Source: Chiloscyllium plagiosum
Taxonomy: Eukaryota
Length of the DNA: 64,000 nt
Assembly: GCF_004010195.1 (NCBI RefSeq)
Contig: NC_057739.1
Span: 28,323,239-28,387,238, forward strand
Direction: 5' to 3'
The position numbers and the translations under genes are program-made. Positions within the stretch are counted from its first letter, which is position 1. Every line of letters begins with the position of its first letter. A model generated the notes under the pieces. The model had not been told where the DNA came from, ran no database searches, and saw only the letters and a program-made list of their open reading frames with translations. Below, in pieces: positions 1 to 64,000 of this stretch.

Positions 1-367
1 TATGGTGCCAAAATGTTGAGAATGGACTAATGTTTTAAAGTTCACGATGACTTCCTTGCTTTTGTATTCTGTGCTTTGATTAGAAAGCCCAGGAACCCAT
101 ATGCCTTATTTGTAGCTCAAACTGACCACCTATCTTAAGAGACTTGGGGTGCAGATTCATAGTTCGTTGAAAGTGGAGTCCAAGGTAGACAGGGTGGTGA
201 AGTCATTGTTTGACACACTTTCCTTCATTGGTCAAAGCATTGAGTATACAAGTTGGGATGTCATGTTGTGGCTGTACAGAACATTGGTGAGGCTTATGAG
301 TGTATACCTTTTAAAGTACTTGGTAGAGTTAAAATCAGTTTCTTTTTCGACTCTGGGAAATCCTCAA

Positions 368-498
368 GGATGGCTCTAGTAAGCACTGCTGCCTCATGGT
401 ACCAGGGACCTTGGTTCAATTCCACCCTCTGGTAACTGTCTGTGTGGAATGTTCACATTCTGTGTAGGTTTGCTTTGGGTTTCTCTCACAATCCAAAG
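368..498 (+). mobile_element. Degenerate V-SINE/HE1-like SINE, 5' part
   Basis: agcactgctgcctca...ggttcaattcc (B-box-like)...ctgtctgtgtgga; homologous to the copy at 3881-4175. Confidence 0.7.
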
Positions 499-691
499 AA
501 CATGGATCGGTTCTGATCCTCTTTTGTTTGTCATTTGTAAAAATGATTTGGATGAGAATGTAGAAAGCATGGTTAGTAAGTGTACAGACGACACCAAAAT
601 TGATGACATTGTAGATAGTGAAAACGTTTTCAAAGATTACAAAGGGATCATCATCAAATGGGTCAATGGGCTGAAAATGGCAGATGGAGTT

Positions 692-3600
692 CATAGAACA
701 TAGAAGAATGCAGTGCAGTACAGGCCGTTCTGCCCTCGATGTTGTGCCAACCTGTGAAACCTATCTGAAGTCCATCTAACCTACACTATTCCATTATCAT
801 ACGTATATTTATCCAGTGACCATTTAAATGCCCTTAAAGTTGGTGAGTCTACTACTGTTGCAGGCAGGGCATTCCACACCCTTACGACACTGTAAAGAAC
901 CTACCTCTGTCATCTGTTCAATACCTATCACCCTTCAGTTTAAAGCTATGTCCCCTCATGATAGCCATTACCATCCGAGGGAAAAAGCCTCATTGTCCAC
1001 CCTACCTAATTCTCTGAGCATCTTTTATATGTCTTTATTAAGTCGCCTCTTAACCTTCTCTGTAATAAAAACAGCCTCCAGTCCCTCAGCTTTTCCTCAT
1101 AAGATCTTCCCTCCATACCTGTCAATCTCCTCTGCCCCCTTTTTAATGCTTCCAAGATCCTCCTATAATATGGCGACCAGCACTGTACGCAATACCCCCA
1201 GTGCGACCCCACCAGAGATTTGTACAGCTGCAGCCTGACCTCAGGGCTCCGAAACTCAATCTCTCTGCCAATAAAAGCTAACACACTGTATGCCGCCTTG
1301 CCACCCAGGTTGACAGGGTTGTTAACTTTCAGGGATCTATGCACATGGGCACCGAGATCTCATCCACACGACCAATAATCTTACCATTAGTCCAGTACTC
1401 TTATTGCTGTTGCTCCTTCCAAAGTGAATCACCTCACACTTGTCCACATTAAAACTCCATTTGCCACCTTGCAGTCCAGCCCTGCAGCTTATCTGTATCC
1501 CTCTGTAACCTGCAACATCCTTCCGCACTGTCCATAAACTCCATCAACTTTAGTATCTTGCACGAATTTACTAACTCATCCTTCCACGTCCTCGTCGACG
1601 TCATTTGAGAAAAATAACCAACCGCAATGGCCTCAACTGATCCTTGCGGTGCACCACTATTAACTGAACTCCAGAATGAACATTTCCCATCAGCCACCAC
1701 CCTATGTCTCCTTTCAGGAAGCCAGTTTCTGATCCAAACTACAAAATTATCCTCAATGTCATGCCTTCATATTTTGTGCAATAACCTGCCATCGGGAAAC
1801 TTATCAAACCCCTTACTGAAATCCACATACACCACATGAACTGCTTTACCCACATCTGCTTGTTTGGTCACCTTCTCAAAGAACTCAGTAAGGTTTGTGA
1901 CGAACCCAAATCAACTTATTCCTTTCTAGATGATTATAAATCCTATGTCTAATAATTTTTTCCAACACTTTACCCTCAACCAAACTAAGGTTCACTGGTC
2001 TATAATGACCAGGGTTGTCTCTACTTCCCTTCTTGAACAAGGGGCCAACAGTTACTATTTTCCAGTCTTCTGCCACTATTCCTGTAGACAGTGACAACAT
2101 AAAGATCAAAGCCAAAAGCTCTGCACTCGCCTCCCTGCCTTCCCAGAGAATCCTAGGTTATATCCCATCTGGCCCAGCGGACTTGTCTATTTTAGCACTT
2201 TCCAGAATTGCTAACGCCTCCTTATGTACCTCAATCCCATCTCGTCTAATAGCCTATATCTCAGTATTTTCCTCGATAACAATTATCCTTTTCCTGTGTG
2301 AATACTGATGAAAAATATTAGTTTAGCACCTCTCCTATCACTACCGACTCCACGCACAACTTCCCATTACTATTTTTGACTGGCCCTAATCTTATTCTAG
2401 GAATTCTTTTATTCCTGACAAACCTATAGAAAGCTTTATCTTACCTGCCAAAGACTTCTCATGTCCCCTCCTGGTTCCTCTTAACTCTCTTTTTAGGTCC
2501 TTCCTGGCTAACTTGTAACTCTCGAGCGCTCTAACTGAGACTTCACATTTCATCTTTACATAAGCTGCCTCCTTCCTCTTGACAAGAGACTCAACTTGTT
2601 CGATAAACAAAGGTTCCCTCACTGGACCACTTCCACCCTGCTTGACAGGTACGTACATGTCAAGGACATGCAGTAGCTGTTACTTGAACAAGCTCCACAT
2701 TTCAATTGTGCCCATCCCCTGCAGTTTCCTTTCCCATCCTGTGCATCCTAAATTTTGCCTAAATACACCTTAATTGCCTTTCCCCCCCAGGCTATAACTC
2801 TTGCCCTGCAGTATATACCTATCCCTTTCCATCACTAAAGTAAACATAACTGAATTGTGATTGCTATCACCAAAGTGCTCACCTATCTGCAAATCTAATA
2901 CCTGGCCTGGTTCATTATCCAGTACCAAATCCAGTGTGGCCTCGCCTCTTGTTGGCCTATCTACGTACTGTCAGGAAACCCTTCTACACACATTGGACAA
3001 AAACGGACCATTTAAAACACTGCAACTATAGCTAGTCAATATTAGGAAAGTTGAAGTCCCCTATAGCTCCTATCCAGAATCATATTTTCAATTCTTTCCT
3101 CGACATCTCTGGAACTTTTTGGAGGTCTATTGAAAGCTCCCAATTGGGTGACCTCTCTTTTCTTGTTTCTAACATCAGTCCGTACTACCTCAGGAGATGA
3201 GTCCCCATCAAATGTCCTTTCTGCCACCGTAATACTGTCCATGACTAACAATACCACAGCTCCCCCTCTTTTACCATCTTCCCTGATAATACTGAAACAT
3301 CTAAACCCTGGAACCTGCCACAACTATTCCTGTCTCTGCTCTATGTTTCCAAAATGGCCGCAACATCGAAGTCCCAGGTACGAACCCATGCTGTACTTGC
3401 ACTCACTGTATTCCGGATGCTTCTGGCGTTGAAGTAGACATATTTCAAACCACCTTCCTGCCTGCTGGTTCAGTCCTGCAACCTTGAAACCTTATTCATG
3501 ACTTGACTATTGTCAACCTCCTGTACACTGGAGCTACAATTCCCGTTCTCGTCCCCTGAAGACCATTAGCAAACCTCGCCCCCAGGATATTGGTACCCCT

Positions 3601-3762
3601 CTGGTTCAGGTATCGACCATCCCGTTTTGTAGAGGTCCCACCTACGCCAGAATGAGCCCCAAATATCCAGCTATCTGAATCCCTCCCATACCATTCCTGT
3701 AGCCACGTGTTCAACTACTCTCTCTCCCTCTTGCTCGCCTCGCTAGTACATGGCAGAGGTAA
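692..3762 (-). mobile_element. CR1 LINE, near-complete decayed ORF2 plus end of ORF1
   Basis: Fragments of ORF1 esterase-like end (NTWLQEW..RDGRYLNQRGTNILG), APE endonuclease (GKRGGAVVLLV..AFNRPP) and RT (PLFKKGSRDNPGHYRPVNL, SGAPQGSV, KCEVIHFG). Many frameshifts. Confidence 0.92.
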
Positions 3763-3880
3763 CTGCATAAATGCGAGGTATTGCATTTTGGTACTATAAA
3801 CAAGGATAGACCTTATACAATTAATAGTCAGGCCTTGGGTAGTGTTGTCGAACAGAGGCACCTAGGGGTGCAGGTACATA

Positions 3881-4175
3881 AGATGAGATTCCCTACCGTG
3901 TGGAAACAGGCAATTTTGACCAACAAGTCCACACCAACCCTCCGAAGAGTAACCCACCCAGACCCATTTCCCTCTGACTAATGCACCTAACACTGTGGGC
4001 AATTTTGAATGGCCAATTCACCTGACCTGCACATCTTTGGACTGTGGGAGGAAACCCACGCAGACATTGGGAGAATGTGCAAACTCCACACAGACAGTTG
4101 CCCGAGGCCGGAATTGAACCGGAGTCCCTGGTGCTGTGAGGCAGCAGTGCTAACCACTGAGCCACCGTGCTGCCC
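3881..4175 (-). mobile_element. Full-length tRNA-derived V-SINE (HE1-like)
   Basis: Minus strand begins GGGCAGCACGGTGGCTCAGTGGTTAGC (A box), then GGTTCAATTCC (B box), V-domain GTGTGGAGTTTGCACATTCTCCC and a CR1-like tail. Confidence 0.9.
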
Positions 4176-4779
4176 TATTCTTTGAAGTTCGCAGAGTGGT
4201 TAAAAAGACGTTTGGCACGCTTGCCTTCATTGCTCAGTCCTTTAAGTATCGGAGTTGGGAAGTCATGTTGAAATTGTACAGGACATTGGTGAGGCGTCTT
4301 GTGGGATACCATGTCCTGTTTTGGTCACTCACTTACAGGAAACATATTATTAAGCAGATATGGAAGGTTTGAGTTAAAGAAAGGCTGGGACTTGTTTTAC
4401 TGGAGTGTAGGAGATTGAGAGGCAATCTGAGAGCAGTTTACAAAATATGGATATACATAGAGTTAATGGTAGTTGTCTTTTCCCTCTGATGGGAAATTTC
4501 AAGACATTTTTAGGGTACCGGGAGAAAGATTTTTAACAAAGTTGAGGCAAATATTTTACACAGGGTAGTTTGCATGTGGAATGACTTTACTGAGAAAATG
4601 GCGGATGTGGGTGCAATTACGACGTTGAAAAGACATTTGGATAGATACATTAATAGGAAATGTTTGGAGAGATATGGACCAGGAGCAGGCAGGTGGGACT
4701 AGTTTAGTTTGGAATTGTATTCTGCATGGACTGGTTGGACTGAAGCATCTGTTTTCATGATGAATGACTCTATGACTTA

Positions 4780-4920
4780 GTACGCAGGTTAGGTGGATTG
4801 AACTTGCTAAATTGCCCATGGTATCCAGCGTTAAAGGGATTAGGTAGATTTGGGTGGGATGCTGTTCGGTGTGGATTCAATAGGCCATAGGGCCTGTTTC
4901 CACACTGTAGGGATTGTGTG
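4780..4920 (+). mobile_element. V-SINE 3' fragment
   Basis: gcaggttaggtggattg..gctaaattgccc...gggcctgtttccacactgtagggatt matches the SINE 3' half. Confidence 0.7.
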
Positions 4921-5149
4921 ATGTGGAGATTCCCTTCCACGTTGTGTCAAAGATTTTAAAATCAGTATGCATTTGTGAGGTTAATGTGCCATTGCCGATT
5001 AGGTTGTGAAGCACCTTTTCTTGACAATGCAGGCCTTGTGCAGGCAAACAGAAGAGTTACTGTACAGAGTCGTGCTGTGACTGGACAGTTTGTTTTCCAT
5101 TCTGAAATGTCATGTGTAACTTTTTCATTGACTCTTAGACTCAATGGTG

Positions 5150-5259
5150 CTTTCATCCTTAATATCGAGAGTGTGGTGCTAGAAAAGCACAGCAGGTCAG
5201 GCAGCATCCGAGGAGCAAAAGAGTCGAAGTTTCGGGCAAAAGCCCTTTCATCCTTAATA
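5150..5259 (-). mobile_element. Single-arm PLE family-1 mini-insert with 15-bp TSD
   Basis: TSD CTTTCATCCTTAATA at 5150-5164 and 5245-5259. The insert matches the arm of the 20155-20340 palindrome. Confidence 0.85.
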
Positions 5260-5671
5260 GCTGTTGGGTGGACTTCTTTTTAAGTAATTCCTGGAACTTA
5301 GTGGTTGGATGTGGCATCCAGTACTAAAGTGGTATAGTCCAGATGATCTCTCGTATATTGTGGTGATGAGCAGCTGCATATTAAAGAAAAACACTTCGGT
5401 CAAAATAAAAGATCTTTGAATTCCTCAATATATGCATTTTTCAAAACATATCATTAACTTTGTATGAAATATTTGTACATAATTTATATGTATGAATCAT
5501 TATAAACATTGAAAGTTGAGTTAAAATATATGACTACCAAACACAATGGAATAAATGTATTAAAATCTTAAATGTCCTCTGTGTTCTGATTCTGCATCGT
5601 GACTTAAAGTTCACAAATCAGAGTCAATTGTGTGGTTTACACTGCAGTATTACATAATAAATATTTGATAA

Positions 5672-6170
5672 ACATAGAAAAGTACAGCACAGAACAGGCC
5701 CTTTGGCCCACGATGTTGTGCTGAGATTTAATCCTAATGTAAAATATAATAGCTGAACCTACGCACCCCTCAACTCACTGCTATCCATGAGCATGTCCAG
5801 CAGTCGCTTAAATGTCCCCAGTGATTCTGCTTCCACCACCACAACTGGCAACACATTGCATGCATTCACAACTATCTGCGTAAAAAACCTACCTCTGACA
5901 TCTCCTTTATACCTTCTTCCTCATATCTTCAAACTGTGACTTCTCGTACCAGTCAATCCTGCCCTGGGGAAAAGTCTCTGGCTATTGACTCCATCTATTC
6001 CTCTCATTATCTTGTACACTTCGATCAGGTCTCCTCTCTTCCTCCTTCTCTCCAGAGAGAAAAGTCCGAGCTTATTCAACCTTTCTTCATAAGGCAAGCC
6101 CTCCAGCCCAGGCAGTGTCCTGGTAAATCTTTGTACTCTCTCCAAAGCCTCTGTATCTTTCCTATAAACT
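5672..6170 (-). mobile_element. CR1 3' end
   Basis: Minus frame ERVQRFTRTLPGLEGLPYEERLNKLGLFSLERRRKRGDLIEVYKIM is the CR1 ORF2 C-terminus. Confidence 0.9.
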
Positions 6171-6718
6171 GTAACATTTGACCTTTGACTAATACATCTC
6201 TATATTAGTGTAATATGTATTCTTTTTCCTGCATCTTGGTGATTATTAATTTGGAAGGAAAATCTATTTGAGTTGGTGGCCTCATTTTTAATTTTTGTAA
6301 AGTCTATTCCAAAGTTGAATGTATATCTGTGTGGATTTCTATAATTAGATGAAAGTTGTTATTTGCCATCTGCAGGTGGGTTCCTAAACACAGCAGTATG
6401 CGCAAAGAGAATTAGCCTGGGTTAATCGTGGGATATATTCACCTCTCGCTATGGAATGGTTTGATCCAAGTCTAGAGCAAGCCTGTCCCTTGTGCATCTT
6501 GAAGTCTTATGTGGAGAGTCAAAGGAATAGTTTCAGATTGCCCAAGAGAGAGGAAAAAGTTTCTTGGGTTAGAAAAATAATTTTGATGCAGCCAACAGAC
6601 TAACCCAGTGCATGTTGTGGTGTTAAAAAGTATTCAAGTCATAATTACAATCTGTGTCCACTAGCTGTAAAGTTATCTATCTTTTTTCATTAGGAATACG
6701 CTGCTGAGCCATTTGAAG

Positions 6719-6903
6719 ATGGTGAAGCCTGATCTTCACACTCTGGCTCATCACCTCAAGCAAGAGCGTCTTTATGTGAATTCTGAAAAGCAATTACTTC
6801 AGCGGTTAAATACGGATGTATTGAAAACTGCTGAAAAGCTGTATTGCTCAGCGTGGATCGCAAAACAGCAGCGAATTAACTTGGACCGTCTCATATTAAC
6901 AAG
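6719..6903 (+). CDS. GAPVD1: GAPVD1 first coding exon (acceptor AG at 6692-6693, exon starts 6694, ATG 6719)
   Basis: Translates MVKPDLHTLAHHLKQERLYVNSEKQLLQRLN...RINLDRLILT, recognisable as the GAPVD1 N-terminus. It ends AG|GTGAAA (phase 2). Confidence 0.97.
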
Positions 6904-7496
6904 GTGAAATCAATATGTGGGGGTAGGGAGGTAGGCGGAGTGGTTATAGCATTATGGTCGTGCAATATGAATAAACGGATACAAGGCTGAATTTCACTTC
7001 AGCTAATTATTTGTGATGTTTAGTTCCACACAGTTGATAAAGCACTGGTATTTTGCTAGTTAACACTCGGTGGTTTGTGGATAGTCAAAATTCAATGTTG
7101 AGATTTAAAATGGTTTATGAATTTGTGCCAGTGATAGTGTTCTAGGAAATCTTTTCTCTCAGCTAATGCAGTACATAACTATACTATGCAGTTACCAGAA
7201 GCTAGATGGGCGATGATTTTTGCATCCTGTAGAACACCTCCAGTCTTCCTATTAAAATCCTGTTCAAGTCAAGTGGATTCCTTGGCAACTGTAACAACAT
7301 TAATTATGAAATGAATGATTGCTTGTTCCAATTGCTAATTAACTTTTGAGCACAGCTAACATGAAGCCAATTAAAGAACAATGCTACCAGTTCAACAAAA
7401 ATTGCCATGCAAAAACATGGGGCCAAATGCATGAAGATATCCCTTTGTGTTTGCATTATAAGTTTTTTTTCCATGCAATGACAATTCCTGTGACTC

Positions 7497-7825
7497 TAGT
7501 CAGAGTCATAGAGATGTACAGCACGGAAACAGACCCTTCAGTCCAACCCATCCTAAATAAATCTAGTCCCATTTGCCAGCACTTGGCCCATATCCCTCTA
7601 AACCCTTCCTATTCATATACCCATCCAGATACCTTTTAAATGTTGTAATTATACCAGCCTCCACCATTTCCTGTGGTAACTCATTCCATATATGCACCAC
7701 TCTCTGCACGAAAAAGTTGCCCCTTAGGTCTCTCTTAAATCTTTGCCTCTCACCTTAAACCTATTCCTACTTGTTTTAGACTCCCTTACCCTATGGACAA
7801 GGTCTTGGCTATTCATCCTATCCAC
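7497..7825 (-). mobile_element. CR1 3' UTR fragment
   Basis: gagtcatagagatgtacagcacggaaacagaccctt... is the reverse complement of the tail at ~52200-52335. Confidence 0.85.
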
Positions 7826-8869
7826 ATCTGAATTTGGCTAAACTTTGGAAATTTTGTTCCCCCTGAAATTGTTACTATTTCTCCTCACCCTGATGATTTA
7901 TATCAAGCAAATTCTGGCAAAACTCTTGCAGCTCTGGCAGCAGATGGAAACAAATTATGTTTCAGGTTACCACTTGTAAATTTAACATTTTTCACCCAAC
8001 AGATGCTGCCCCTGATCTTCTGAGTTCTTCCAGCATTTACTTTCATTTCTGATGTCAAGCAGCTTGAGTATTTTGTTTACATTTTGTCAGTAGTTTTGAG
8101 AAACTAATCTTAGTTCCTTTTATGAGAAACATTGTAAATGTCTAATAGTGCTTTATGCTTTACATATTGATACAGAATAGTGTTATAAAACACATCATTG
8201 TATTACAAAACAGGGATGTTCTATTTGTCCATCTGTTCAAAGCATGTATAAAGTGCTGTTCATCACCATAGGACTTGTCAAATTATTTGAAAGCCAATGA
8301 TACACTTTAGAATAGTGTGAATAGATGAGGGTTTCTAACATTTTTATTTGAGGACTAAAGAGGAGAGAAATGGGTTTTTGGTTTTCCATTCTATGAAGGT
8401 TACTTATTTGAGTCATTTTTTAAAAGTACGTCAAAAATGATAATTCTCAGAAGTATGTGACTGAAGTGAAATGACTAGACAAGCTTACTACTTCAGATCA
8501 TTATTGAAATGTTTTGTAAGCTGAGCTTTATGATCAGAGAAAGAGTGGCCCAAGGCATGATTCAGGTTGTATTTTAGAAGAAAAGATCCATACCAATGGA
8601 TATGCTGTTTGCTAACCTAGAATAAATCCAAATAGATGGAGAAAAAAAATGGCAATTTATTGAAAAATATTAGTCTATGGCTGTATCTCTAGTAATTGAG
8701 AAAACCACATTTGGTGAGGGTGTAAAAAGTTGTTGAAGAAAATGCTTGTGTCCTCATTAGTTGGCTAAGAAATTAAAGTGAATACAGGAGAGAGACATCA
8801 TTGGGGTTAAATGTCTGTGAAGGATATTCCTGGGAAAACTGATTATTTCATTTTGTGAACAAATCTTTC

Positions 8870-9650
8870 AAAATTGGCTTTTTTTATTCATTTGACGGAT
8901 GTGTTGCTGACTAGGCCAGCATTTATTGCCCATCCCTTTCTGTCCTTGTGGTGGTGGTGAGGTGCCACCTTGAACCATGCTGTGGTCCATGTGCTTCAGG
9001 TAGACACTTAATGCCATTAGGGAGAAAATACCAAGGCTTTGACCAAGTGACAGTGAAGTAACAGTGATATACTTCACAGTCAAGCTGGTGAGTGGCTTGG
9101 AATGGAATTTGCGGGTGTGGTGTTCCAGTGTGTCTGCTACTCTTGTCCTTTATGGTTGTGGTCATAGGTTTGGAAAGTGCTAGGAATCTTTGAGTTTCTG
9201 CAAAGCATTTGGGAGATATTACGTGCCGCTGTGACTGAGCGTCAGTAGTGGACTGACTGTATTTCTGGATGTGACACCACTCAACCAGACTGCACTGACC
9301 TCTGTGATATCAAGCTCTTTTTGAGTGTTATTGGAGCAGGACCCATCCAGGCAATTGGGGAGCAGTCCATCACACTCCTGCCGGGTGCCTTGTAGATGGC
9401 AGACAGGCTTTGGGGAGTGAGAAGGTGAATCACTCATTGCAGTATTCCTCATCTCTGAGCTCCTCTTGTCGCCAGTGGATTAATTTGGCAAATTCATTCA
9501 TTCAATTTCTGGTCCAGGATTTTGATAGTAGAGGTTTCAGTGGTGGAGCACCATTTGAATATCAGATGTCAATAAGATTGTCTCTGGGAATAGTCATTGC
9601 CTGGCATTTGTGTGGCACAAATGTTACTTGCCACTTTTTAGCATTGAGTG
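8870..9650 (-). mobile_element. 3' end of second LINE family (same family as 34014-38110 and 56251-59399)
   Basis: Shares ggccagcatttattgcccatccct tail and upstream sequence with the other copies. Confidence 0.8.
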
Positions 9651-9930
9651 TTATTTGGCCGTGTACATATGCAGTGTAACGTTTTAATACCTGATGTCAA
9701 GAGAGAGGCCACCACTGTGGTCACCATTTCTTGGAGAAGACCCCCCAAAAAATATTTCCTAAGTACCCAGTAATGTTTCAAGCAACATTCAAAGATTCTG
9801 GAGTGGAGCAAAGAAATCTACAAGGTTTTGATTTCCAAGGTAGTTAGAGAGGCTTCTGACTTGTTTAAATCATTTGGTTGAAAGTGATGTTTGATTACAC
9901 TCTACAAAATAATTTCTTGCTTCTTTTTAG

Positions 9931-10774
9931 TGTGGAAGCGTCTCCAGCAGAGTGTTGCAAACATGCAAAGATTTTGGAGGATACACAGTTTGTGGATGGA
10001 TACAAGCAGCTGGGATTCCAAGAGACAATATATGGTGAATTTTTAAATCGGTTGAGAGAAAACCCAAGACTCGTTGCCTCGTGCTTGGTGGCTGGGGAGA
10101 AGCTTAATCATGAGAGCACCCACAATGTAATCCTTACAGTATTTACTGCCCTTTATGGTAACTGCATTATGCCGGAAGATGAGAGCTATCTTCTGCAAGT
10201 GTTGCGCTACCTAATTGAGTTTGAATTGAAAGAGAGTGATAACCCTAGGCGACTGCTTCGAAAAGGTGCTTGCACTTTCAGCATTTTGTTCAAGCTTTTT
10301 TCAGAGGGTCTGTACTCTGCAAAGCTCTTTCTTACTGCAACTTTACATGAGCCAATTATGCTGCTGCTTGTAGAAGATGAAGATCACTTGGAAACTGACC
10401 CAAAAAAACTTATTGAAAGGTTTACTCCGGCACAGCAAGAAAAGTTCTTTGGCGAGAAGGGCACAGAGCAGTTCAGAAGGAAAGTGCAGGAGATGGTAGA
10501 AAGCAATGAAGCAAAATTAGTAACTTTGGTCAACAAATTTATTGGATATCTTAAACAAAACACTTACTGTTTTCCACATAGTTTGCGTTGGATTGTATCG
10601 CAAATGTATAAAACCTTGTCTTGTGTGGAAGGGTTAGCTGTTGGGGAGGTGAAAGCCATGTGCACGGATTTGTTGCTTGCCTATTTCATTTGCCCAGCGA
10701 TTGTTAATCCAGAACAGTATGGGATAATCTCTGATGCTCCAATTAACGAAGTGGCAAGATTTAACTTGATGCAG
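9931..10774 (+). CDS. GAPVD1: GAPVD1 coding exon 2 (RasGAP domain), 844 nt
   Basis: Acceptor ttctttttag|T completes a Ser codon from exon 1. Open frame VEASPAECC...ICPAIVNPEQYGIISDAPINEVARFNLMQ; donor CAG|GTAAGA. Confidence 0.98.
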
Positions 10775-12529
10775 GTAAGATTACTTTCTACTTAACTTAA
10801 TTTCTAAATTTTCATTTATTGCTCAACAATTAAGACTCTGAAAGGTAACTAATAGTAGTTAAAATTGGATAACTGAGCCCCACTGCTTTACTAAAAGTAG
10901 GAACTGGTATTACTGGTACAGAATCTGAAAATTCAATTCCTTAATTTTTCCTAAGGATCTAAGTCTTTTATTGACTACTTGACAGAGTCTACTTTTGTGT
11001 TGGCATGTTTTGCCAGCGCATGCCTTGCTATTCAGTCTTTTCAAAAATGGTTTTACATTGGCTGTTGCCTAGCTATAAAGGGACAGCACATTTTTATTTG
11101 AATTCAGTTTAGTTTTTAGTTTCTCACCTTACGCCAATCTGTCTGAGCGTGTACATGTACTTGTTTCGATTGGTTGCAAACCTCATCCAGTAAACTCTAA
11201 GGTAAATAATTCCATAATAAAAACTAATTAATTAATGCAATTGTTAACACCAGTCTTGAGAATGGAAACTCTCATATGAAGTTAATGTAATCTAGTTGTA
11301 GGTTTTGGCCAGGAGATGTGATCCTCCTTCATAGGATGTACTGTTGAAGAAGCCACCTCCACTCCCAAAGTTCAATCAGGAAGTACAAATCACTGAAACA
11401 ATTTAATGCTGTTGGCCTCCATGTGCAATTTATTTTTTATGAAAAAGCTTTGCATGTAACTGGATTTTTAATAATGAATAATTCATATTACTGCCGAATA
11501 GCTTATCTGTACCTGAAGTCCTAGTTTTATGTTTCTGTAATGTCAGGTACTTTACTGTTTTCAAACAGTGTGTAAGAATTTCAACATGCAATGTTTGATA
11601 AGTCACCACCTACTTAAATTGCATTAATGTTCCAACTATTTATTTCACTTTTTAAAATCTTAATTAGGAGTGAAAGATTGAGTGCAATCTATTTCTGGAT
11701 CAGTGTTTGTAAGGACATTCAAATGTGATTTACTACTCCATGACATCATGGTTGATGAATGCCTGGAGAACCCTTGCTCCCTGGAGGCACTAGATTCAAG
11801 CAGGTGTTGGGAAAGGGGAGATCTGTGCTACAGAGATCCGAGACCTTTATGCACAGTTTTCTTAAGCACTCTTACCTTGTTGCTGACCATGATGTCTAGG
11901 TCAGGAAGTGTGATGCTATATTTCATAAATCCATAAATAATTTGTGTGATTGTATTAACAGTTTTAGCTTGAACAAATATATGTTTATATAAACCAAAAA
12001 CGTGATTAAGACTGCTTTATAAAATCAAGGTCTTACTGTTCTGAGTGCTTCTTCCAACCTCCTGCACTGCTTGTCATGACAAACTTGGAAATTGGGTGTA
12101 TATTTAAATTATTGCTTTCCCTCTTACAACTAGTACCCTGTTGCAGGTTTATTACTCCCTTTTTCACTCCTGTGCCTTACTAAGTTAACCTATAGGAGGC
12201 TTTCCCATGGCCCTTGTTTTTGGATTCCAAGTTTTGCAATGATCCACAATGAACTTCTTTTGAGATTAAGTCAAAAATGTGTTCATTCAAACATTGAAAG
12301 CAAGGGGAAATTTCTTCACTACTCCTCACACATGCATATAATCAGGGAATTGAAGAAGACAAGGTAGGAGATCACAGAATTCTTCATGCACAGGAAACCA
12401 ATTAACCCAGCATGTCTGCACCAATTCTCCAATGAATATTATGACCTAGTGTCATTTGCCTGCTTTTTCCTGTACCCTTGCCGATTGTTTTGATTCAAAT
12501 AATCATGAAATTGCATCTTGAATGGCTCA

Positions 12530-12810
12530 AAGACAAAACTGCAGATGCTGGAAATCTTAAAACAAATAATTGAAGAAACTCAGGTCTGGCAGCACTTGTG
12601 AGGATGAAACAGAGTTAGCCTTTCAGGTCTAGTGACCCTTCTTCAGAACTGATTGTAGCTTGGAAAAGGTTGGTATATATCTTGAAAGTTAGTGAGACGT
12701 GGGTAGAAGGGAAGGAATAAACAGTCGGTGGGGAGGGAGCCCAGGGAGAGGGAGAGTGAGTCTAGTAGTTGACAAAGAAATTGATAATGGCGAGCCTAGG
12801 ACAATCAACG
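12530..12810 (-). mobile_element. Old Penelope-like 3' fragment
   Basis: ctgcagatgctggaaatc...caggtctggcagca...tgacccttcttcagaact followed by a purine-rich tract, as in other PLE copies. Confidence 0.7.
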
Positions 12811-13169
12811 GAACAAAGAACAGGCCCTTCAGCCCACCAAGATTATGCGGTCATATGATGCCTTTCTGAGCAAGGTCTTTTGCCTCCATTCTGTCTGTAT
12901 CCCCTTTATTCCTTGCCTACTTGTATATCTGCCAAGATACCTCTGAAATGTTGCTAATGTATTTACGTCTCACGGCCCATTTAAATTTGCCCCATTTTAC
13001 CTTAAACTGATGTCCCCTAGTATTTGACTTTTTTATCCTGGGAAAAAGACTCAGACTATTCATTCTATTCATGTCTTCCATAATTTTGTAAATTTCGCTC
13101 AGAGTTCCTCTCAGCCCTCTCCTTCAAATGAAAACAAGTCATGTTGTCCCATCTCTCCTCGTAGCTAAA

Positions 13170-13600
13170 ATCTCCATTGCCTGTCCCGAGTTGCCTTGAA
13201 TTGATTTGGTATTGAGAATCAACCACATTACTATGGGTCTGAATTCACATGGAGAAAGTGAGGACTGCAGATGCTGGAGATCAGAGCTGAAAAGTGTGTT
13301 GCTGGAAAAGCGCAGCAGGTCAGGCAGTATCAAAGTAGCAGGAGAAGCGAAAGAAGAAGGGCTTATGCCAACTTTTCCAGCAACACATTTTTCAGCTCTG
13401 AATTCACATGGGCCAGGATGGCAGATTTTCTTCCTTGAAGGATATTGCAACAACCTACAATGGTTTCATAGTCAGTAGTAGATTCTAAATTCCAGATTGT
13501 TTTTATTGAATTCACATTCCACCATCTGCTATGGCTGTGTTTGAACCCAGGTTCCATTAGCTGAAGTTCTGGATTAATATTGGTCATTCTGCTACTACAT
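13170..13600 (-). mobile_element. tRNA-headed short element sharing head and tail with the second LINE family
   Basis: Minus strand has attaatccaga..GGGTTCAAACAC..gcagatggtggaatgtgaattcaat (as at 34014+ and 59399-), then directly a ggcaactcgggacaggcaat tail-like segment. Confidence 0.7.
13238..13411. mobile_element. Internally deleted PLE family-1 palindrome with 15-bp TSD
   Basis: TSD TCTGAATTCACATGG at 13238-13252 and 13397-13411. Inverted ends agctgaaaa.tgtgttgctggaaaag / cttttccagcaacaca.ttttcagct. Confidence 0.9.
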
Positions 13601-15414
13601 GTGTATCATTAGTGCAAATTCACTGTAAAGTGAATGGCGAATTGGCAACTGTTGCTAAAGAGCAATGGTTTAAAACTTGCATTGGCTGTAACGTGATTAC
13701 ATTGCAGACACTTAAGCACTGTTTCCAAAGTGCAAATTTTCTGTAATGCAGGGCTGCAGAAGAACGCAACCATCACGTTTTAGAAGAACTACCTGTAGTT
13801 TCACGCTAATACTACAAGGCCATCGCCCAGGACTCTTGCTTTTGTTTCAGATTTCTAGCATTTGTGGTTCTTTGTGTTTGTTTTTGATGTTTATATTGGG
13901 TCACAGAGATCAGCCTCCTTGCAAATCAAAAATCATATTCAAAAGATTTGAAAACTTGTCATTAATATACTCCAAAAGGAATCGGCCCAATCTGTACAAC
14001 CCTTCCGAAGGCTCACAAACAAGTACAATTAGCATAAATGAATGCCACTAGTGATGGCTAGTGTTATGCTAATTAACTTCTGGTCATTGTTTATGCCAAT
14101 TGCACTCATCTGCACATCTTCAGGCTGTGCAAATCCAGCTGATTCCTTTTGGCACAAATACATTTTTGTACATAACACCAGTTTTTAAGCTTTTGAATAT
14201 AAAGTTAATTCATGAAGAAACTGATCTCTGCACTCTAAGATGACCAGTAAATGAAAACAAAAGCTAGGAACTCCAGATGCTGGAAATATGAAACAAAAAT
14301 AGTGCTGGAGAAACCCAATAGACCCATAGAGAGAAAACAGGGTTAATGTTTTGAGTCAAGTGATCATTTGTCAGAACTGAAGATAGCCGAGGAAGGGAAG
14401 ATGCTGATGACAGATTGAGGTTAGAGAATAGAATACATGGAGATGATCTCTCTGGACACAGCACATACAATCAGCTGTATGTTGAAAGACAAAGGAGAAA
14501 AATCACAATTTCTAAGGGCTGTTATGTGGTGCTACTGGCAATTGCCTGGCTACTGTGCTAGATTCTCTGAATTGCTAGATCTGCATGGTTCACAAAATAA
14601 TAATACCACCACAGTGCTACTTTATCTCCGTTCTACTTCTGTATAGAAAAATTAAGTCTTCAGATTTTTGTGTGGGGCGGGGGGTGGTTTTGGAACCAGG
14701 AGGGTGCTTGGAAATCAAAGAAAAATCTCAAGAAATGGACAAAAAAAGGCTGTGTTTGTGATGTTGCAAGAGAGAGATTCAGTGTAATGTGTTTTAAACA
14801 TGTGAAGGAGAATAACAAGTCTGTGTGAGAGATAAATAGACTGGATACGTGTCTTTAAATTGGGGAAGGAGTGTGTATGCGTGCATGTCTGTTTGTAAAC
14901 ATGCAAGTTTATATATGTGGAAGTGTTGATGGAAAGGTTTGGGTGTGGCACCAGCAACCCTGAACAACTGGAACACAGGAAGATAAAATTTAATGTTCCT
15001 GAGAAAATCAACAGTGAATTTTGGAGTTGAAAGGTGTTGATGGGTGGAAAGAGGTTGGACAGGGTGGAATAAACAAGTCAACATATCAGCTTTATAACTG
15101 AACAATGAGGAAATGTCAAGCAAAAGGGTGCAAATTTAGAAATAAAATTGCCAGTGTGGAAAATGGGAATTCCTTGGACAAATGTAAAAGGCAAAACTAA
15201 AGAGTTCTGATTATATAGAGAATGCAAGTTGCTGAGCTTTAGTCTACAAGTACTAGATGCAGATGTTGGCAACAAGAGAATTTGTTGAAGTGACATTCGA
15301 CAGGAAGCTCAGTCATTTTTGCAGACAGCACTTCTTTAGAATGCCTCAATTGATTCTGCTTCCACGTTACATCCAAAGAGTACATTCTAGAGCAAAACCA
15401 TCTGTGTGAAGAAA

Positions 15415-18345
15415 ATAGAACATGACAGTGCAATGCAGGCCCTTCGGTCCTTGATGTTGCGCCGACCTGTGGAACCAGTCTGAAGCCTATCTATCCTATG
15501 GTATTCCATTTTCGTCCATACATTTATCCAATAACCATTTAAATCCCTTAACGTTGTTAAGTCTACTACTGTTGTAGGTAGTGCATTCCATGCCCCTACT
15601 ACTGAGTAAAGAAACTACCTCTGGCATCTGTCCTACGTCTATCATCTCTCCAATTCAAAGCTATGTCCCCTCGTGCTAGCCATCACAGTCTGAGGAAGGA
15701 AGGCTCTCTGTGTTCACCCTGTGTAACCCACTGATTATCTTCTATGTCTCGATTAAGTCACCTCTCCACCTTCTGTAATGAAAACAGCCTCCAGTCCCTC
15801 ACCCTTTGCTCATAAGACATTCCCTCAATACCAGGCAATAGCCGGGTAAATCTCCACTGAACCCTTTCCAAAACTTCCACGTCCTTTGTATAATGTGGTG
15901 ACTGGAATACTCCCAGTGCTGCCACACCAGAGTGTTGTACAGCTACAGCATGACCTCATGGCTCTGAAACACTATCCGTCTGCCAATAAAAGCTACACAA
16001 CTTATGCCGCCTTAACAACCCTGCCAAACTGGGTGGCAACTTTCAGGGGTATACGTACATGGACACTGAGATCTCTCTGCTTATCTACACGACCAAGAAT
16101 CTGACCATTAGCCCAGTACTCTGCATTCCTGTTGCTCCTTCCAAAGTGAATCACTTCACACTTTTCTGCATTAAACTCCAATTGCCACCTCTCAGCCCAA
16201 CTCTGCAGCTTATTTATGTCCCTCTGTAACCTGCAACATCCCTTAGCACAATCCACAATTCCACTGACCTCAGTGTCGTCTGCAAATTTACTAACCCATC
16301 TTCTGCACCCTCATATAGGTCATTTATAAAAATGACAAACAGCAGTGGCCCCAAAACAGATCCTTGCGGAACACTGCAAGTAACTGAACTCTCGAGTGAA
16401 CATTTCCCAACAACCACTATCCTCTCTTTTTGTCTTTCAACTAGCCAATTTCTGATCCAAATCATGAAATCATCCTCAATGTCATGCCTCCATATTTTTG
16501 TTTTGCCTGCCATGGGGACCTTCTCAAACCCCTTACTGAAATCCATATACGCCACATCAACTGCTTTACCTTCATTCACTTGTTTGGTTACCATCTCAAA
16601 GAACTCAATAAGTTTTGTGAGAGACAATCTACCCTTCACAAAACCGTGTTGTCTATCCCTAATTAACTTATTCCTTTCTAAATGATTATGAATCCTATCT
16701 CTTAATCTTTTCCAACACTTTATCCACAATTAAAGTAATGCTTACTAGCCTATAATTACCAGGGTTGTCTCTACTCAACTTCTTGAACAACAGGACATTT
16801 GCTATCCTCAGTCTTCTGGCACTATTCTGTTGACAATGACAACATAAAGATTAAAGCCAAAAGCTTTGCAATCTCCTCCCTGGCTTCCCAGAGAATCTTA
16901 GAATAAATCCCATCCGGTCCAGGGGACCTATCTATTTTCACATTTTGCAGAATGGCTAACACCTCCTTATGAACCTCAATTCCATCTTATCTAGTAGCCT
17001 GTATCTCTGTCTGCTCCTCAACAACTTTGCCTTTTTCCGGTGTGAATACTGACAAAAAATATTCTTTTTAACACTTCTCATATCTCCTCTGACTCCATGC
17101 ACAACTTCCTACTACTATCCTTGATTGTCCTTAATCTTTCTCTTATTCTGTTATTCCTGTTATTCCTGTTATACCTATAGAAAGCTTTCGAGTTTCCTTG
17201 ATCCTATCTGCCAGCGACTTCTCATGTCCCCTCCTGGCTCTTCTTGGCTCTCTCTTTAGGTTTTTCCTGGCTAACTTGTAACTCTGAAGCGCCCTAGTTG
17301 AGCCTTCTCGCCTCATCCTAACATAAGCCACCTTCCTTTTGACAAGAGCTTCAACTACTTTAGTAAATCACGGTTCACTCGTTGGACCATTTCCCCACTG
17401 CCTGCCAGATACATACTTAACAAGAACCTGCAGTAGCTGTTCCTTGACTAAGCTTTATACAAGGCTCATAATAAAGCCATGAATAATTTATTTCCGCATC
17501 CAATGCATTCTAAATCTTGCTTAATCGTATCATCATTGCCTTTCCCCCACCAATAACTCTTGCCATGCATTATATACCTATCCCTTTCCATCACTAAACA
17601 TAACCGAACTGTGGCCACTATCACCAAAGTGCTCACCTGCCTCCAAATCTAGCACCTGGCCAGGTTCAGTACCCAGTATTAAATCTAATGTGGCCGCTTC
17701 CTTGTTGGCTTGTCTACATAGCGTGTCAAGAAACCCTCCTGCACACATTGGACAAAAACTGACCCATCTAAAGTGCTTGAACTATAGTATCTCCAGCCAA
17801 TATTTGGAAAGTTAAAGTCCCCCATAACAACTACCCTTTACTCACTCTACTGTCCAAAATTATCTTTACTATCCTACCCTCTGCATCCCTGGAACTGTTC
17901 GGTGGCCTATAGAAAACAGGGTGACTTCTCCTTCCCTGTTTCTACCTCAGCCTATGCTAGTTCAGTACATGAGTCCTCAAATGTTCTTTTGCTGCTGTAA
18001 TACTGTTCTTGACTAACAATGCCGCACCTTCCCCTCTATTACCATCTCCTGTTCTTAGTGAAGCATCTAAATCCCGGAACCTGCAACAGCCATTCCTATC
18101 CCTGCTCTGTCCATGTGTCTGAAATGGCCACAACATCGAAGTCCCAGATACAAACCCATGCTGCAAGTTCACCCACCTTATTCCAGATGCTCCTGGCGTT
18201 GAAGTGAACACACTTCAAACCATCTTCTTACTTGCCGGTTAACTCTTGGGACATTAAAACCTCATTTCTGACCTCACTACTTTCTACCTCCTGGACACTG
18301 GAACTACAATTTGGGTGCCATCCCCTGCTGAATTAGTTTCAACCC
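15415..18345 (-). mobile_element. CR1 LINE, near-complete decayed ORF2 (same subfamily as 692-3762)
   Basis: QHGFVKGRLSLTKLIEFF, VDVAYMDFSKGFEKVP, VPQGSVLGPLLFVIFINDL, KCEVIHFG; colinear with 692-3580. Confidence 0.92.
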
Positions 18346-18424
18346 ATCATTTCTTATGTTTACAAATCACTTTAAATCTGTGCTCTCATTGTTGGTCATT
18401 TTTGTTCGAGGGAACAGTTTCATA

Positions 18425-18714
18425 CAATCACAGTAGTGTGAAAGCAGGCCACTTGGTTCATTGAGTCCATGTCGACTCTGTGAAGACCATCCTATCCAGA
18501 CCCACCCCCCTACCTTATCCCTGTAACCCTGGATTTCTCATGACTAATCCATGTAACCTCCTTATCCCTGGACACTCTGGGCAATTTTTCATGGCCAATC
18601 CACCTAACCCCCACATCATTAGACTGTCACGCAGACACAGGGAAAATTTGAGAATGTGACACAGATCGTCCACTGTCTTAATCAAACCCAGGTCCCTGGC
18701 ACTGAGGCAGCAGT
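18425..18714 (-). mobile_element. Degenerate V-SINE
   Basis: catggccaatccacctaacc...acgcagacacaggg...ccaggtccctggcactgaggcagcagt; reverse-complement match to the SINE. Confidence 0.75.
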
Positions 18715-18765
18715 AATTTGGTGATTATTACATTTCAGACTCTGCTTGCTAACTTAGTACCTACC

Positions 18766-19060
18766 TAACTTAGATTTAAGTTAAAAATCTCACAACACCA
18801 GGTTATAGTCCAACAGGTTTAATTGGAAGCACAGTAGCTTTCCGAGCGACGCTCCTTCATCAGGTGATTGTGGAGGGCTCGATCGTAACACAGAATTCTG
18901 TGTTACGATCGAGCCCTCCACAATCACCTGATGAAGGAGCGTCGCTCCGAAAGCGAGTGTGCCTCCAATTAAACCTGTTGGACTATAACCTGGTGTTGTG
19001 TGATTTTTAACTTTGTACACCCCAGTCCAACACCGGCATCTCCGAATCATAACTTAGATT
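18766..19060. mobile_element. PLE family-2 palindromic mini-element (236-bp palindrome 18778-19013, ~36-nt tail, 11-bp TSD)
   Basis: The arms differ at 5 positions; centre GAATTC at 18893-18898. TSD TAACTTAGATT at 18766-18776 and 19050-19060. Core CTGATGA-A-GGAGC-GTC-GCTCC-GAAA. Confidence 0.92.
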
Positions 19061-20101
19061 AGGTGACCATGTGTCCCCTTTTGCCCAGGTGGTTGGTCTG
19101 CATTACTTCAAATGAAGTCTGAGAGATTATAAATTAGAAGTTTTGGTAAATCCAGAGATATTAAAAACCATTTCAACTCCACTGAGATCACTGTTCAATT
19201 ATTAGTTTCCTTAGTGACTTGAGCCCAGTCATTTTCCTCCTTGCAGGCCAAGTGTAGGTTTCTTTCCAGCCAGCAGGTTCTAGACCAAGATGGAGGATCC
19301 AAGACAGGCTGCTAAGTTAAGATACTTTCCCTCTGCCAATCAAACCGAATTCCAGAATTGTATATTTAAGCAATTCAACAAGCCCTTGTTTTAGTCATGT
19401 GACAAAGACCGGCATTTCAGATGCTGAAGGCCTATTTTGGAAGATTATTAAACTCAGTGTTACTTTACTTATCAGTTTCCAGTATGAGGTCATGTAACTA
19501 AAGCCATAGTGTAAAGTAAGCATAATGGGTTTTGATGTTTTTCTTTGTGCTGAGTTTGGAGGCAGTTGTGTTGTCTCCAGCCCTTGGGGTGTCACCTTTA
19601 GCTTCTGGAAATACAATCCGATGATCAGACTTGGACTTTTATGAACCCAGTAACACCCTTTCTTCCTCTGTCCTCCATCCCTCCATCTCTGTTCATTTTT
19701 AAATGAAGTGGAATTTAAGGCTCTAAATACAGAATAGAATACAGTTTTCTTTGGGATTTCTGTTCATTCCTTCTGGCCGTGACAGCTGCCTTCATTCGAA
19801 GTGAATTCAAACCTGATCAAGGTCAGACATAGTTGTATAAATTATTAAAGTTCACAAAAATGCATTCCATTCACAGTTGTTATACTTGTAATGTAATCAT
19901 ACAAATAGGAATATTGCTGTGAAAAGTCACATTTTATTGAAACTTCTCATTTGTGCTCATCAGGACAAGTTGCAAAAAATAAAACAAATTGTCTCGATGA
20001 GCGCATGACAAAAACCTTTGACAAAAGGTCTGTTTATAAACATTCTGTCAAACAACTGCTTGAAATAAGAAACTAAAAAGAATCCATTTATCGGGAATTG
20101 A

Positions 20102-20355
20102 CATAGATACTTTCCTGGAGGAGAAAGTGAGGTCTGCAGATGCTGGAGATCAGAGCTGGAAATGTGTTGCTGGAAAAGCGCAGCAGGTCAGGCAGCATCC
20201 AGGGAACAGGAGAATCGACGTTTCGGGCATAAGCCCTTCTTCAGGAATTCCTGAAGAAGGGCTTATGCCCGAAACGTCGATTCTCCTGTTCCCTGGATGC
20301 TGCCTGACCTGCTGCGCTTTTCCAGCAACACATTTCCAGCATAGATACTTTCCTG
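20102..20355. mobile_element. PLE family-1 palindromic mini-element (perfect 186-bp palindrome 20155-20340, 37-nt tail, 16-bp TSD)
   Basis: 93-bp arms with zero mismatches and no spacer; centre GAATTC at 20245-20250. TSD CATAGATACTTTCCTG at 20102-20117 and 20340-20355. Confidence 0.95.
20251..20278 (+). ncRNA. Minimal type-I hammerhead ribozyme motif (mirror copy on minus strand at 20217-20244)
   Basis: CTGAAGA-A-GGGC-TTAT-GCCC-GAAA-CG-TC: CUGANGA box, 4-bp helix II, GAAA box, helix III reduced to palindromic ACGT, GUC triplet. This is the minimal form known from PLE terminal repeats. Activity is not shown. Confidence 0.75.
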
Positions 20356-20589
20356 CCTGTTTTCACAAAATACAACTAAATTTCACCCCATTGTGAGCAA
20401 TTGGCTTAGCCTTGTATAATAATCTAATCCCTATGTTCACAGTTCTGTCTCTATTTCAAATATAATGTGAATCAAAAATACGCTGACCAGTTATATCCCT
20501 TAACCTCTTCTGGGTTTACTTTAAATCCTGAGGCTTATAGTGCAAGTCACATTTTTTTCTGTTGTGCAGTTGAACTGAATTTAGATTTT

Positions 20590-21540
20590 CTCATCTGTGT
20601 TGCTGTTTGACACTATCTGAAGGTACAACGTAGTTTTCATTTGTATGCTGATGATACCCAACTCTAATTCACAACTGCCTTCCTGGACTCCTCCAATTTT
20701 GTTAAAATACCAAACTGCTAATCTGACATCCTGGCATAAGCAGAAATATCATCTAATTATTCACAACCTTGGTGTCATATTCGAATACCATCATGCTTAT
20801 GCCATCACTAAATGTCATCTGCACTATCAACAAACACCCTTTCTTCCACAGCACTCCACCCCTCCTCTACTGCGTAAATGTTGCCCCTTCCACACTTCAC
20901 GTCAGCTCTGAAGAGTCATTTAGACTCTGTTAGCTTGCTGTCTATGGATGCTGCCTTACCTGCTGAGATTTCCAGTATTTTTTAAATGTCATACTTGCAT
21001 ATCTGCAATTTTACTTACCTCTTTTTCTACTGCTGAAACTCTCATTCGTGACTTTGATACCTCCGAGCTACACATATATTTCTCTTAAAATTGGGGTAGT
21101 CCAAAACACACTCCATACCCGAACTTGAAGCACGTTCCATTCTATCGCTCTTGTACTTGTCAAGCACTGTGCTGGTTTCATCCCTTCAACATTTTTTGTT
21201 GCAAAACCCTGTATAGCTTCACCCCTCATTCTCTTTATATTCTTGCAGTCCACAAATCCCTGAGATCATTGCGCAACACTCTGTTCTGGCCTCTTGTTCA
21301 TCATTGATTTTTAATTGCCTTCCCATCGGTGAATGTGCCTTTGGTTGCCCAAGCTTCAAGCTGAGGAGTGCATGTCTCTGCCCGCCTATCTTGCTTTCCT
21401 CTTTGAGGGCATATTAACATTCACTTCTTTACTTTTTGTTATCTGACCTATTATTTCTGTAACTAAGTGTGAAACTCTGCTTTATAATGCTTTTGGGAAA
21501 CACCCAGGGAAATTTTATTGTATTAAAGGCCTTTAAAACA
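20590..21540 (+). mobile_element. Old L2-type LINE 3' fragment with a nested old PLE piece (~20860-20990)
   Basis: tatgctgatgatacccaactc = YADDTQL RT motif; L2-like tail near 21500-21535. Confidence 0.6.
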
Positions 21541-22989
21541 ACTTATTTTTATATACCAGGAAAACACATGACCGATAAAACTATTTGCTGGATATTATAC
21601 AGGTAATTTAGCACATGATTTCTTTCTCCAAAATTACATAAAGCCCAAGAAACTGTGTGCTTGTGATAATGTGTTTTCAGTTAGACACTTATTTATTCCT
21701 TCTGTTGGATTGGGTCACCAATTTTGAGGTGCGATCTTCCCCCTCAGGACTATTGCCTAAAGTAGACATTAGAACCGTGCATATTCTCCCAGGTGAATCA
21801 GGTCTCGGTTCTTTGATATACTTGTCCAGATTTAAGGGATAAAAGTGCTTAAAGCTGATCATAGTAGGCAGAAAATGTCATCCGGTGCGACCCTTGTAAT
21901 AACCAACTTTTTAAAAAGGTAAAGCTAAAGTTTTTAACAGATATTTCTCTTTACAGACATATAGAAAATAATTAAACACATGACACACCACAGCATCTTT
22001 TGAAGCTTAAACTCATTTGAAGTTAACAATCAAAACTAACTACTTTTAAAAGAACTCCAAATGCTGGGAATTTGAATGAAAACAGAAAATGGTAGGCAAT
22101 CAGCATTTTAACATAAACCAGAGAAATGTTTGGAACTGAAAAAATAATGAACGTTTAGTAGAAAATGAGAGGAAAAAAAAACTGATCACAGCAATTGAAA
22201 GGAAATTCTTAGTTATAAAATACTATCTCAATGAGCCAGTTTAAAAAAAATCTAAGCATCAAATGCATGAGAGGTGTGTTTGAGGAAGCTGTGGCAAGAC
22301 CACAATTTCTTGCTCTGCAGGTGTTGTTTAAAATGAAACCTATCAAGTTGGAAAAACATAATAGGTAGAAGCCTGACAAGAAAAAAGGTCAGCATCGAGT
22401 TGCCAATGCTCAATTCGGTAGGTTACTGTACAATTATTTGACTGAAAGTGTTTATTTTGCAAGGAAAACATTAGCATATTTTGATTCCTGTCGATTTGCA
22501 CGTTCATCTCTTCAACACTCAATTAAACATGCAATAATTTTTATAAATTTATTTTTGAGTTCTTTAGCTTCAAAATGCTATGAACAAAGAATAAATCACG
22601 AATAAGGTAAAGCACAGATGAAATAATCAATTCTTGTCAGAATTATGGCATACTGGATTATTTTCATGGTATATTGGCCATGAATATTATCCATCCTAAT
22701 GTTATACATTTAGCATACTTCATGCCAAGTTCAAATTTCAGATCAGATAGGTGGGCCATGTAGTCAAGGTGGGTTAACAGCAGAGAATGCATTTGTAACT
22801 GTCAGTACAAATTCACAATTTATTTACAATGGTAAAAGTAAACATATCATCTCAAAATACTTCAAAGTAAAATGAACCCTCAAGGATGAATCCTAACATC
22901 TCATAGAATTAAAGTTTAGTTCCTTTTTGCTAACTTTTTGGTTTAGAATCCTATTCTTTTGGAAGTAACTACGAATCAGCATTGATTTT

Positions 22990-23303
22990 GGGCGGCACGG
23001 TGGCTCAGTGGTTAGCACAACACTGGTTTGATTCCAGCCTCTGGCGACTCTCTTGTGTGAAGTTTTCACATTCTCCTTGTGTCTGTGTGGGTTTCCTCCC
23101 GCTGTCCAAAGATGTGTAGGTTAGGTGAATTGGCCATGCTAAATTGTCCCATAATGTTCAGGTATGTGTTGGTTAGGTGCATTAGTCAGAGGTAAATGTA
23201 GAGTAATAGAGTAGGGGAATGGGTCTGGGTGGGTTACTCTTTGGATGGTCAGCGTGGACTTGTTGGGCCAAAGAGGCCTGTTTTCACACAGCAGAGTTTC
23301 TAT
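22990..23303 (+). mobile_element. V-SINE (HE1-like) with internal deletion
   Basis: GGGCGGCACGGTGGCTCAGTGGTTAGCAC head, V-domain and gggtctgggtgggttactct tail. Confidence 0.88.
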
Positions 23304-24097
23304 AAAATAAATCAAAAATTTGTTATCATACTATCAATTGGAATTCTCAAGTTGCAATTTTGATTTAAAAAAAAAGACAACTTTATCTAAAGGACCAAGT
23401 ACAAACTACAAGTAAGAGTAGGGTATATGGAGCTCCTCTGCCATTGAAGAAGGTGGCCGAACATCATCTGCATTTTCCTATTCTGCCTACGCATCCCTTG
23501 ATTCCCATAGTACCCAAAAATCCATTGATCTCAACCTTAAAGATGCTCATCAGAGGGCTCTGAATGGTCTGTTGGAATAGAATGCCAAGGTCACAAATGT
23601 ACGAGTGAAGAAATTGTTCTTCATGTCAGTCCAAATTGGTGAACCTTTTTCCTATGTCTCCCGATCCTCTTAGGAAATGTGCTGATGCTCGAACCTGACA
23701 ACTCCCCAGGATCATCAAAAAAGTCAACGAGATAATCAAATTGCTCTGTTCACAATTTTTGTGCCTGATGAACAAGGTTAAGAGAAAACCCTGATCTGCT
23801 TTCTGCACTTAACAAAGACAATCTAGTTTATTACATTTCAATGAGTTCTCACCGTGGGCAAACAAAACATGAATTATCAACTTAACACACTCTAACTTAC
23901 TCTATGCCTTCTCAAATCCCTGCACATTCATGCAGATAGACATGGATAAACAAAAAATAAATGTTATGGGTAGAGGAAGAAATAGATGAGGGACACTATT
24001 CAATCACTGTCGTTCAACAGATTCAATGACATGCCTTTTTGCTGCTTCTAAGTCATTCTAATGTCCAAACTGCTGTTAAGTCCTTTCAATTTTTTAT

Positions 24098-25387
24098 TAC
24101 ATTCACAGGGTTGAAAAAGTGTTGCTGGAAAAGCACAGCAGGTCAGGCAGCATCCAAGGAGCAGGAGAATCGACGTTTCGGGCATGAGCCCTTGTTCAGG
24201 AATGAGGAAAGTGTGTCGAGCAGGCTAAGATAAAAGGTAGGGAGGAGGGACTTGGGGGAGGGGCGTTGGAAATGCGATAGATGGAAGGAGGTCACAGTTA
24301 GGGTGATAGGCCGGGGTGGGGGCGGAAAGGTCAGGAAGATTGCAGGTTAGGAAGGTGGTGCTGAGTTCGAGGGTTGGGACTGAGATTTGACTGAGACAAG
24401 GTGGGGGGGGAGGGGAAATGAGGAAACTGGAGAAATCTGAGTTCATCCCTTGTGGTTGGAGGGTTCCTAGGCGNNNNNNNNNNNNNNNNNNNNNNNNNNN
24501 NNNNNNNNNNNNNNNNNNNNNNNNNNNNNNNNNNNNNNNNNNNNNNNNNNNNNNNNNNNNNNNNNNNNNNNNNNNNNNNNNNNNNNNNNNNNNNNNNNNN
24601 NNNNNNNNNNNNNNNNNNNNNNNNNNNNNNNNNNNNNNNNNNNNNNNNNNNNNNNNNNNNNNNNNNNNNNNNNNNNNNNNNNNNNNNNNNNNNNNNNNNN
24701 NNNNNNNNNNNNNNNNNNNNNNNNNNNNNNNNNNNNNNNNNNNNNNNNNNNNNNNNNNNNNNNNNNNNNNNNNNNNNNNNNNNNNNNNNNNNNNNNNNNN
24801 NNNNNNNNNNNNNNNNNNNNNNNNNNNNNNNNNNNNNNNNNNNNNNNNNNNNNNNNNNNNNNNNNNNNNNNNNNNNNNNNNNNNNNNNNNNNNNNNNNNN
24901 NNNNNNNNNNNNNNNNNNNNNNNNNNNNNNNNNNNNNNNNNNNNNNNNNNNNNNNNNNNNNNNNNNNNNNNNNNNNNNNNNNNNNNNNNNNNNNNNNNNN
25001 NNNNNNNNNNNNNNNNNNNNNNNNNNNNNNNNNNNNNNNNNNNNNNNNNNNNNNNNNNNNNNNNNNNNNNNNNNNNNNNNNNNNNNNNNNNNNNNNNNNN
25101 NNNNNNNNNNNNNNNNNNGCGCCCACCCCCACTCCGGCCTATCACCCTCACCTTGACCTCCTTCCACCTATCGCATTTCCAATGCCCCTCCCCCAAGTCC
25201 CTCCTCCCTACCTTTTATCTTGGCCTGCTGGTCACACTTTCCTCATTCCTGAACAAGGGCTCATGCCCGAAACGTCGATTCTCCTGCTCCTTGGATGCTG
25301 CCTGACCTGCTGTGCTTTTCCAGCAACACATTTTCAGCTCTGATCTCCAGCATCTGCAGTCCTCACTTTCTCCTACATTCACAGGGT
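24098..25387. mobile_element. Penelope-like element with inverted terminal repeats spanning the gap; 14-bp TSD
   Basis: TSD TACATTCACAGGGT at 24098-24111 and 25374-25387. ~215-bp inverted arms. The minus frame next to the gap reads RLGTLQPQGMNSDFSSF (PLE ORF C-terminus). Confidence 0.9.
24474..25118. other. Assembly gap (645 N)
   Basis: Run of N between inverted PLE arms. Confidence 1.
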
Positions 25388-25442
25388 AGATGGTACACTA
25401 ATAGTCAGGCCTTTCTAACTCCTTTGAAGCAGCATCTTGTAT

Positions 25443-25565
25443 GCAAATAGTGAGTTGAAAATGTGTTGCTGGAAAAGTGCAGCAGGTCAGGCAGCATCCA
25501 GGGAACAGGAGAATCGATGTTTCGGGCATAAGCCCTTCCTCAGGAATGATGAGCAAATAGTGAGT
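25443..25565 (-). mobile_element. Single-arm PLE family-1 mini-insert with 13-bp TSD
   Basis: TSD GCAAATAGTGAGT at 25443-25455 and 25553-25565. Confidence 0.88.
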
Positions 25566-26849
25566 GAAAATAGCTTATGTTCCAATTCTTTGTTACTTAT
25601 CTGCAAGGAAAGAGAAGATGTTGCCCTTTTAGAGCCGAGGCCTTACTGTTCGCATAGGCTGTCCACGTGTCAGGAACCAATTGATGTTGTCATGCTGAAC
25701 ACTCCTGGTTCTGATTAGAAAAACAATCAACAGACTATCTCTGGGCAAAGCTACCATGAGCACACCAACTGTATTGATGAGACCAGTAATCCTCCAACGT
25801 TTGAACAAGGCAACAAGAGGGTTTTTAAAACCGTATCCTTTTTCTGTTTTGGTCCATAATCCAAATATAAAGAAAAATGAAAAGGTGTAGTCTCTTAAAT
25901 GAGACTGTGATCCTGAGTGCACCCTGTCAGGCAGGTTTCTTCTTCTTTGGGTAAGGAGATCAAAACAAACACTGTATAATTGCAGCAATACTTTTCACAC
26001 TTCCATTGCAGTAAATGCTATTGCAGTAAATATTATAAGTTCCTTGTGTTCTAAGCTTAATGCTGTAAATTTTGCTTTAACAACAAAACTGAACTTTATT
26101 ACATAGGAAATGAAGGCAAAATAGAATAATCCAAACTATTATGACAAAAATGTAATCCCATGAATACTAAAAACATACTTTTATAAATTTAAAAGAAGCA
26201 AGATCACTTTAATACATTGCCCAAGTCACACTCTGGTACAGTTGCCAAAACTACTCTTGTAATCACATCTGATCCCGGCATGTAACACCTTGGTAGATTT
26301 AAATCTCTTGTGACTTCAATGTTTAGACTGAATTGCAATAGTTTCTCTCTGCACCTTCCACACAGCTGAACTTCAGTCTACTACACTTTAAGTAATATTT
26401 GCAGTGATTTTATCTTTTGCTGTGAGACTAACGCTCATTCCAGCGTAATTCATGATATTTATCAATCCCTTTTAAGGACCACTACTCTACGCAGCCATCC
26501 TATTCAAAGGACTTCAGTGGGATGTCCTACTCAAAATCAAAATTGAAACCAAAAGTCTATTTGTAATCCATGGGCACTTCCATTGAGACTTTTTAAAAAA
26601 AAAATACAAACACCAGACCTTTGAGGCCATATTATTTGCAACCAGTGAGGTAAATAATCTAAAATAAACAAAAGTTTCATCAGTGAGCAAAACTCAATCT
26701 CTGTATAGCCAAATTTTAAAAACTTGATTTTAAAATAAATCACCCTGGTTACAGAAATACTTGGAATTTAATCATTACTTTCAGATGTGCAGAAAAACCC
26801 ATTGATAACTTGCTGAAAAACCAGAAACCCTAATTCTCACCAAATGATT

Positions 26850-27670
26850 GTTAGAATTGTCCCCAATTGAGACTTGAGCCCAATGGATCAGAGACCACAA
26901 ACAAAGATCATAGTGAAACTGACCAGCGAGTTATTGAACAAAGCGACATCGTGGAAGAGAAATTAACCAGGCTGACACAGAACTGATTCTCTGCACAGAT
27001 GGCCAAACGTTCTTCCCAGAACAGGGTGCACAGGCAAATTTTATAGGGGTACGACACAAAGGTGATAATTGTAAAGCAGTTTACAGTACAGTGGTGAAAA
27101 TTATAAAGAGATTAAAACAAGGATACACTGAATGGAAGTTAACCAAGCATCGGGTAGCAGCAATTCATTTGTAATTGTGAGATTCCAGCCATCTCAGTGA
27201 GTGGATGAGAATGTCTTCTAGAGGATTTTTCATTGTATTTCCCGTCTGCACAAATCTGTGTAAATGTTCCTTCTCCTAGCATCCATGTCTGCCCATTGTG
27301 CTCTTCCTGTGAGCAAGGTCTTCTGGGGTCTCTCTGTCTGCCTCTTTGTTTATGCGGTATTGGTTTCAGTGGGAAAGGAGCATGCCCTTGGGGTGTTGGG
27401 ACTGCAATGCTAATTGAGACTGGGAGCTGATAGTGCAAGCTGTTTTAGGAAGTGTATTCTCTGGTCTGGGGGTAGCTTGGCTATGTCTGGTTTCTTTGTG
27501 AGCCTGGTTGGGCAAGACTGGGGCACTCTGGGTAGTTTCTGTATGTGTTGGTAGGCTTGATTTGTGTTTTGCCAGGCCACCTGTGTTTATGTGGCCATGC
27601 TGTGGGTGAGCAGTGTGGCAGATCTTTTTCCCACAAGAAATGTACAAGTAAATCTCTGTTTACATCACAT
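26850..27670 (-). mobile_element. Possible solo LTR
   Basis: Compositionally distinct block with minus-strand TATAAAA (ttttatagg ~27040) upstream of a poly(A)-signal-like motif. Termini and TSD not resolved. Confidence 0.3.
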
Positions 27671-29429
27671 TTGCTTGTACTTTCCGGCTAACTTTTTGTC
27701 ATGTGCACGTGGACCTTTCTGAATGTCAATCCTTTTATTAAAAACAAACTTCCTATTTTTCTGACCAAGTAGATAATTTCCCCTTTTTGTCAATTTATAC
27801 TCCATCTGCTTATTGCTTAACTACGCTATAACTCTTTGCAGTTTACTTTCCCAGATAACTGTGTATTACAGTATAAACAAAATTACATATCTTACACTTG
27901 ATATAAGTTATTGATGTTAGTTATAATTAGCTAAGGACCTAATGCTGATTCTCTTGGTACTCTGGTTATTAAATCCTGTTAACACTGAAGTTACTCGTTT
28001 ATTCTTACACATTTTTTAATATCTGTCAACCAGTTTCCAACATATTTATGTATTGCCGCAGTCCAGCTGACTTAATCTTGTTTGAACATCCAAGTCAATA
28101 TCCTGCTGAATGCCTTCTGAAAGACCAAAAACACTACACCTACTGGTTCACCCTTACCTAAACTGCTAGTTGAAACTCAAAGTTGCACATTGTTCAATAA
28201 AGTATAACTTCTAAGATTATTTGTATTGTGACTATGGATGTGAAGTGGTGGTGCAACTTAGTTCTGACTCTCTGTCTTCTGGGAATCTTGAGTGTATCCT
28301 TTGCAGAATCACTAATAGCTAAATTTTAGTACTTTGTGCTTGTGTGGATTTCACAAGTTGCTGTAAACTGAATAAATTAAATAATTGAATAATGTAATGT
28401 AAAGATAATGTAAAGTTTTGCTTTCACTATTGTTGCAAATCTAGGCTGTTGAAACTTTTGTGTCTTGTTTACCATGTCCATGGTATTAGGTTCTAGCAAT
28501 TACCCTCTTATGCCTCAGGCTGACTGGCATATAATTTCCCCTTTTCACTCTTCCTCCTATCTTGAACAGCACCATTACAATTCCCATTCTCAATGCATGG
28601 AAGCCCTTGGAATGTAGGAAATTTTGGAAAGTGCAATGTACCTTCTGTTTCTACAACTACTTCTTAAAATATCTGGTTTATGCTTGTATTTTATACATCT
28701 CTCCACGTACGTGATGGAACAGTGGCTAATTTGGAATGATTTGTTGTCCAGGCAGCTATGTTGCTCAGGCAGTGAAACTCACTGTCCAAATGAGTAAATA
28801 ATTCATGATCAACAAATTAATCAGCGGGCTTTTATGTTCTGTGGTTGCATAGCTTTTGTTTTTGTTTCACTATTGTCTCTGAAGCAACTATAAGTTAGAT
28901 TTTAACACAACTAAAGGTTCCAGTGTCCCTTGAAGAGTTGAGTATATTTGTCATTTAATTGCTCAATTCACTTTGCTCCTGCTTGTCTACATTCAGTTCA
29001 AGGAAGTGTCCAGTTTATCATTATCTTTGCATGCAAAAAGCAAATTTATGTGTAATTCAATTGTAATTTTCTTGTGTTTCAGAAATAGCATAAGAGAAAA
29101 ATATGGCACGTCATTATGTTTTAATTATTCGCAGGTAGAGGGCATTTCTTTGAATTTCATCAGAATACATGTAAAGAGGTGCACTGACTTAGGGATGTAT
29201 ATGAGAGTTCAATGCTTACTATGTTTCAGTGTGAGACTAACTGAAGATTGGTTTCAGTATTACCTTTCACGATCTGCTTTCCAGAGAGTAACCGTTATAC
29301 TTGTTAATGTGTATTATTAAAATTCTCGTAGGTAGTGCCTTTTTCCTGATTGATTGTTGATGTTCCATTTGTACATATTTTGATACCATGCATGAACAGT
29401 GTTATTCACTTTTAGATGAAGGATATTGA

Positions 29430-29995
29430 GGCAAAAACTGTGAATGCAAGAAATCTAAAATAAAACAATAAATGCTCCATAATTATAAATATTCCAAATC
29501 AGGTTTATATAGTGGGAGGAACTATAATGCTTCAGGTTAGCCTTTTGTCAGATCTGGAAAATGTTACAGGTGCAGCAGGTTTCACGCAACTATAGATGCT
29601 GGGCAAAGTGGAGAGGGAGCAAGGAACAAAATTCAAGGCCTTTTGATAGGTTGGAAGATTGAAGTAACAAATGACAAGTGATGGTATGAGTGTGTGGTGT
29701 TAATGAAAAAAATGAACAAATAAGTTGAATCTGAAGAACTATAAATAACTACAGAAATGTGAACAGTATCTTTTGGTTATAAAGTTCATAATTTGAAATT
29801 GTTGAATTCTGCAACAACTTTTCTGATGAAATCATGCGACTAATCCTTGAACTTCTATTGAAGTTTAGTCTAACAACGTAGAAGATTGAGGACAGGGTGA
29901 GAATTAAATTGACAAATGACTGGAAGCTCTGTGCATGCTTTTTGCCTGAACACCCAGTAATCACCCAGTCTGTTTTGTCTTAGCATTTATAGAGC
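29430..29995 (-). mobile_element. Old Penelope-like 3' fragment
   Basis: Degenerate aaaactgtgaatgcaagaaatctaaaataaaaca end, purine-rich tract and remnants colinear with 62545-63330. Confidence 0.55.
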
Positions 29996-30485
29996 GCTAT
30001 AAGGCACTGGACAGGTGAGAGTGCCAATTCTCTGGAATTTTAGGTCCTGCAAATATTCTCGAAATATTTTAGAGTCTTTAACATGGGTGTGGCAGGGCAG
30101 ATAAGCTCCAGCTCTTAACTGTGGTTGAAAGGTCTTTAAGAAGCCAGCATACAAAGAATCAAGGTGCAGACAAAATAAACCTTTTTAAAGAGATGGTGAA
30201 CAATACTATGGCGTACAAAACTCCAGTTGAAGCAGAGGTGATAAACATTTAAGACTGGTGATTAAAGAAAAAGTGCACAGATATGGAAACCAGGTGGGCC
30301 CGTGAACTTACTGTTGGTATGATAAGTAAAGCAAACATAAACTGCCAGTTTCTATTTTGAAAATCTCTGTAGTTATTTATGAAATTATCATGAACTTTAG
30401 AATTGAACGTAAATATGATATTGTTATTGAAGACTACTGTTTTTGATGGCTACAAATACTACAATGTTTTGAAACTCCTGTTTAG

Positions 30486-30572
30486 GTTGGCCAACTCTTG
30501 CAGCAGTTGGCAATGACTGGCAGTGAGGAAGCAGATCCACGGCTGAAGAATAGTCTCTCCAAATTTGACAAA
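30486..30572 (+). CDS. GAPVD1: GAPVD1 coding exon 3, 87 nt
   Basis: tttag|GTT... VGQLLQQLAMTGSEEADPRLKNSLSKFDK ...AAA|GTAAGT; phase 0-0. Too short for the ORF track. Confidence 0.96.
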
Positions 30573-31949
30573 GTAAGTCAGTCTGCATTCTGTTAAGATA
30601 AAGTAAAGAGAAGTCGCAAAATTGACTAGGGAATGTAATCTATGAAGGCTTTGTACTCCTTTCAGTATGCTATCGGTGATTTTGAGCTGGATGGTAAGTT
30701 CGGCTGCAAGATCTGTTGTGTTTTGCCTAAAGTGGTTCCTGTGTACGTTTTCAGCATTATGTATGAGACATGGCATTCATGTAAGCATAGTTTTCAAGTG
30801 GGGTGGGGGAGAGGATGGAATTTTAATATTTAAATTCTGTTTGCTGAATTAAATGATGTTGAAAAGAAGCTTCAAGAAAGGTATGTGTATTTGAGCTGTG
30901 GAAGGAACAAATCATCTCTGGATCTGCACCTGAAAAACATACCTGTAGATTTTAGGTGAAGGCAAAATTGGTGGGGAAAGCTTCATCGTTAGATAAGTTA
31001 CCTTATTCTGTTATGATCCCAGCTCATGTTACTTGAGGACAAGTCAGGTCATTGACTAAAATCTGCCTTGGTAGATGACATCATTAAAAATTTAATGATG
31101 TGATTTTTCACTGAAACACAAGCGTGCAGTACTGTAGAACTAGTTTTAACAATAAAACTGAAGTTCATTGTGCAAAAGAAATGAAGAAGAACTAGGGAAA
31201 AAAAATCTCTTTACTAACAGTTTTAAATACACTGTAAAAGTATCATCACTTTAATGCCTAAACATCCCATTACAAATTTAAAAAAAAAACTTTTGCAGTA
31301 CCGAAAAGTAACCCTTGTACAGTACTTTTTCAGTAATCCTTTACTCCCAACACCTCATTAGGTTTCAGGTAACTGACTTTTTTAACTTTTGAGACTGAAA
31401 TCTCTGATAGCTTATTCCTGGAGCTATCATAGGTATGTCTGAATTTAAATAAGCTTGGTATGAAATCTTCATCAGGGTTTTATCCCAATACTTCTGGTCT
31501 GGGACTATCATTAAGTCCTTACTCTGAGATAATCATGTTTCACTGTATTCTGCCCTTCTCAGAAGCGCTGCTCTCTATATGAATCTCCAGGCAAGGTCTT
31601 CACAGAACTATCCAAATAAGGAAAAAGCGCAACGGGACTCCCTCTAAGCGACAGGTGTTTACTTTGCGTTTAATGTAAAAGAAATTCTCATAGCTCTTAA
31701 AGAACAATGATTCACCCCAAGTCATAAGATCCTAAACTAAACATCACCACAGCTCCAGAAATCTTAAATATTAATAATCAATTGTATGTATGTATGGATT
31801 ATTTTATTTCGAATTTGTCAGCAATGAACTTGTATGAAAAAGACTTTAATTTCTTAAAGTCAGACAAGTATTTTCAGGTTAACAAACAACTATGGAAGCA
31901 TTGTGTACATTATTCAGTAAGATGTTTTGTAAAACAATGCTAATTTTGA

Positions 31950-33497
31950 TAGCTGTCCCTGCCTCTTTGGCTATATTGAACAGACCCTCTTCAGTACCTA
32001 CACAGGCACTGTGCCCCAACTCTTCTGCTATTACAACAATGACTGCATCAGTGCAGCGTCCTGCACCCAGGCTGAACTGGAGCAGTTCATCAACTTCACC
32101 CACAACTTACCCGTCACCCTCAAATTCATTTGGTCCATCTTGGACACCTCCCTCCACTTCCTTGACCTCACCATTTCCATCTCCGGCAACAGCTCCAGAC
32201 AGACATTTACTACAAACCAATTGACTCCCATAACTACTTGGACCACACCTCCCACTGAGTATCCTGCAAGATGGAGTATCCTCCATCCCATTCTCCACTT
32301 CCTCTGCCTCTGCCTCATGAGCCAGGGGTAAATAGAGGAAGGGAGAATGGGTCTGGGTGCGTTACTCTTCGGAGGTTAGTGTGGACTTGTTGAGCCGAAG
32401 GGCCTGTTTCCAATCTAATCTAATCTAATGTGCTTGAATAAGGAGACATTCCACTCATGAGTATCTCCGATGTCTACCTATTTCAAACAACATGCTTTTG
32501 CACCCTCTGTCATTTACACAGTCCTCCACCGCACCACCTCCATTCCGTATTCCACTCCTCTAACCACCCCCCCATGCAATAAAGACAGAGACCACCCCCC
32601 CCCATCATCACCTACCTCCCTACCAGTCTCTCCATCCAGTGCATCATCTTAAAACACTTCCACCAATTCCAACTAGACTCCACCACCAAGAACTTCTTCC
32701 CCTCCCCATCCCTCTCTGCATTCCACAAGGACCATTCCCTTCAACAGTCCTTGGTTTACACGACTCTCCCCACCAAGCCTCCTGAACCCCCAGGTACTTT
32801 CCCCTGCAACCAGCAAAGTTGCAAAACCTGCCAGCATATCACCCCTTCACCTTCATCCAGGGCCCCATACAGTCCTCCTACATGAGATAGAGGTTCACCT
32901 GCCTCTCGTCCAATCTAGTTTACTGCATCAGGTGCTCTCGATATGATTTTCTCTCCATGAGAGAGACCAAAAGTAAACTTGAGGAACGATTTGCCAAGCA
33001 TCACAGCTGGTCCCGCAGGGGCCGACTGGACCTCCCAGTCACCACCCATTTTAATTCACCTTCCCAATTCCTTTCCGACATGACCATCCTTGGCTGCCTC
33101 CATTGTCTCAATGAACCACATTGCAAATTGGAGGAACAACGCCTCATTTTCCGCCTGGGCAGCCAACTGCCCGGAGGACTCAATATTGTGTTCTCTAATT
33201 TCAATTAACCACCTGTCCCATCCCCCAACTCCCTTCCCAGCCCCTCCCCCTCCCTTCCACTCCTCCCTGCCACCAACCGGATTCATTCCTCCCATTGACC
33301 AACCGGGTTGTACTCTTTATCTGTCTTGAACCATCCCCACGACAATACCCTGCCCCGCCAACCCCCTTTATCTGCAGCTTTCCCTGCACCCACCCCCAGC
33401 CCTGAAGAAGGGTTACACCCGAAACATCAACTTCTCCACCTCGATGCTGCCTGACTTGCTGTTTTCTTCCAGGTTCCTGCCTGTCTACTTTGATTTT
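31950..33497 (+). mobile_element. 5'-truncated Penelope-like element (RT end + GIY-YIG + 3' repeat), decayed; V-SINE tail nested at ~32325-32428
   Basis: PQLFCYYNNDCI (degenerate YIDD), FLDLTISIS, LVYCIRCSR..ETKSKLEERFAKH..EEQRLIFRLGSQLPGGLNIVFSNF. Hammerhead-like CTGAAGAAGGGTTACACCCGAAAC at 33402-33425. Confidence 0.9.
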
Positions 33498-36209
33498 AGA
33501 ATGGCATATCTTAGACATTATCTTGCCATTTTGTTTCTGGATTTATATCTAGTCAAGAATGGTCAGATCAAAGTCTTATCAGTTTGTTGGCTATCCAGAT
33601 CTTGTGTGAGATTAGTTTGTTCAATTTAAATCTGATTTTTAATGGGCTGCAGCACAAAACCACCTATTAATAAATTTGGCTGATGACAACCCATTTAAAG
33701 TGTGAAATAGTGCATTCTCTGTGAGAAGAAGATGCGTTAAGTTGGAGGAAACAAACTTCCTAGAGTAGCATTGGGTAGGAACATAACTGGGTAGGCCATT
33801 GAGCAGATCGCCTGCAATTCAGTTAGACCATAGCTGATCATTCAACCTGTGGTATTTTCCCATGTATCTTTATATCACTGGATGTCATTAGTCTCCAGAA
33901 CTCTTTCGATTTCTGTCTTACACATGTTGAATGAGTTGAACTTGCACAGATACCTAGAGTAGAGAGTTTCAAAGATTTGCAATTGTCTTGATTGAAGCAA
34001 TTTCTTATGTCAAGGGAAGCGATGACCTAGTGGAGGTGTCACTAGAGTGTTAATCCAGAGAAATTGGTGATGTTCTCAGGACCCAGGTTTGAATTTCATC
34101 ATGGCAGATGGTGGAAGTCAAATTGAGTAAATATCTGTAATTAAGGTTCTGATGATTACCATGATGAAATCATTGTTGAATGTTGGAAAAGCCTTCCTAA
34201 TTTATTATTATCCTTTAGGGAGATAGACTGCTGTCCCTACCTGGTCTAACCTATTGATGTGGCTAATTCGTAACTGCCCTCTGAAATGGCCTAGCATGTC
34301 ATTAATTTGTGGGGAAAGAAAAGAAATAAAACTACTTGGCTTCTACCCAATGGACCACCTGAAACCTAGGCACTAGAAATGACAATGGCACGCCCAGCCT
34401 TGTCAATCCTGTAAAGCCCTCCCTTTATTTTGGAGCTAGTACCAAAATTGGGATCATTGTCTCTCAGAGCAACAACCTGACCTAGTCATACTCCAAGAAT
34501 CATACCTTAGAGCCCACGTCCCAGACATCATCATCATTATCCATGGATTTGCCATGTCCCACTCGTCCTGAGTGGCTAGGCAGCAGCACAATGGATTGGA
34601 TTGGTCATGTCCCAAAGGATATTGCTCCAGATCCCGTCTAGCAATTGGTAGTGAGGGAACCACCAAGAGGGAAACGCACATTTTACCAGTTCGTCTCCAG
34701 TGTACCTGCTACATCTGCCAATGACAGTATTAGTAAATGTACACCACGCGGTTCTTGTGGAGACAAAGTTCCATCTTCACATTGAGAACACTTGATGTTG
34801 TGTGGCACTATCTCTCTGCTAAATGCGATAAACTTAAAACAAATCTAGCAACTCCAGATAGGGCATCCCTGAGGCAGTATGCACTAATGACAGCAGCAGA
34901 ATCGTACTCCAACACTATCTGCAATTTCATGGCCTGGCATTTCCCCACTCTACCATCAAGCCAGTGAATCATATGAACAGTAATAGACCATTCAGTTCCT
35001 CGAGCCTCTTTACCATTCAGTGACATCTGTGGTTTAACTCCATGTCTTGGCCTAATGGCTCATTCTCTTTGTTTAACAAAACTATTTTATCTGTCTTGGA
35101 TTTAAAATTAACAACTGGTTCATTGAAGAGTGCAGGAGGGCATACTAGGAGCAGCACTAGGAATACCTAAAAATGAGGTGTCAATCTGGTGAAGTTAGAA
35201 AACAGGACTATCTGTGTGCCAAACAGCATAGGTAGCAAGTGATAAACAGAGCTAAAGTCGCCCACAATCAGTAGATCAGATCTAAGCTCTGCAATCCTGT
35301 CACACCCAGTTGAGTGTTGGTGAACCATTAAATAACTAGCTGGGGAAGGAATCTCCACAAACAAACAAATCCTCAAGAATGGGGGAGCCCAGCACATCAG
35401 TGCAAAAGATAAGGCTGAAGCATATGCAGCCATCTTCAACCAGAAATGCTGAGTGGATGATCCTGCGTGGCATTACCCTGTTCACTGAAGCCCAGTTTGT
35501 TTTCTAGCATGACCACTCAGTTCCTCACCTCATTATAACTTCAGTTCAAACATGGAAAAAAGGAGCTAAATTCCAGAGGTGAGGTGAAAGTGACTGCCCT
35601 TGTCAATAAGGCTGCTTTGGACCAAGTGTGGCATCTAGTGTTATTGGGAGTCTAAGGAAAATCTGCTGTTTGGGCTCATACCTGGCACAAAGCAAGATGG
35701 TTGTGGTTGTTGGAGTCAGTCACCTCTTTCCAGAATATCTCTGCAGGAATTCCTCAGAATCGTGTCCTAGGCCAAACTACCTTAAACTGCTTGATCAATG
35801 ACCTTCCCTTCATAAGGAGGCAAGTGGGGATGTTTGCTGATGATTGCACAATGTTCGGTACAATTCGGGACGACTCCAATGCCAAAGGAGCCCATGGTCA
35901 AATGCAGCAGGACTTGGAAAAAATCCAGGCTTGGGCTGAAAAGTTGCCTGAGCATTCGTGCCAAATAAATGCGAAGCAATAACCATCTCCAATTGTCGAC
36001 CACCTAACCACTGCCCTTGACATGCAATGATATTACCTTTACTGAATCCCCTACAATCAACTGGCCTGGGTTAGCATTCATTAGAAACTGAACTGGACTA
36101 ACTACTAAAATACAGTGAGTACAAGAGCAGATCAGAGGCTAGAAATATTGCAGTGAGTAACTCCCCTTCTGAAACCACGAAGCTTGTTTGCCCATCTACA
36201 AGGCACAAG

Positions 36210-36408
36210 GGACTCGAAGCCCTCCGTTTCTTTCTTTCCCGCCGTACCGAACAGTACCCTTCCACAGACACCCTCCTTCGACTGACTGAACTGGTCCTCA
36301 CCCTGAACAACTTCTCTTTCCAATCCTCCCACTTCCTCCAAACGAAAGGAGTAGCCATGGGCACCCGCATGGGCCCCACCTACGCCTGCCTCTTCGTAGG
36401 ATATGTGG
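36210..36408 (+). mobile_element. Penelope-like RT fragment (well preserved)
   Basis: GLEALRFFL...LVLTLNNFSFQSSHFLQTKGVAMGTRMGPTYACLFVGYVE is a PLE RT motif region. Confidence 0.9.
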
Positions 36409-36632
36409 AGTGTGGGTGTAAGTGTGTGTGTGTTGTGTGGGTGTGGGTGTGTGTGTGTGGGTATGGGTGTGCCTGTGCCAGTGTGTGTGTTGTGTGGGTG
36501 TGGGTGTGAGTGTGGGTGTGGGTGTGTGTGTGTGTGTGGGTGTAAGTGTGTGTGTGTTGTGTGGGTGTGGGTGTGTGTGTGTGGGTATGGGTGTGCCTGT
36601 GCCTGTGTGTGTGTGTGTGAGTGTGTGTGTGT
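36409..36632. repeat. Compound GT-rich tandem repeat
   Basis: (GT)n/(GTGTGG)n with a higher-order unit (gtgtgggtgtaagtgtgtgtgtgttgtgtgg...gtatgggtgtgcctgtgcc) occurring twice. Confidence 0.95.
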
Positions 36633-36899
36633 CTCCTGAACTATTTGCAGTTCACATTGGCTCACAGTGACACATGAAGCTGTGTGTCTCTGAAACACGG
36701 CCATGTCTTTAATGATCTCACTGACAGCCTCACATTTCCTAAAGGGTAGCTGAATGTATTTGCTGATTTATATGGCATTTTCATCTCTCTGATTGACAGG
36801 ATGATAGAAAGGATTGACTAATCACAGAGCTTGGCATGACTTCCTGTTTTCAAATCCCACTCCCTGCTCTTCCTGAGGATCTGTCTGAGCAGTTGGAGT

Positions 36900-37255
36900 G
36901 GTGAGACAATGGGAGCACCTCCCATTGAGTTTTACCTTGTGTTTTTGGACAGTCTGTCTGAGGTGAACACAAAGACCACCATCTTGCCCCCTCCTTCGGC
37001 CGGCTCTGTTTCGAAGAGGAACTGGCCAATTCCCTGCTGTATCCTGATCAATATTTATCCCTCAACTGATATCAGATAATCTGATCATAGGCACATTGCT
37101 GTTTCCAGGAACTTTCCTGTGTGTAGATTGGTTGCTGTGTTCCCTACCTCACAGCGGGGGCTCGGCTTCAGAGTGTACTGCAGTGGCTATAAAGTGCTTT
37201 GAGGTGTCTGGTGGCAGCGAGGGTGCTATGGAAATGCACAATGTTTTCTTTCTTG
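36900..37255 (+). mobile_element. Old Deu-domain SINE (AmnSINE1/SacSINE1-like)
   Basis: ttcgaagagg..tcctgatcaatatttatccctcaac..cacattgctgttt..aaagtgctttgagg..gtgctatggaaatgca matches my recollection of the Deu-SINE body and tail. Confidence 0.65.
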
Positions 37256-37404
37256 CAACAAACCCACCGGAACAACCAAGCTGGAGAAACTCAGCAGGTC
37301 CAGCACAATCTATGTGGAGAAATCACTATCTAAGGTCTTTCTGCCAAAGTACGGGTGGTGATGGCTCGCACGAGGGGACATAGCTTTAAATTGAGGGGTA
37401 AGTG

Positions 37405-37602
37405 ATTTCCGATGCCCCTCCCCCAAGTCCCTCCTCCCTATCTTTTATCTTAGCCTGCTGGACCAACTTTCCTCATTCCTGAAGAAGGGCTAATGCCCGA
37501 AACGTCGATTCTCCTGTTCCCTGGATGCTGCCTGACCTGCTACGCTTTTCCAGCAACACATTTCCATCTCTGATCTCCAGCATCTGCAGACCTCACTTTC
37601 TC
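37405..37602 (+). mobile_element. PLE family-1 3' end with intact hammerhead motif at 37479-37506
   Basis: Nearly identical to 25175-25373; CTGAAGA-A-GGGC-TAAT-GCCC-GAAA-CG-TC. Confidence 0.9.
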
Positions 37603-38877
37603 CACAAGTCAGGAGTGTGATAGCATACTCTCCATCTGCATGGATATGTTTTGCTGCAATCACATTCAAGAAACTTGACACCACAGAGAACAAAGGTACC
37701 ATATTCACAAGCATTCACCCCCTCCAGCACCTGCGGCTCAGAACCAGCAATGTATGTTATCTACAAGATGCACTGCAGAAATTCACCAGAGCGTCTTAAG
37801 AAGCACGTTCCAAAACCCATGACCACTTTAATCTAGAAGGACAAGGGCAGCAGATATATGGGAACACTACTAGGTTCCTGTTTCCCTCCATGTCATCCTG
37901 ACTTGGAAATAATGTAGCTGTTCCTTCTGTGTCATAGGGTCAAAAATCTTGGAACACCCTCTTGAATGGCAATGTCTGTCTACCCACAGCACTTGGACTG
38001 CAACAATTCAAGAAGGCAGCTCCCTCCGACCTCCTCAAAGGGAACTAAGGGGTGAGCAGTAAATTCCAACCCTATTGTTAATGCCCGCAAATTTTTGAGT
38101 GAATTTAAAACAAAACACAGTGGTCTCCCTTTATGAGATGATATCTCAGTTCTAAATTCACCAGCCAGGGCAATATCTCATCGCTCTCCACTATCTCATC
38201 CTGTAAGAATTTTTGAGTTTCAATGCATTTTCCCCTCCTTCACTTCTCCAGAGAATATAGACTTCATTTCTCAATCCATCCTTGTAAAACAGTTCCAGGG
38301 ATTAATCCGGTAAACAAGTTCCATTCCCTCTTTACATCATTGTAATATCATCAATATATACTTCTTCATCATTTTTAAAGGTACAGAATGGAGTGTCAAC
38401 ATTGAATATTATGTAAAGTGCGAACTATAGCACATGGCATCGAGATGGCTGGCTAAACTTTAAGATTTCAAATCATAGTTATGAACATTTTCGTTTCCAT
38501 GTCCCACATTCTCTTAGTCACCAGTTAAGATGGCTCAACTGCTATACTTTGTATAGAAGCAGTTATGTTGACTCAGAATGTTTACATCATATTAAAGTGT
38601 GCTAATTGCAAGAACAAAGTACTAAATAACATCTCGTTAAGGTGTGCTGATATAATTAATGAGCCCTACTGTAACCAACTTCACTTAACGTATATTTTCA
38701 GATGGCAATCGTACAGTGCAATCTATAAGGCTATACTGGTAATTCATTTATTAAGGATTGACCTAATCAGAGCGAAAATGTTTCACTTGTTCCAGCCTTT
38801 TAGTCAATCATCATAAAAGATCCAGATCGCAAAGGTGCCCATTTGTTGATTGTCTCGAATCCATTACTTAACTGAAC

Positions 38878-38994
38878 CAGTTGTAACAGAGTTAAAAATC
38901 ACACAACACCAGGTTATAGTCCAACAGGTTTAATTGGAAGCACACTAGCTTTCGGAGCAACGCTCCTTCATCAGGTGATAGTCAGTTGTAACAG
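38878..38994 (-). mobile_element. Single-arm PLE family-2 mini-insert with 12-bp TSD
   Basis: TSD CAGTTGTAACAG at 38878-38889 and 38983-38994. Minus strand CAC-CTGATGA-A-GGAGC-GTT-GCTCC-GAAA-GC-TA-GTG is an intact hammerhead core with a 3-bp helix I. Confidence 0.9.
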
Positions 38995-39336
38995 GGAAAC
39001 AGTCACCAAGGCTGAACCTCATGTGAGACTCCTTTAACTTAAATCCTGAATTGTAATAATTCCTTCTGCCTTCTGAAAGTTTAAGGCAGTACATTACAAA
39101 TCACCTTTGCCCTCTGAGTTGATCTTTATCATTGGGTACGTCATGTTCTGCTCCGAAGTCACTCAGCCATTATTTCTACCATATTGTGCCAGCCATTATT
39201 AATAACAAGCAATAGTCTTTCAAGTGACTGCTGTAAGGAATGGTGATAGTATTTAAGTGAAATTGATGTTTTTATTTCAGAGAGGAGACTTTATGACATA
39301 TGAGAAAATAATATATTTTACTTCAAACTTTTACAG

Positions 39337-39471
39337 AGTTGTGTTGCGGCCTTCTTGGATGTTATCATTGGCGGTCGTACAGTGGAGACTCCTCCTATGT
39401 CCTCAGTGAATCTGCTGGAGGGACTAAGTAGGACTGTTGTCTACATGACACACAACCAACTTGTAAACTTG
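39337..39471 (+). CDS. GAPVD1: GAPVD1 coding exon 4, 135 nt
   Basis: ttttacag|AGT SCVAAFLDVIIGGRTVETPPMSSVNLLEGLSRTVVYMTHNQLVNL TTG|GTAAGC. Confidence 0.96.
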
Positions 39472-42121
39472 GTAAGCATACATGCTTTGCTTGTTTTTTG
39501 CCTTAGTACTGACCCAAGTTATGTGTTGTTCTGGAATGTAATACCTACCCTTTGAACTTCATGTATATTTGCAGACAAGAGGTGGGAGTGGTCAGACTCA
39601 CACCCTGACCCTGTCTTGAGTGTATTGTACATTTCGCACTTTGTCTTTTAAAAATAGTGTCTAACTTCCTTCATAAATTTGTGGACAATATAACACGACT
39701 TTTGCAGTTGAGTGGTGCCTCACTTGTTATAAAACATGAAAGTTGATTTTTTTTTGCTCTATATCTGATGCTATGTTGATTCAGTGATGCTCAAAAGTAG
39801 GTAATTGTTCACAAATACTCATGTTTGTTCCATTGATTTTCCTCAACTGCTTTAATTCCATTACTGAGAGTTCATGTGGCCAATTGATTCCTTGGTTGGT
39901 AGACTAAATATGTGACTTAAAGATTTATTGTTAAATAAAAGACATTCTTGCCCATCAAAGATCTGTCTCAAATTTAGTAAACTTGCATTATTATATCAAT
40001 TTTAAATGCTTCCATACCTGTATTGTTCATCTTCACATTGCAGTTCTCTAATTTCTGTGCTTTTTTCCCTTCCATACTTGTCCTGATGCCACTCAGTTAA
40101 GAGGGCAAATACATGCCATATTTTCTACTTGCCAGGAGTGCTTCTTACAGTGATACAGGGAGTTAGCCAGTTGTTGACTTGGGCATGTCACTTTGCTTGA
40201 TTTTTTTTTTAATGTGCTGAAAGAATTGCAGTCAATTTAAATGATCACTGGATATGGGTTGGATCTGTTGTTCAGCATCCATTTCTGCTTAATACCTGAA
40301 AGTAATTTCCCTTTATCTGTGTTTTCCCGTTGGGAAAAATTTTGCTCAAGTACTGACATTTTTTACATCACAATCCAGACTTCAAATTCCTTGTTAAGCT
40401 TTAATGTTAAGATGAAACTTCCTTTTAGTAATTATTTCTTTTCAATGTGACCAGCATCAAAGATTCTACCAATTGCTGCATTAATTAGATATGTTTATGC
40501 ATTATCATTTCTTGTTCTTATTACTTCAATATGCAAAAAAATTGAACATAGAATTATAAAGCAGGAGATGAAACTTTAATCTGGGTATTTTAACTATAAG
40601 TAATGATTTCCACTGCTCTGTATTAAGAAGTTTGGCATTCAGTTAATTTCAGAGCAAGTGTGTTGCAGGCAGCTATAGTTAGTACTACCACATTGAAGTT
40701 TAGTAACCGAGAGCAGACAGGAAGTTCAGATGAATAGTTTTTAAATGTTTAAAAGAGGATACCTGCAGGTCTGGAGATGCTATATAAACATGAAGCAGAA
40801 AGGAATGGAAGTTTGTTGAGTGGGTTAGATGGAAACTAGTGGGTAGAGGCATATTTTGATTATAAATACTATTGCGAACTACTTGGGCTGAATAACTTGT
40901 TTTTTGTGCTGTAGGTTCTAAATTGTGCTTGCCAACAGTTTTAAGTAGAAAGATTACACATATCATCCTCTTAAAATAAGTTTAGAAGTAAGAATCAATT
41001 GAGAACATAAGAACAGGAATATGCAATTTAGCCTTTCAAACTGTTCTGTCATTCATACAGATAATGGCCAATCTTTGATCTATACTTTTCCTCATAGCCC
41101 TGAATACTTTCGCCTAATGTAAATCTGTCAGTCTCAGAATTAAAATCAAAAGTTGACTCCGTATCACTATCATCTATGAAAGAGAGTTCAAAACATCTGA
41201 GATTTTTGGTAACTTGCTTCTGAAAGACCTGTGTATAGTTTTTAACTAATACTGTTTCATTCTGTGTTTCTCAACAAGGTTAACTAATTATTTATCTAAC
41301 CTCTTCCTCTTAATATCATGGAAAGTTGATCAAATTAATCCTTAATCTTGTAATTTCCAAGGATTAAAGTGATGATCTGTGTAATTTCTCCAAATCATTC
41401 AATCTTGAGGTCCAGATATCATTCTAGTAAATCGACTGGGCGCTCCTCCAAGACAAATAGACCTTCCTTAAGAGATGGACTGAACTTTGTACTCCAAGTA
41501 TGACCTCACTAGGGCCTTATACTGCTATAGTGTGATTTACAGTCCTTTGTATTCAAGTCCTCCAAACATTTTCACCTTTTGCAAATAGATTTCTACATCT
41601 CTTTGAACCTCCCTTGCTGCTCGCTTTTAGATTTAGAAAGTTGTTGATCTATGTTCATTAGGTACAAACTTGGTGACATTGCATTTGGCTGCAATGAGAT
41701 CCAAATGCCACTGATTTAATTACTTGCGGTGTTGTCAGATGTTGCCAGACCATTTGAAGTGATAGCCAATCATATCCAGCACACTCTTGAAGAGAAAATT
41801 ATTACACGGATGTGACCAGTTGAGTTATTTCTGGGTTTATCCCGTTGTCATTTTATAGTTGGTAGAAGATGAGAATACGTTGTTGTCTTTTACCTTTGAT
41901 TCTAGTCTGAAACTAATGTAGCACAAGCCTTAAACAGAAATAAATTTGGCCAAGGTGAAAAGGATAAAGCAAAAAACATTCCTGTAAACTTTACAATCTT
42001 TGTAATCTTTTCTCAATCAGCAATAATCACTGAAGCTTGTTGCAATTTGGTGAATCTTAATAGGCTTGCAATAAATGTAATAGTTATTTTTATTAATTAA
42101 AACTAAACTTATTTTTCAAAG

Positions 42122-42314
42122 GTTAATTTTGCACGACATGTAAAGTCAAGGGACCTGCTAAGAGAAGAGGACAAGATGGCTCTGGAGAATCTTATCATTA
42201 ATCTTCCTCAACCCAGAGCAGGGAAGAGCAATAGCCTTGAGCTGACTCCCTCCAGCACACCCCAGCTATCCCCTGCAACTACTCCAGCCAACAAAAAAAA
42301 TAGACTTCAAATAG
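42122..42314 (+). CDS. GAPVD1: GAPVD1 coding exon 5, 193 nt
   Basis: atttttcaaag|GTT VNFARHVKSRDLLREEDKMALENLIINLPQPRAGKSNSLELTPSSTPQLSPATTPANKKNRLQI G|GTACGA; phase 0-1. Confidence 0.95.
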
Positions 42315-44318
42315 GTACGAGATGCAGCTGTTTTACTTGAACCTATGAGGAGTGTAGCTTTAATTTTGCAATGCAATATGTCAAATATTGTTTAGGTACA
42401 TTGATTAAGTATTCTGGATATATACGTTTGTGCTTTGTACCAGAATTTTGCAGAATACTTATTTTTTGCTCGTAAGATTAAAAGTGTTGCTTATGAAAGT
42501 GAAAAGAATGTTAAGTTCCTCATGATTTGGAGACTAAAACAATAAAAGTGGAGATTTGAGGATGTTGTCAGAAATTATCTTTTGCAACTACGAAGAAAGA
42601 TTGGATAGATATGTCTTGTTTACTTTGGAACAGAATAGCCCAAAGAATGATTTGCTTAAGCTGTGTAAAATTAGGGGCCTAAATAAAGTGGATAGAAAAC
42701 CCCAAGAATGGATCAGTAACCAAGGGACATATTTTTCAAGTGGTTACTACAAGATTGTAGGGAAATGAATAATATTTTTAGATAAAGAGAAATGGGAATC
42801 CAGAACTCCACCTGAAGTGTGGCACTGGTCGAATGCCTCATTTAAAAAAAAAACACTTGTGTATGACATTTGAAGTACGTACCTACAAAGTTTGAAGATT
42901 TGGGTTAGATTAGATATCACTTTTTTCATCGTTTAATTTATAATAAGTCAGAAGGGTGATTCCTGCACCCCGTGTTTTTCTTCAGTTATGCAACAGGACA
43001 TAGTGTACTTAACTGGAGGCAACTTTGGGATTTCTGTACCAATTGCTCCAAACATCAGCCTTGTTTGTGTTTGGTTTTGATACTAGTGTCTGGTTCTTGA
43101 TACATAAGTGCCACGTTCTTGATACATAAGTGTTACATATCTTTGAAACCTCCACTTATAATTTAGACGTTTTCAATTGAAAAAAATGACAAAGATCTGC
43201 TTATAAATCAAGACTTCAAATATATGATTATCCTTTGGGTGCAGGTTTCTTGTTTAATGTTACCACACAATGTGGTGTGTATTGACTAGCAACGCTTTGC
43301 TTTTAGATAATACATTGAACAAATTTGCAAATTTATGTTCTCGTTCATTCATTTCAATGTAAATGGTTTAGTTGTAAAGCTGGAGGACGTGCTCACCTGG
43401 GCTGTGTAGCATGTCCATCACTAAGAAATGTATCGTTATTGTTTCTTGATGAATAAGAATCCTTTCTGCATTCACATATTCAAAGATGTTTAGGAGCAAG
43501 CAAATTGCCTTTGGAGCATTTTCTTCATGTTATCATGCTTTTTACTGGTTGCCAGGGACTGTATTTAACTGTTTCCATCATGAAATCACTTAACATACGT
43601 TCTCCTTACCATAAGTAAATTTGTTTGCTTATCTTGCACACTTCTAATAATGACTCAGTATGACTTTTAGTGGGTGTATTTATAAACAAGATTTCTTGGT
43701 CACTTGTGTTTTCTTTAAATAGTTGCTTTCTGTTAAGATTTCTACTCTCCTTTTAATAACACTGATTTGTATAGGGGTGTGGTTGCATGGTTGCTGTCCA
43801 ACTCCTTCGCAAAATGGCCATATGTCATGTGGTTCTTTTTGAGAGGGCAACCCAGCTAAACTTGATTTTTGCCCATCCCTTTTTCAAATATTTCATTCTT
43901 TGGGATGTGAGCAGAACTGGGAAGGTTAGCATTTGCTGCCCCCTCTCATTGTCCTGATGATGCCTTGAGAGAACAATTAAGAGGGAACTAAATTTGTGTG
44001 TGATTGGTGACTTAATGAAGGCAAGTAAGGATAATGGGTTAATTTTAGCAAGTTCTGTTCTAACACTTAATAATAAACATGTTTCTCTTAATGATTTCAA
44101 ATTCTCAAAGCAGCAGGTCTTTTTATTTTCCTTGGCAAATAGCCTGACGAATTTCAAACTTATTCTTGATCGGTGTACTAATATAATCACCATACAATTG
44201 TCCCATTAGTTTCCAGCAAGCTGAGGAACAATGATACAATCTAACTTCCCCATATGGTGATGCAACGATCAGGTCAATGATGGTTTTCCCGTTGCTGATC
44301 GGAGCAAAAACACATGGA

Positions 44319-44437
44319 TCAGGCCTGTTCTTAAACAAAACCAGAAATTGCTGAAGAAAGTCAGCAGGTCTGGCAGCAGTAGAGGAAAAGTAGAGTCAAC
44401 ATTTCAAGATCAGTGACCTTCCTTCAGTCCTGTTCTT
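44319..44437 (-). mobile_element. Older single-arm PLE mini-insert, 14-bp TSD with one mismatch
   Basis: TCAGGCCTGTTCTT 44319-44332 versus TCAGTCCTGTTCTT 44424-44437; cagcaggtctggcagca body. Confidence 0.7.
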
Positions 44438-45448
44438 GTTTTATTGATGAATTGATCACTGTTTTTTAACAATTTTTATTTTCAGTTCTCCCTCAAATCC
44501 TATTATTGTCAGCTGAAACTATAAATTTTAATGTCTGTTTCATTTTGCCCTGTTTCTAATCCAGTTTCGTTCAATATGATGCAGAGCTTCCATTCATGCA
44601 TCAAATTAAAACAAAGCATCAGACCTTAGATTTGCAACTTTCAAATGATTAGCAATGTAATGTTTTAGTCTAGTTTTTTCCTGTTCATAATATGCCAACT
44701 GAAATCAATGTGAAGAAAACTAATTTAGCTTTTTCATCTTTAAATGTTTGACATTTCTACTTAGAACTTCAATCAAACAGAATATTTCTTGGCAGCATCA
44801 CAACTGCTTTGCGTATGCTGACAAAATAATGTGTAACTGAAAGTAAAACAAATCCAATCCCCTCTTCTTCCTGGAGACTTTGTCAGAATTGCTTTAACTC
44901 ATTTGCTAGGAACAATGTAATTCATGTGATATTCATTTCGTGAAACAAAACTCCTTCCTTATGCTTGTTATGCATGCTGAGTTGTTGGCTGAATCCAGCA
45001 TTCACAAATTGCAGCTGATTTTCTAACATTTCCTGCATGATCAGTGCTTGTTTATATTTTGAGTGCATCCTGCCAAGTCTGACAATTGCAATCATACCAC
45101 TTTTAATAATATGTGAAGAAAAAAGCTTCCTTTTTATTTTTCTTTGATTTGGCAAACAGCCTTGTGCTAATTATGTCCCGTTTTGACTGGGATATCCTCA
45201 CAAATCGATGCAAGTTAGACGTGATGTTGCAGATGAACCTTTAAATACTGTTTGAAAAAAGTTTGGATCAGGACATGCTCTGAATTTTGTCTATTGGAAA
45301 CGTTGACTTTATTCTTGATATTTGTTGGCTATTGATTATGTTTTGATGAAGAGGAGCATATAAATATACTAAAAAGTAGTGGCTATGAATTTTAATTTAG
45401 TTAATTAACATTTTGGTTTCCCTTTCTTTTAATGCTGCATTCACTCAG

Positions 45449-45529
45449 GACAACAATTAGCAGCCATTACTGCTTGGGATACTTCAGCTACAAATCTGAC
45501 TGCTCACATTCCCCTTGTTACTCCATTTG
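45449..45529 (+). CDS. GAPVD1: GAPVD1 frame-preserving cassette exon, 81 nt (27 aa)
   Basis: cactcag|GA...TTT G|GTGGGT; phase 1-1, matching both flanking exons. No stop: (G)QQLAAITAWDTSATNLTAHIPLVTPF. Resembles an insert I recall from vertebrate GAPVD1 isoforms. Confidence 0.82.
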
Positions 45530-45809
45530 GTGGGTAACTCCTTCATGCAAAGAGGCTTCCAGAAATGCTAGAATACTGTCAAGATCTTGAACATATTATA
45601 TAGTCTACTGGAATTACTAAAGGGCATTTTGAGTGTCTTGTATTCTGGGTGCTTTTCAGTTGTGACCACTGCATAGAAAACTGATCTGTTTATGAGATGC
45701 AATGAAAAATAGTGTAAAAATTTTGGCAAAATACTTGTTAAAATCAGTTCAAATTCCATGAAATTTGGAGATAGGTTTAAGCTGGGAAAAGAAGAAAATG
45801 TTCGGAGTT

Positions 45810-46390
45810 GATTGCACTGGAGGAGATTGCAAAGGAGATTTGCCAGGATATCACCTGGGATGGAGCATTTCAACCAGAAAGTGAGGCTGAATAAGTGAGG
45901 TACCTGAAGGGTCAGTAACAAGGGGGGAAGGAGGGCATAATTTTAAAGATAAGCCAAGAGTTTTAGAGCGGATTTAAGGAAAAACATGTTCACCCAGAGG
46001 GTGGTGGGAGTCTTGAATATACTGTCTGGAAGAGGAGTCATAGAGCATGGGGAAACAGACTCTTTGGTCCAACCAGTCCATGCCAACCATAATACTAAAC
46101 TAAACCAGTCCCACCTGCCTGTGCTTTGCCCATATCCCACCAAACATTTCTCATTTGTGTACTAATTCAAGTGTCTTTAAAACATTGTAACTGTACCTGC
46201 ATCCACCACTATTTCTTGAGATAGGAAACCTCACTACCTTTAAAAAATACTTCAGTGATCACTTGAAGTGTCATAACATTCAAGGCTATGGGCCTTTGTG
46301 GGAAAATGGGGACTAGTGTAGCTGATGGTAGTGTATTTTTGGTGCAGTCTTAATGGGTTGAAGGGCCACTTTTTGTACTATATGATTTGA
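45810..46390 (+). mobile_element. CR1 3' end with an opposite-strand CR1 tail nested at ~46036-46220
   Basis: ggagattcaccaggat-like ORF2 end, ttcacccagagggtggtg, and nested gagtcatagagcatggggaaacagac. Confidence 0.75.
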
Positions 46391-46399
46391 GGTTTCTGT

Positions 46400-46580
46400 T
46401 TTATCTATAACAAACAATGACTTTATCACTGGTCTTTGTTGGCTATCGATTGCATTTAGATGAAAAAAGAAAGTGTAAACGTAATTAAGCAGTGGCTATG
46501 ATTTTTAATCGACGTAATTAACATGCATTTGGTTTCCTTTCTTTTAAAGCTGCATACACTCAGGACAATAATTAGCAACA
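46400..46580 (+). pseudogene. Diverged local duplicate of the cassette-exon acceptor region with truncated pseudo-exon
   Basis: Aligns by eye to ~45290-45465 (tttgttggctat, agtggctatg, taattaaca, ttggtttcc-tttcttttaa, gctgcat-cactcagGACAA-AATTAGCA). CAA is changed to TAA at 46569-46571. Confidence 0.85.
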
Positions 46581-47350
46581 ATTTCAGACATTATTGACAT
46601 CCATTTAATAAATATTTTCATTAAGTGTTGCCAAGCCAGTTTTGAAGAAACATCAAAATGGTTGACTTAGTCTATAAAATTACATTGAATATTTCAAGTG
46701 ATGCATCTAAATACCAATCTGATTTTGTAAAGTATGGATATTTAAGTGTGCTAGGATCATGGGAGGAGTGGTCCGTGAGGTGACCTCAATGAAGTCAGCC
46801 CATCAACAAAAGATGATGCCCGGGAATTGGCAGCTTTGTCATTGGCTGGGTCCTGCGGTAGGGCATCATGGCAACATTGAGGTGGGCTATGGTGAGAGAC
46901 TTAATTGTGTCTGGCGCAGGCGGTTGCAGAGGTCAATCGGCCCAGCAGCAAAAGATGGTGCCTGAGCATCAATGACTTCGACATTAGTTGGGTCTGCCGT
47001 AATGGAGGCAAGGCAGTGGTGGTTCTGAGCTGGCTCACAACTTGAACATAGATGGACTTTTCTCTTTTTAAGCTATATCTTTTCATATTTCCCTGTTTCT
47101 TAAACAATGAAAATTGAGCTGTATTGTCGTGACAATTGAAAGTTTTTCACTGTAAAGTACATGTAACAAAATCATTGATTCATTTTATTCAGTCAATCTA
47201 CTGTGCAGAACTTGAATGACACTTGTGATCCACCTACATCTGCCAATTTTAGGCTGAGACAATGCTGATGAAGGAAATTCTCGTGATCACATTTTGGAAC
47301 CCACCCCAACTCCCTAGCTTAAGTGTTAATGTTATCCTAATTGATAGTTA

Positions 47351-48048
47351 TGTTATGACACTGGGTAAATCCTCCTAATTAAACCAACATCACAGAAAAG
47401 CTCACTTCGCCTCGTAATCTGCTAAAGTAGGAGTGACTGAGGACTACCCCAAATTCCATTATTTAAAGAAAAAATAACAATTTTATCCTTTAATTCCAAA
47501 AGTGAACATAAACAACAACTATTTACAACTCTGAGCCTTCTATGTCTGAAAGATTTGTTATCGACCTCCCACTCTATAACAATATACTGGTCTGATAAAA
47601 CCCCTATTAAATTTACAGCAAATCAATTTTCAAAACCAGACAGCAGTGTCAGTCCTCCTCTGTTAATCTCCTTGGGTCTGTTGTACAAATTTTTCATGTG
47701 ACAAAGGTAGCTTTTAGAGAGAGGGTTGCGGGCCGTCTGTTGATGGCAGAAGGTGCTCTTTCTCTGGCTAGCTGTCCAAAATGCCTGCTCGTTATACCCC
47801 AAAATGTTGGATCGTCTCATTGGTTTGATGTTGTCAAAACAATAAAATTGATCTTTGTTTTGGTTTTTGTGTCTTGGGTCATAATGTAAACTGGTTAAAT
47901 TCAGACTGCTGTGAAAAGAGCTCCTGTATCTAAGTTACAGCTCAAATGCTACATCTTCAAATTGTCCAATACACTTTGTGCCTGACAGGTGCATGCCATC
48001 TTTCACTCTTTCTTAAAGGTACAGTGCACTCCTTCAATTTCATAACCA
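47351..48048. mobile_element. Probable solo LTR
   Basis: Begins TGTTATGA and ends TCATAAC(C)A (terminal inverted repeat). No clear TSD. Confidence 0.5.
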
Positions 48049-48857
48049 ATTGAAGTCCCAGTAATAGCACTTGATTATTCTTGCAGATGTGGGATTTCTA
48101 TCTGTCTGACAAATAGGACTATGGATTAACCTCGAGTAGTCTGATTTTCTTCTGAATTGTCACTGGATAAACTCTGTCTTTGTCTTTGTCTCTTTCAGTC
48201 TCTTTCCAACACTGCAATTTCTTGTACTGATCTATATTGTTAACCTACCTATCTTCCTTTATTCCTTCTCAGTCGTCTCTGCAGACTTGGCATTCTTATA
48301 TGCCAAGTGTCCAGTGCTCTCCAGTTTTAAGTTAGACTTCCCTTATTGCCATTACTTTGTATTCCCACATTGATAATTATGTCTGTAGCTCACAAACATT
48401 CACTACACTACTTACCTAAGTATTTTGTAATCTTGTCGTTGTTTGTCTTTATTCATCCATTCCTTTTCTAATATGTCACTCCCTTCTGTACTGTCCAACA
48501 CTTCCACCTAATGCACCTTATTTTTTGCCTACTTCTATATGCTGATCTCCATCTACAGTCAAGTTAGTTCAAATTCTCCCAGAAGCACAAGGAAACCTCC
48601 TCTCGAGGGGGGACATTTGTGCACAAGGTTGTCTAAAAGACATGATGTCCTTCACCTACCTATGCAAAATAAAATCATCAGTCAAACAGTTGGTCTCAAA
48701 GAAGATGCTTTTATATTGAGTAAATGTTTTTTTGCTGAGAATGCAAGAATTCAAGCTTTGAAATTTATTATCCATTCCAAATCTACCCAAGAGCTGATTG
48801 TGAACAATATCTTTGAAGCACCAGTGTCTTGGCACTCCATTGCTACTAGCCTTCTTG

Positions 48858-49030
48858 CCTATCTGTGATGTGTTGCTGGAAAAGCACAGCAGGTCAGGCA
48901 GCATCCGAGGAGCAGAATGGCTCCAGCCTGAAATGTCGATTTTCCTGCTCCTTGGATGCTTTTCCAGCAACACACACTCCACTCTGATCTCCAGCAACTG
49001 CAGACCTCACTGTCTCCTATCTGTGATGTG
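48858..49030. mobile_element. Internally deleted PLE family-1 palindrome with 15-bp TSD
   Basis: TSD CCTATCTGTGATGTG at 48858-48872 and 49016-49030; inverted tgtgttgctggaaaagca / tgcttttccagcaacaca. Confidence 0.88.
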
Positions 49031-49190
49031 CCTAGTTGAGTGATAGTTATTTACATTGAGGTTTTTGTATTTACTTTCTATTATGTGCAATTTTTTTTAA
49101 AGTGGAGCTTAGCTCTGTTAAATCATCTGTATTCTTAGTAATTTGAATAAGTTGAGACTTGAGCTGATTGGTTGCTAATTTATTTTGCAG

Positions 49191-49351
49191 CTGGAAGGAA
49201 TAGGGGCCGGACAAATGAAGCAAAAGAGCAACACTTCGACCATGAAAGTTCAAGCCAGGAGCCTTTGCAGGAGGTCCATCCTGAAGAAGTATTGGTTATT
49301 TCACTGGGCATTACCTCTCAGATGTCACCTGGCATGATGTCAGAAAATGAG
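49191..49351 (+). CDS. GAPVD1: GAPVD1 coding exon, 161 nt
   Basis: tattttgcag|CT (A)GRNRGRTNEAKEQHFDHESSSQEPLQEVHPEEVLVISLGITSQMSPGMMSENE GAG|GTACAA; phase 1-0. Confidence 0.95.
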
Positions 49352-49364
49352 GTACAACAGTTTA

Positions 49365-50060
49365 TTTTAAAAATTCGTTAATGGGATGTGGACATCGCTG
49401 GCTAGGCTGGCATTTGTTACCCAATACTTGTTGCCCTAGAGAAAACGGTAGTGGGCTGCCACCTTGACTTGCTGTAATCAATGGGATTCAGTGACATTCA
49501 CAGTGCTGCTTTGAAAAAGGATTTGCAGAATTTTGACCGAGTGACTGTGAAGGAATAGTGATATAGTTCCAAGTCAGGTTGGAGAGTGGCTTTCAGGTGA
49601 TGATGGTCCTATGCTTCTGCCTTTTCTCTCCCAGATGGTTGAGACTAAGGGTGTGGAAGGTGATGTCTGAGGAGCTTTGAGTTACTGTGATGAATCTTGC
49701 AAATGGTATACACCACTGTTCCTGTGTGGTGTTGATGAAGAGAGTGAATGTTCATGGTGATGGCTTGGGTTCCAGTCAAATAGGAAGCATCCTGATTGAT
49801 GTTGGTGATGCACTCGTCCAGACAAGTGGCCAATACTCTATCAAACTCATTACTTGTGTTTGATGGATGGCACTGCAGAAACAGAAAATGTTACATGGCA
49901 TGGAATTCTTAATCTCTGACCTGCATTTGTAGCCACAGTACATACTTGGCTGTTCCAGTTCCATTTCTGGTGAATGGCAAAATCCAGAATGTAGATAATG
50001 GGGGATTCAGGATGGTCATGCCATTGAGCGTCAAGGAATGATGATTAGATTCTGATCTGT
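49365..50060 (-). mobile_element. 3' end of second LINE family, starting ~14 nt after the exon donor
   Basis: gggatgtggacatcgctggctaggctggcatttgttaccca tail; colinear with 8870-9650. Confidence 0.8.
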
Positions 50061-50063
50061 TGG

Positions 50064-50355
50064 ACATGATGTGGCGGTGCCTGTGTTGGACTGGGGTGGA
50101 CAAACTTAAAAATCACACAACCCCAGGTGATAGTCCAACGGTTTATTTGGAAGCGCTAGCTTTCAGAGTGCTGCTCCTTCATCGGGTAGTTGTTGAGCAG
50201 AACCATAAGACACAGAACTTATAGCAAAAGATTAGTGTCGTGCAACTGAAATGATGTATTGAACAAACCTAGATTGCTGTTAAGTCTTTCATCTTTTAGA
50301 ATGGGTTGCAGGTTTCGGTTCATTAATAAATAAATCCCAGAACTACTTTAAATTT
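50064..50355 (-). mobile_element. PLE family-2 3' fragment including tail
   Basis: Matches the 18778-19050 arm and tail, and continues beyond the point where that copy folds back (cacagaacttatagc). Confidence 0.85.
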
Positions 50356-50357
50356 AT

Positions 50358-50502
50358 AGCTCAGGTTGAGGGTCTGGATGCAGGTTGTTTGCTGAGCTGG
50401 AAGATTTGTTTTTCAGACGTTTCTTCACCATACTAGGTATCATCTTCAGTGATGAAACGTCTGAAAATGAACCTTCCAGTTCAGCGAGCAAACTGACATC
50501 CT
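50358..50502. mobile_element. PLE family-3 imperfect palindrome
   Basis: Inverted gctgagctggaag..ttttcagacgtttc / gaaacgtctgaaaa..cttccagttcagc. Minus strand CTGAAGA-T-gatACC-tagtat-GGTgaa-GAAA-CG-TC. Confidence 0.7.
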
Positions 50503-51094
50503 GAGAAGGAGATGTTGAGTTTGTGTGGATTAATATTGTATATTGGGAAGTTTGGTTGCAAAAATGTAATGGTCAAAAGTTTTGAGAAATGTCTCTGCCT
50601 TCTGAAATTTCAAGAAATAAACTTTGACTATATTTTTAATTCTGAGTTATCATAGCCTCAGATACTCCTATTCAGCAGGAGGCCTTCGGAACCATTATTG
50701 ACAAAAGCAGAAAATTAATTATTTTAAAATTATTTTCCCTGACCTATTTGATTTATTAGTATTGTGATGTAAATAAGAACAGCAACCGGTATTTAAAGGT
50801 ATGCTGCCTGACAACCTTGGAGAATGCAAAAGATGAGGAATTTGTCATGAACAGCTGAGACTGGAAGGATTAAATAAAGGTTGTGATGAGGAGCTGCTGA
50901 AATATGGGTCATTTCATGGATGCAGTAGATTATGTAATTCACAAGTTGATAATGTAAAGTAAACTTAACTGTACATAAATAGGACCTAGAAATATAATGT
51001 TTGAAGTTTCAAAAAAAAAAATGCTAGTAATAGTACCTGGGGTTCTTTGTTACTTAAGGTAGATTGTTTTCTCATGAGTTGTCATTAAGCTTTG

Positions 51095-52340
51095 TGCGTG
51101 GGAAATCATGTCTCTCGAACTTGATTGAGTTTTTTGAAAACGTAACAAAGAGGATTGATGAGGGCAGAGTGGTGGACATGATCTATATGGACTTCAGTTA
51201 GGCGTTTAACAAAGTTCCCCCTGGGAGACTGGTTAGCAAGGTTAGATCTCATGAAATACAAGGAGAACTAGCCATTTTGGATACTGAGGTGGCTTAAAGG
51301 TAGAAGACAGAGGGTGGTGGAGGAAGGTTGTTTTTCAGACTGGAGGTCTGTGACCAGTGGAGTGCTACAAGGATCCGTGCTGGGTCTGCTACTTTTTGTC
51401 TTTTATATAAATGATTTGGATGTGAGTATAAGAGGTATAGTTAGTAAGTTTACAGATGACACCAAAACTGGGGTAGTGTTAGTGGACAGCGAAGAAGGTT
51501 ATCTCAGATTACAAAGGGATCTTGATTAGATGGGCCACTAGGCTGAGGAGTGGTAGATGGAGTTTAATTTAGAAAAATGCAAGATGCTGCATTTTGGGAA
51601 AGCAAGTCTTAGCAGGACTTATACACTTAATGGTAAGGTCCTAGGGAGTGTTGCTGAACGAAGAGGCCTTAGAGTGCAGGTTCACAGCTCCTTGAAAATA
51701 AAGTCGCAGGAAGGTAGCATAGTGAAGGCGGTGTTTAGTATGCTTTCCTTTATTGGTCAGAGTGTTGAGTATAGGAGTTGGGAGGTCATGTTGCAGCTGT
51801 ATAGGCCACTTTTGGAATATTGCATGCAATTCTGGTCTCTTTCCTATAGGAATGATGTTGTGAAACTTGAAAAAGTTCAGAAAAGATTTACAAGAATGTT
51901 GCAAGGGTTGGAGGATTTGAACTGTCGAGAGAGGCTGAACAGGCTGGGGCTGTTTTCCCTGGGGCATTGAAGGCTGAGGGGTAACCTCCAGGTTTATAAA
52001 ATTATGGGGGACAGCCTTTTCCCGGGGGTGGGGGAGTCCAGAACTAGAGGGCATAGGTCTAGGGTGAGAGAGGAAGGATATGAGATACCTAAGGGGCAAC
52101 TTTTCTCCAGTAGAGGGTGGTTCGTGTATGGAATGAGCTGTCAGAGGAAGTGGTGGAGGCTGGTAAACTTAACATTTAAAAAGCACCTGGATGGGTATAT
52201 GCATAGGAAGGGTTTAGAGGGATATGGGCCAAGTGCTGGCAGGAGGGACTAGATTGGGTTGGGATATCTGGTCGGCATGGCTGAGTTGGACCGAAGGGTC
52301 TGTTTCCATGCTGTACGTCTCTGTGACTCATGACTCTTTG
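51095..52340 (+). mobile_element. 5'-truncated CR1 LINE
   Basis: SGVLQGSVLGLLLFVFYINDLD..SKFTDDTK, KCKMLHFG, LEKVQKRFTRM; tail tgactcatgactct. Confidence 0.92.
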
Positions 52341-53199
52341 TTTCTGAAGAAATAAGCATTGGAAGATAAAATTGAAAGCTAATCCCGGGCTGCTTGTTCA
52401 TATCCTATTAGCTCATTACAAATGGAAATAGTTGATTTTGGGGATTGCTTGCTTGTCTATCATCTAAGCTAATAAACTTGTGGATTAGACAACTAAAAGA
52501 GAAAAGAGATTTGATACTCTGAAGTATGTCACATCACCTTTAGTATCTTAGAGGGTTTGATTTTAAAAGTCCAGTTATGCTTCAAGAATTGATACACAAT
52601 TTGAATTGTTCAAAATTATTTTGACTGCACAAATTGCAAAGTTGTCAGAATGTAAAGCTAACTTTCTAATTATAGTAAAAACACCTGTGCTTTCTCACAA
52701 ATCATTTCAAGACAAATGATACATTAGTGATCAATGAGAAGCAGAGCTGCATCAGTTAATTCCAAAACTAGAGATGTGCGATTCTTCTTTATTTTGTACC
52801 TATTATTCCTTGAACCGAGGCAAAACAAATTTCTGCAGATTTGAGGCTGGCATGATGCGAGAGGTTAAACAAAGCCTGTGACACTAATAATTTTTGCTGA
52901 CCATTTTCAAAGTTTGATTTTTTTTAAAGTCAGAATAGACATCAAGTCCACTTCAACATCCAACAATCTGATCTATGCACAGCCCATGACTGAGTATATT
53001 GACGTTGTTTGTGTAGTTTTTTTTACCCGCAACTGTAGTGTCCTTATCCCCATCAAATTCTGTTATTGTAGTTCCACCTTCAAACTTGCATGTGCTTCTC
53101 AACTTTGTATGTCAAAAAAAAGTGTTACATATGCATTGATTGATTGATGCAGACAAAATTGCAGACTGTTCAATTTGTGGACTGAGTGGAAGATGCTAT

Positions 53200-53218
53200 T
53201 TGCACCACCTAGTGGCCG
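53200..53218 (-). promoter_or_regulatory. Candidate CTCF site
   Basis: Minus strand CGGCCACTAGGTGGTGCAA fits the CTCF core consensus and lies in non-repeat AT-rich intron sequence. Confidence 0.55.
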
Positions 53219-53589
53219 TTTTGTTAACATCTTTTTGAATTTCCTTTACAGCAAAGAATCAGCATGGAAGGATATGAAATAGTTTGGGCTGAAAAATTCT
53301 TCCAGTTATATAACTGCTTGTCTGAAATTATATCAGTTACTCTTACATGAACTCTCATGTTTTGCTATCTCGTCATAAAATTATTTGTTCGACATAGGTA
53401 ACAACGGCAAAAAGATAATAATTTATTGAAACTTTTTTTAACCAGGTTGAACATTCAATTTAATTTGTTTTCTTCCATGAGTTTTAATATTCATGTGAAT
53501 GAACCTGTTTATATTGAGTCTTTCAAATCTTCAGAGTATCCAAATGCCTTTGTCCCATTAAGTATTCATTGTACCTCAGGCAGTTGTGA

Positions 53590-53750
53590 TAGCTAATTTG
53601 GGAATATGGTCGTGGCATCTTTTAAATTTTTTATCAAGCTGTTTGACATATTATGACACCCCTTCATGGTCATCACATCCTAAAGTGAGATTTGAACCTG
53701 GATCTTCTGGCCCAGAGATAGAGGTACTGTCACTACACCACAAGACCCTC
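53590..53750 (-). mobile_element. Old tRNA-derived SINE head (related remnant at ~61700-61782)
   Basis: Minus strand agggtcttgTGGTGTAGTGAc...ccaGGTTCAAATCtcac contains A- and B-box-like motifs. Confidence 0.6.
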
Positions 53751-54148
53751 ACTGATTTTTGTGTTTATAAGCGATTTCAGATGATTACAGACAGTCTAAG
53801 TGCTACCAGCATGAAAAATGTGGTAATATAACTGTGTTCTCTAGTCAGTTGACAATCCCAAACCAATATAGTTGCTACAATAGTATCGAAGAGGTTTAGA
53901 TTTGATTAATTAAGTGATCGGTTTATCTATCATAAAATTCATAGCTATTGTAAGGTAATTCAAATATAATGTATTGTGCTTCAAAATAATTAAATCATCA
54001 GTGATTTAAATTTAAATATGAGCTTTGTGCTGAAAATATTAAGTTATCCAATTTATAAGCAAATAACATTAAAAGAATATTTCCACAAAAGAATGCCAAA
54101 TCATAGCTTTTTTAAATGCTTCTTGCCTCATATATTTATTTTGTTCAG

Positions 54149-54278
54149 GTGTTGAGCATGCAGCTTGCTGAAAGTGGGCAGGGAGAAGTGCCTGCAGACG
54201 ATGGAAAACTGCATGGCAAACCAGATAAAACTCTGCGTTTTTCCCTCTGTAGTGATAATCTGGAGGGAATATCAGAAG
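54149..54278 (+). CDS. GAPVD1: GAPVD1 coding exon, 130 nt
   Basis: ttgttcag|GTG VLSMQLAESGQGEVPADDGKLHGKPDKTLRFSLCSDNLEGISE G|GTGAGA; phase 0-1. Confidence 0.96.
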
Positions 54279-54721
54279 GTGAGACTTTTCTTGGATTAGT
54301 TAAATACTGAGTTCCATTACCCTAGACCTTGCTGGGATTAGTTCCCTTTTGCTTCACTTGTAAAAAATTTTCTTCTCCTCTTGAAATCCTGAATGATTTT
54401 GCCTCAACGTATCTCAGCTTCCTCCACCCTCGGTTCTTGCCTTCCAGCAATTGTGTCACTCTGAAATTGAATTCTTTGGTGTGTACTCTCTCTTGGCTTG
54501 CCGTTTGTGGCACAGCTTTCTATTACTAATTCTTAAGTTCACAATTTTGTTCTAAGCTCTTCCTTAGTTGCCCTGCTGTCACATTATAAGAATTTCATCA
54601 AAACTTAGCTTTTTGTTTGAATCTTTTCGTAAAACTGGTCAGCCATCTAAGGTTTTTCTATCTCTTTAAATTTGTATTTATCATATATTTTAAATTAGCT
54701 GTCAATATTTCCACCAAACAG

Positions 54722-54847
54722 GACCTTCAAACCGCTCAAATTCTGTATCCTCACTCGACCTGGAAGGAGAATCAGTCTCTGAACTTGGAGCAGGACCTTC
54801 TGGAAGTAATGGTGTTGAAGCTTTGCAGCTTTTGGAACATGAACAAG
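54722..54847 (+). CDS. GAPVD1: GAPVD1 coding exon, 126 nt (last exon found in window; gene continues)
   Basis: aaacag|GA (G)PSNRSNSVSSLDLEGESVSELGAGPSGSNGVEALQLLEHEQ G|GTAAGT; phase 1-1. Confidence 0.96.
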
Positions 54848-54954
54848 GTAAGTCAAACAGAATGGTAACAAAGCACTTTGAAAGCTCAGTCAACCAAACA
54901 GTTGTAAATCAATGATTTATTTAATCTTGATTCCCTAGTTGCTTGCACAGTATT

Positions 54955-57900
54955 CTACTAAGAATATAGAATGGTACAGCACTGGAATAGGCCCTTCAAC
55001 TCATCGTATCTGTGCTAATCATGATGCCATGGTCTATGGTCTGTGTCCCTCTATTACCTGCTTGTTCATTTGTCTGTCTAATTGCCTGTTTAACATTGCT
55101 ACTGTATCTGCTTCGACCAAACCTTCCCCACACCCCTGCAGCATGTTGCAGACACCTACCATTCTGCATAATAAGACTTGCCTCACACATACCCTTTTAA
55201 ACTTTCCCATCTCATCTTAAACCTATTTCCCCTGATATTCGACATGTCTACCCTGGGAAAAGGACTCTGACTATTCACCCTCTCCATGTTTCTCTCAATT
55301 TTTTAATATATCTCTATCAGGTCACCCCCAACCTTTGACAAAAACAAACTTTGACCAACTTCTTCTTACAGCTAGTAGACTCCAATCCAGGCGACATCAT
55401 GCTAAACCTCTTTTGCATCCTCTCCAAAGTCTCCACATCGTTACTGTTGTGTGGCAACCAGAACTGCACACAGTTCTCCAATGTTTTATACAACTTCAAC
55501 TTGATTTGTTTATACTCAATGCCCTGACTAATGAAGACAGGTATGCCGTATACCACCTTTAACACCTTGTGTTGCTATTTTGAAGGAGTCATGGATTTAC
55601 ATGCCATGATCCCTCTGTATAATCAATGCTCATTAGGATCCTGTTGTTTACTGTTTACTTTCCTCTTGCATTTGACCTTCCAAGACACATCATCTCACAA
55701 TTGTCTGTATTAAATCCACTCAACTTCCCAGTAGATCATTATCTTGCTATATCCTTTGACAATCTTAATCGCTGTTCACAGCTCGGTCAATTTTCATGTT
55801 GTCTGCGAAATCAGATTGTCTGCATTTTCATTCTATATATATTAAACAACACCGGTCCCAGCACTGATCCTTGCCGAACATCACTGGTCACAGACCTCCA
55901 GTCAGGAAAGCTAACTTCTATAACCAAGTCAATTTTATGTTCAACTTAACAACTCACTGTGGATCCCATAAGACTCAATCTTTTCATAGTAGGGGCCTTG
56001 TCAAATGTTTTACTAAAGTTCACACAGCATCCACTGTCCTACCCTCATCAATCATCCTCATCACTTCCTCTAAAAACTTGATCACATTTGTAAGACAAGA
56101 CCTCTCCCCCACACAGCCAGGCTGACTATCCCAAATGAGTAAATCCTGTCACTAAGAACCTTCTCCAACAATTTCCCTGCCACTGATGTAGGGTTCACCG
56201 CTGTATAATTTCCTGGATTATTCATGTTGCCTTCCTTATACGAGCAACATTTATAAAATTTATTCATTTTGAGAGTTGAGGGCATCGCTGGCTGGCCAGC
56301 ACTTTTGTTGCCCTTGAGAACGTGGTGGTGAGCTGTCGTCTTGATCTGCTGCTGTCCCAAAAGCTAGTAGGGATGGAATTCCAGGATTTTGGTCAAGTGA
56401 CAGAAGAAACAGCAATACGTTTCCAAGTCAGGATGGTGAGTGGTTTGGAGGGGAACTTGAAGGTGTGAGCGTTCTCAGATATCTACTGCCCTTGTCCTTC
56501 TAGATGGAAGTGGTTGTGGGTTTGCAAGGTGCTGCCTGACCCTTGCAGAATCTGAAAATTTCTGCAGTGTGTTTTGTAAATAGTACACTCTGCTGCAACT
56601 GAGCTTTAGTGCATGTGTGTGGTTGTAATGTCAATTGAGCAAGCTACTTTTCTCCTGGATGATGTCATTCTTCTTGAGTGAGTTGTTGGGGCACCAGTCG
56701 TCCAGACAAGTGGGAAGTAATCCATCCCACTGCTGACATGTGCCTTGTGGATTGTAGACAGGCTGTGGAAAATCGGGAGGTATTAGTCACTTCAGTATTC
56801 CTAGCCTCTGACCTGCTCTTGTAGTCACTGTGTTTATCTGGTGAGTCTTGTTGAGTTTCTGGTCAATGATAACACCGAGGATGGTAATAGTGGGGGAATT
56901 TAATGATGGTAACCCCATTGAGTGTCAAAGGATGGTGGTAAGATTATCTCTTATTAGTCATGGTCATAGCCTGGCATTTGTGTTTCATGAGTGTTACTTG
57001 CTACATGTCACTCTAAGCCTGGATCTTGTTTAATTTGGACGTAGACTGTTTCGGTATCTGAGGTGTTGTGAATGTTGCTGAACATTGTGCAATCATCGGT
57101 GCAAATCCCCATTTTGGACGTTATGATGGAGGGAAGGTCATTGAAGCAGCTGAAGATGATTGGACCCTGGACACTACCCTGAGGAACTCCTGCAGACATG
57201 TCCTGGAGCTGAGATGACTGACTTCCAACAACCACGACCAACTTTGTATGTGACAAGTTTGATGCTAACCATGGGAGAGTTTGCCCCCAGATTTCCATTG
57301 ATTCCAGTTTTGCCAGAGCTCCTTGATGCCACACTCAGTTGAATGCAGCCTTGATATCAAGAGCTGTCACACTCATCTCACCTCTGAAATTCAGCTCTAA
57401 ACCAAGATTGTAATGGAGTCAGGAGCTGAGTGGTCCTGGTAGAACCCAAACATGGTGTCGCTGAGGAAGGTGTCGCTGAGGAGGTGCTGCTTGATAGCAC
57501 TGTTGATGACACCATCCATCACTTTTACTGATGATCAAGAGTAGACTAATGGGATGGTAATTGACTTGGATTTGTCCTGCTTTTTGTTTACAGGACATAG
57601 CTGGACAATTTTCCACTTTGTTAGCTGGATACCAGTGTTGTAACTGTACTGTAACAGCTTAGCTAGGGGAGTGCAAGTTCTAAAGCACAAGTCTTCAGGG
57701 CTATTGCCAGAATGTTGTCAGGGCCTGTAGCTTTTGAAGTATGCAGTCTCTCCAACTGTTTCGTGATATCATGTGAAGTAAATCGAATTGGCTGAAGACT
57801 GGTATCTATAATGTTGGGGACCAATGGAGGAGGCAAAAATGGATCACCCACTTGGCACTTCTGGCTGAAGGTGACTGTGAAAGCATCAGTCTTATCTTTC

Positions 57901-60090
57901 GCACTGATGTGCTAGGCTCTTTCAGCATCGAGGATGGCAATATTTGTGAAACCGCCTCCTTCGGTGAGTTGTTTAATCTTCCACCACTGTTGACCGTTGG
58001 ATGTGGCAGGACTACAGACCTTAGATTTGATCCGTTAGTTGTGGGATTAGTAAGCTCTGTGTATCACATGCTGCTTCTGCTGTTTGACATGCAAGTTGCC
58101 CCACTTGGTGGATTATCCAGGTTGACTCCTCACTTTTCACGTATGCCTGGTACTGCTTCTGGAATGGCTTCCTATGCTATCCATTGAGCCGGGGTTGAGT
58201 GGTGGATATGCCAGGTCATGAGGTTTCAAATTCTGCTGCTGTTGATGGCCCACAGTGTCTCGTGGATGCTCAGTCTTGAGTTGTTAGATTTTTCAAAGTC
58301 TATCCCATTTAGCACAGTGATCACTTATCACAACACAATGTAGGTTGTCCTCAATGTGAGGATGGAACCTCAACTCCACAAGAACTGTGGTGGTGCCTCT
58401 TACCAGTACCATCATGGACAGGTACACCTGCAGCTGACAGATTGGTAAAGATGAGGTCAAGTATATTTTTCCCTCTTGGTTACCTCACTACTTGCCATAG
58501 ACCTAGTCTAGCAACTATATCCTCGAGGACTCAACCAGCTTAATCAGTAGTACTGCTGCTGAGCCACTCTTGGTGGTTTCCCCCACCAGAGTACATTTTG
58601 TACCCTTGTCATCCTACATGCTTCCTGCAAGTGTTGCTCAACACGGAGTACTGACGATTTGTTGGCTGAGGGAGGACAGTACGTGGTAATCTGCAGGAGG
58701 TTTCCTCACGCATATTTAACCTGGAACTATGAGACTTCATGGGTCCCGAATAAATGTTGAGGACTTCCAGGGCAATTCCCACCCAACTGTATACCACTGT
58801 GCCACCACCTTTGCCGGGTGTGTCCTGCTGGTGGGAAGGGACCATCTTCAGGGCTGGTGGTGATGATGTTGATGTCTGGGACATTGTCTGTAAGGTATGA
58901 TTCCGGGACTGTGACTATGTCAGGCAGTTGCTTGATAAGTCTGAGAGACAATTGTCCCAGTTTTGGCACTAGCACCCAGATGTTAGTCAGGAAGACTTTG
59001 CACGGTCAACAAAGCTGTTTCTGCTGTTGTCTTTTCTAATGCCTAGGTCGATGCCAGGTGATCCATCTTAATTTCTTTGAGAGTTTCTTTAAAAGTCCTA
59101 CTTGCTACACCATTTCAGAAAGCAATTGAAAGTCAACTACATTACTGAGTCTGGAGTCACATGTAGGCCACACCAGGTAAAATGGCAGATTTCCTTCCCT
59201 GAAGGATGGTAGTGAACCAGATGTGTTTTTCTAACAATTGATAATGACTTCACATGGTTATCAGTAGATTCTTAATACCAGATTTTTAAAAAATTTAATT
59301 CAAATTCCACCATCTGCCACAGGATTTGATCATTGCCAGAACATTACCTGGGTCTCTGGATTAATAGTCTAGCAATAACACGAATAGGCTATCGCCTTCA
59401 CAAGAATATTAGCTATTCTCCAGTCTTCTGGGACCTCACCTGTGGCTAAAAAGGATGTAGAGTTCCCTGTTCAGCCCCAACAGTCTCCTCCCTTGACTCC
59501 TTCAGTAGCCTGGGAACTTATCTACCTTGATATTTTTCAAAATACCCAGTACCATGTCCTTAATATCAATGTGCCCTAGAATATTGACATAGCCCTCACT
59601 AATTATCCAGTGAATTCCGATGCAAAGTGCTCATTAAGGCCTTCACCCACCAAATTCCTCTGCATAAATTCCCCCCTGTCCTTGAGTGGACCTACCCTTT
59701 CCCTAGCTACCCTCCTGCCCCTAATATACATATAAATGCCTTGGAATTCTTCATAATCCTACTTATCAAGGACACTTTTTGGCCACAGGGTACTCTGCAC
59801 TGCTTGCCTGCCTGCCCCTCGTGGCAGTCACCCATCTATATAGCTGAAGCTTCATTGTGGCCATACCCCTGAAGTTCCAATCCACAAAATATTATGCCTC
59901 CTATCTGCTGTCAATGAGTCCAACCAATCCATCCGCTTTGAGTGGAGCTGCAGCTGGACATGCTGCTTCCTGGAAACACAGTTGTCAGGGGCATTTGAGG
60001 ACTTTCTGAAATCCCACATGTCATAGGAGGAGCATGCCACTCTGCTAATTGCCATTACTGCCCCTCTAAGTACTGCAACAGTCCTTGCTC
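54955..60090 (-). mobile_element. Older CR1 with internal deletions (54955-56250, 59405-60090) hosting the LINE at 56251-59399
   Basis: LYKTLENCVQFW..LERMQKRF and NPGNYTAVNPTSVAGKLLEK. The sequence resumes at 59405; ORF1 N-terminal CSSYDMWDF motif at ~60000. Confidence 0.8.
56251..59399 (-). mobile_element. Near full-length decayed CR1-group LINE with tRNA-like head and no evident ORF1
   Basis: Head homologous to 34014-34280. EN (KQLPDIVTVPESYL, GGGTVVYS) and RT (KATGPDNI, NYHPISLL, AGVPQGSVQGP, CTDDCTMF) remnants; family tail at ~56255-56310. Confidence 0.88.
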
Positions 60091-61313
60091 GTCGCCCTCT
60101 TCCAACGCTTTCACTCAACCCACATTATTGAGTTTTACATGAATTCTTGCATTTTCTGGGATCACAAACTATAAACCAATGGTATAGATGCTGATGTGGA
60201 GATCTTGCAGTACTTCCTATTATATGTTAATTGGGTGTTTGATCAAGTTGTGGGCATGAATGAGGGATGCATGTATCCTACATATAAATGACTGAACTGT
60301 TGGTTAGGAGGGATGTGTTTGCAATATGTGTCTCTAAATAAAACCTAGTGTCTGAAGACTGGACTTGTTCCAATCAATATAATACTTTCAATTTCAATCT
60401 TAAAGAAGTATGATAGGTTTTGTCAAGTTATGTTGGGTTTATTTTTTGAGCAATTTAGAACTTTGACAAATAACAGCAAAGTGCTGGAGGAACTCCAGAT
60501 CTACTCCTATCTGTGGAGAAAGAAAGCGTTAACATTTTGAGTCCAATGGTGCTTCCAAAGTTTGTCAGCCCTCTTTGGATGGTGAGCACTCTGTTGTTGA
60601 GAAATATTGATTTTGGTTTCAGTGACATCAAAAAAACGTTACCATGATTTGTGTTTGAAACAGTTAAATTGGATGGAGTGGTTTCTTTGGAGATCTGATA
60701 CTCTGTGGCTTGGTACATGCAGCAGCTTTTGTATATATATATATATATTTACATGGCAGGAAAGGAGGCCTTTGTTGAGAAGTCTGGAGTTTGGTAGTAT
60801 ATTTCCTGAACTTCCCTACCATGTCTATCTGGACTGCTTTTTCAGTTGTCAGTAAATACTTGGGTAAGAAATGAGTGATTTCTTCTTTGGCTGTCTCTGA
60901 TCTGTGCCCACAGGGTAGAGAATAAATACTTTGTCAGATACAGGTCCATTGCTTAAATTCATTTAATTTCACTTAATTCTTTCTCTTGCACCAGTCCCTC
61001 TTGGCAATTGTGGTCTGTAAGTTTGTTTAGTGGGAAAATTGTCTTAACAGCTTGTCACTGTTAAGATTGCATATATACTATTTTTGTTTAATTTGGACTG
61101 TTGTTTATGTAATAAATGTGCTCCTGTAAGACTCCTGTTTTGATGCTATGGATCTGAAAGATTGTTTTATTCTTGTCAAAGGTCTTGCGTCTCTTTCAAA
61201 AATTGCACAACTGTGCGGTTGTAGTTTCTCCTTGGCTTTGGAATGATCCTAATGGTGCAAACTCTTGGCAAGTGGGAGCCAAGATGTGCATATTTTATTT
61301 GCCCATTAATTGC

Positions 61314-61559
61314 TAAATAATCAAGAGCTGAAAATGTGTTGCTGGAAAAGCGCAGCAGGTCAGGCAGCATCCAAGGAACAGAAGAATCGACGTTTCGGGC
61401 ATAAGCTCTTCAGGAATTCCGGAAGAAGGCCTTATGCCCGAAATGTCGATTCTCCTGTTCCTTGGATACTGCCTGACCTGCTGCGCTTTTCCAGCAACAC
61501 ATTTTCAGCTCTGATCTCCAGCATCTGCAGTCCTCACTTTCTCCTTAAATAATCAAGAG
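61314..61559. mobile_element. PLE family-1 palindromic mini-element, diverged arms, 14-bp TSD
   Basis: TSD TAAATAATCAAGAG at 61314-61327 and 61546-61559; centre GAATTC at 61414-61419; tail on the right side. Confidence 0.92.
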
Positions 61560-61919
61560 AGCTTGTGTATAGTGATATCACGACAAGAATAGTTTTCTTT
61601 TGAGCCATATCTTTTCGTCTGTTACAACATTAGGGTGTAGAGGACATTTATGTTTTCTGCTCCTGGTCTCTGTCTAATCAACCTGTTCCAAGTTATGATA
61701 GCTTGCATTTGGAGCAGATTGAACCTGAAGCTGGTCTTCTGGCTCAGAGGTCGGAACAGTACCACTGCACTGCAAAAGCCCTGGTAGGATGCTTATTTAT
61801 CTCAGTAAGCTGCTTTATCAACAGTGACATGTACCTCTAGTTCATTATAGTCACATTTGTGGTGTGAATTTCATGTAATTTTGCAGAATTTGTTGATTTC
61901 ATGTTGACCTAATAATATA

Positions 61920-64000
61920 GATCTTAAGGTATAGGAGCAGAAGTAGGCCATTCATCCCATTGACTCTGCTCTGCCATTCAATTGTGGCTGATAATGTTTC
62001 TCAAGCCTGTTCTACTGCCATCTCCCTGAAACACTTGATCCCCTTACTAATCAAGAAACTATCTATTTCTTTGTTAAATAGACTCAATCTCTTGGCTTCC
62101 ACAGCCCTTTCCAGCACAAAGTTCCACAGAATCACCACCCCCCGCTAAAGAAATTCCTCATCTCTGTTCTGAAGTATCACCTTTTCCCTCTGAAATTGTA
62201 CCCTCGGGTCCTAGTCTGTCCTACTAGTGGACAGTAGAGATCCACTGGATCCAACACTGAGTACCTGTAAGTTTCAATCAGATCCCGACCATCCCCCCCC
62301 CCCATCCTTCCAAACTATATCACGTATAGATCCAGAGTCCTCAACCGCTCCTCACATGACAGGCCCTTCATCTCCAGAATCATTCTTGAAAACCATCTTT
62401 GGACCCCTTCCAAAGTCTTTCGTTTGATACAGGGCCCAAAACTGCTTTGTGTTGCAAATGTCATCTGACCAGAGCCTTATACAGTCTCAGCAATACATCT
62501 AGTTCCTGTTTATGAGCCCTCCTAAACATTATATTTGTCTGCAAACAAACAGAAAAAATTGCTCGAATAACTGAGCAGTCTGGCATCATGTGTGGAGAGA
62601 AAACTGAATTAACATTTTGAGTCCAGTGATCCTTTTTCAGAATTGATTGCAGCTCAAAAAAGTTTGATATTTGTCTCTGGAATAAATGATGGGTGGAGAT
62701 GGAGCCCAGAGAGAGAGAAAAACGCAGTTGGGCAACTGCTCGATATGGATAGCAATGAGTTGAGTGCATAGGTTAAGTTACTATATTTTACATTAGGATT
62801 AAATCTTGGCACAACATTGTAGGCCAAAAGGCCTGTTCTGTGCTGTACTTTTTTATGTTCTATGTTCTAAAGGAGAGTCAAGGTCAGCCTGGGAGAATGA
62901 ATAGCTGCTAATGGGGACCGTTAGTAGCTGACAATGGCTTGTTTGTGGTAGCAGCTAGAGGTGACTAGACATGGTGCATGGGGTTGGGCAAAGGACATGG
63001 GAGAAGGCTCTAAAATTATTGAACTCTGTGTTCAGTCCAGATGGTTGCAGGATTTCCAAGTGGAAAATGAGGTGTTCTTCTAGCTTAATCTGAGCTTCGC
63101 TGGAGCACTACAGCAAGCCCGAGACACATGTTGGCCAGGGAACATAGTGGTGTGTTGAAATAGCAGAAGACTGGAAATTTGGTAGTTCTTACGGACAGAA
63201 AGTATGTGCTTCAAAAGCACTTCAGTCTCTCCACTATAGAGAAGACCATATTGTGATTTGGAGATGCCAGTGAGCAGTGAATATAGTAGATTAGATTGAA
63301 TGAAGTGCAGGAGTGAAATGCGAAATGCATTTGCCTTCCTGACTGTCAACTGAAACTACATGTTAACCTTAAGAGAATTCTCAACTAGGACTGGAGGGAT
63401 ATGGGCCAAATGCTGGCAAATGGGACCAGGTCCACTTAGGATATCTGGTCAGTGTGAACACGTTGGGAAAAAGGGTCTGTTTTTGTGCTGTACAACTCTA
63501 TGACTCTGACTTCCAAGTCTTCAGATTTCCAAAGCCTTTCCCCATTTAAAAATGCATGACCTCTCATTTTGCTACATTATATTCCATCTGCCACTTTTTT
63601 ACCCACTCTCCAAGCAGATCCAAGTTCTTGTGCAGCCTCCCTGCTTTGTCAACACTCCCTGTCCTTCCACCTATCTTGGTATTATTTGCAAACTTAACAA
63701 AAATGCCCTCCGTTCCTTTGTCCAAATTGTTAATATATAACTTGGTCCCAAAACTGATCCCTGTGGAACTCCACGAGTCAGCTGCCATCCTGAAAAAGGC
63801 CTCTTTATTCTCTACTGTCTGCATTCTGCCAGTCAGCTCATCCTCTATCCATGCTATACCTTTCTCCGAGCAGCATGGACTCTTATTTAGCAGCCTCCTG
63901 TGCAGCACCTTGTCAAAAGCTTTCTGGAAATAGATCAGATCTACTAGCTGTCCTTTGTCTAACTTGCTTATTACCACCTCCAAAAAATTGTAATGAATTT
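61920..64000 (-). mobile_element. Old CR1 3' half (61920-62540, 63320-64000) with nested PLE and CR1 tails
   Basis: VDLIYFQKAFDKVLHRRLL..LYINNLD..KFANNTKIGG..WQMEYNV; LLRLYKALVR. Confidence 0.8.
62545..63330 (-). mobile_element. Old Penelope-like 3' portion
   Basis: PLE-type end (aacattttgagtccagtgatcctttttcagaa) and GIY-YIG remnant (YGLLYSGET) on the minus strand. Confidence 0.7.

What the first reader, a model, noticed from the sequence alone, without database searches (positions are those of the whole stretch)
5150..61559. Population of ~100-290 bp hammerhead-centred Penelope mini-elements with intact target-site duplications
Seen: nine insertions with 11-16 bp TSDs (5150, 13238, 18766, 20102, 24098, 25443, 38878, 48858, 61314), plus an older one at 44319 with one TSD mismatch. 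Apart from the gap-spanning copy they are non-coding and consist only of the PLE terminal repeat, either as one arm or as a head-to-head palindrome plus a ~35-37 nt unpaired tail. Three unrelated families keep the same architecture CUGANGA-N-helixII-GAAA-(CG/GC)-UH with different, covarying helix II stems. Known: PLE terminal repeats carry minimal hammerheads and can be inverted with a short 3' tail. Inference: these are either a stereotyped minimal PLE integration product or non-autonomous ribozyme-based mobile units (retrozyme/MITE-like) that are abundant in this lineage.
Basis: partly seen in the sequence, partly recalled or inferred. Interest (0 to 1): 0.8.

Follow-up and report, generated by a model that had tools for sequence, protein, structure and literature searches.

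The report
Capped-start Penelope retroelement mini-insertions
These 80-270-base stubs and hairpins are insertion products of Penelope-like jumping genes, apparently copied from the element's internal copying start sites back to the capped front end of its RNA; they are not a separate mobile family, but their fixed ends give clues to how this poorly understood class of elements inserts.

Summary
The insertions are real: nine exact 11-16 bp TSDs and one with a mismatch. "Hammerhead-centred" overstates it: only 2 of 10 copies keep an intact core. They are end-repeats (pLTRs) of RT + GIY-YIG Penelope-like elements (PLEs); the inverted-repeat, tail and TSD layout is published. They are not a MITE or retrozyme family: hairpins with identical centres differ in haplotype and tail side. 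Added here: about 70% of arms stop within 15 nt at the ribozyme's 5' edge, not at its cut site. A non-templated G precedes that position in 63/100 (family A) and 88/100 (family B) copies lacking the genomic C (background 26%), the known signature of a reverse-transcribed cap. All 40 two-arm loci in a fixed-position sample are head to head, and 37 have exactly one tail. Best model: run-off cDNAs from the two known internal RT start sites to a capped RNA end, with hairpins made by priming on both target strands. Fold-back synthesis is not excluded. The scan noted these elements before in other pieces of this genome; its index showed no note on the extra G.

The parts
5150..5259 (-). Older family-A single arm, tail-less; insert 5165-5244, 15-bp TSD (5150-5164, 5245-5259); stops before CUGANGA, so no hammerhead
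13238..13411 (-). Family-A head-to-head pair with deleted centre; insert 13253-13396, 33-nt tail at left, 15-bp TSD; no intact core
18766..19060 (+). Family-B palindrome; insert 18777-19049, centre about 33 nt upstream of the RNA start position, 35-nt tail at right, 11-bp TSD; both cores carry a point change
20102..20355 (-). Family-A perfect palindrome centred on +1/+2; insert 20118-20339, 38-nt tail at left, 16-bp TSD; arms identical over 93 nt
20251..20278 (+). Intact minimal type-I hammerhead core (CUGAAGA, bulged A, 4-bp helix II, GAAA, palindromic CG, UC); mirror copy at 20244-20217 on the minus strand
24098..25387 (+). Long family-A head-to-head insertion across a 645-N gap (24474-25118), 14-bp TSD, 37-nt tail at right. 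The left arm reaches the C-terminal coding end of the GIY-YIG endonuclease; both cores carry G8C
25443..25565 (-). Family-A single arm, tail-less; insert 25456-25552, 13-bp TSD; core 25543-25516 with one stem-III change
38878..38994 (-). Family-B single arm, tail-less; insert 38890-38982, 12-bp TSD. It starts exactly at A(+1), preceded by a G shared with the TSD; intact core 38974-38946. Clean example of a start-site-to-proximal-site run-off copy
44319..44437 (-). Old single arm of a family distantly related to A; 14-bp TSD with one mismatch (44319-44332, 44424-44437); decayed core
48858..49030 (+). Family-A head-to-head pair with deleted centre; insert 48873-49015, 15-bp TSD; no intact core
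61314..61559 (+). Family-A palindrome centred on +1; insert 61328-61545, 37-nt tail at right, 14-bp TSD; both cores damaged
37405..37603 (+).
36168..36410 (+). Fragment of the PLE reverse transcriptase; genomic relatives about 90% identical lie about 1.3 kb upstream of family-A arms

Best explanation
The minis are new, one-off integration products of autonomous endonuclease-bearing PLEs. SHOWN: the arm is the PLE end repeat. It follows the RT/GIY-YIG ORF and also precedes the ORF start, as a 5' leader (ATG at +167). It has two fixed 3' ends about 35 nt apart, and a 5' pile-up at one A that is preceded by a non-templated G. INFERRED: that A is the capped transcription start. The PLE protein nicks both target strands 13-17 bp apart. 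It primes reverse transcription from each nick, with 1-3 nt of microhomology, at the two internal start sites that bound the tail, and the RT runs off the capped end 95-130 nt away. One priming gives a single arm, with or without tail. Two primings, probably on one RNA, give two cDNAs joined head to head by end joining, so exactly one arm has the tail. Transcripts that begin further upstream give the ~30% longer copies with the same layout. The hammerhead is a passenger of the leader; its cleavage does not set the ends.
For: Link to autonomous PLEs: RT is followed by a family-A arm in 6 of the 11 RT-bearing loci fetched besides the window's own (RVT_1 E 1e-8). GIY-YIG frames lie upstream of arms. 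An arm is followed by the ORF start in L017 and L068. 3' ends cluster at +129 and +85..+101 in family A and at +122 and +84..+94 in family B. 5' ends: 47,193 exact matches of the +6..+25 word; 13 of the first 100 and 60 of the first 100 listed continue past -10, i.e. about 30% overall (counted by hand). Base before +1 when not the genomic C: G63/A21/T16 in the first 100 of 5,210 matches (family A; background 0.263, p 1.5e-14; 54 of 83 after dropping 17 ambiguous rows), and G88/A5/T7 in the first 100 of 1,326 (family B). Copies starting at +2 show G in 1 of 20 (1 of 7 non-C). An untemplated G marks copied caps in L1 and SVA (PMC4859970, passages). 40 of 40 two-arm loci are head to head, 37 have one tail and 0 have two (p 1e-8 against at most 50%), while single arms split 18 tailed to 17 tail-less. 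Arms of one copy share alleles at 49 of 51 site comparisons; divergence is 0.033 vs 0.061 permuted, p 2e-4. The tail-less arm reaches further 5' in 18, the tailed arm in 7, and they tie in 21 of 46 pooled pairs. In L104 and L141 the tailed arm is little more than the tail. Microhomology at both outer ends averages 1.6-1.8 nt vs 0.3 expected (13 and 11 ends). In vitro the Anolis PLE extends both strands from two internal sites and needs no ribozyme cleavage (PMC11167929).
Against: No cap-selected RNA data: the one RNA run that mapped showed no pile-up of molecule starts (poly(A) single-cell library of a related species). The extra G shows a physical RNA end (RTs also add untemplated C at template ends; recalled), not strictly a cap. 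In L017 a deletion junction found nowhere else in the assembly sits in both arms and is not at a GT donor. Both arms of window 24098 share G8C, a rare variant (217 non-G matches genome-wide, 12 of the first 100 being C). Both fit a DNA-templated second arm or a lost source. In the pooled, partly selected set, 2 of 54 pairs have two tails and 6 have none. Deletions after insertion could also make arms unequal. G8 is almost invariant among young copies, so the source elements kept the ribozyme for some reason. Many single arms have no detectable TSD (31 of 120 loci overall).
Confidence: 0.62

Rival explanations
1. Same RNA-end run-off, but the second arm is made by fold-back or template switch of the first cDNA onto itself. 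It is trimmed at the tail boundary by the endonuclease, or centres are deleted after insertion.
For: A unique deletion junction in both arms of L017; G8C in both arms of 24098; 3 rare variants shared by both arms vs 56 unshared; allele concordance. Self-priming was proposed in PMC3846280, and endonuclease resolution of the tail in PMC8557442 (passages).
Against: In 18 of the 25 unequal pairs the tail-less arm holds 5' sequence that the tailed arm lacks, which fold-back from the tailed cDNA cannot give without later deletion. Tail-less single arms have their own TSDs (5150, 25443, 38878). Centres with G on both arms have only 1-2 nt spacers.
Confidence: 0.25
2. The 5' pile-up is an RT stop at the folded hammerhead or ordinary truncation, not an RNA end.
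For: The pile-up lies 4-8 nt upstream of CUGANGA in both families; a shoulder of starts runs to +15 and scattered starts lie further in.
Against: The non-templated G is specific to +1 in two unrelated families (vs 51). Helix I is only 2-3 bp. RT has already passed helix II when it stops.
Confidence: 0.07
3. The minis are self-propagating non-autonomous units (retrozyme/MITE-like) cut by their own ribozyme.
For: Very high copy number: about 580,000 family-A-like and 120,000 family-B loci by extrapolation from 127 and 26 loci in 774 kb. The same centre junctions recur. Non-LTR retrozymes derive from pLTRs (bioRxiv 10.64898/2026.07.22.740005). Short deleted tandem units exist (L017, L068).
Against: Recurrent junctions come with several haplotypes, and the tail is on either arm in two of three junction classes (17 loci). 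No head-to-tail arrays were seen in the 80 sampled regions. Ends are not at the cut site +32/33. The hairpin RNA buries the ribozyme. About 1% of copies keep the sequence behind the tail.
Confidence: 0.06

Closest known systems
Insertion architecture of EN+ Penelope-like elements: inverted 5'-truncated pLTR, 30-40 bp tail at one end, TSD (PMC3846280, PMC8557442; passages read)
   Same: Head-to-head inverted pLTR, tail on one side, TSDs, heavy 5' truncation, solo pLTRs, assembly gaps in long palindromes.
   Different: Here the pLTR-only product dominates (hundreds of thousands of loci), TSDs are longer (13-17 bp in palindromes vs 8-10 bp there), and the 5' ends pile up at one base with an extra G, which the passages read do not report.
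Poseidon of Anolis carolinensis, PAc (PMC11167929; main text read)
   Same: Two internal RT start sites bounding the tail, extension of both strands, predicted dimer, hammerhead in the pLTR whose cleavage is not needed.
   Different: The PAc ORF starts inside the ribozyme, whereas here the ATG is at +167, behind the tail. PAc priming is described as non-homologous, whereas here 1-3 nt microhomology is enriched. The one-tail rule and the run-off to a capped end are not described there.
Minimal hammerheads of metazoan PLEs (PMC4209133; results and discussion read)
   Same: CUGANGA, bulged nucleotide, G10.1-C11.1, palindromic 15.2-16.2, short helix I; mostly solo motifs, and opposite-strand pairs 100-700 bp apart ascribed to truncated PLEs.
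   Different: Helix II is only 4-5 bp here; sharks are not named in the parts read; activity was not tested here.
Non-LTR retrozymes (bioRxiv 10.64898/2026.07.22.740005; part 1 of 5 and passages)
   Same: pLTR-related, non-coding, type-I hammerhead.
   Different: Retrozymes are head-to-tail tandems with a ribozyme in every unit; these are dispersed single or head-to-head copies with TSDs.
L1 twin priming and cap-derived 5' G (PMC4859970; passages)
   Same: Two primings from the two target strands give an inversion; an untemplated G marks full-length 5' ends.
   Different: L1 primes at the poly(A) end plus a variable internal site, with no duplication (recalled). Here both sites are fixed and internal, and the arms usually overlap.

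Membership tests
EN+ Penelope-like element insertion | End repeat linked to an ORF with RT | tested here: met
   RT upstream of family-A arms in L113, L115, L117, L118, L119, L121; RVT_1 hit. Not tested for family B.
EN+ Penelope-like element insertion | C-terminal GIY-YIG endonuclease | tested here: met
   CxxC...YIGET frames upstream of arms in L034 and L046, and the matching C-terminal end in window 24098; motif recognised from recall, no Pfam hit obtained.
EN+ Penelope-like element insertion | Partial tandem: the end repeat also precedes the ORF (pLTR) | tested here: met
   L017 and L068; ATG at +167. No intact full-length copy was seen; long copies run into assembly gaps.
EN+ Penelope-like element insertion | Inverted 5'-truncated copy, 30-40 nt tail, TSD | tested here: met
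   40 of 40 two-arm loci head to head, 37 with one tail; tails 33-38 nt; TSD 13-17 bp.
EN+ Penelope-like element insertion | Clade (Penelope/Poseidon, Neptune, Nematis) by RT phylogeny | not tested
   No tree was built.
Minimal type-I hammerhead of PLEs | Core, bulge, G10.1-C11.1, paired helix II, palindromic stem III | tested here: met
   52 hits vs 0-2 in controls; 35 of 52 with a self-complementary stem III, 16 more CpG-decayed. Intact in only 2 of 10 listed window copies.
Minimal type-I hammerhead of PLEs | Self-cleavage (dimer or protein-assisted) | not testable with these tools
   No genomic pile-up of ends at +32/33.
Non-LTR retrozyme | Head-to-tail tandem units each with a hammerhead | tested here: not met
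   120 sampled family-A loci: 88 single, 31 head to head, 1 partial tandem with ORF pieces.
Non-LTR retrozyme | Circular RNA intermediate | not tested
   One search was not suited to it.
MITE-like non-autonomous family | Copies descend from master elements with shared junction and haplotype | tested here: not met
   17 loci in three junction classes differ in haplotype; tail side varies in two classes.
MITE-like non-autonomous family | Symmetric terminal inverted repeats | tested here: not met
   One end carries an unpaired tail; half or more of the copies are single arms.

The most novel reading that the evidence does not exclude
PLEs integrate by obligate two-site twin priming. A dimeric RT-endonuclease sits on one capped RNA, and its two active sites start about 35 nt apart (the tail is the spacer), each from one target nick. 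The short 'strong-stop-like' run-off cDNA of the 5' leader is itself the main integration product, and it has seeded several hundred thousand cap-marked ribozyme stubs in this genome.
Probability: 0.45. Interest if true: 0.68.

Novelty: new member of a known kind. Interest (0 to 1): 0.48.

Why it matters
The PLE transposition cycle is described as still undefined (PMC8557442, passage). This genome offers tens of thousands of near-identical products whose ends can be read base by base. The extra G at +1 in two unrelated families points to the transcription start and to run-off synthesis. The one-tail rule and same-template arms turn the in vitro finding of two start sites into a concrete, testable integration model. 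It also means that the many 'solo' minimal hammerheads of vertebrate genomes can be by-products rather than mobile ribozyme units.

Tried and rejected
Rfam scan: no hammerhead family matched, only hairpin-driven miRNA hits below their gathering scores. Ribozyme cut as the 5' boundary: rejected, since starts pile at -3..+15 with only scattered starts near +32. An amplified dead-ribozyme (G8C) subfamily: rejected, with 217 non-G matches against at least 16,912 with G; its frequency came from my query. Splicing as the cause of +1 or of the L017 junction: rejected, as there is no AG before +1 and no GT donor. L017 as founder of a deleted non-autonomous family: rejected, as the junction occurs only in that insertion. 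A pair count on the MAFFT alignment is void: my structure string was misregistered and family B was misaligned by one column; one search replaced it. The first 5'-end histogram mixes subfamilies with different upstream sequence; redid it on one subfamily. One of 11 proximal microhomology values (L066:9191) used a wrong anchor and is understated. RNA: no listed holder is on record as RNA. Raw reads of one related-species run cover the arm (depth about 1,200) far more than the ORF start (about 10-20), but show no molecule-start pile-up; a second run laid no reads. This says nothing about the start site. PDB search of the RT gave no match. No full-length intact element was recovered, no orthologous empty sites were checked, and no tree was built. 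Literature searches listed no paper on a cap-derived G or twin priming in PLEs; the library lacks most subscription papers and I saw no supplements.
Full report
Observation. The window is 39.9% GC with one 645-N gap. It holds a RasGAP-domain exon at 9869-10795 (PF00616, E 5e-36). All nine TSDs are exact and the tenth has one mismatch; the same kind of search fired on 2 of 232 random intervals. Seven copies belong to family A, two to the unrelated family B, and 44319 to a distant relative of A. Six copies are head-to-head pairs with an unpaired tail of 33-38 nt (45 nt at 48858); four are tail-less single arms. Only 20102 and 38878 keep an intact hammerhead core. The motif itself is real: 52 hits in 774 kb against 0-2 in controls, with different paired helix II stems. 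In hairpin copies the RNA folds into one long stem and the ribozyme cannot form.

What it is. I sampled 80 fixed-position 10-kb stretches of the same genome (774,198 non-N bases). They hold 127 family-A-like and 26 family-B loci, extrapolating to roughly 580,000 and 120,000 genome-wide. One exact 40-mer occurs 16,912 times. The family-A arm ends RT-bearing copies and follows GIY-YIG coding sequence. In L017 and L068 it also precedes the ORF start, with the ATG at +167. It is therefore the pLTR of an endonuclease-bearing PLE. Long copies show the same two 3' ends and the same head-to-head layout (window 24098).

Ends. Numbering family A from the A four bases before CUGAAGA, 3' ends cluster at +129 and +85..+101. 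Family B has the same two ends. For one young subfamily, 47,193 exact matches of the +6..+25 word exist. From the first 100 rows of each of two complementary searches, counted by hand, about 30% continue past -10 and about 70% stop within -9..+5. The ribozyme cut site is at +32/33 and shows no comparable pile-up. Where the base before +1 is not the genomic C, it is G in 63 of the first 100 of 5,210 matches (background 0.263, p 1.5e-14). After dropping 17 ambiguous rows (duplicate, long copies, antisense-arm overlaps, perfect centres) it is 54 of 83. In family B it is G in 88 of the first 100 of 1,326; many of these abut the antisense arm, where the G can be shared. The bases further upstream vary, so no genomic allele or spliced exon explains the G. 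Copies starting at +2 show G in 1 of 20. Untemplated 5' G is the accepted mark of a copied cap in L1 and SVA (PMC4859970, passages). Both +1 sites lie in a pyrimidine-C-A context like an initiator (consensus recalled). I infer that +1 is the capped RNA start and that the minis are run-off cDNAs of the 5' leader.

Hairpins. All 40 two-arm loci in the fixed-position sample are head to head; 37 have one tail, 2 have none, 1 is cut by a gap, and 0 have two. Single arms split 18 tailed to 17 tail-less among 35 at 85% identity or more, so free choice would give at most half with one tail (p 1e-8). In a pooled and partly selected set, 46 of 54 pairs have one tail, 6 none and 2 two. Arms of one copy agree at 49 of 51 comparisons over four polymorphic non-CpG sites, and are closer than permuted pairs (0.033 vs 0.061, 20 young pairs, p 2e-4; my notes gave a wrong tally, corrected here). 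Centres differ between copies. Where a centre recurs through microhomology, the 17 loci checked carry several haplotypes, and the tail is on either arm in two of three classes; all 6 of the third class have it on the same arm. So each hairpin is built at insertion from one template type, not copied from a master. The tail-less arm reaches further 5' in 18 pairs, the tailed arm in 7, and 21 tie. In L104 and L141 the tailed arm is little more than the tail, as twin priming predicts. Both outer ends share 1.6-1.8 nt with the target on average, against 0.3 expected.

Against. A deletion junction unique in the assembly occurs in both arms of L017. Both arms of window 24098 carry the rare G8C change. 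Three rare variants are shared by both arms against 56 unshared. These fit fold-back synthesis, lost or minor source copies, or conversion. Deletions after insertion could mimic unequal arms. No cap-selected RNA was available; the RNA lay showed arm coverage but no start pile-up. G8 is nearly invariant in young copies, so sources retained the ribozyme even though its cut does not define the ends.

Known work. The inverted pLTR, tail and TSD are in PMC3846280 and PMC8557442 (passages). Minimal hammerheads, solo and in opposite-strand pairs, are in PMC4209133 (parts 1-2 of 4). Two internal RT start sites, extension of both strands, a predicted dimer, a requirement for RNA behind the start sites, and independence from ribozyme cleavage are in PMC11167929 (parts 1-2 of 4). 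Only 424 matches of the ORF-start word exist against 47,193 arm matches (patterns of similar, not equal, strictness), so by analogy minis should be poor templates. Retrozymes are tandem arrays (bioRxiv 10.64898/2026.07.22.740005, part 1 of 5 and passages), a test these fail. Five searches listed no paper on a cap G or twin priming in PLEs; supplements were not seen. Earlier scan notes on other pieces of this genome reached the same filing, and some guessed that the pile-up is the RNA start. My note of that idea predates those look-ups, and a look-up for the cap reading returned nothing.

Verdict. Real and abundant, a new member of a known kind, and not a separate mobile family. The extra G and the one-tail rule make it a useful handle on PLE integration. 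Interest 0.48.

Noticed in passing
window 9869-10795 (+): Long open frame with a RasGAP domain (PF00616); looks like a GAPVD1-type exon (name recalled), so the insertions probably lie in introns.
   Followed up: partly
   Followed up: partly
L017:1006-2174: Insertion with three pLTRs and a large internal deletion joining the ORF start to the element's 3' end; the junction is present in both orientations and nowhere else in the assembly.
   Followed up: yes
L068:2129-2711: Partial tandem with a different internal deletion (137 nt of sequence behind the tail, then the 3' end), a short inverted arm and a 16-bp TSD.
   Followed up: partly
L077 (about 2958-4585) and L068 (about 9503-9690): Another PLE family with a distinct GIY-YIG endonuclease, in inverted arrangements.
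   Followed up: no
L068:2467 joined to 2502-2503: Contigs of related runs show low-depth opposite-strand joints between a tail end and a proximal end, i.e. rare tail-to-tail junctions, which were absent from my genomic sample.
   Followed up: no
window about 700-3540 and 15400-18310: Two CR1/L2-type LINE copies about 80% identical, 14.7 kb apart (RVT_1 hit; family name recalled).
   Followed up: no
G000:C7:27313841 and 27313946: Head-to-head pair in which both arms carry the same G8A change.
   Followed up: no
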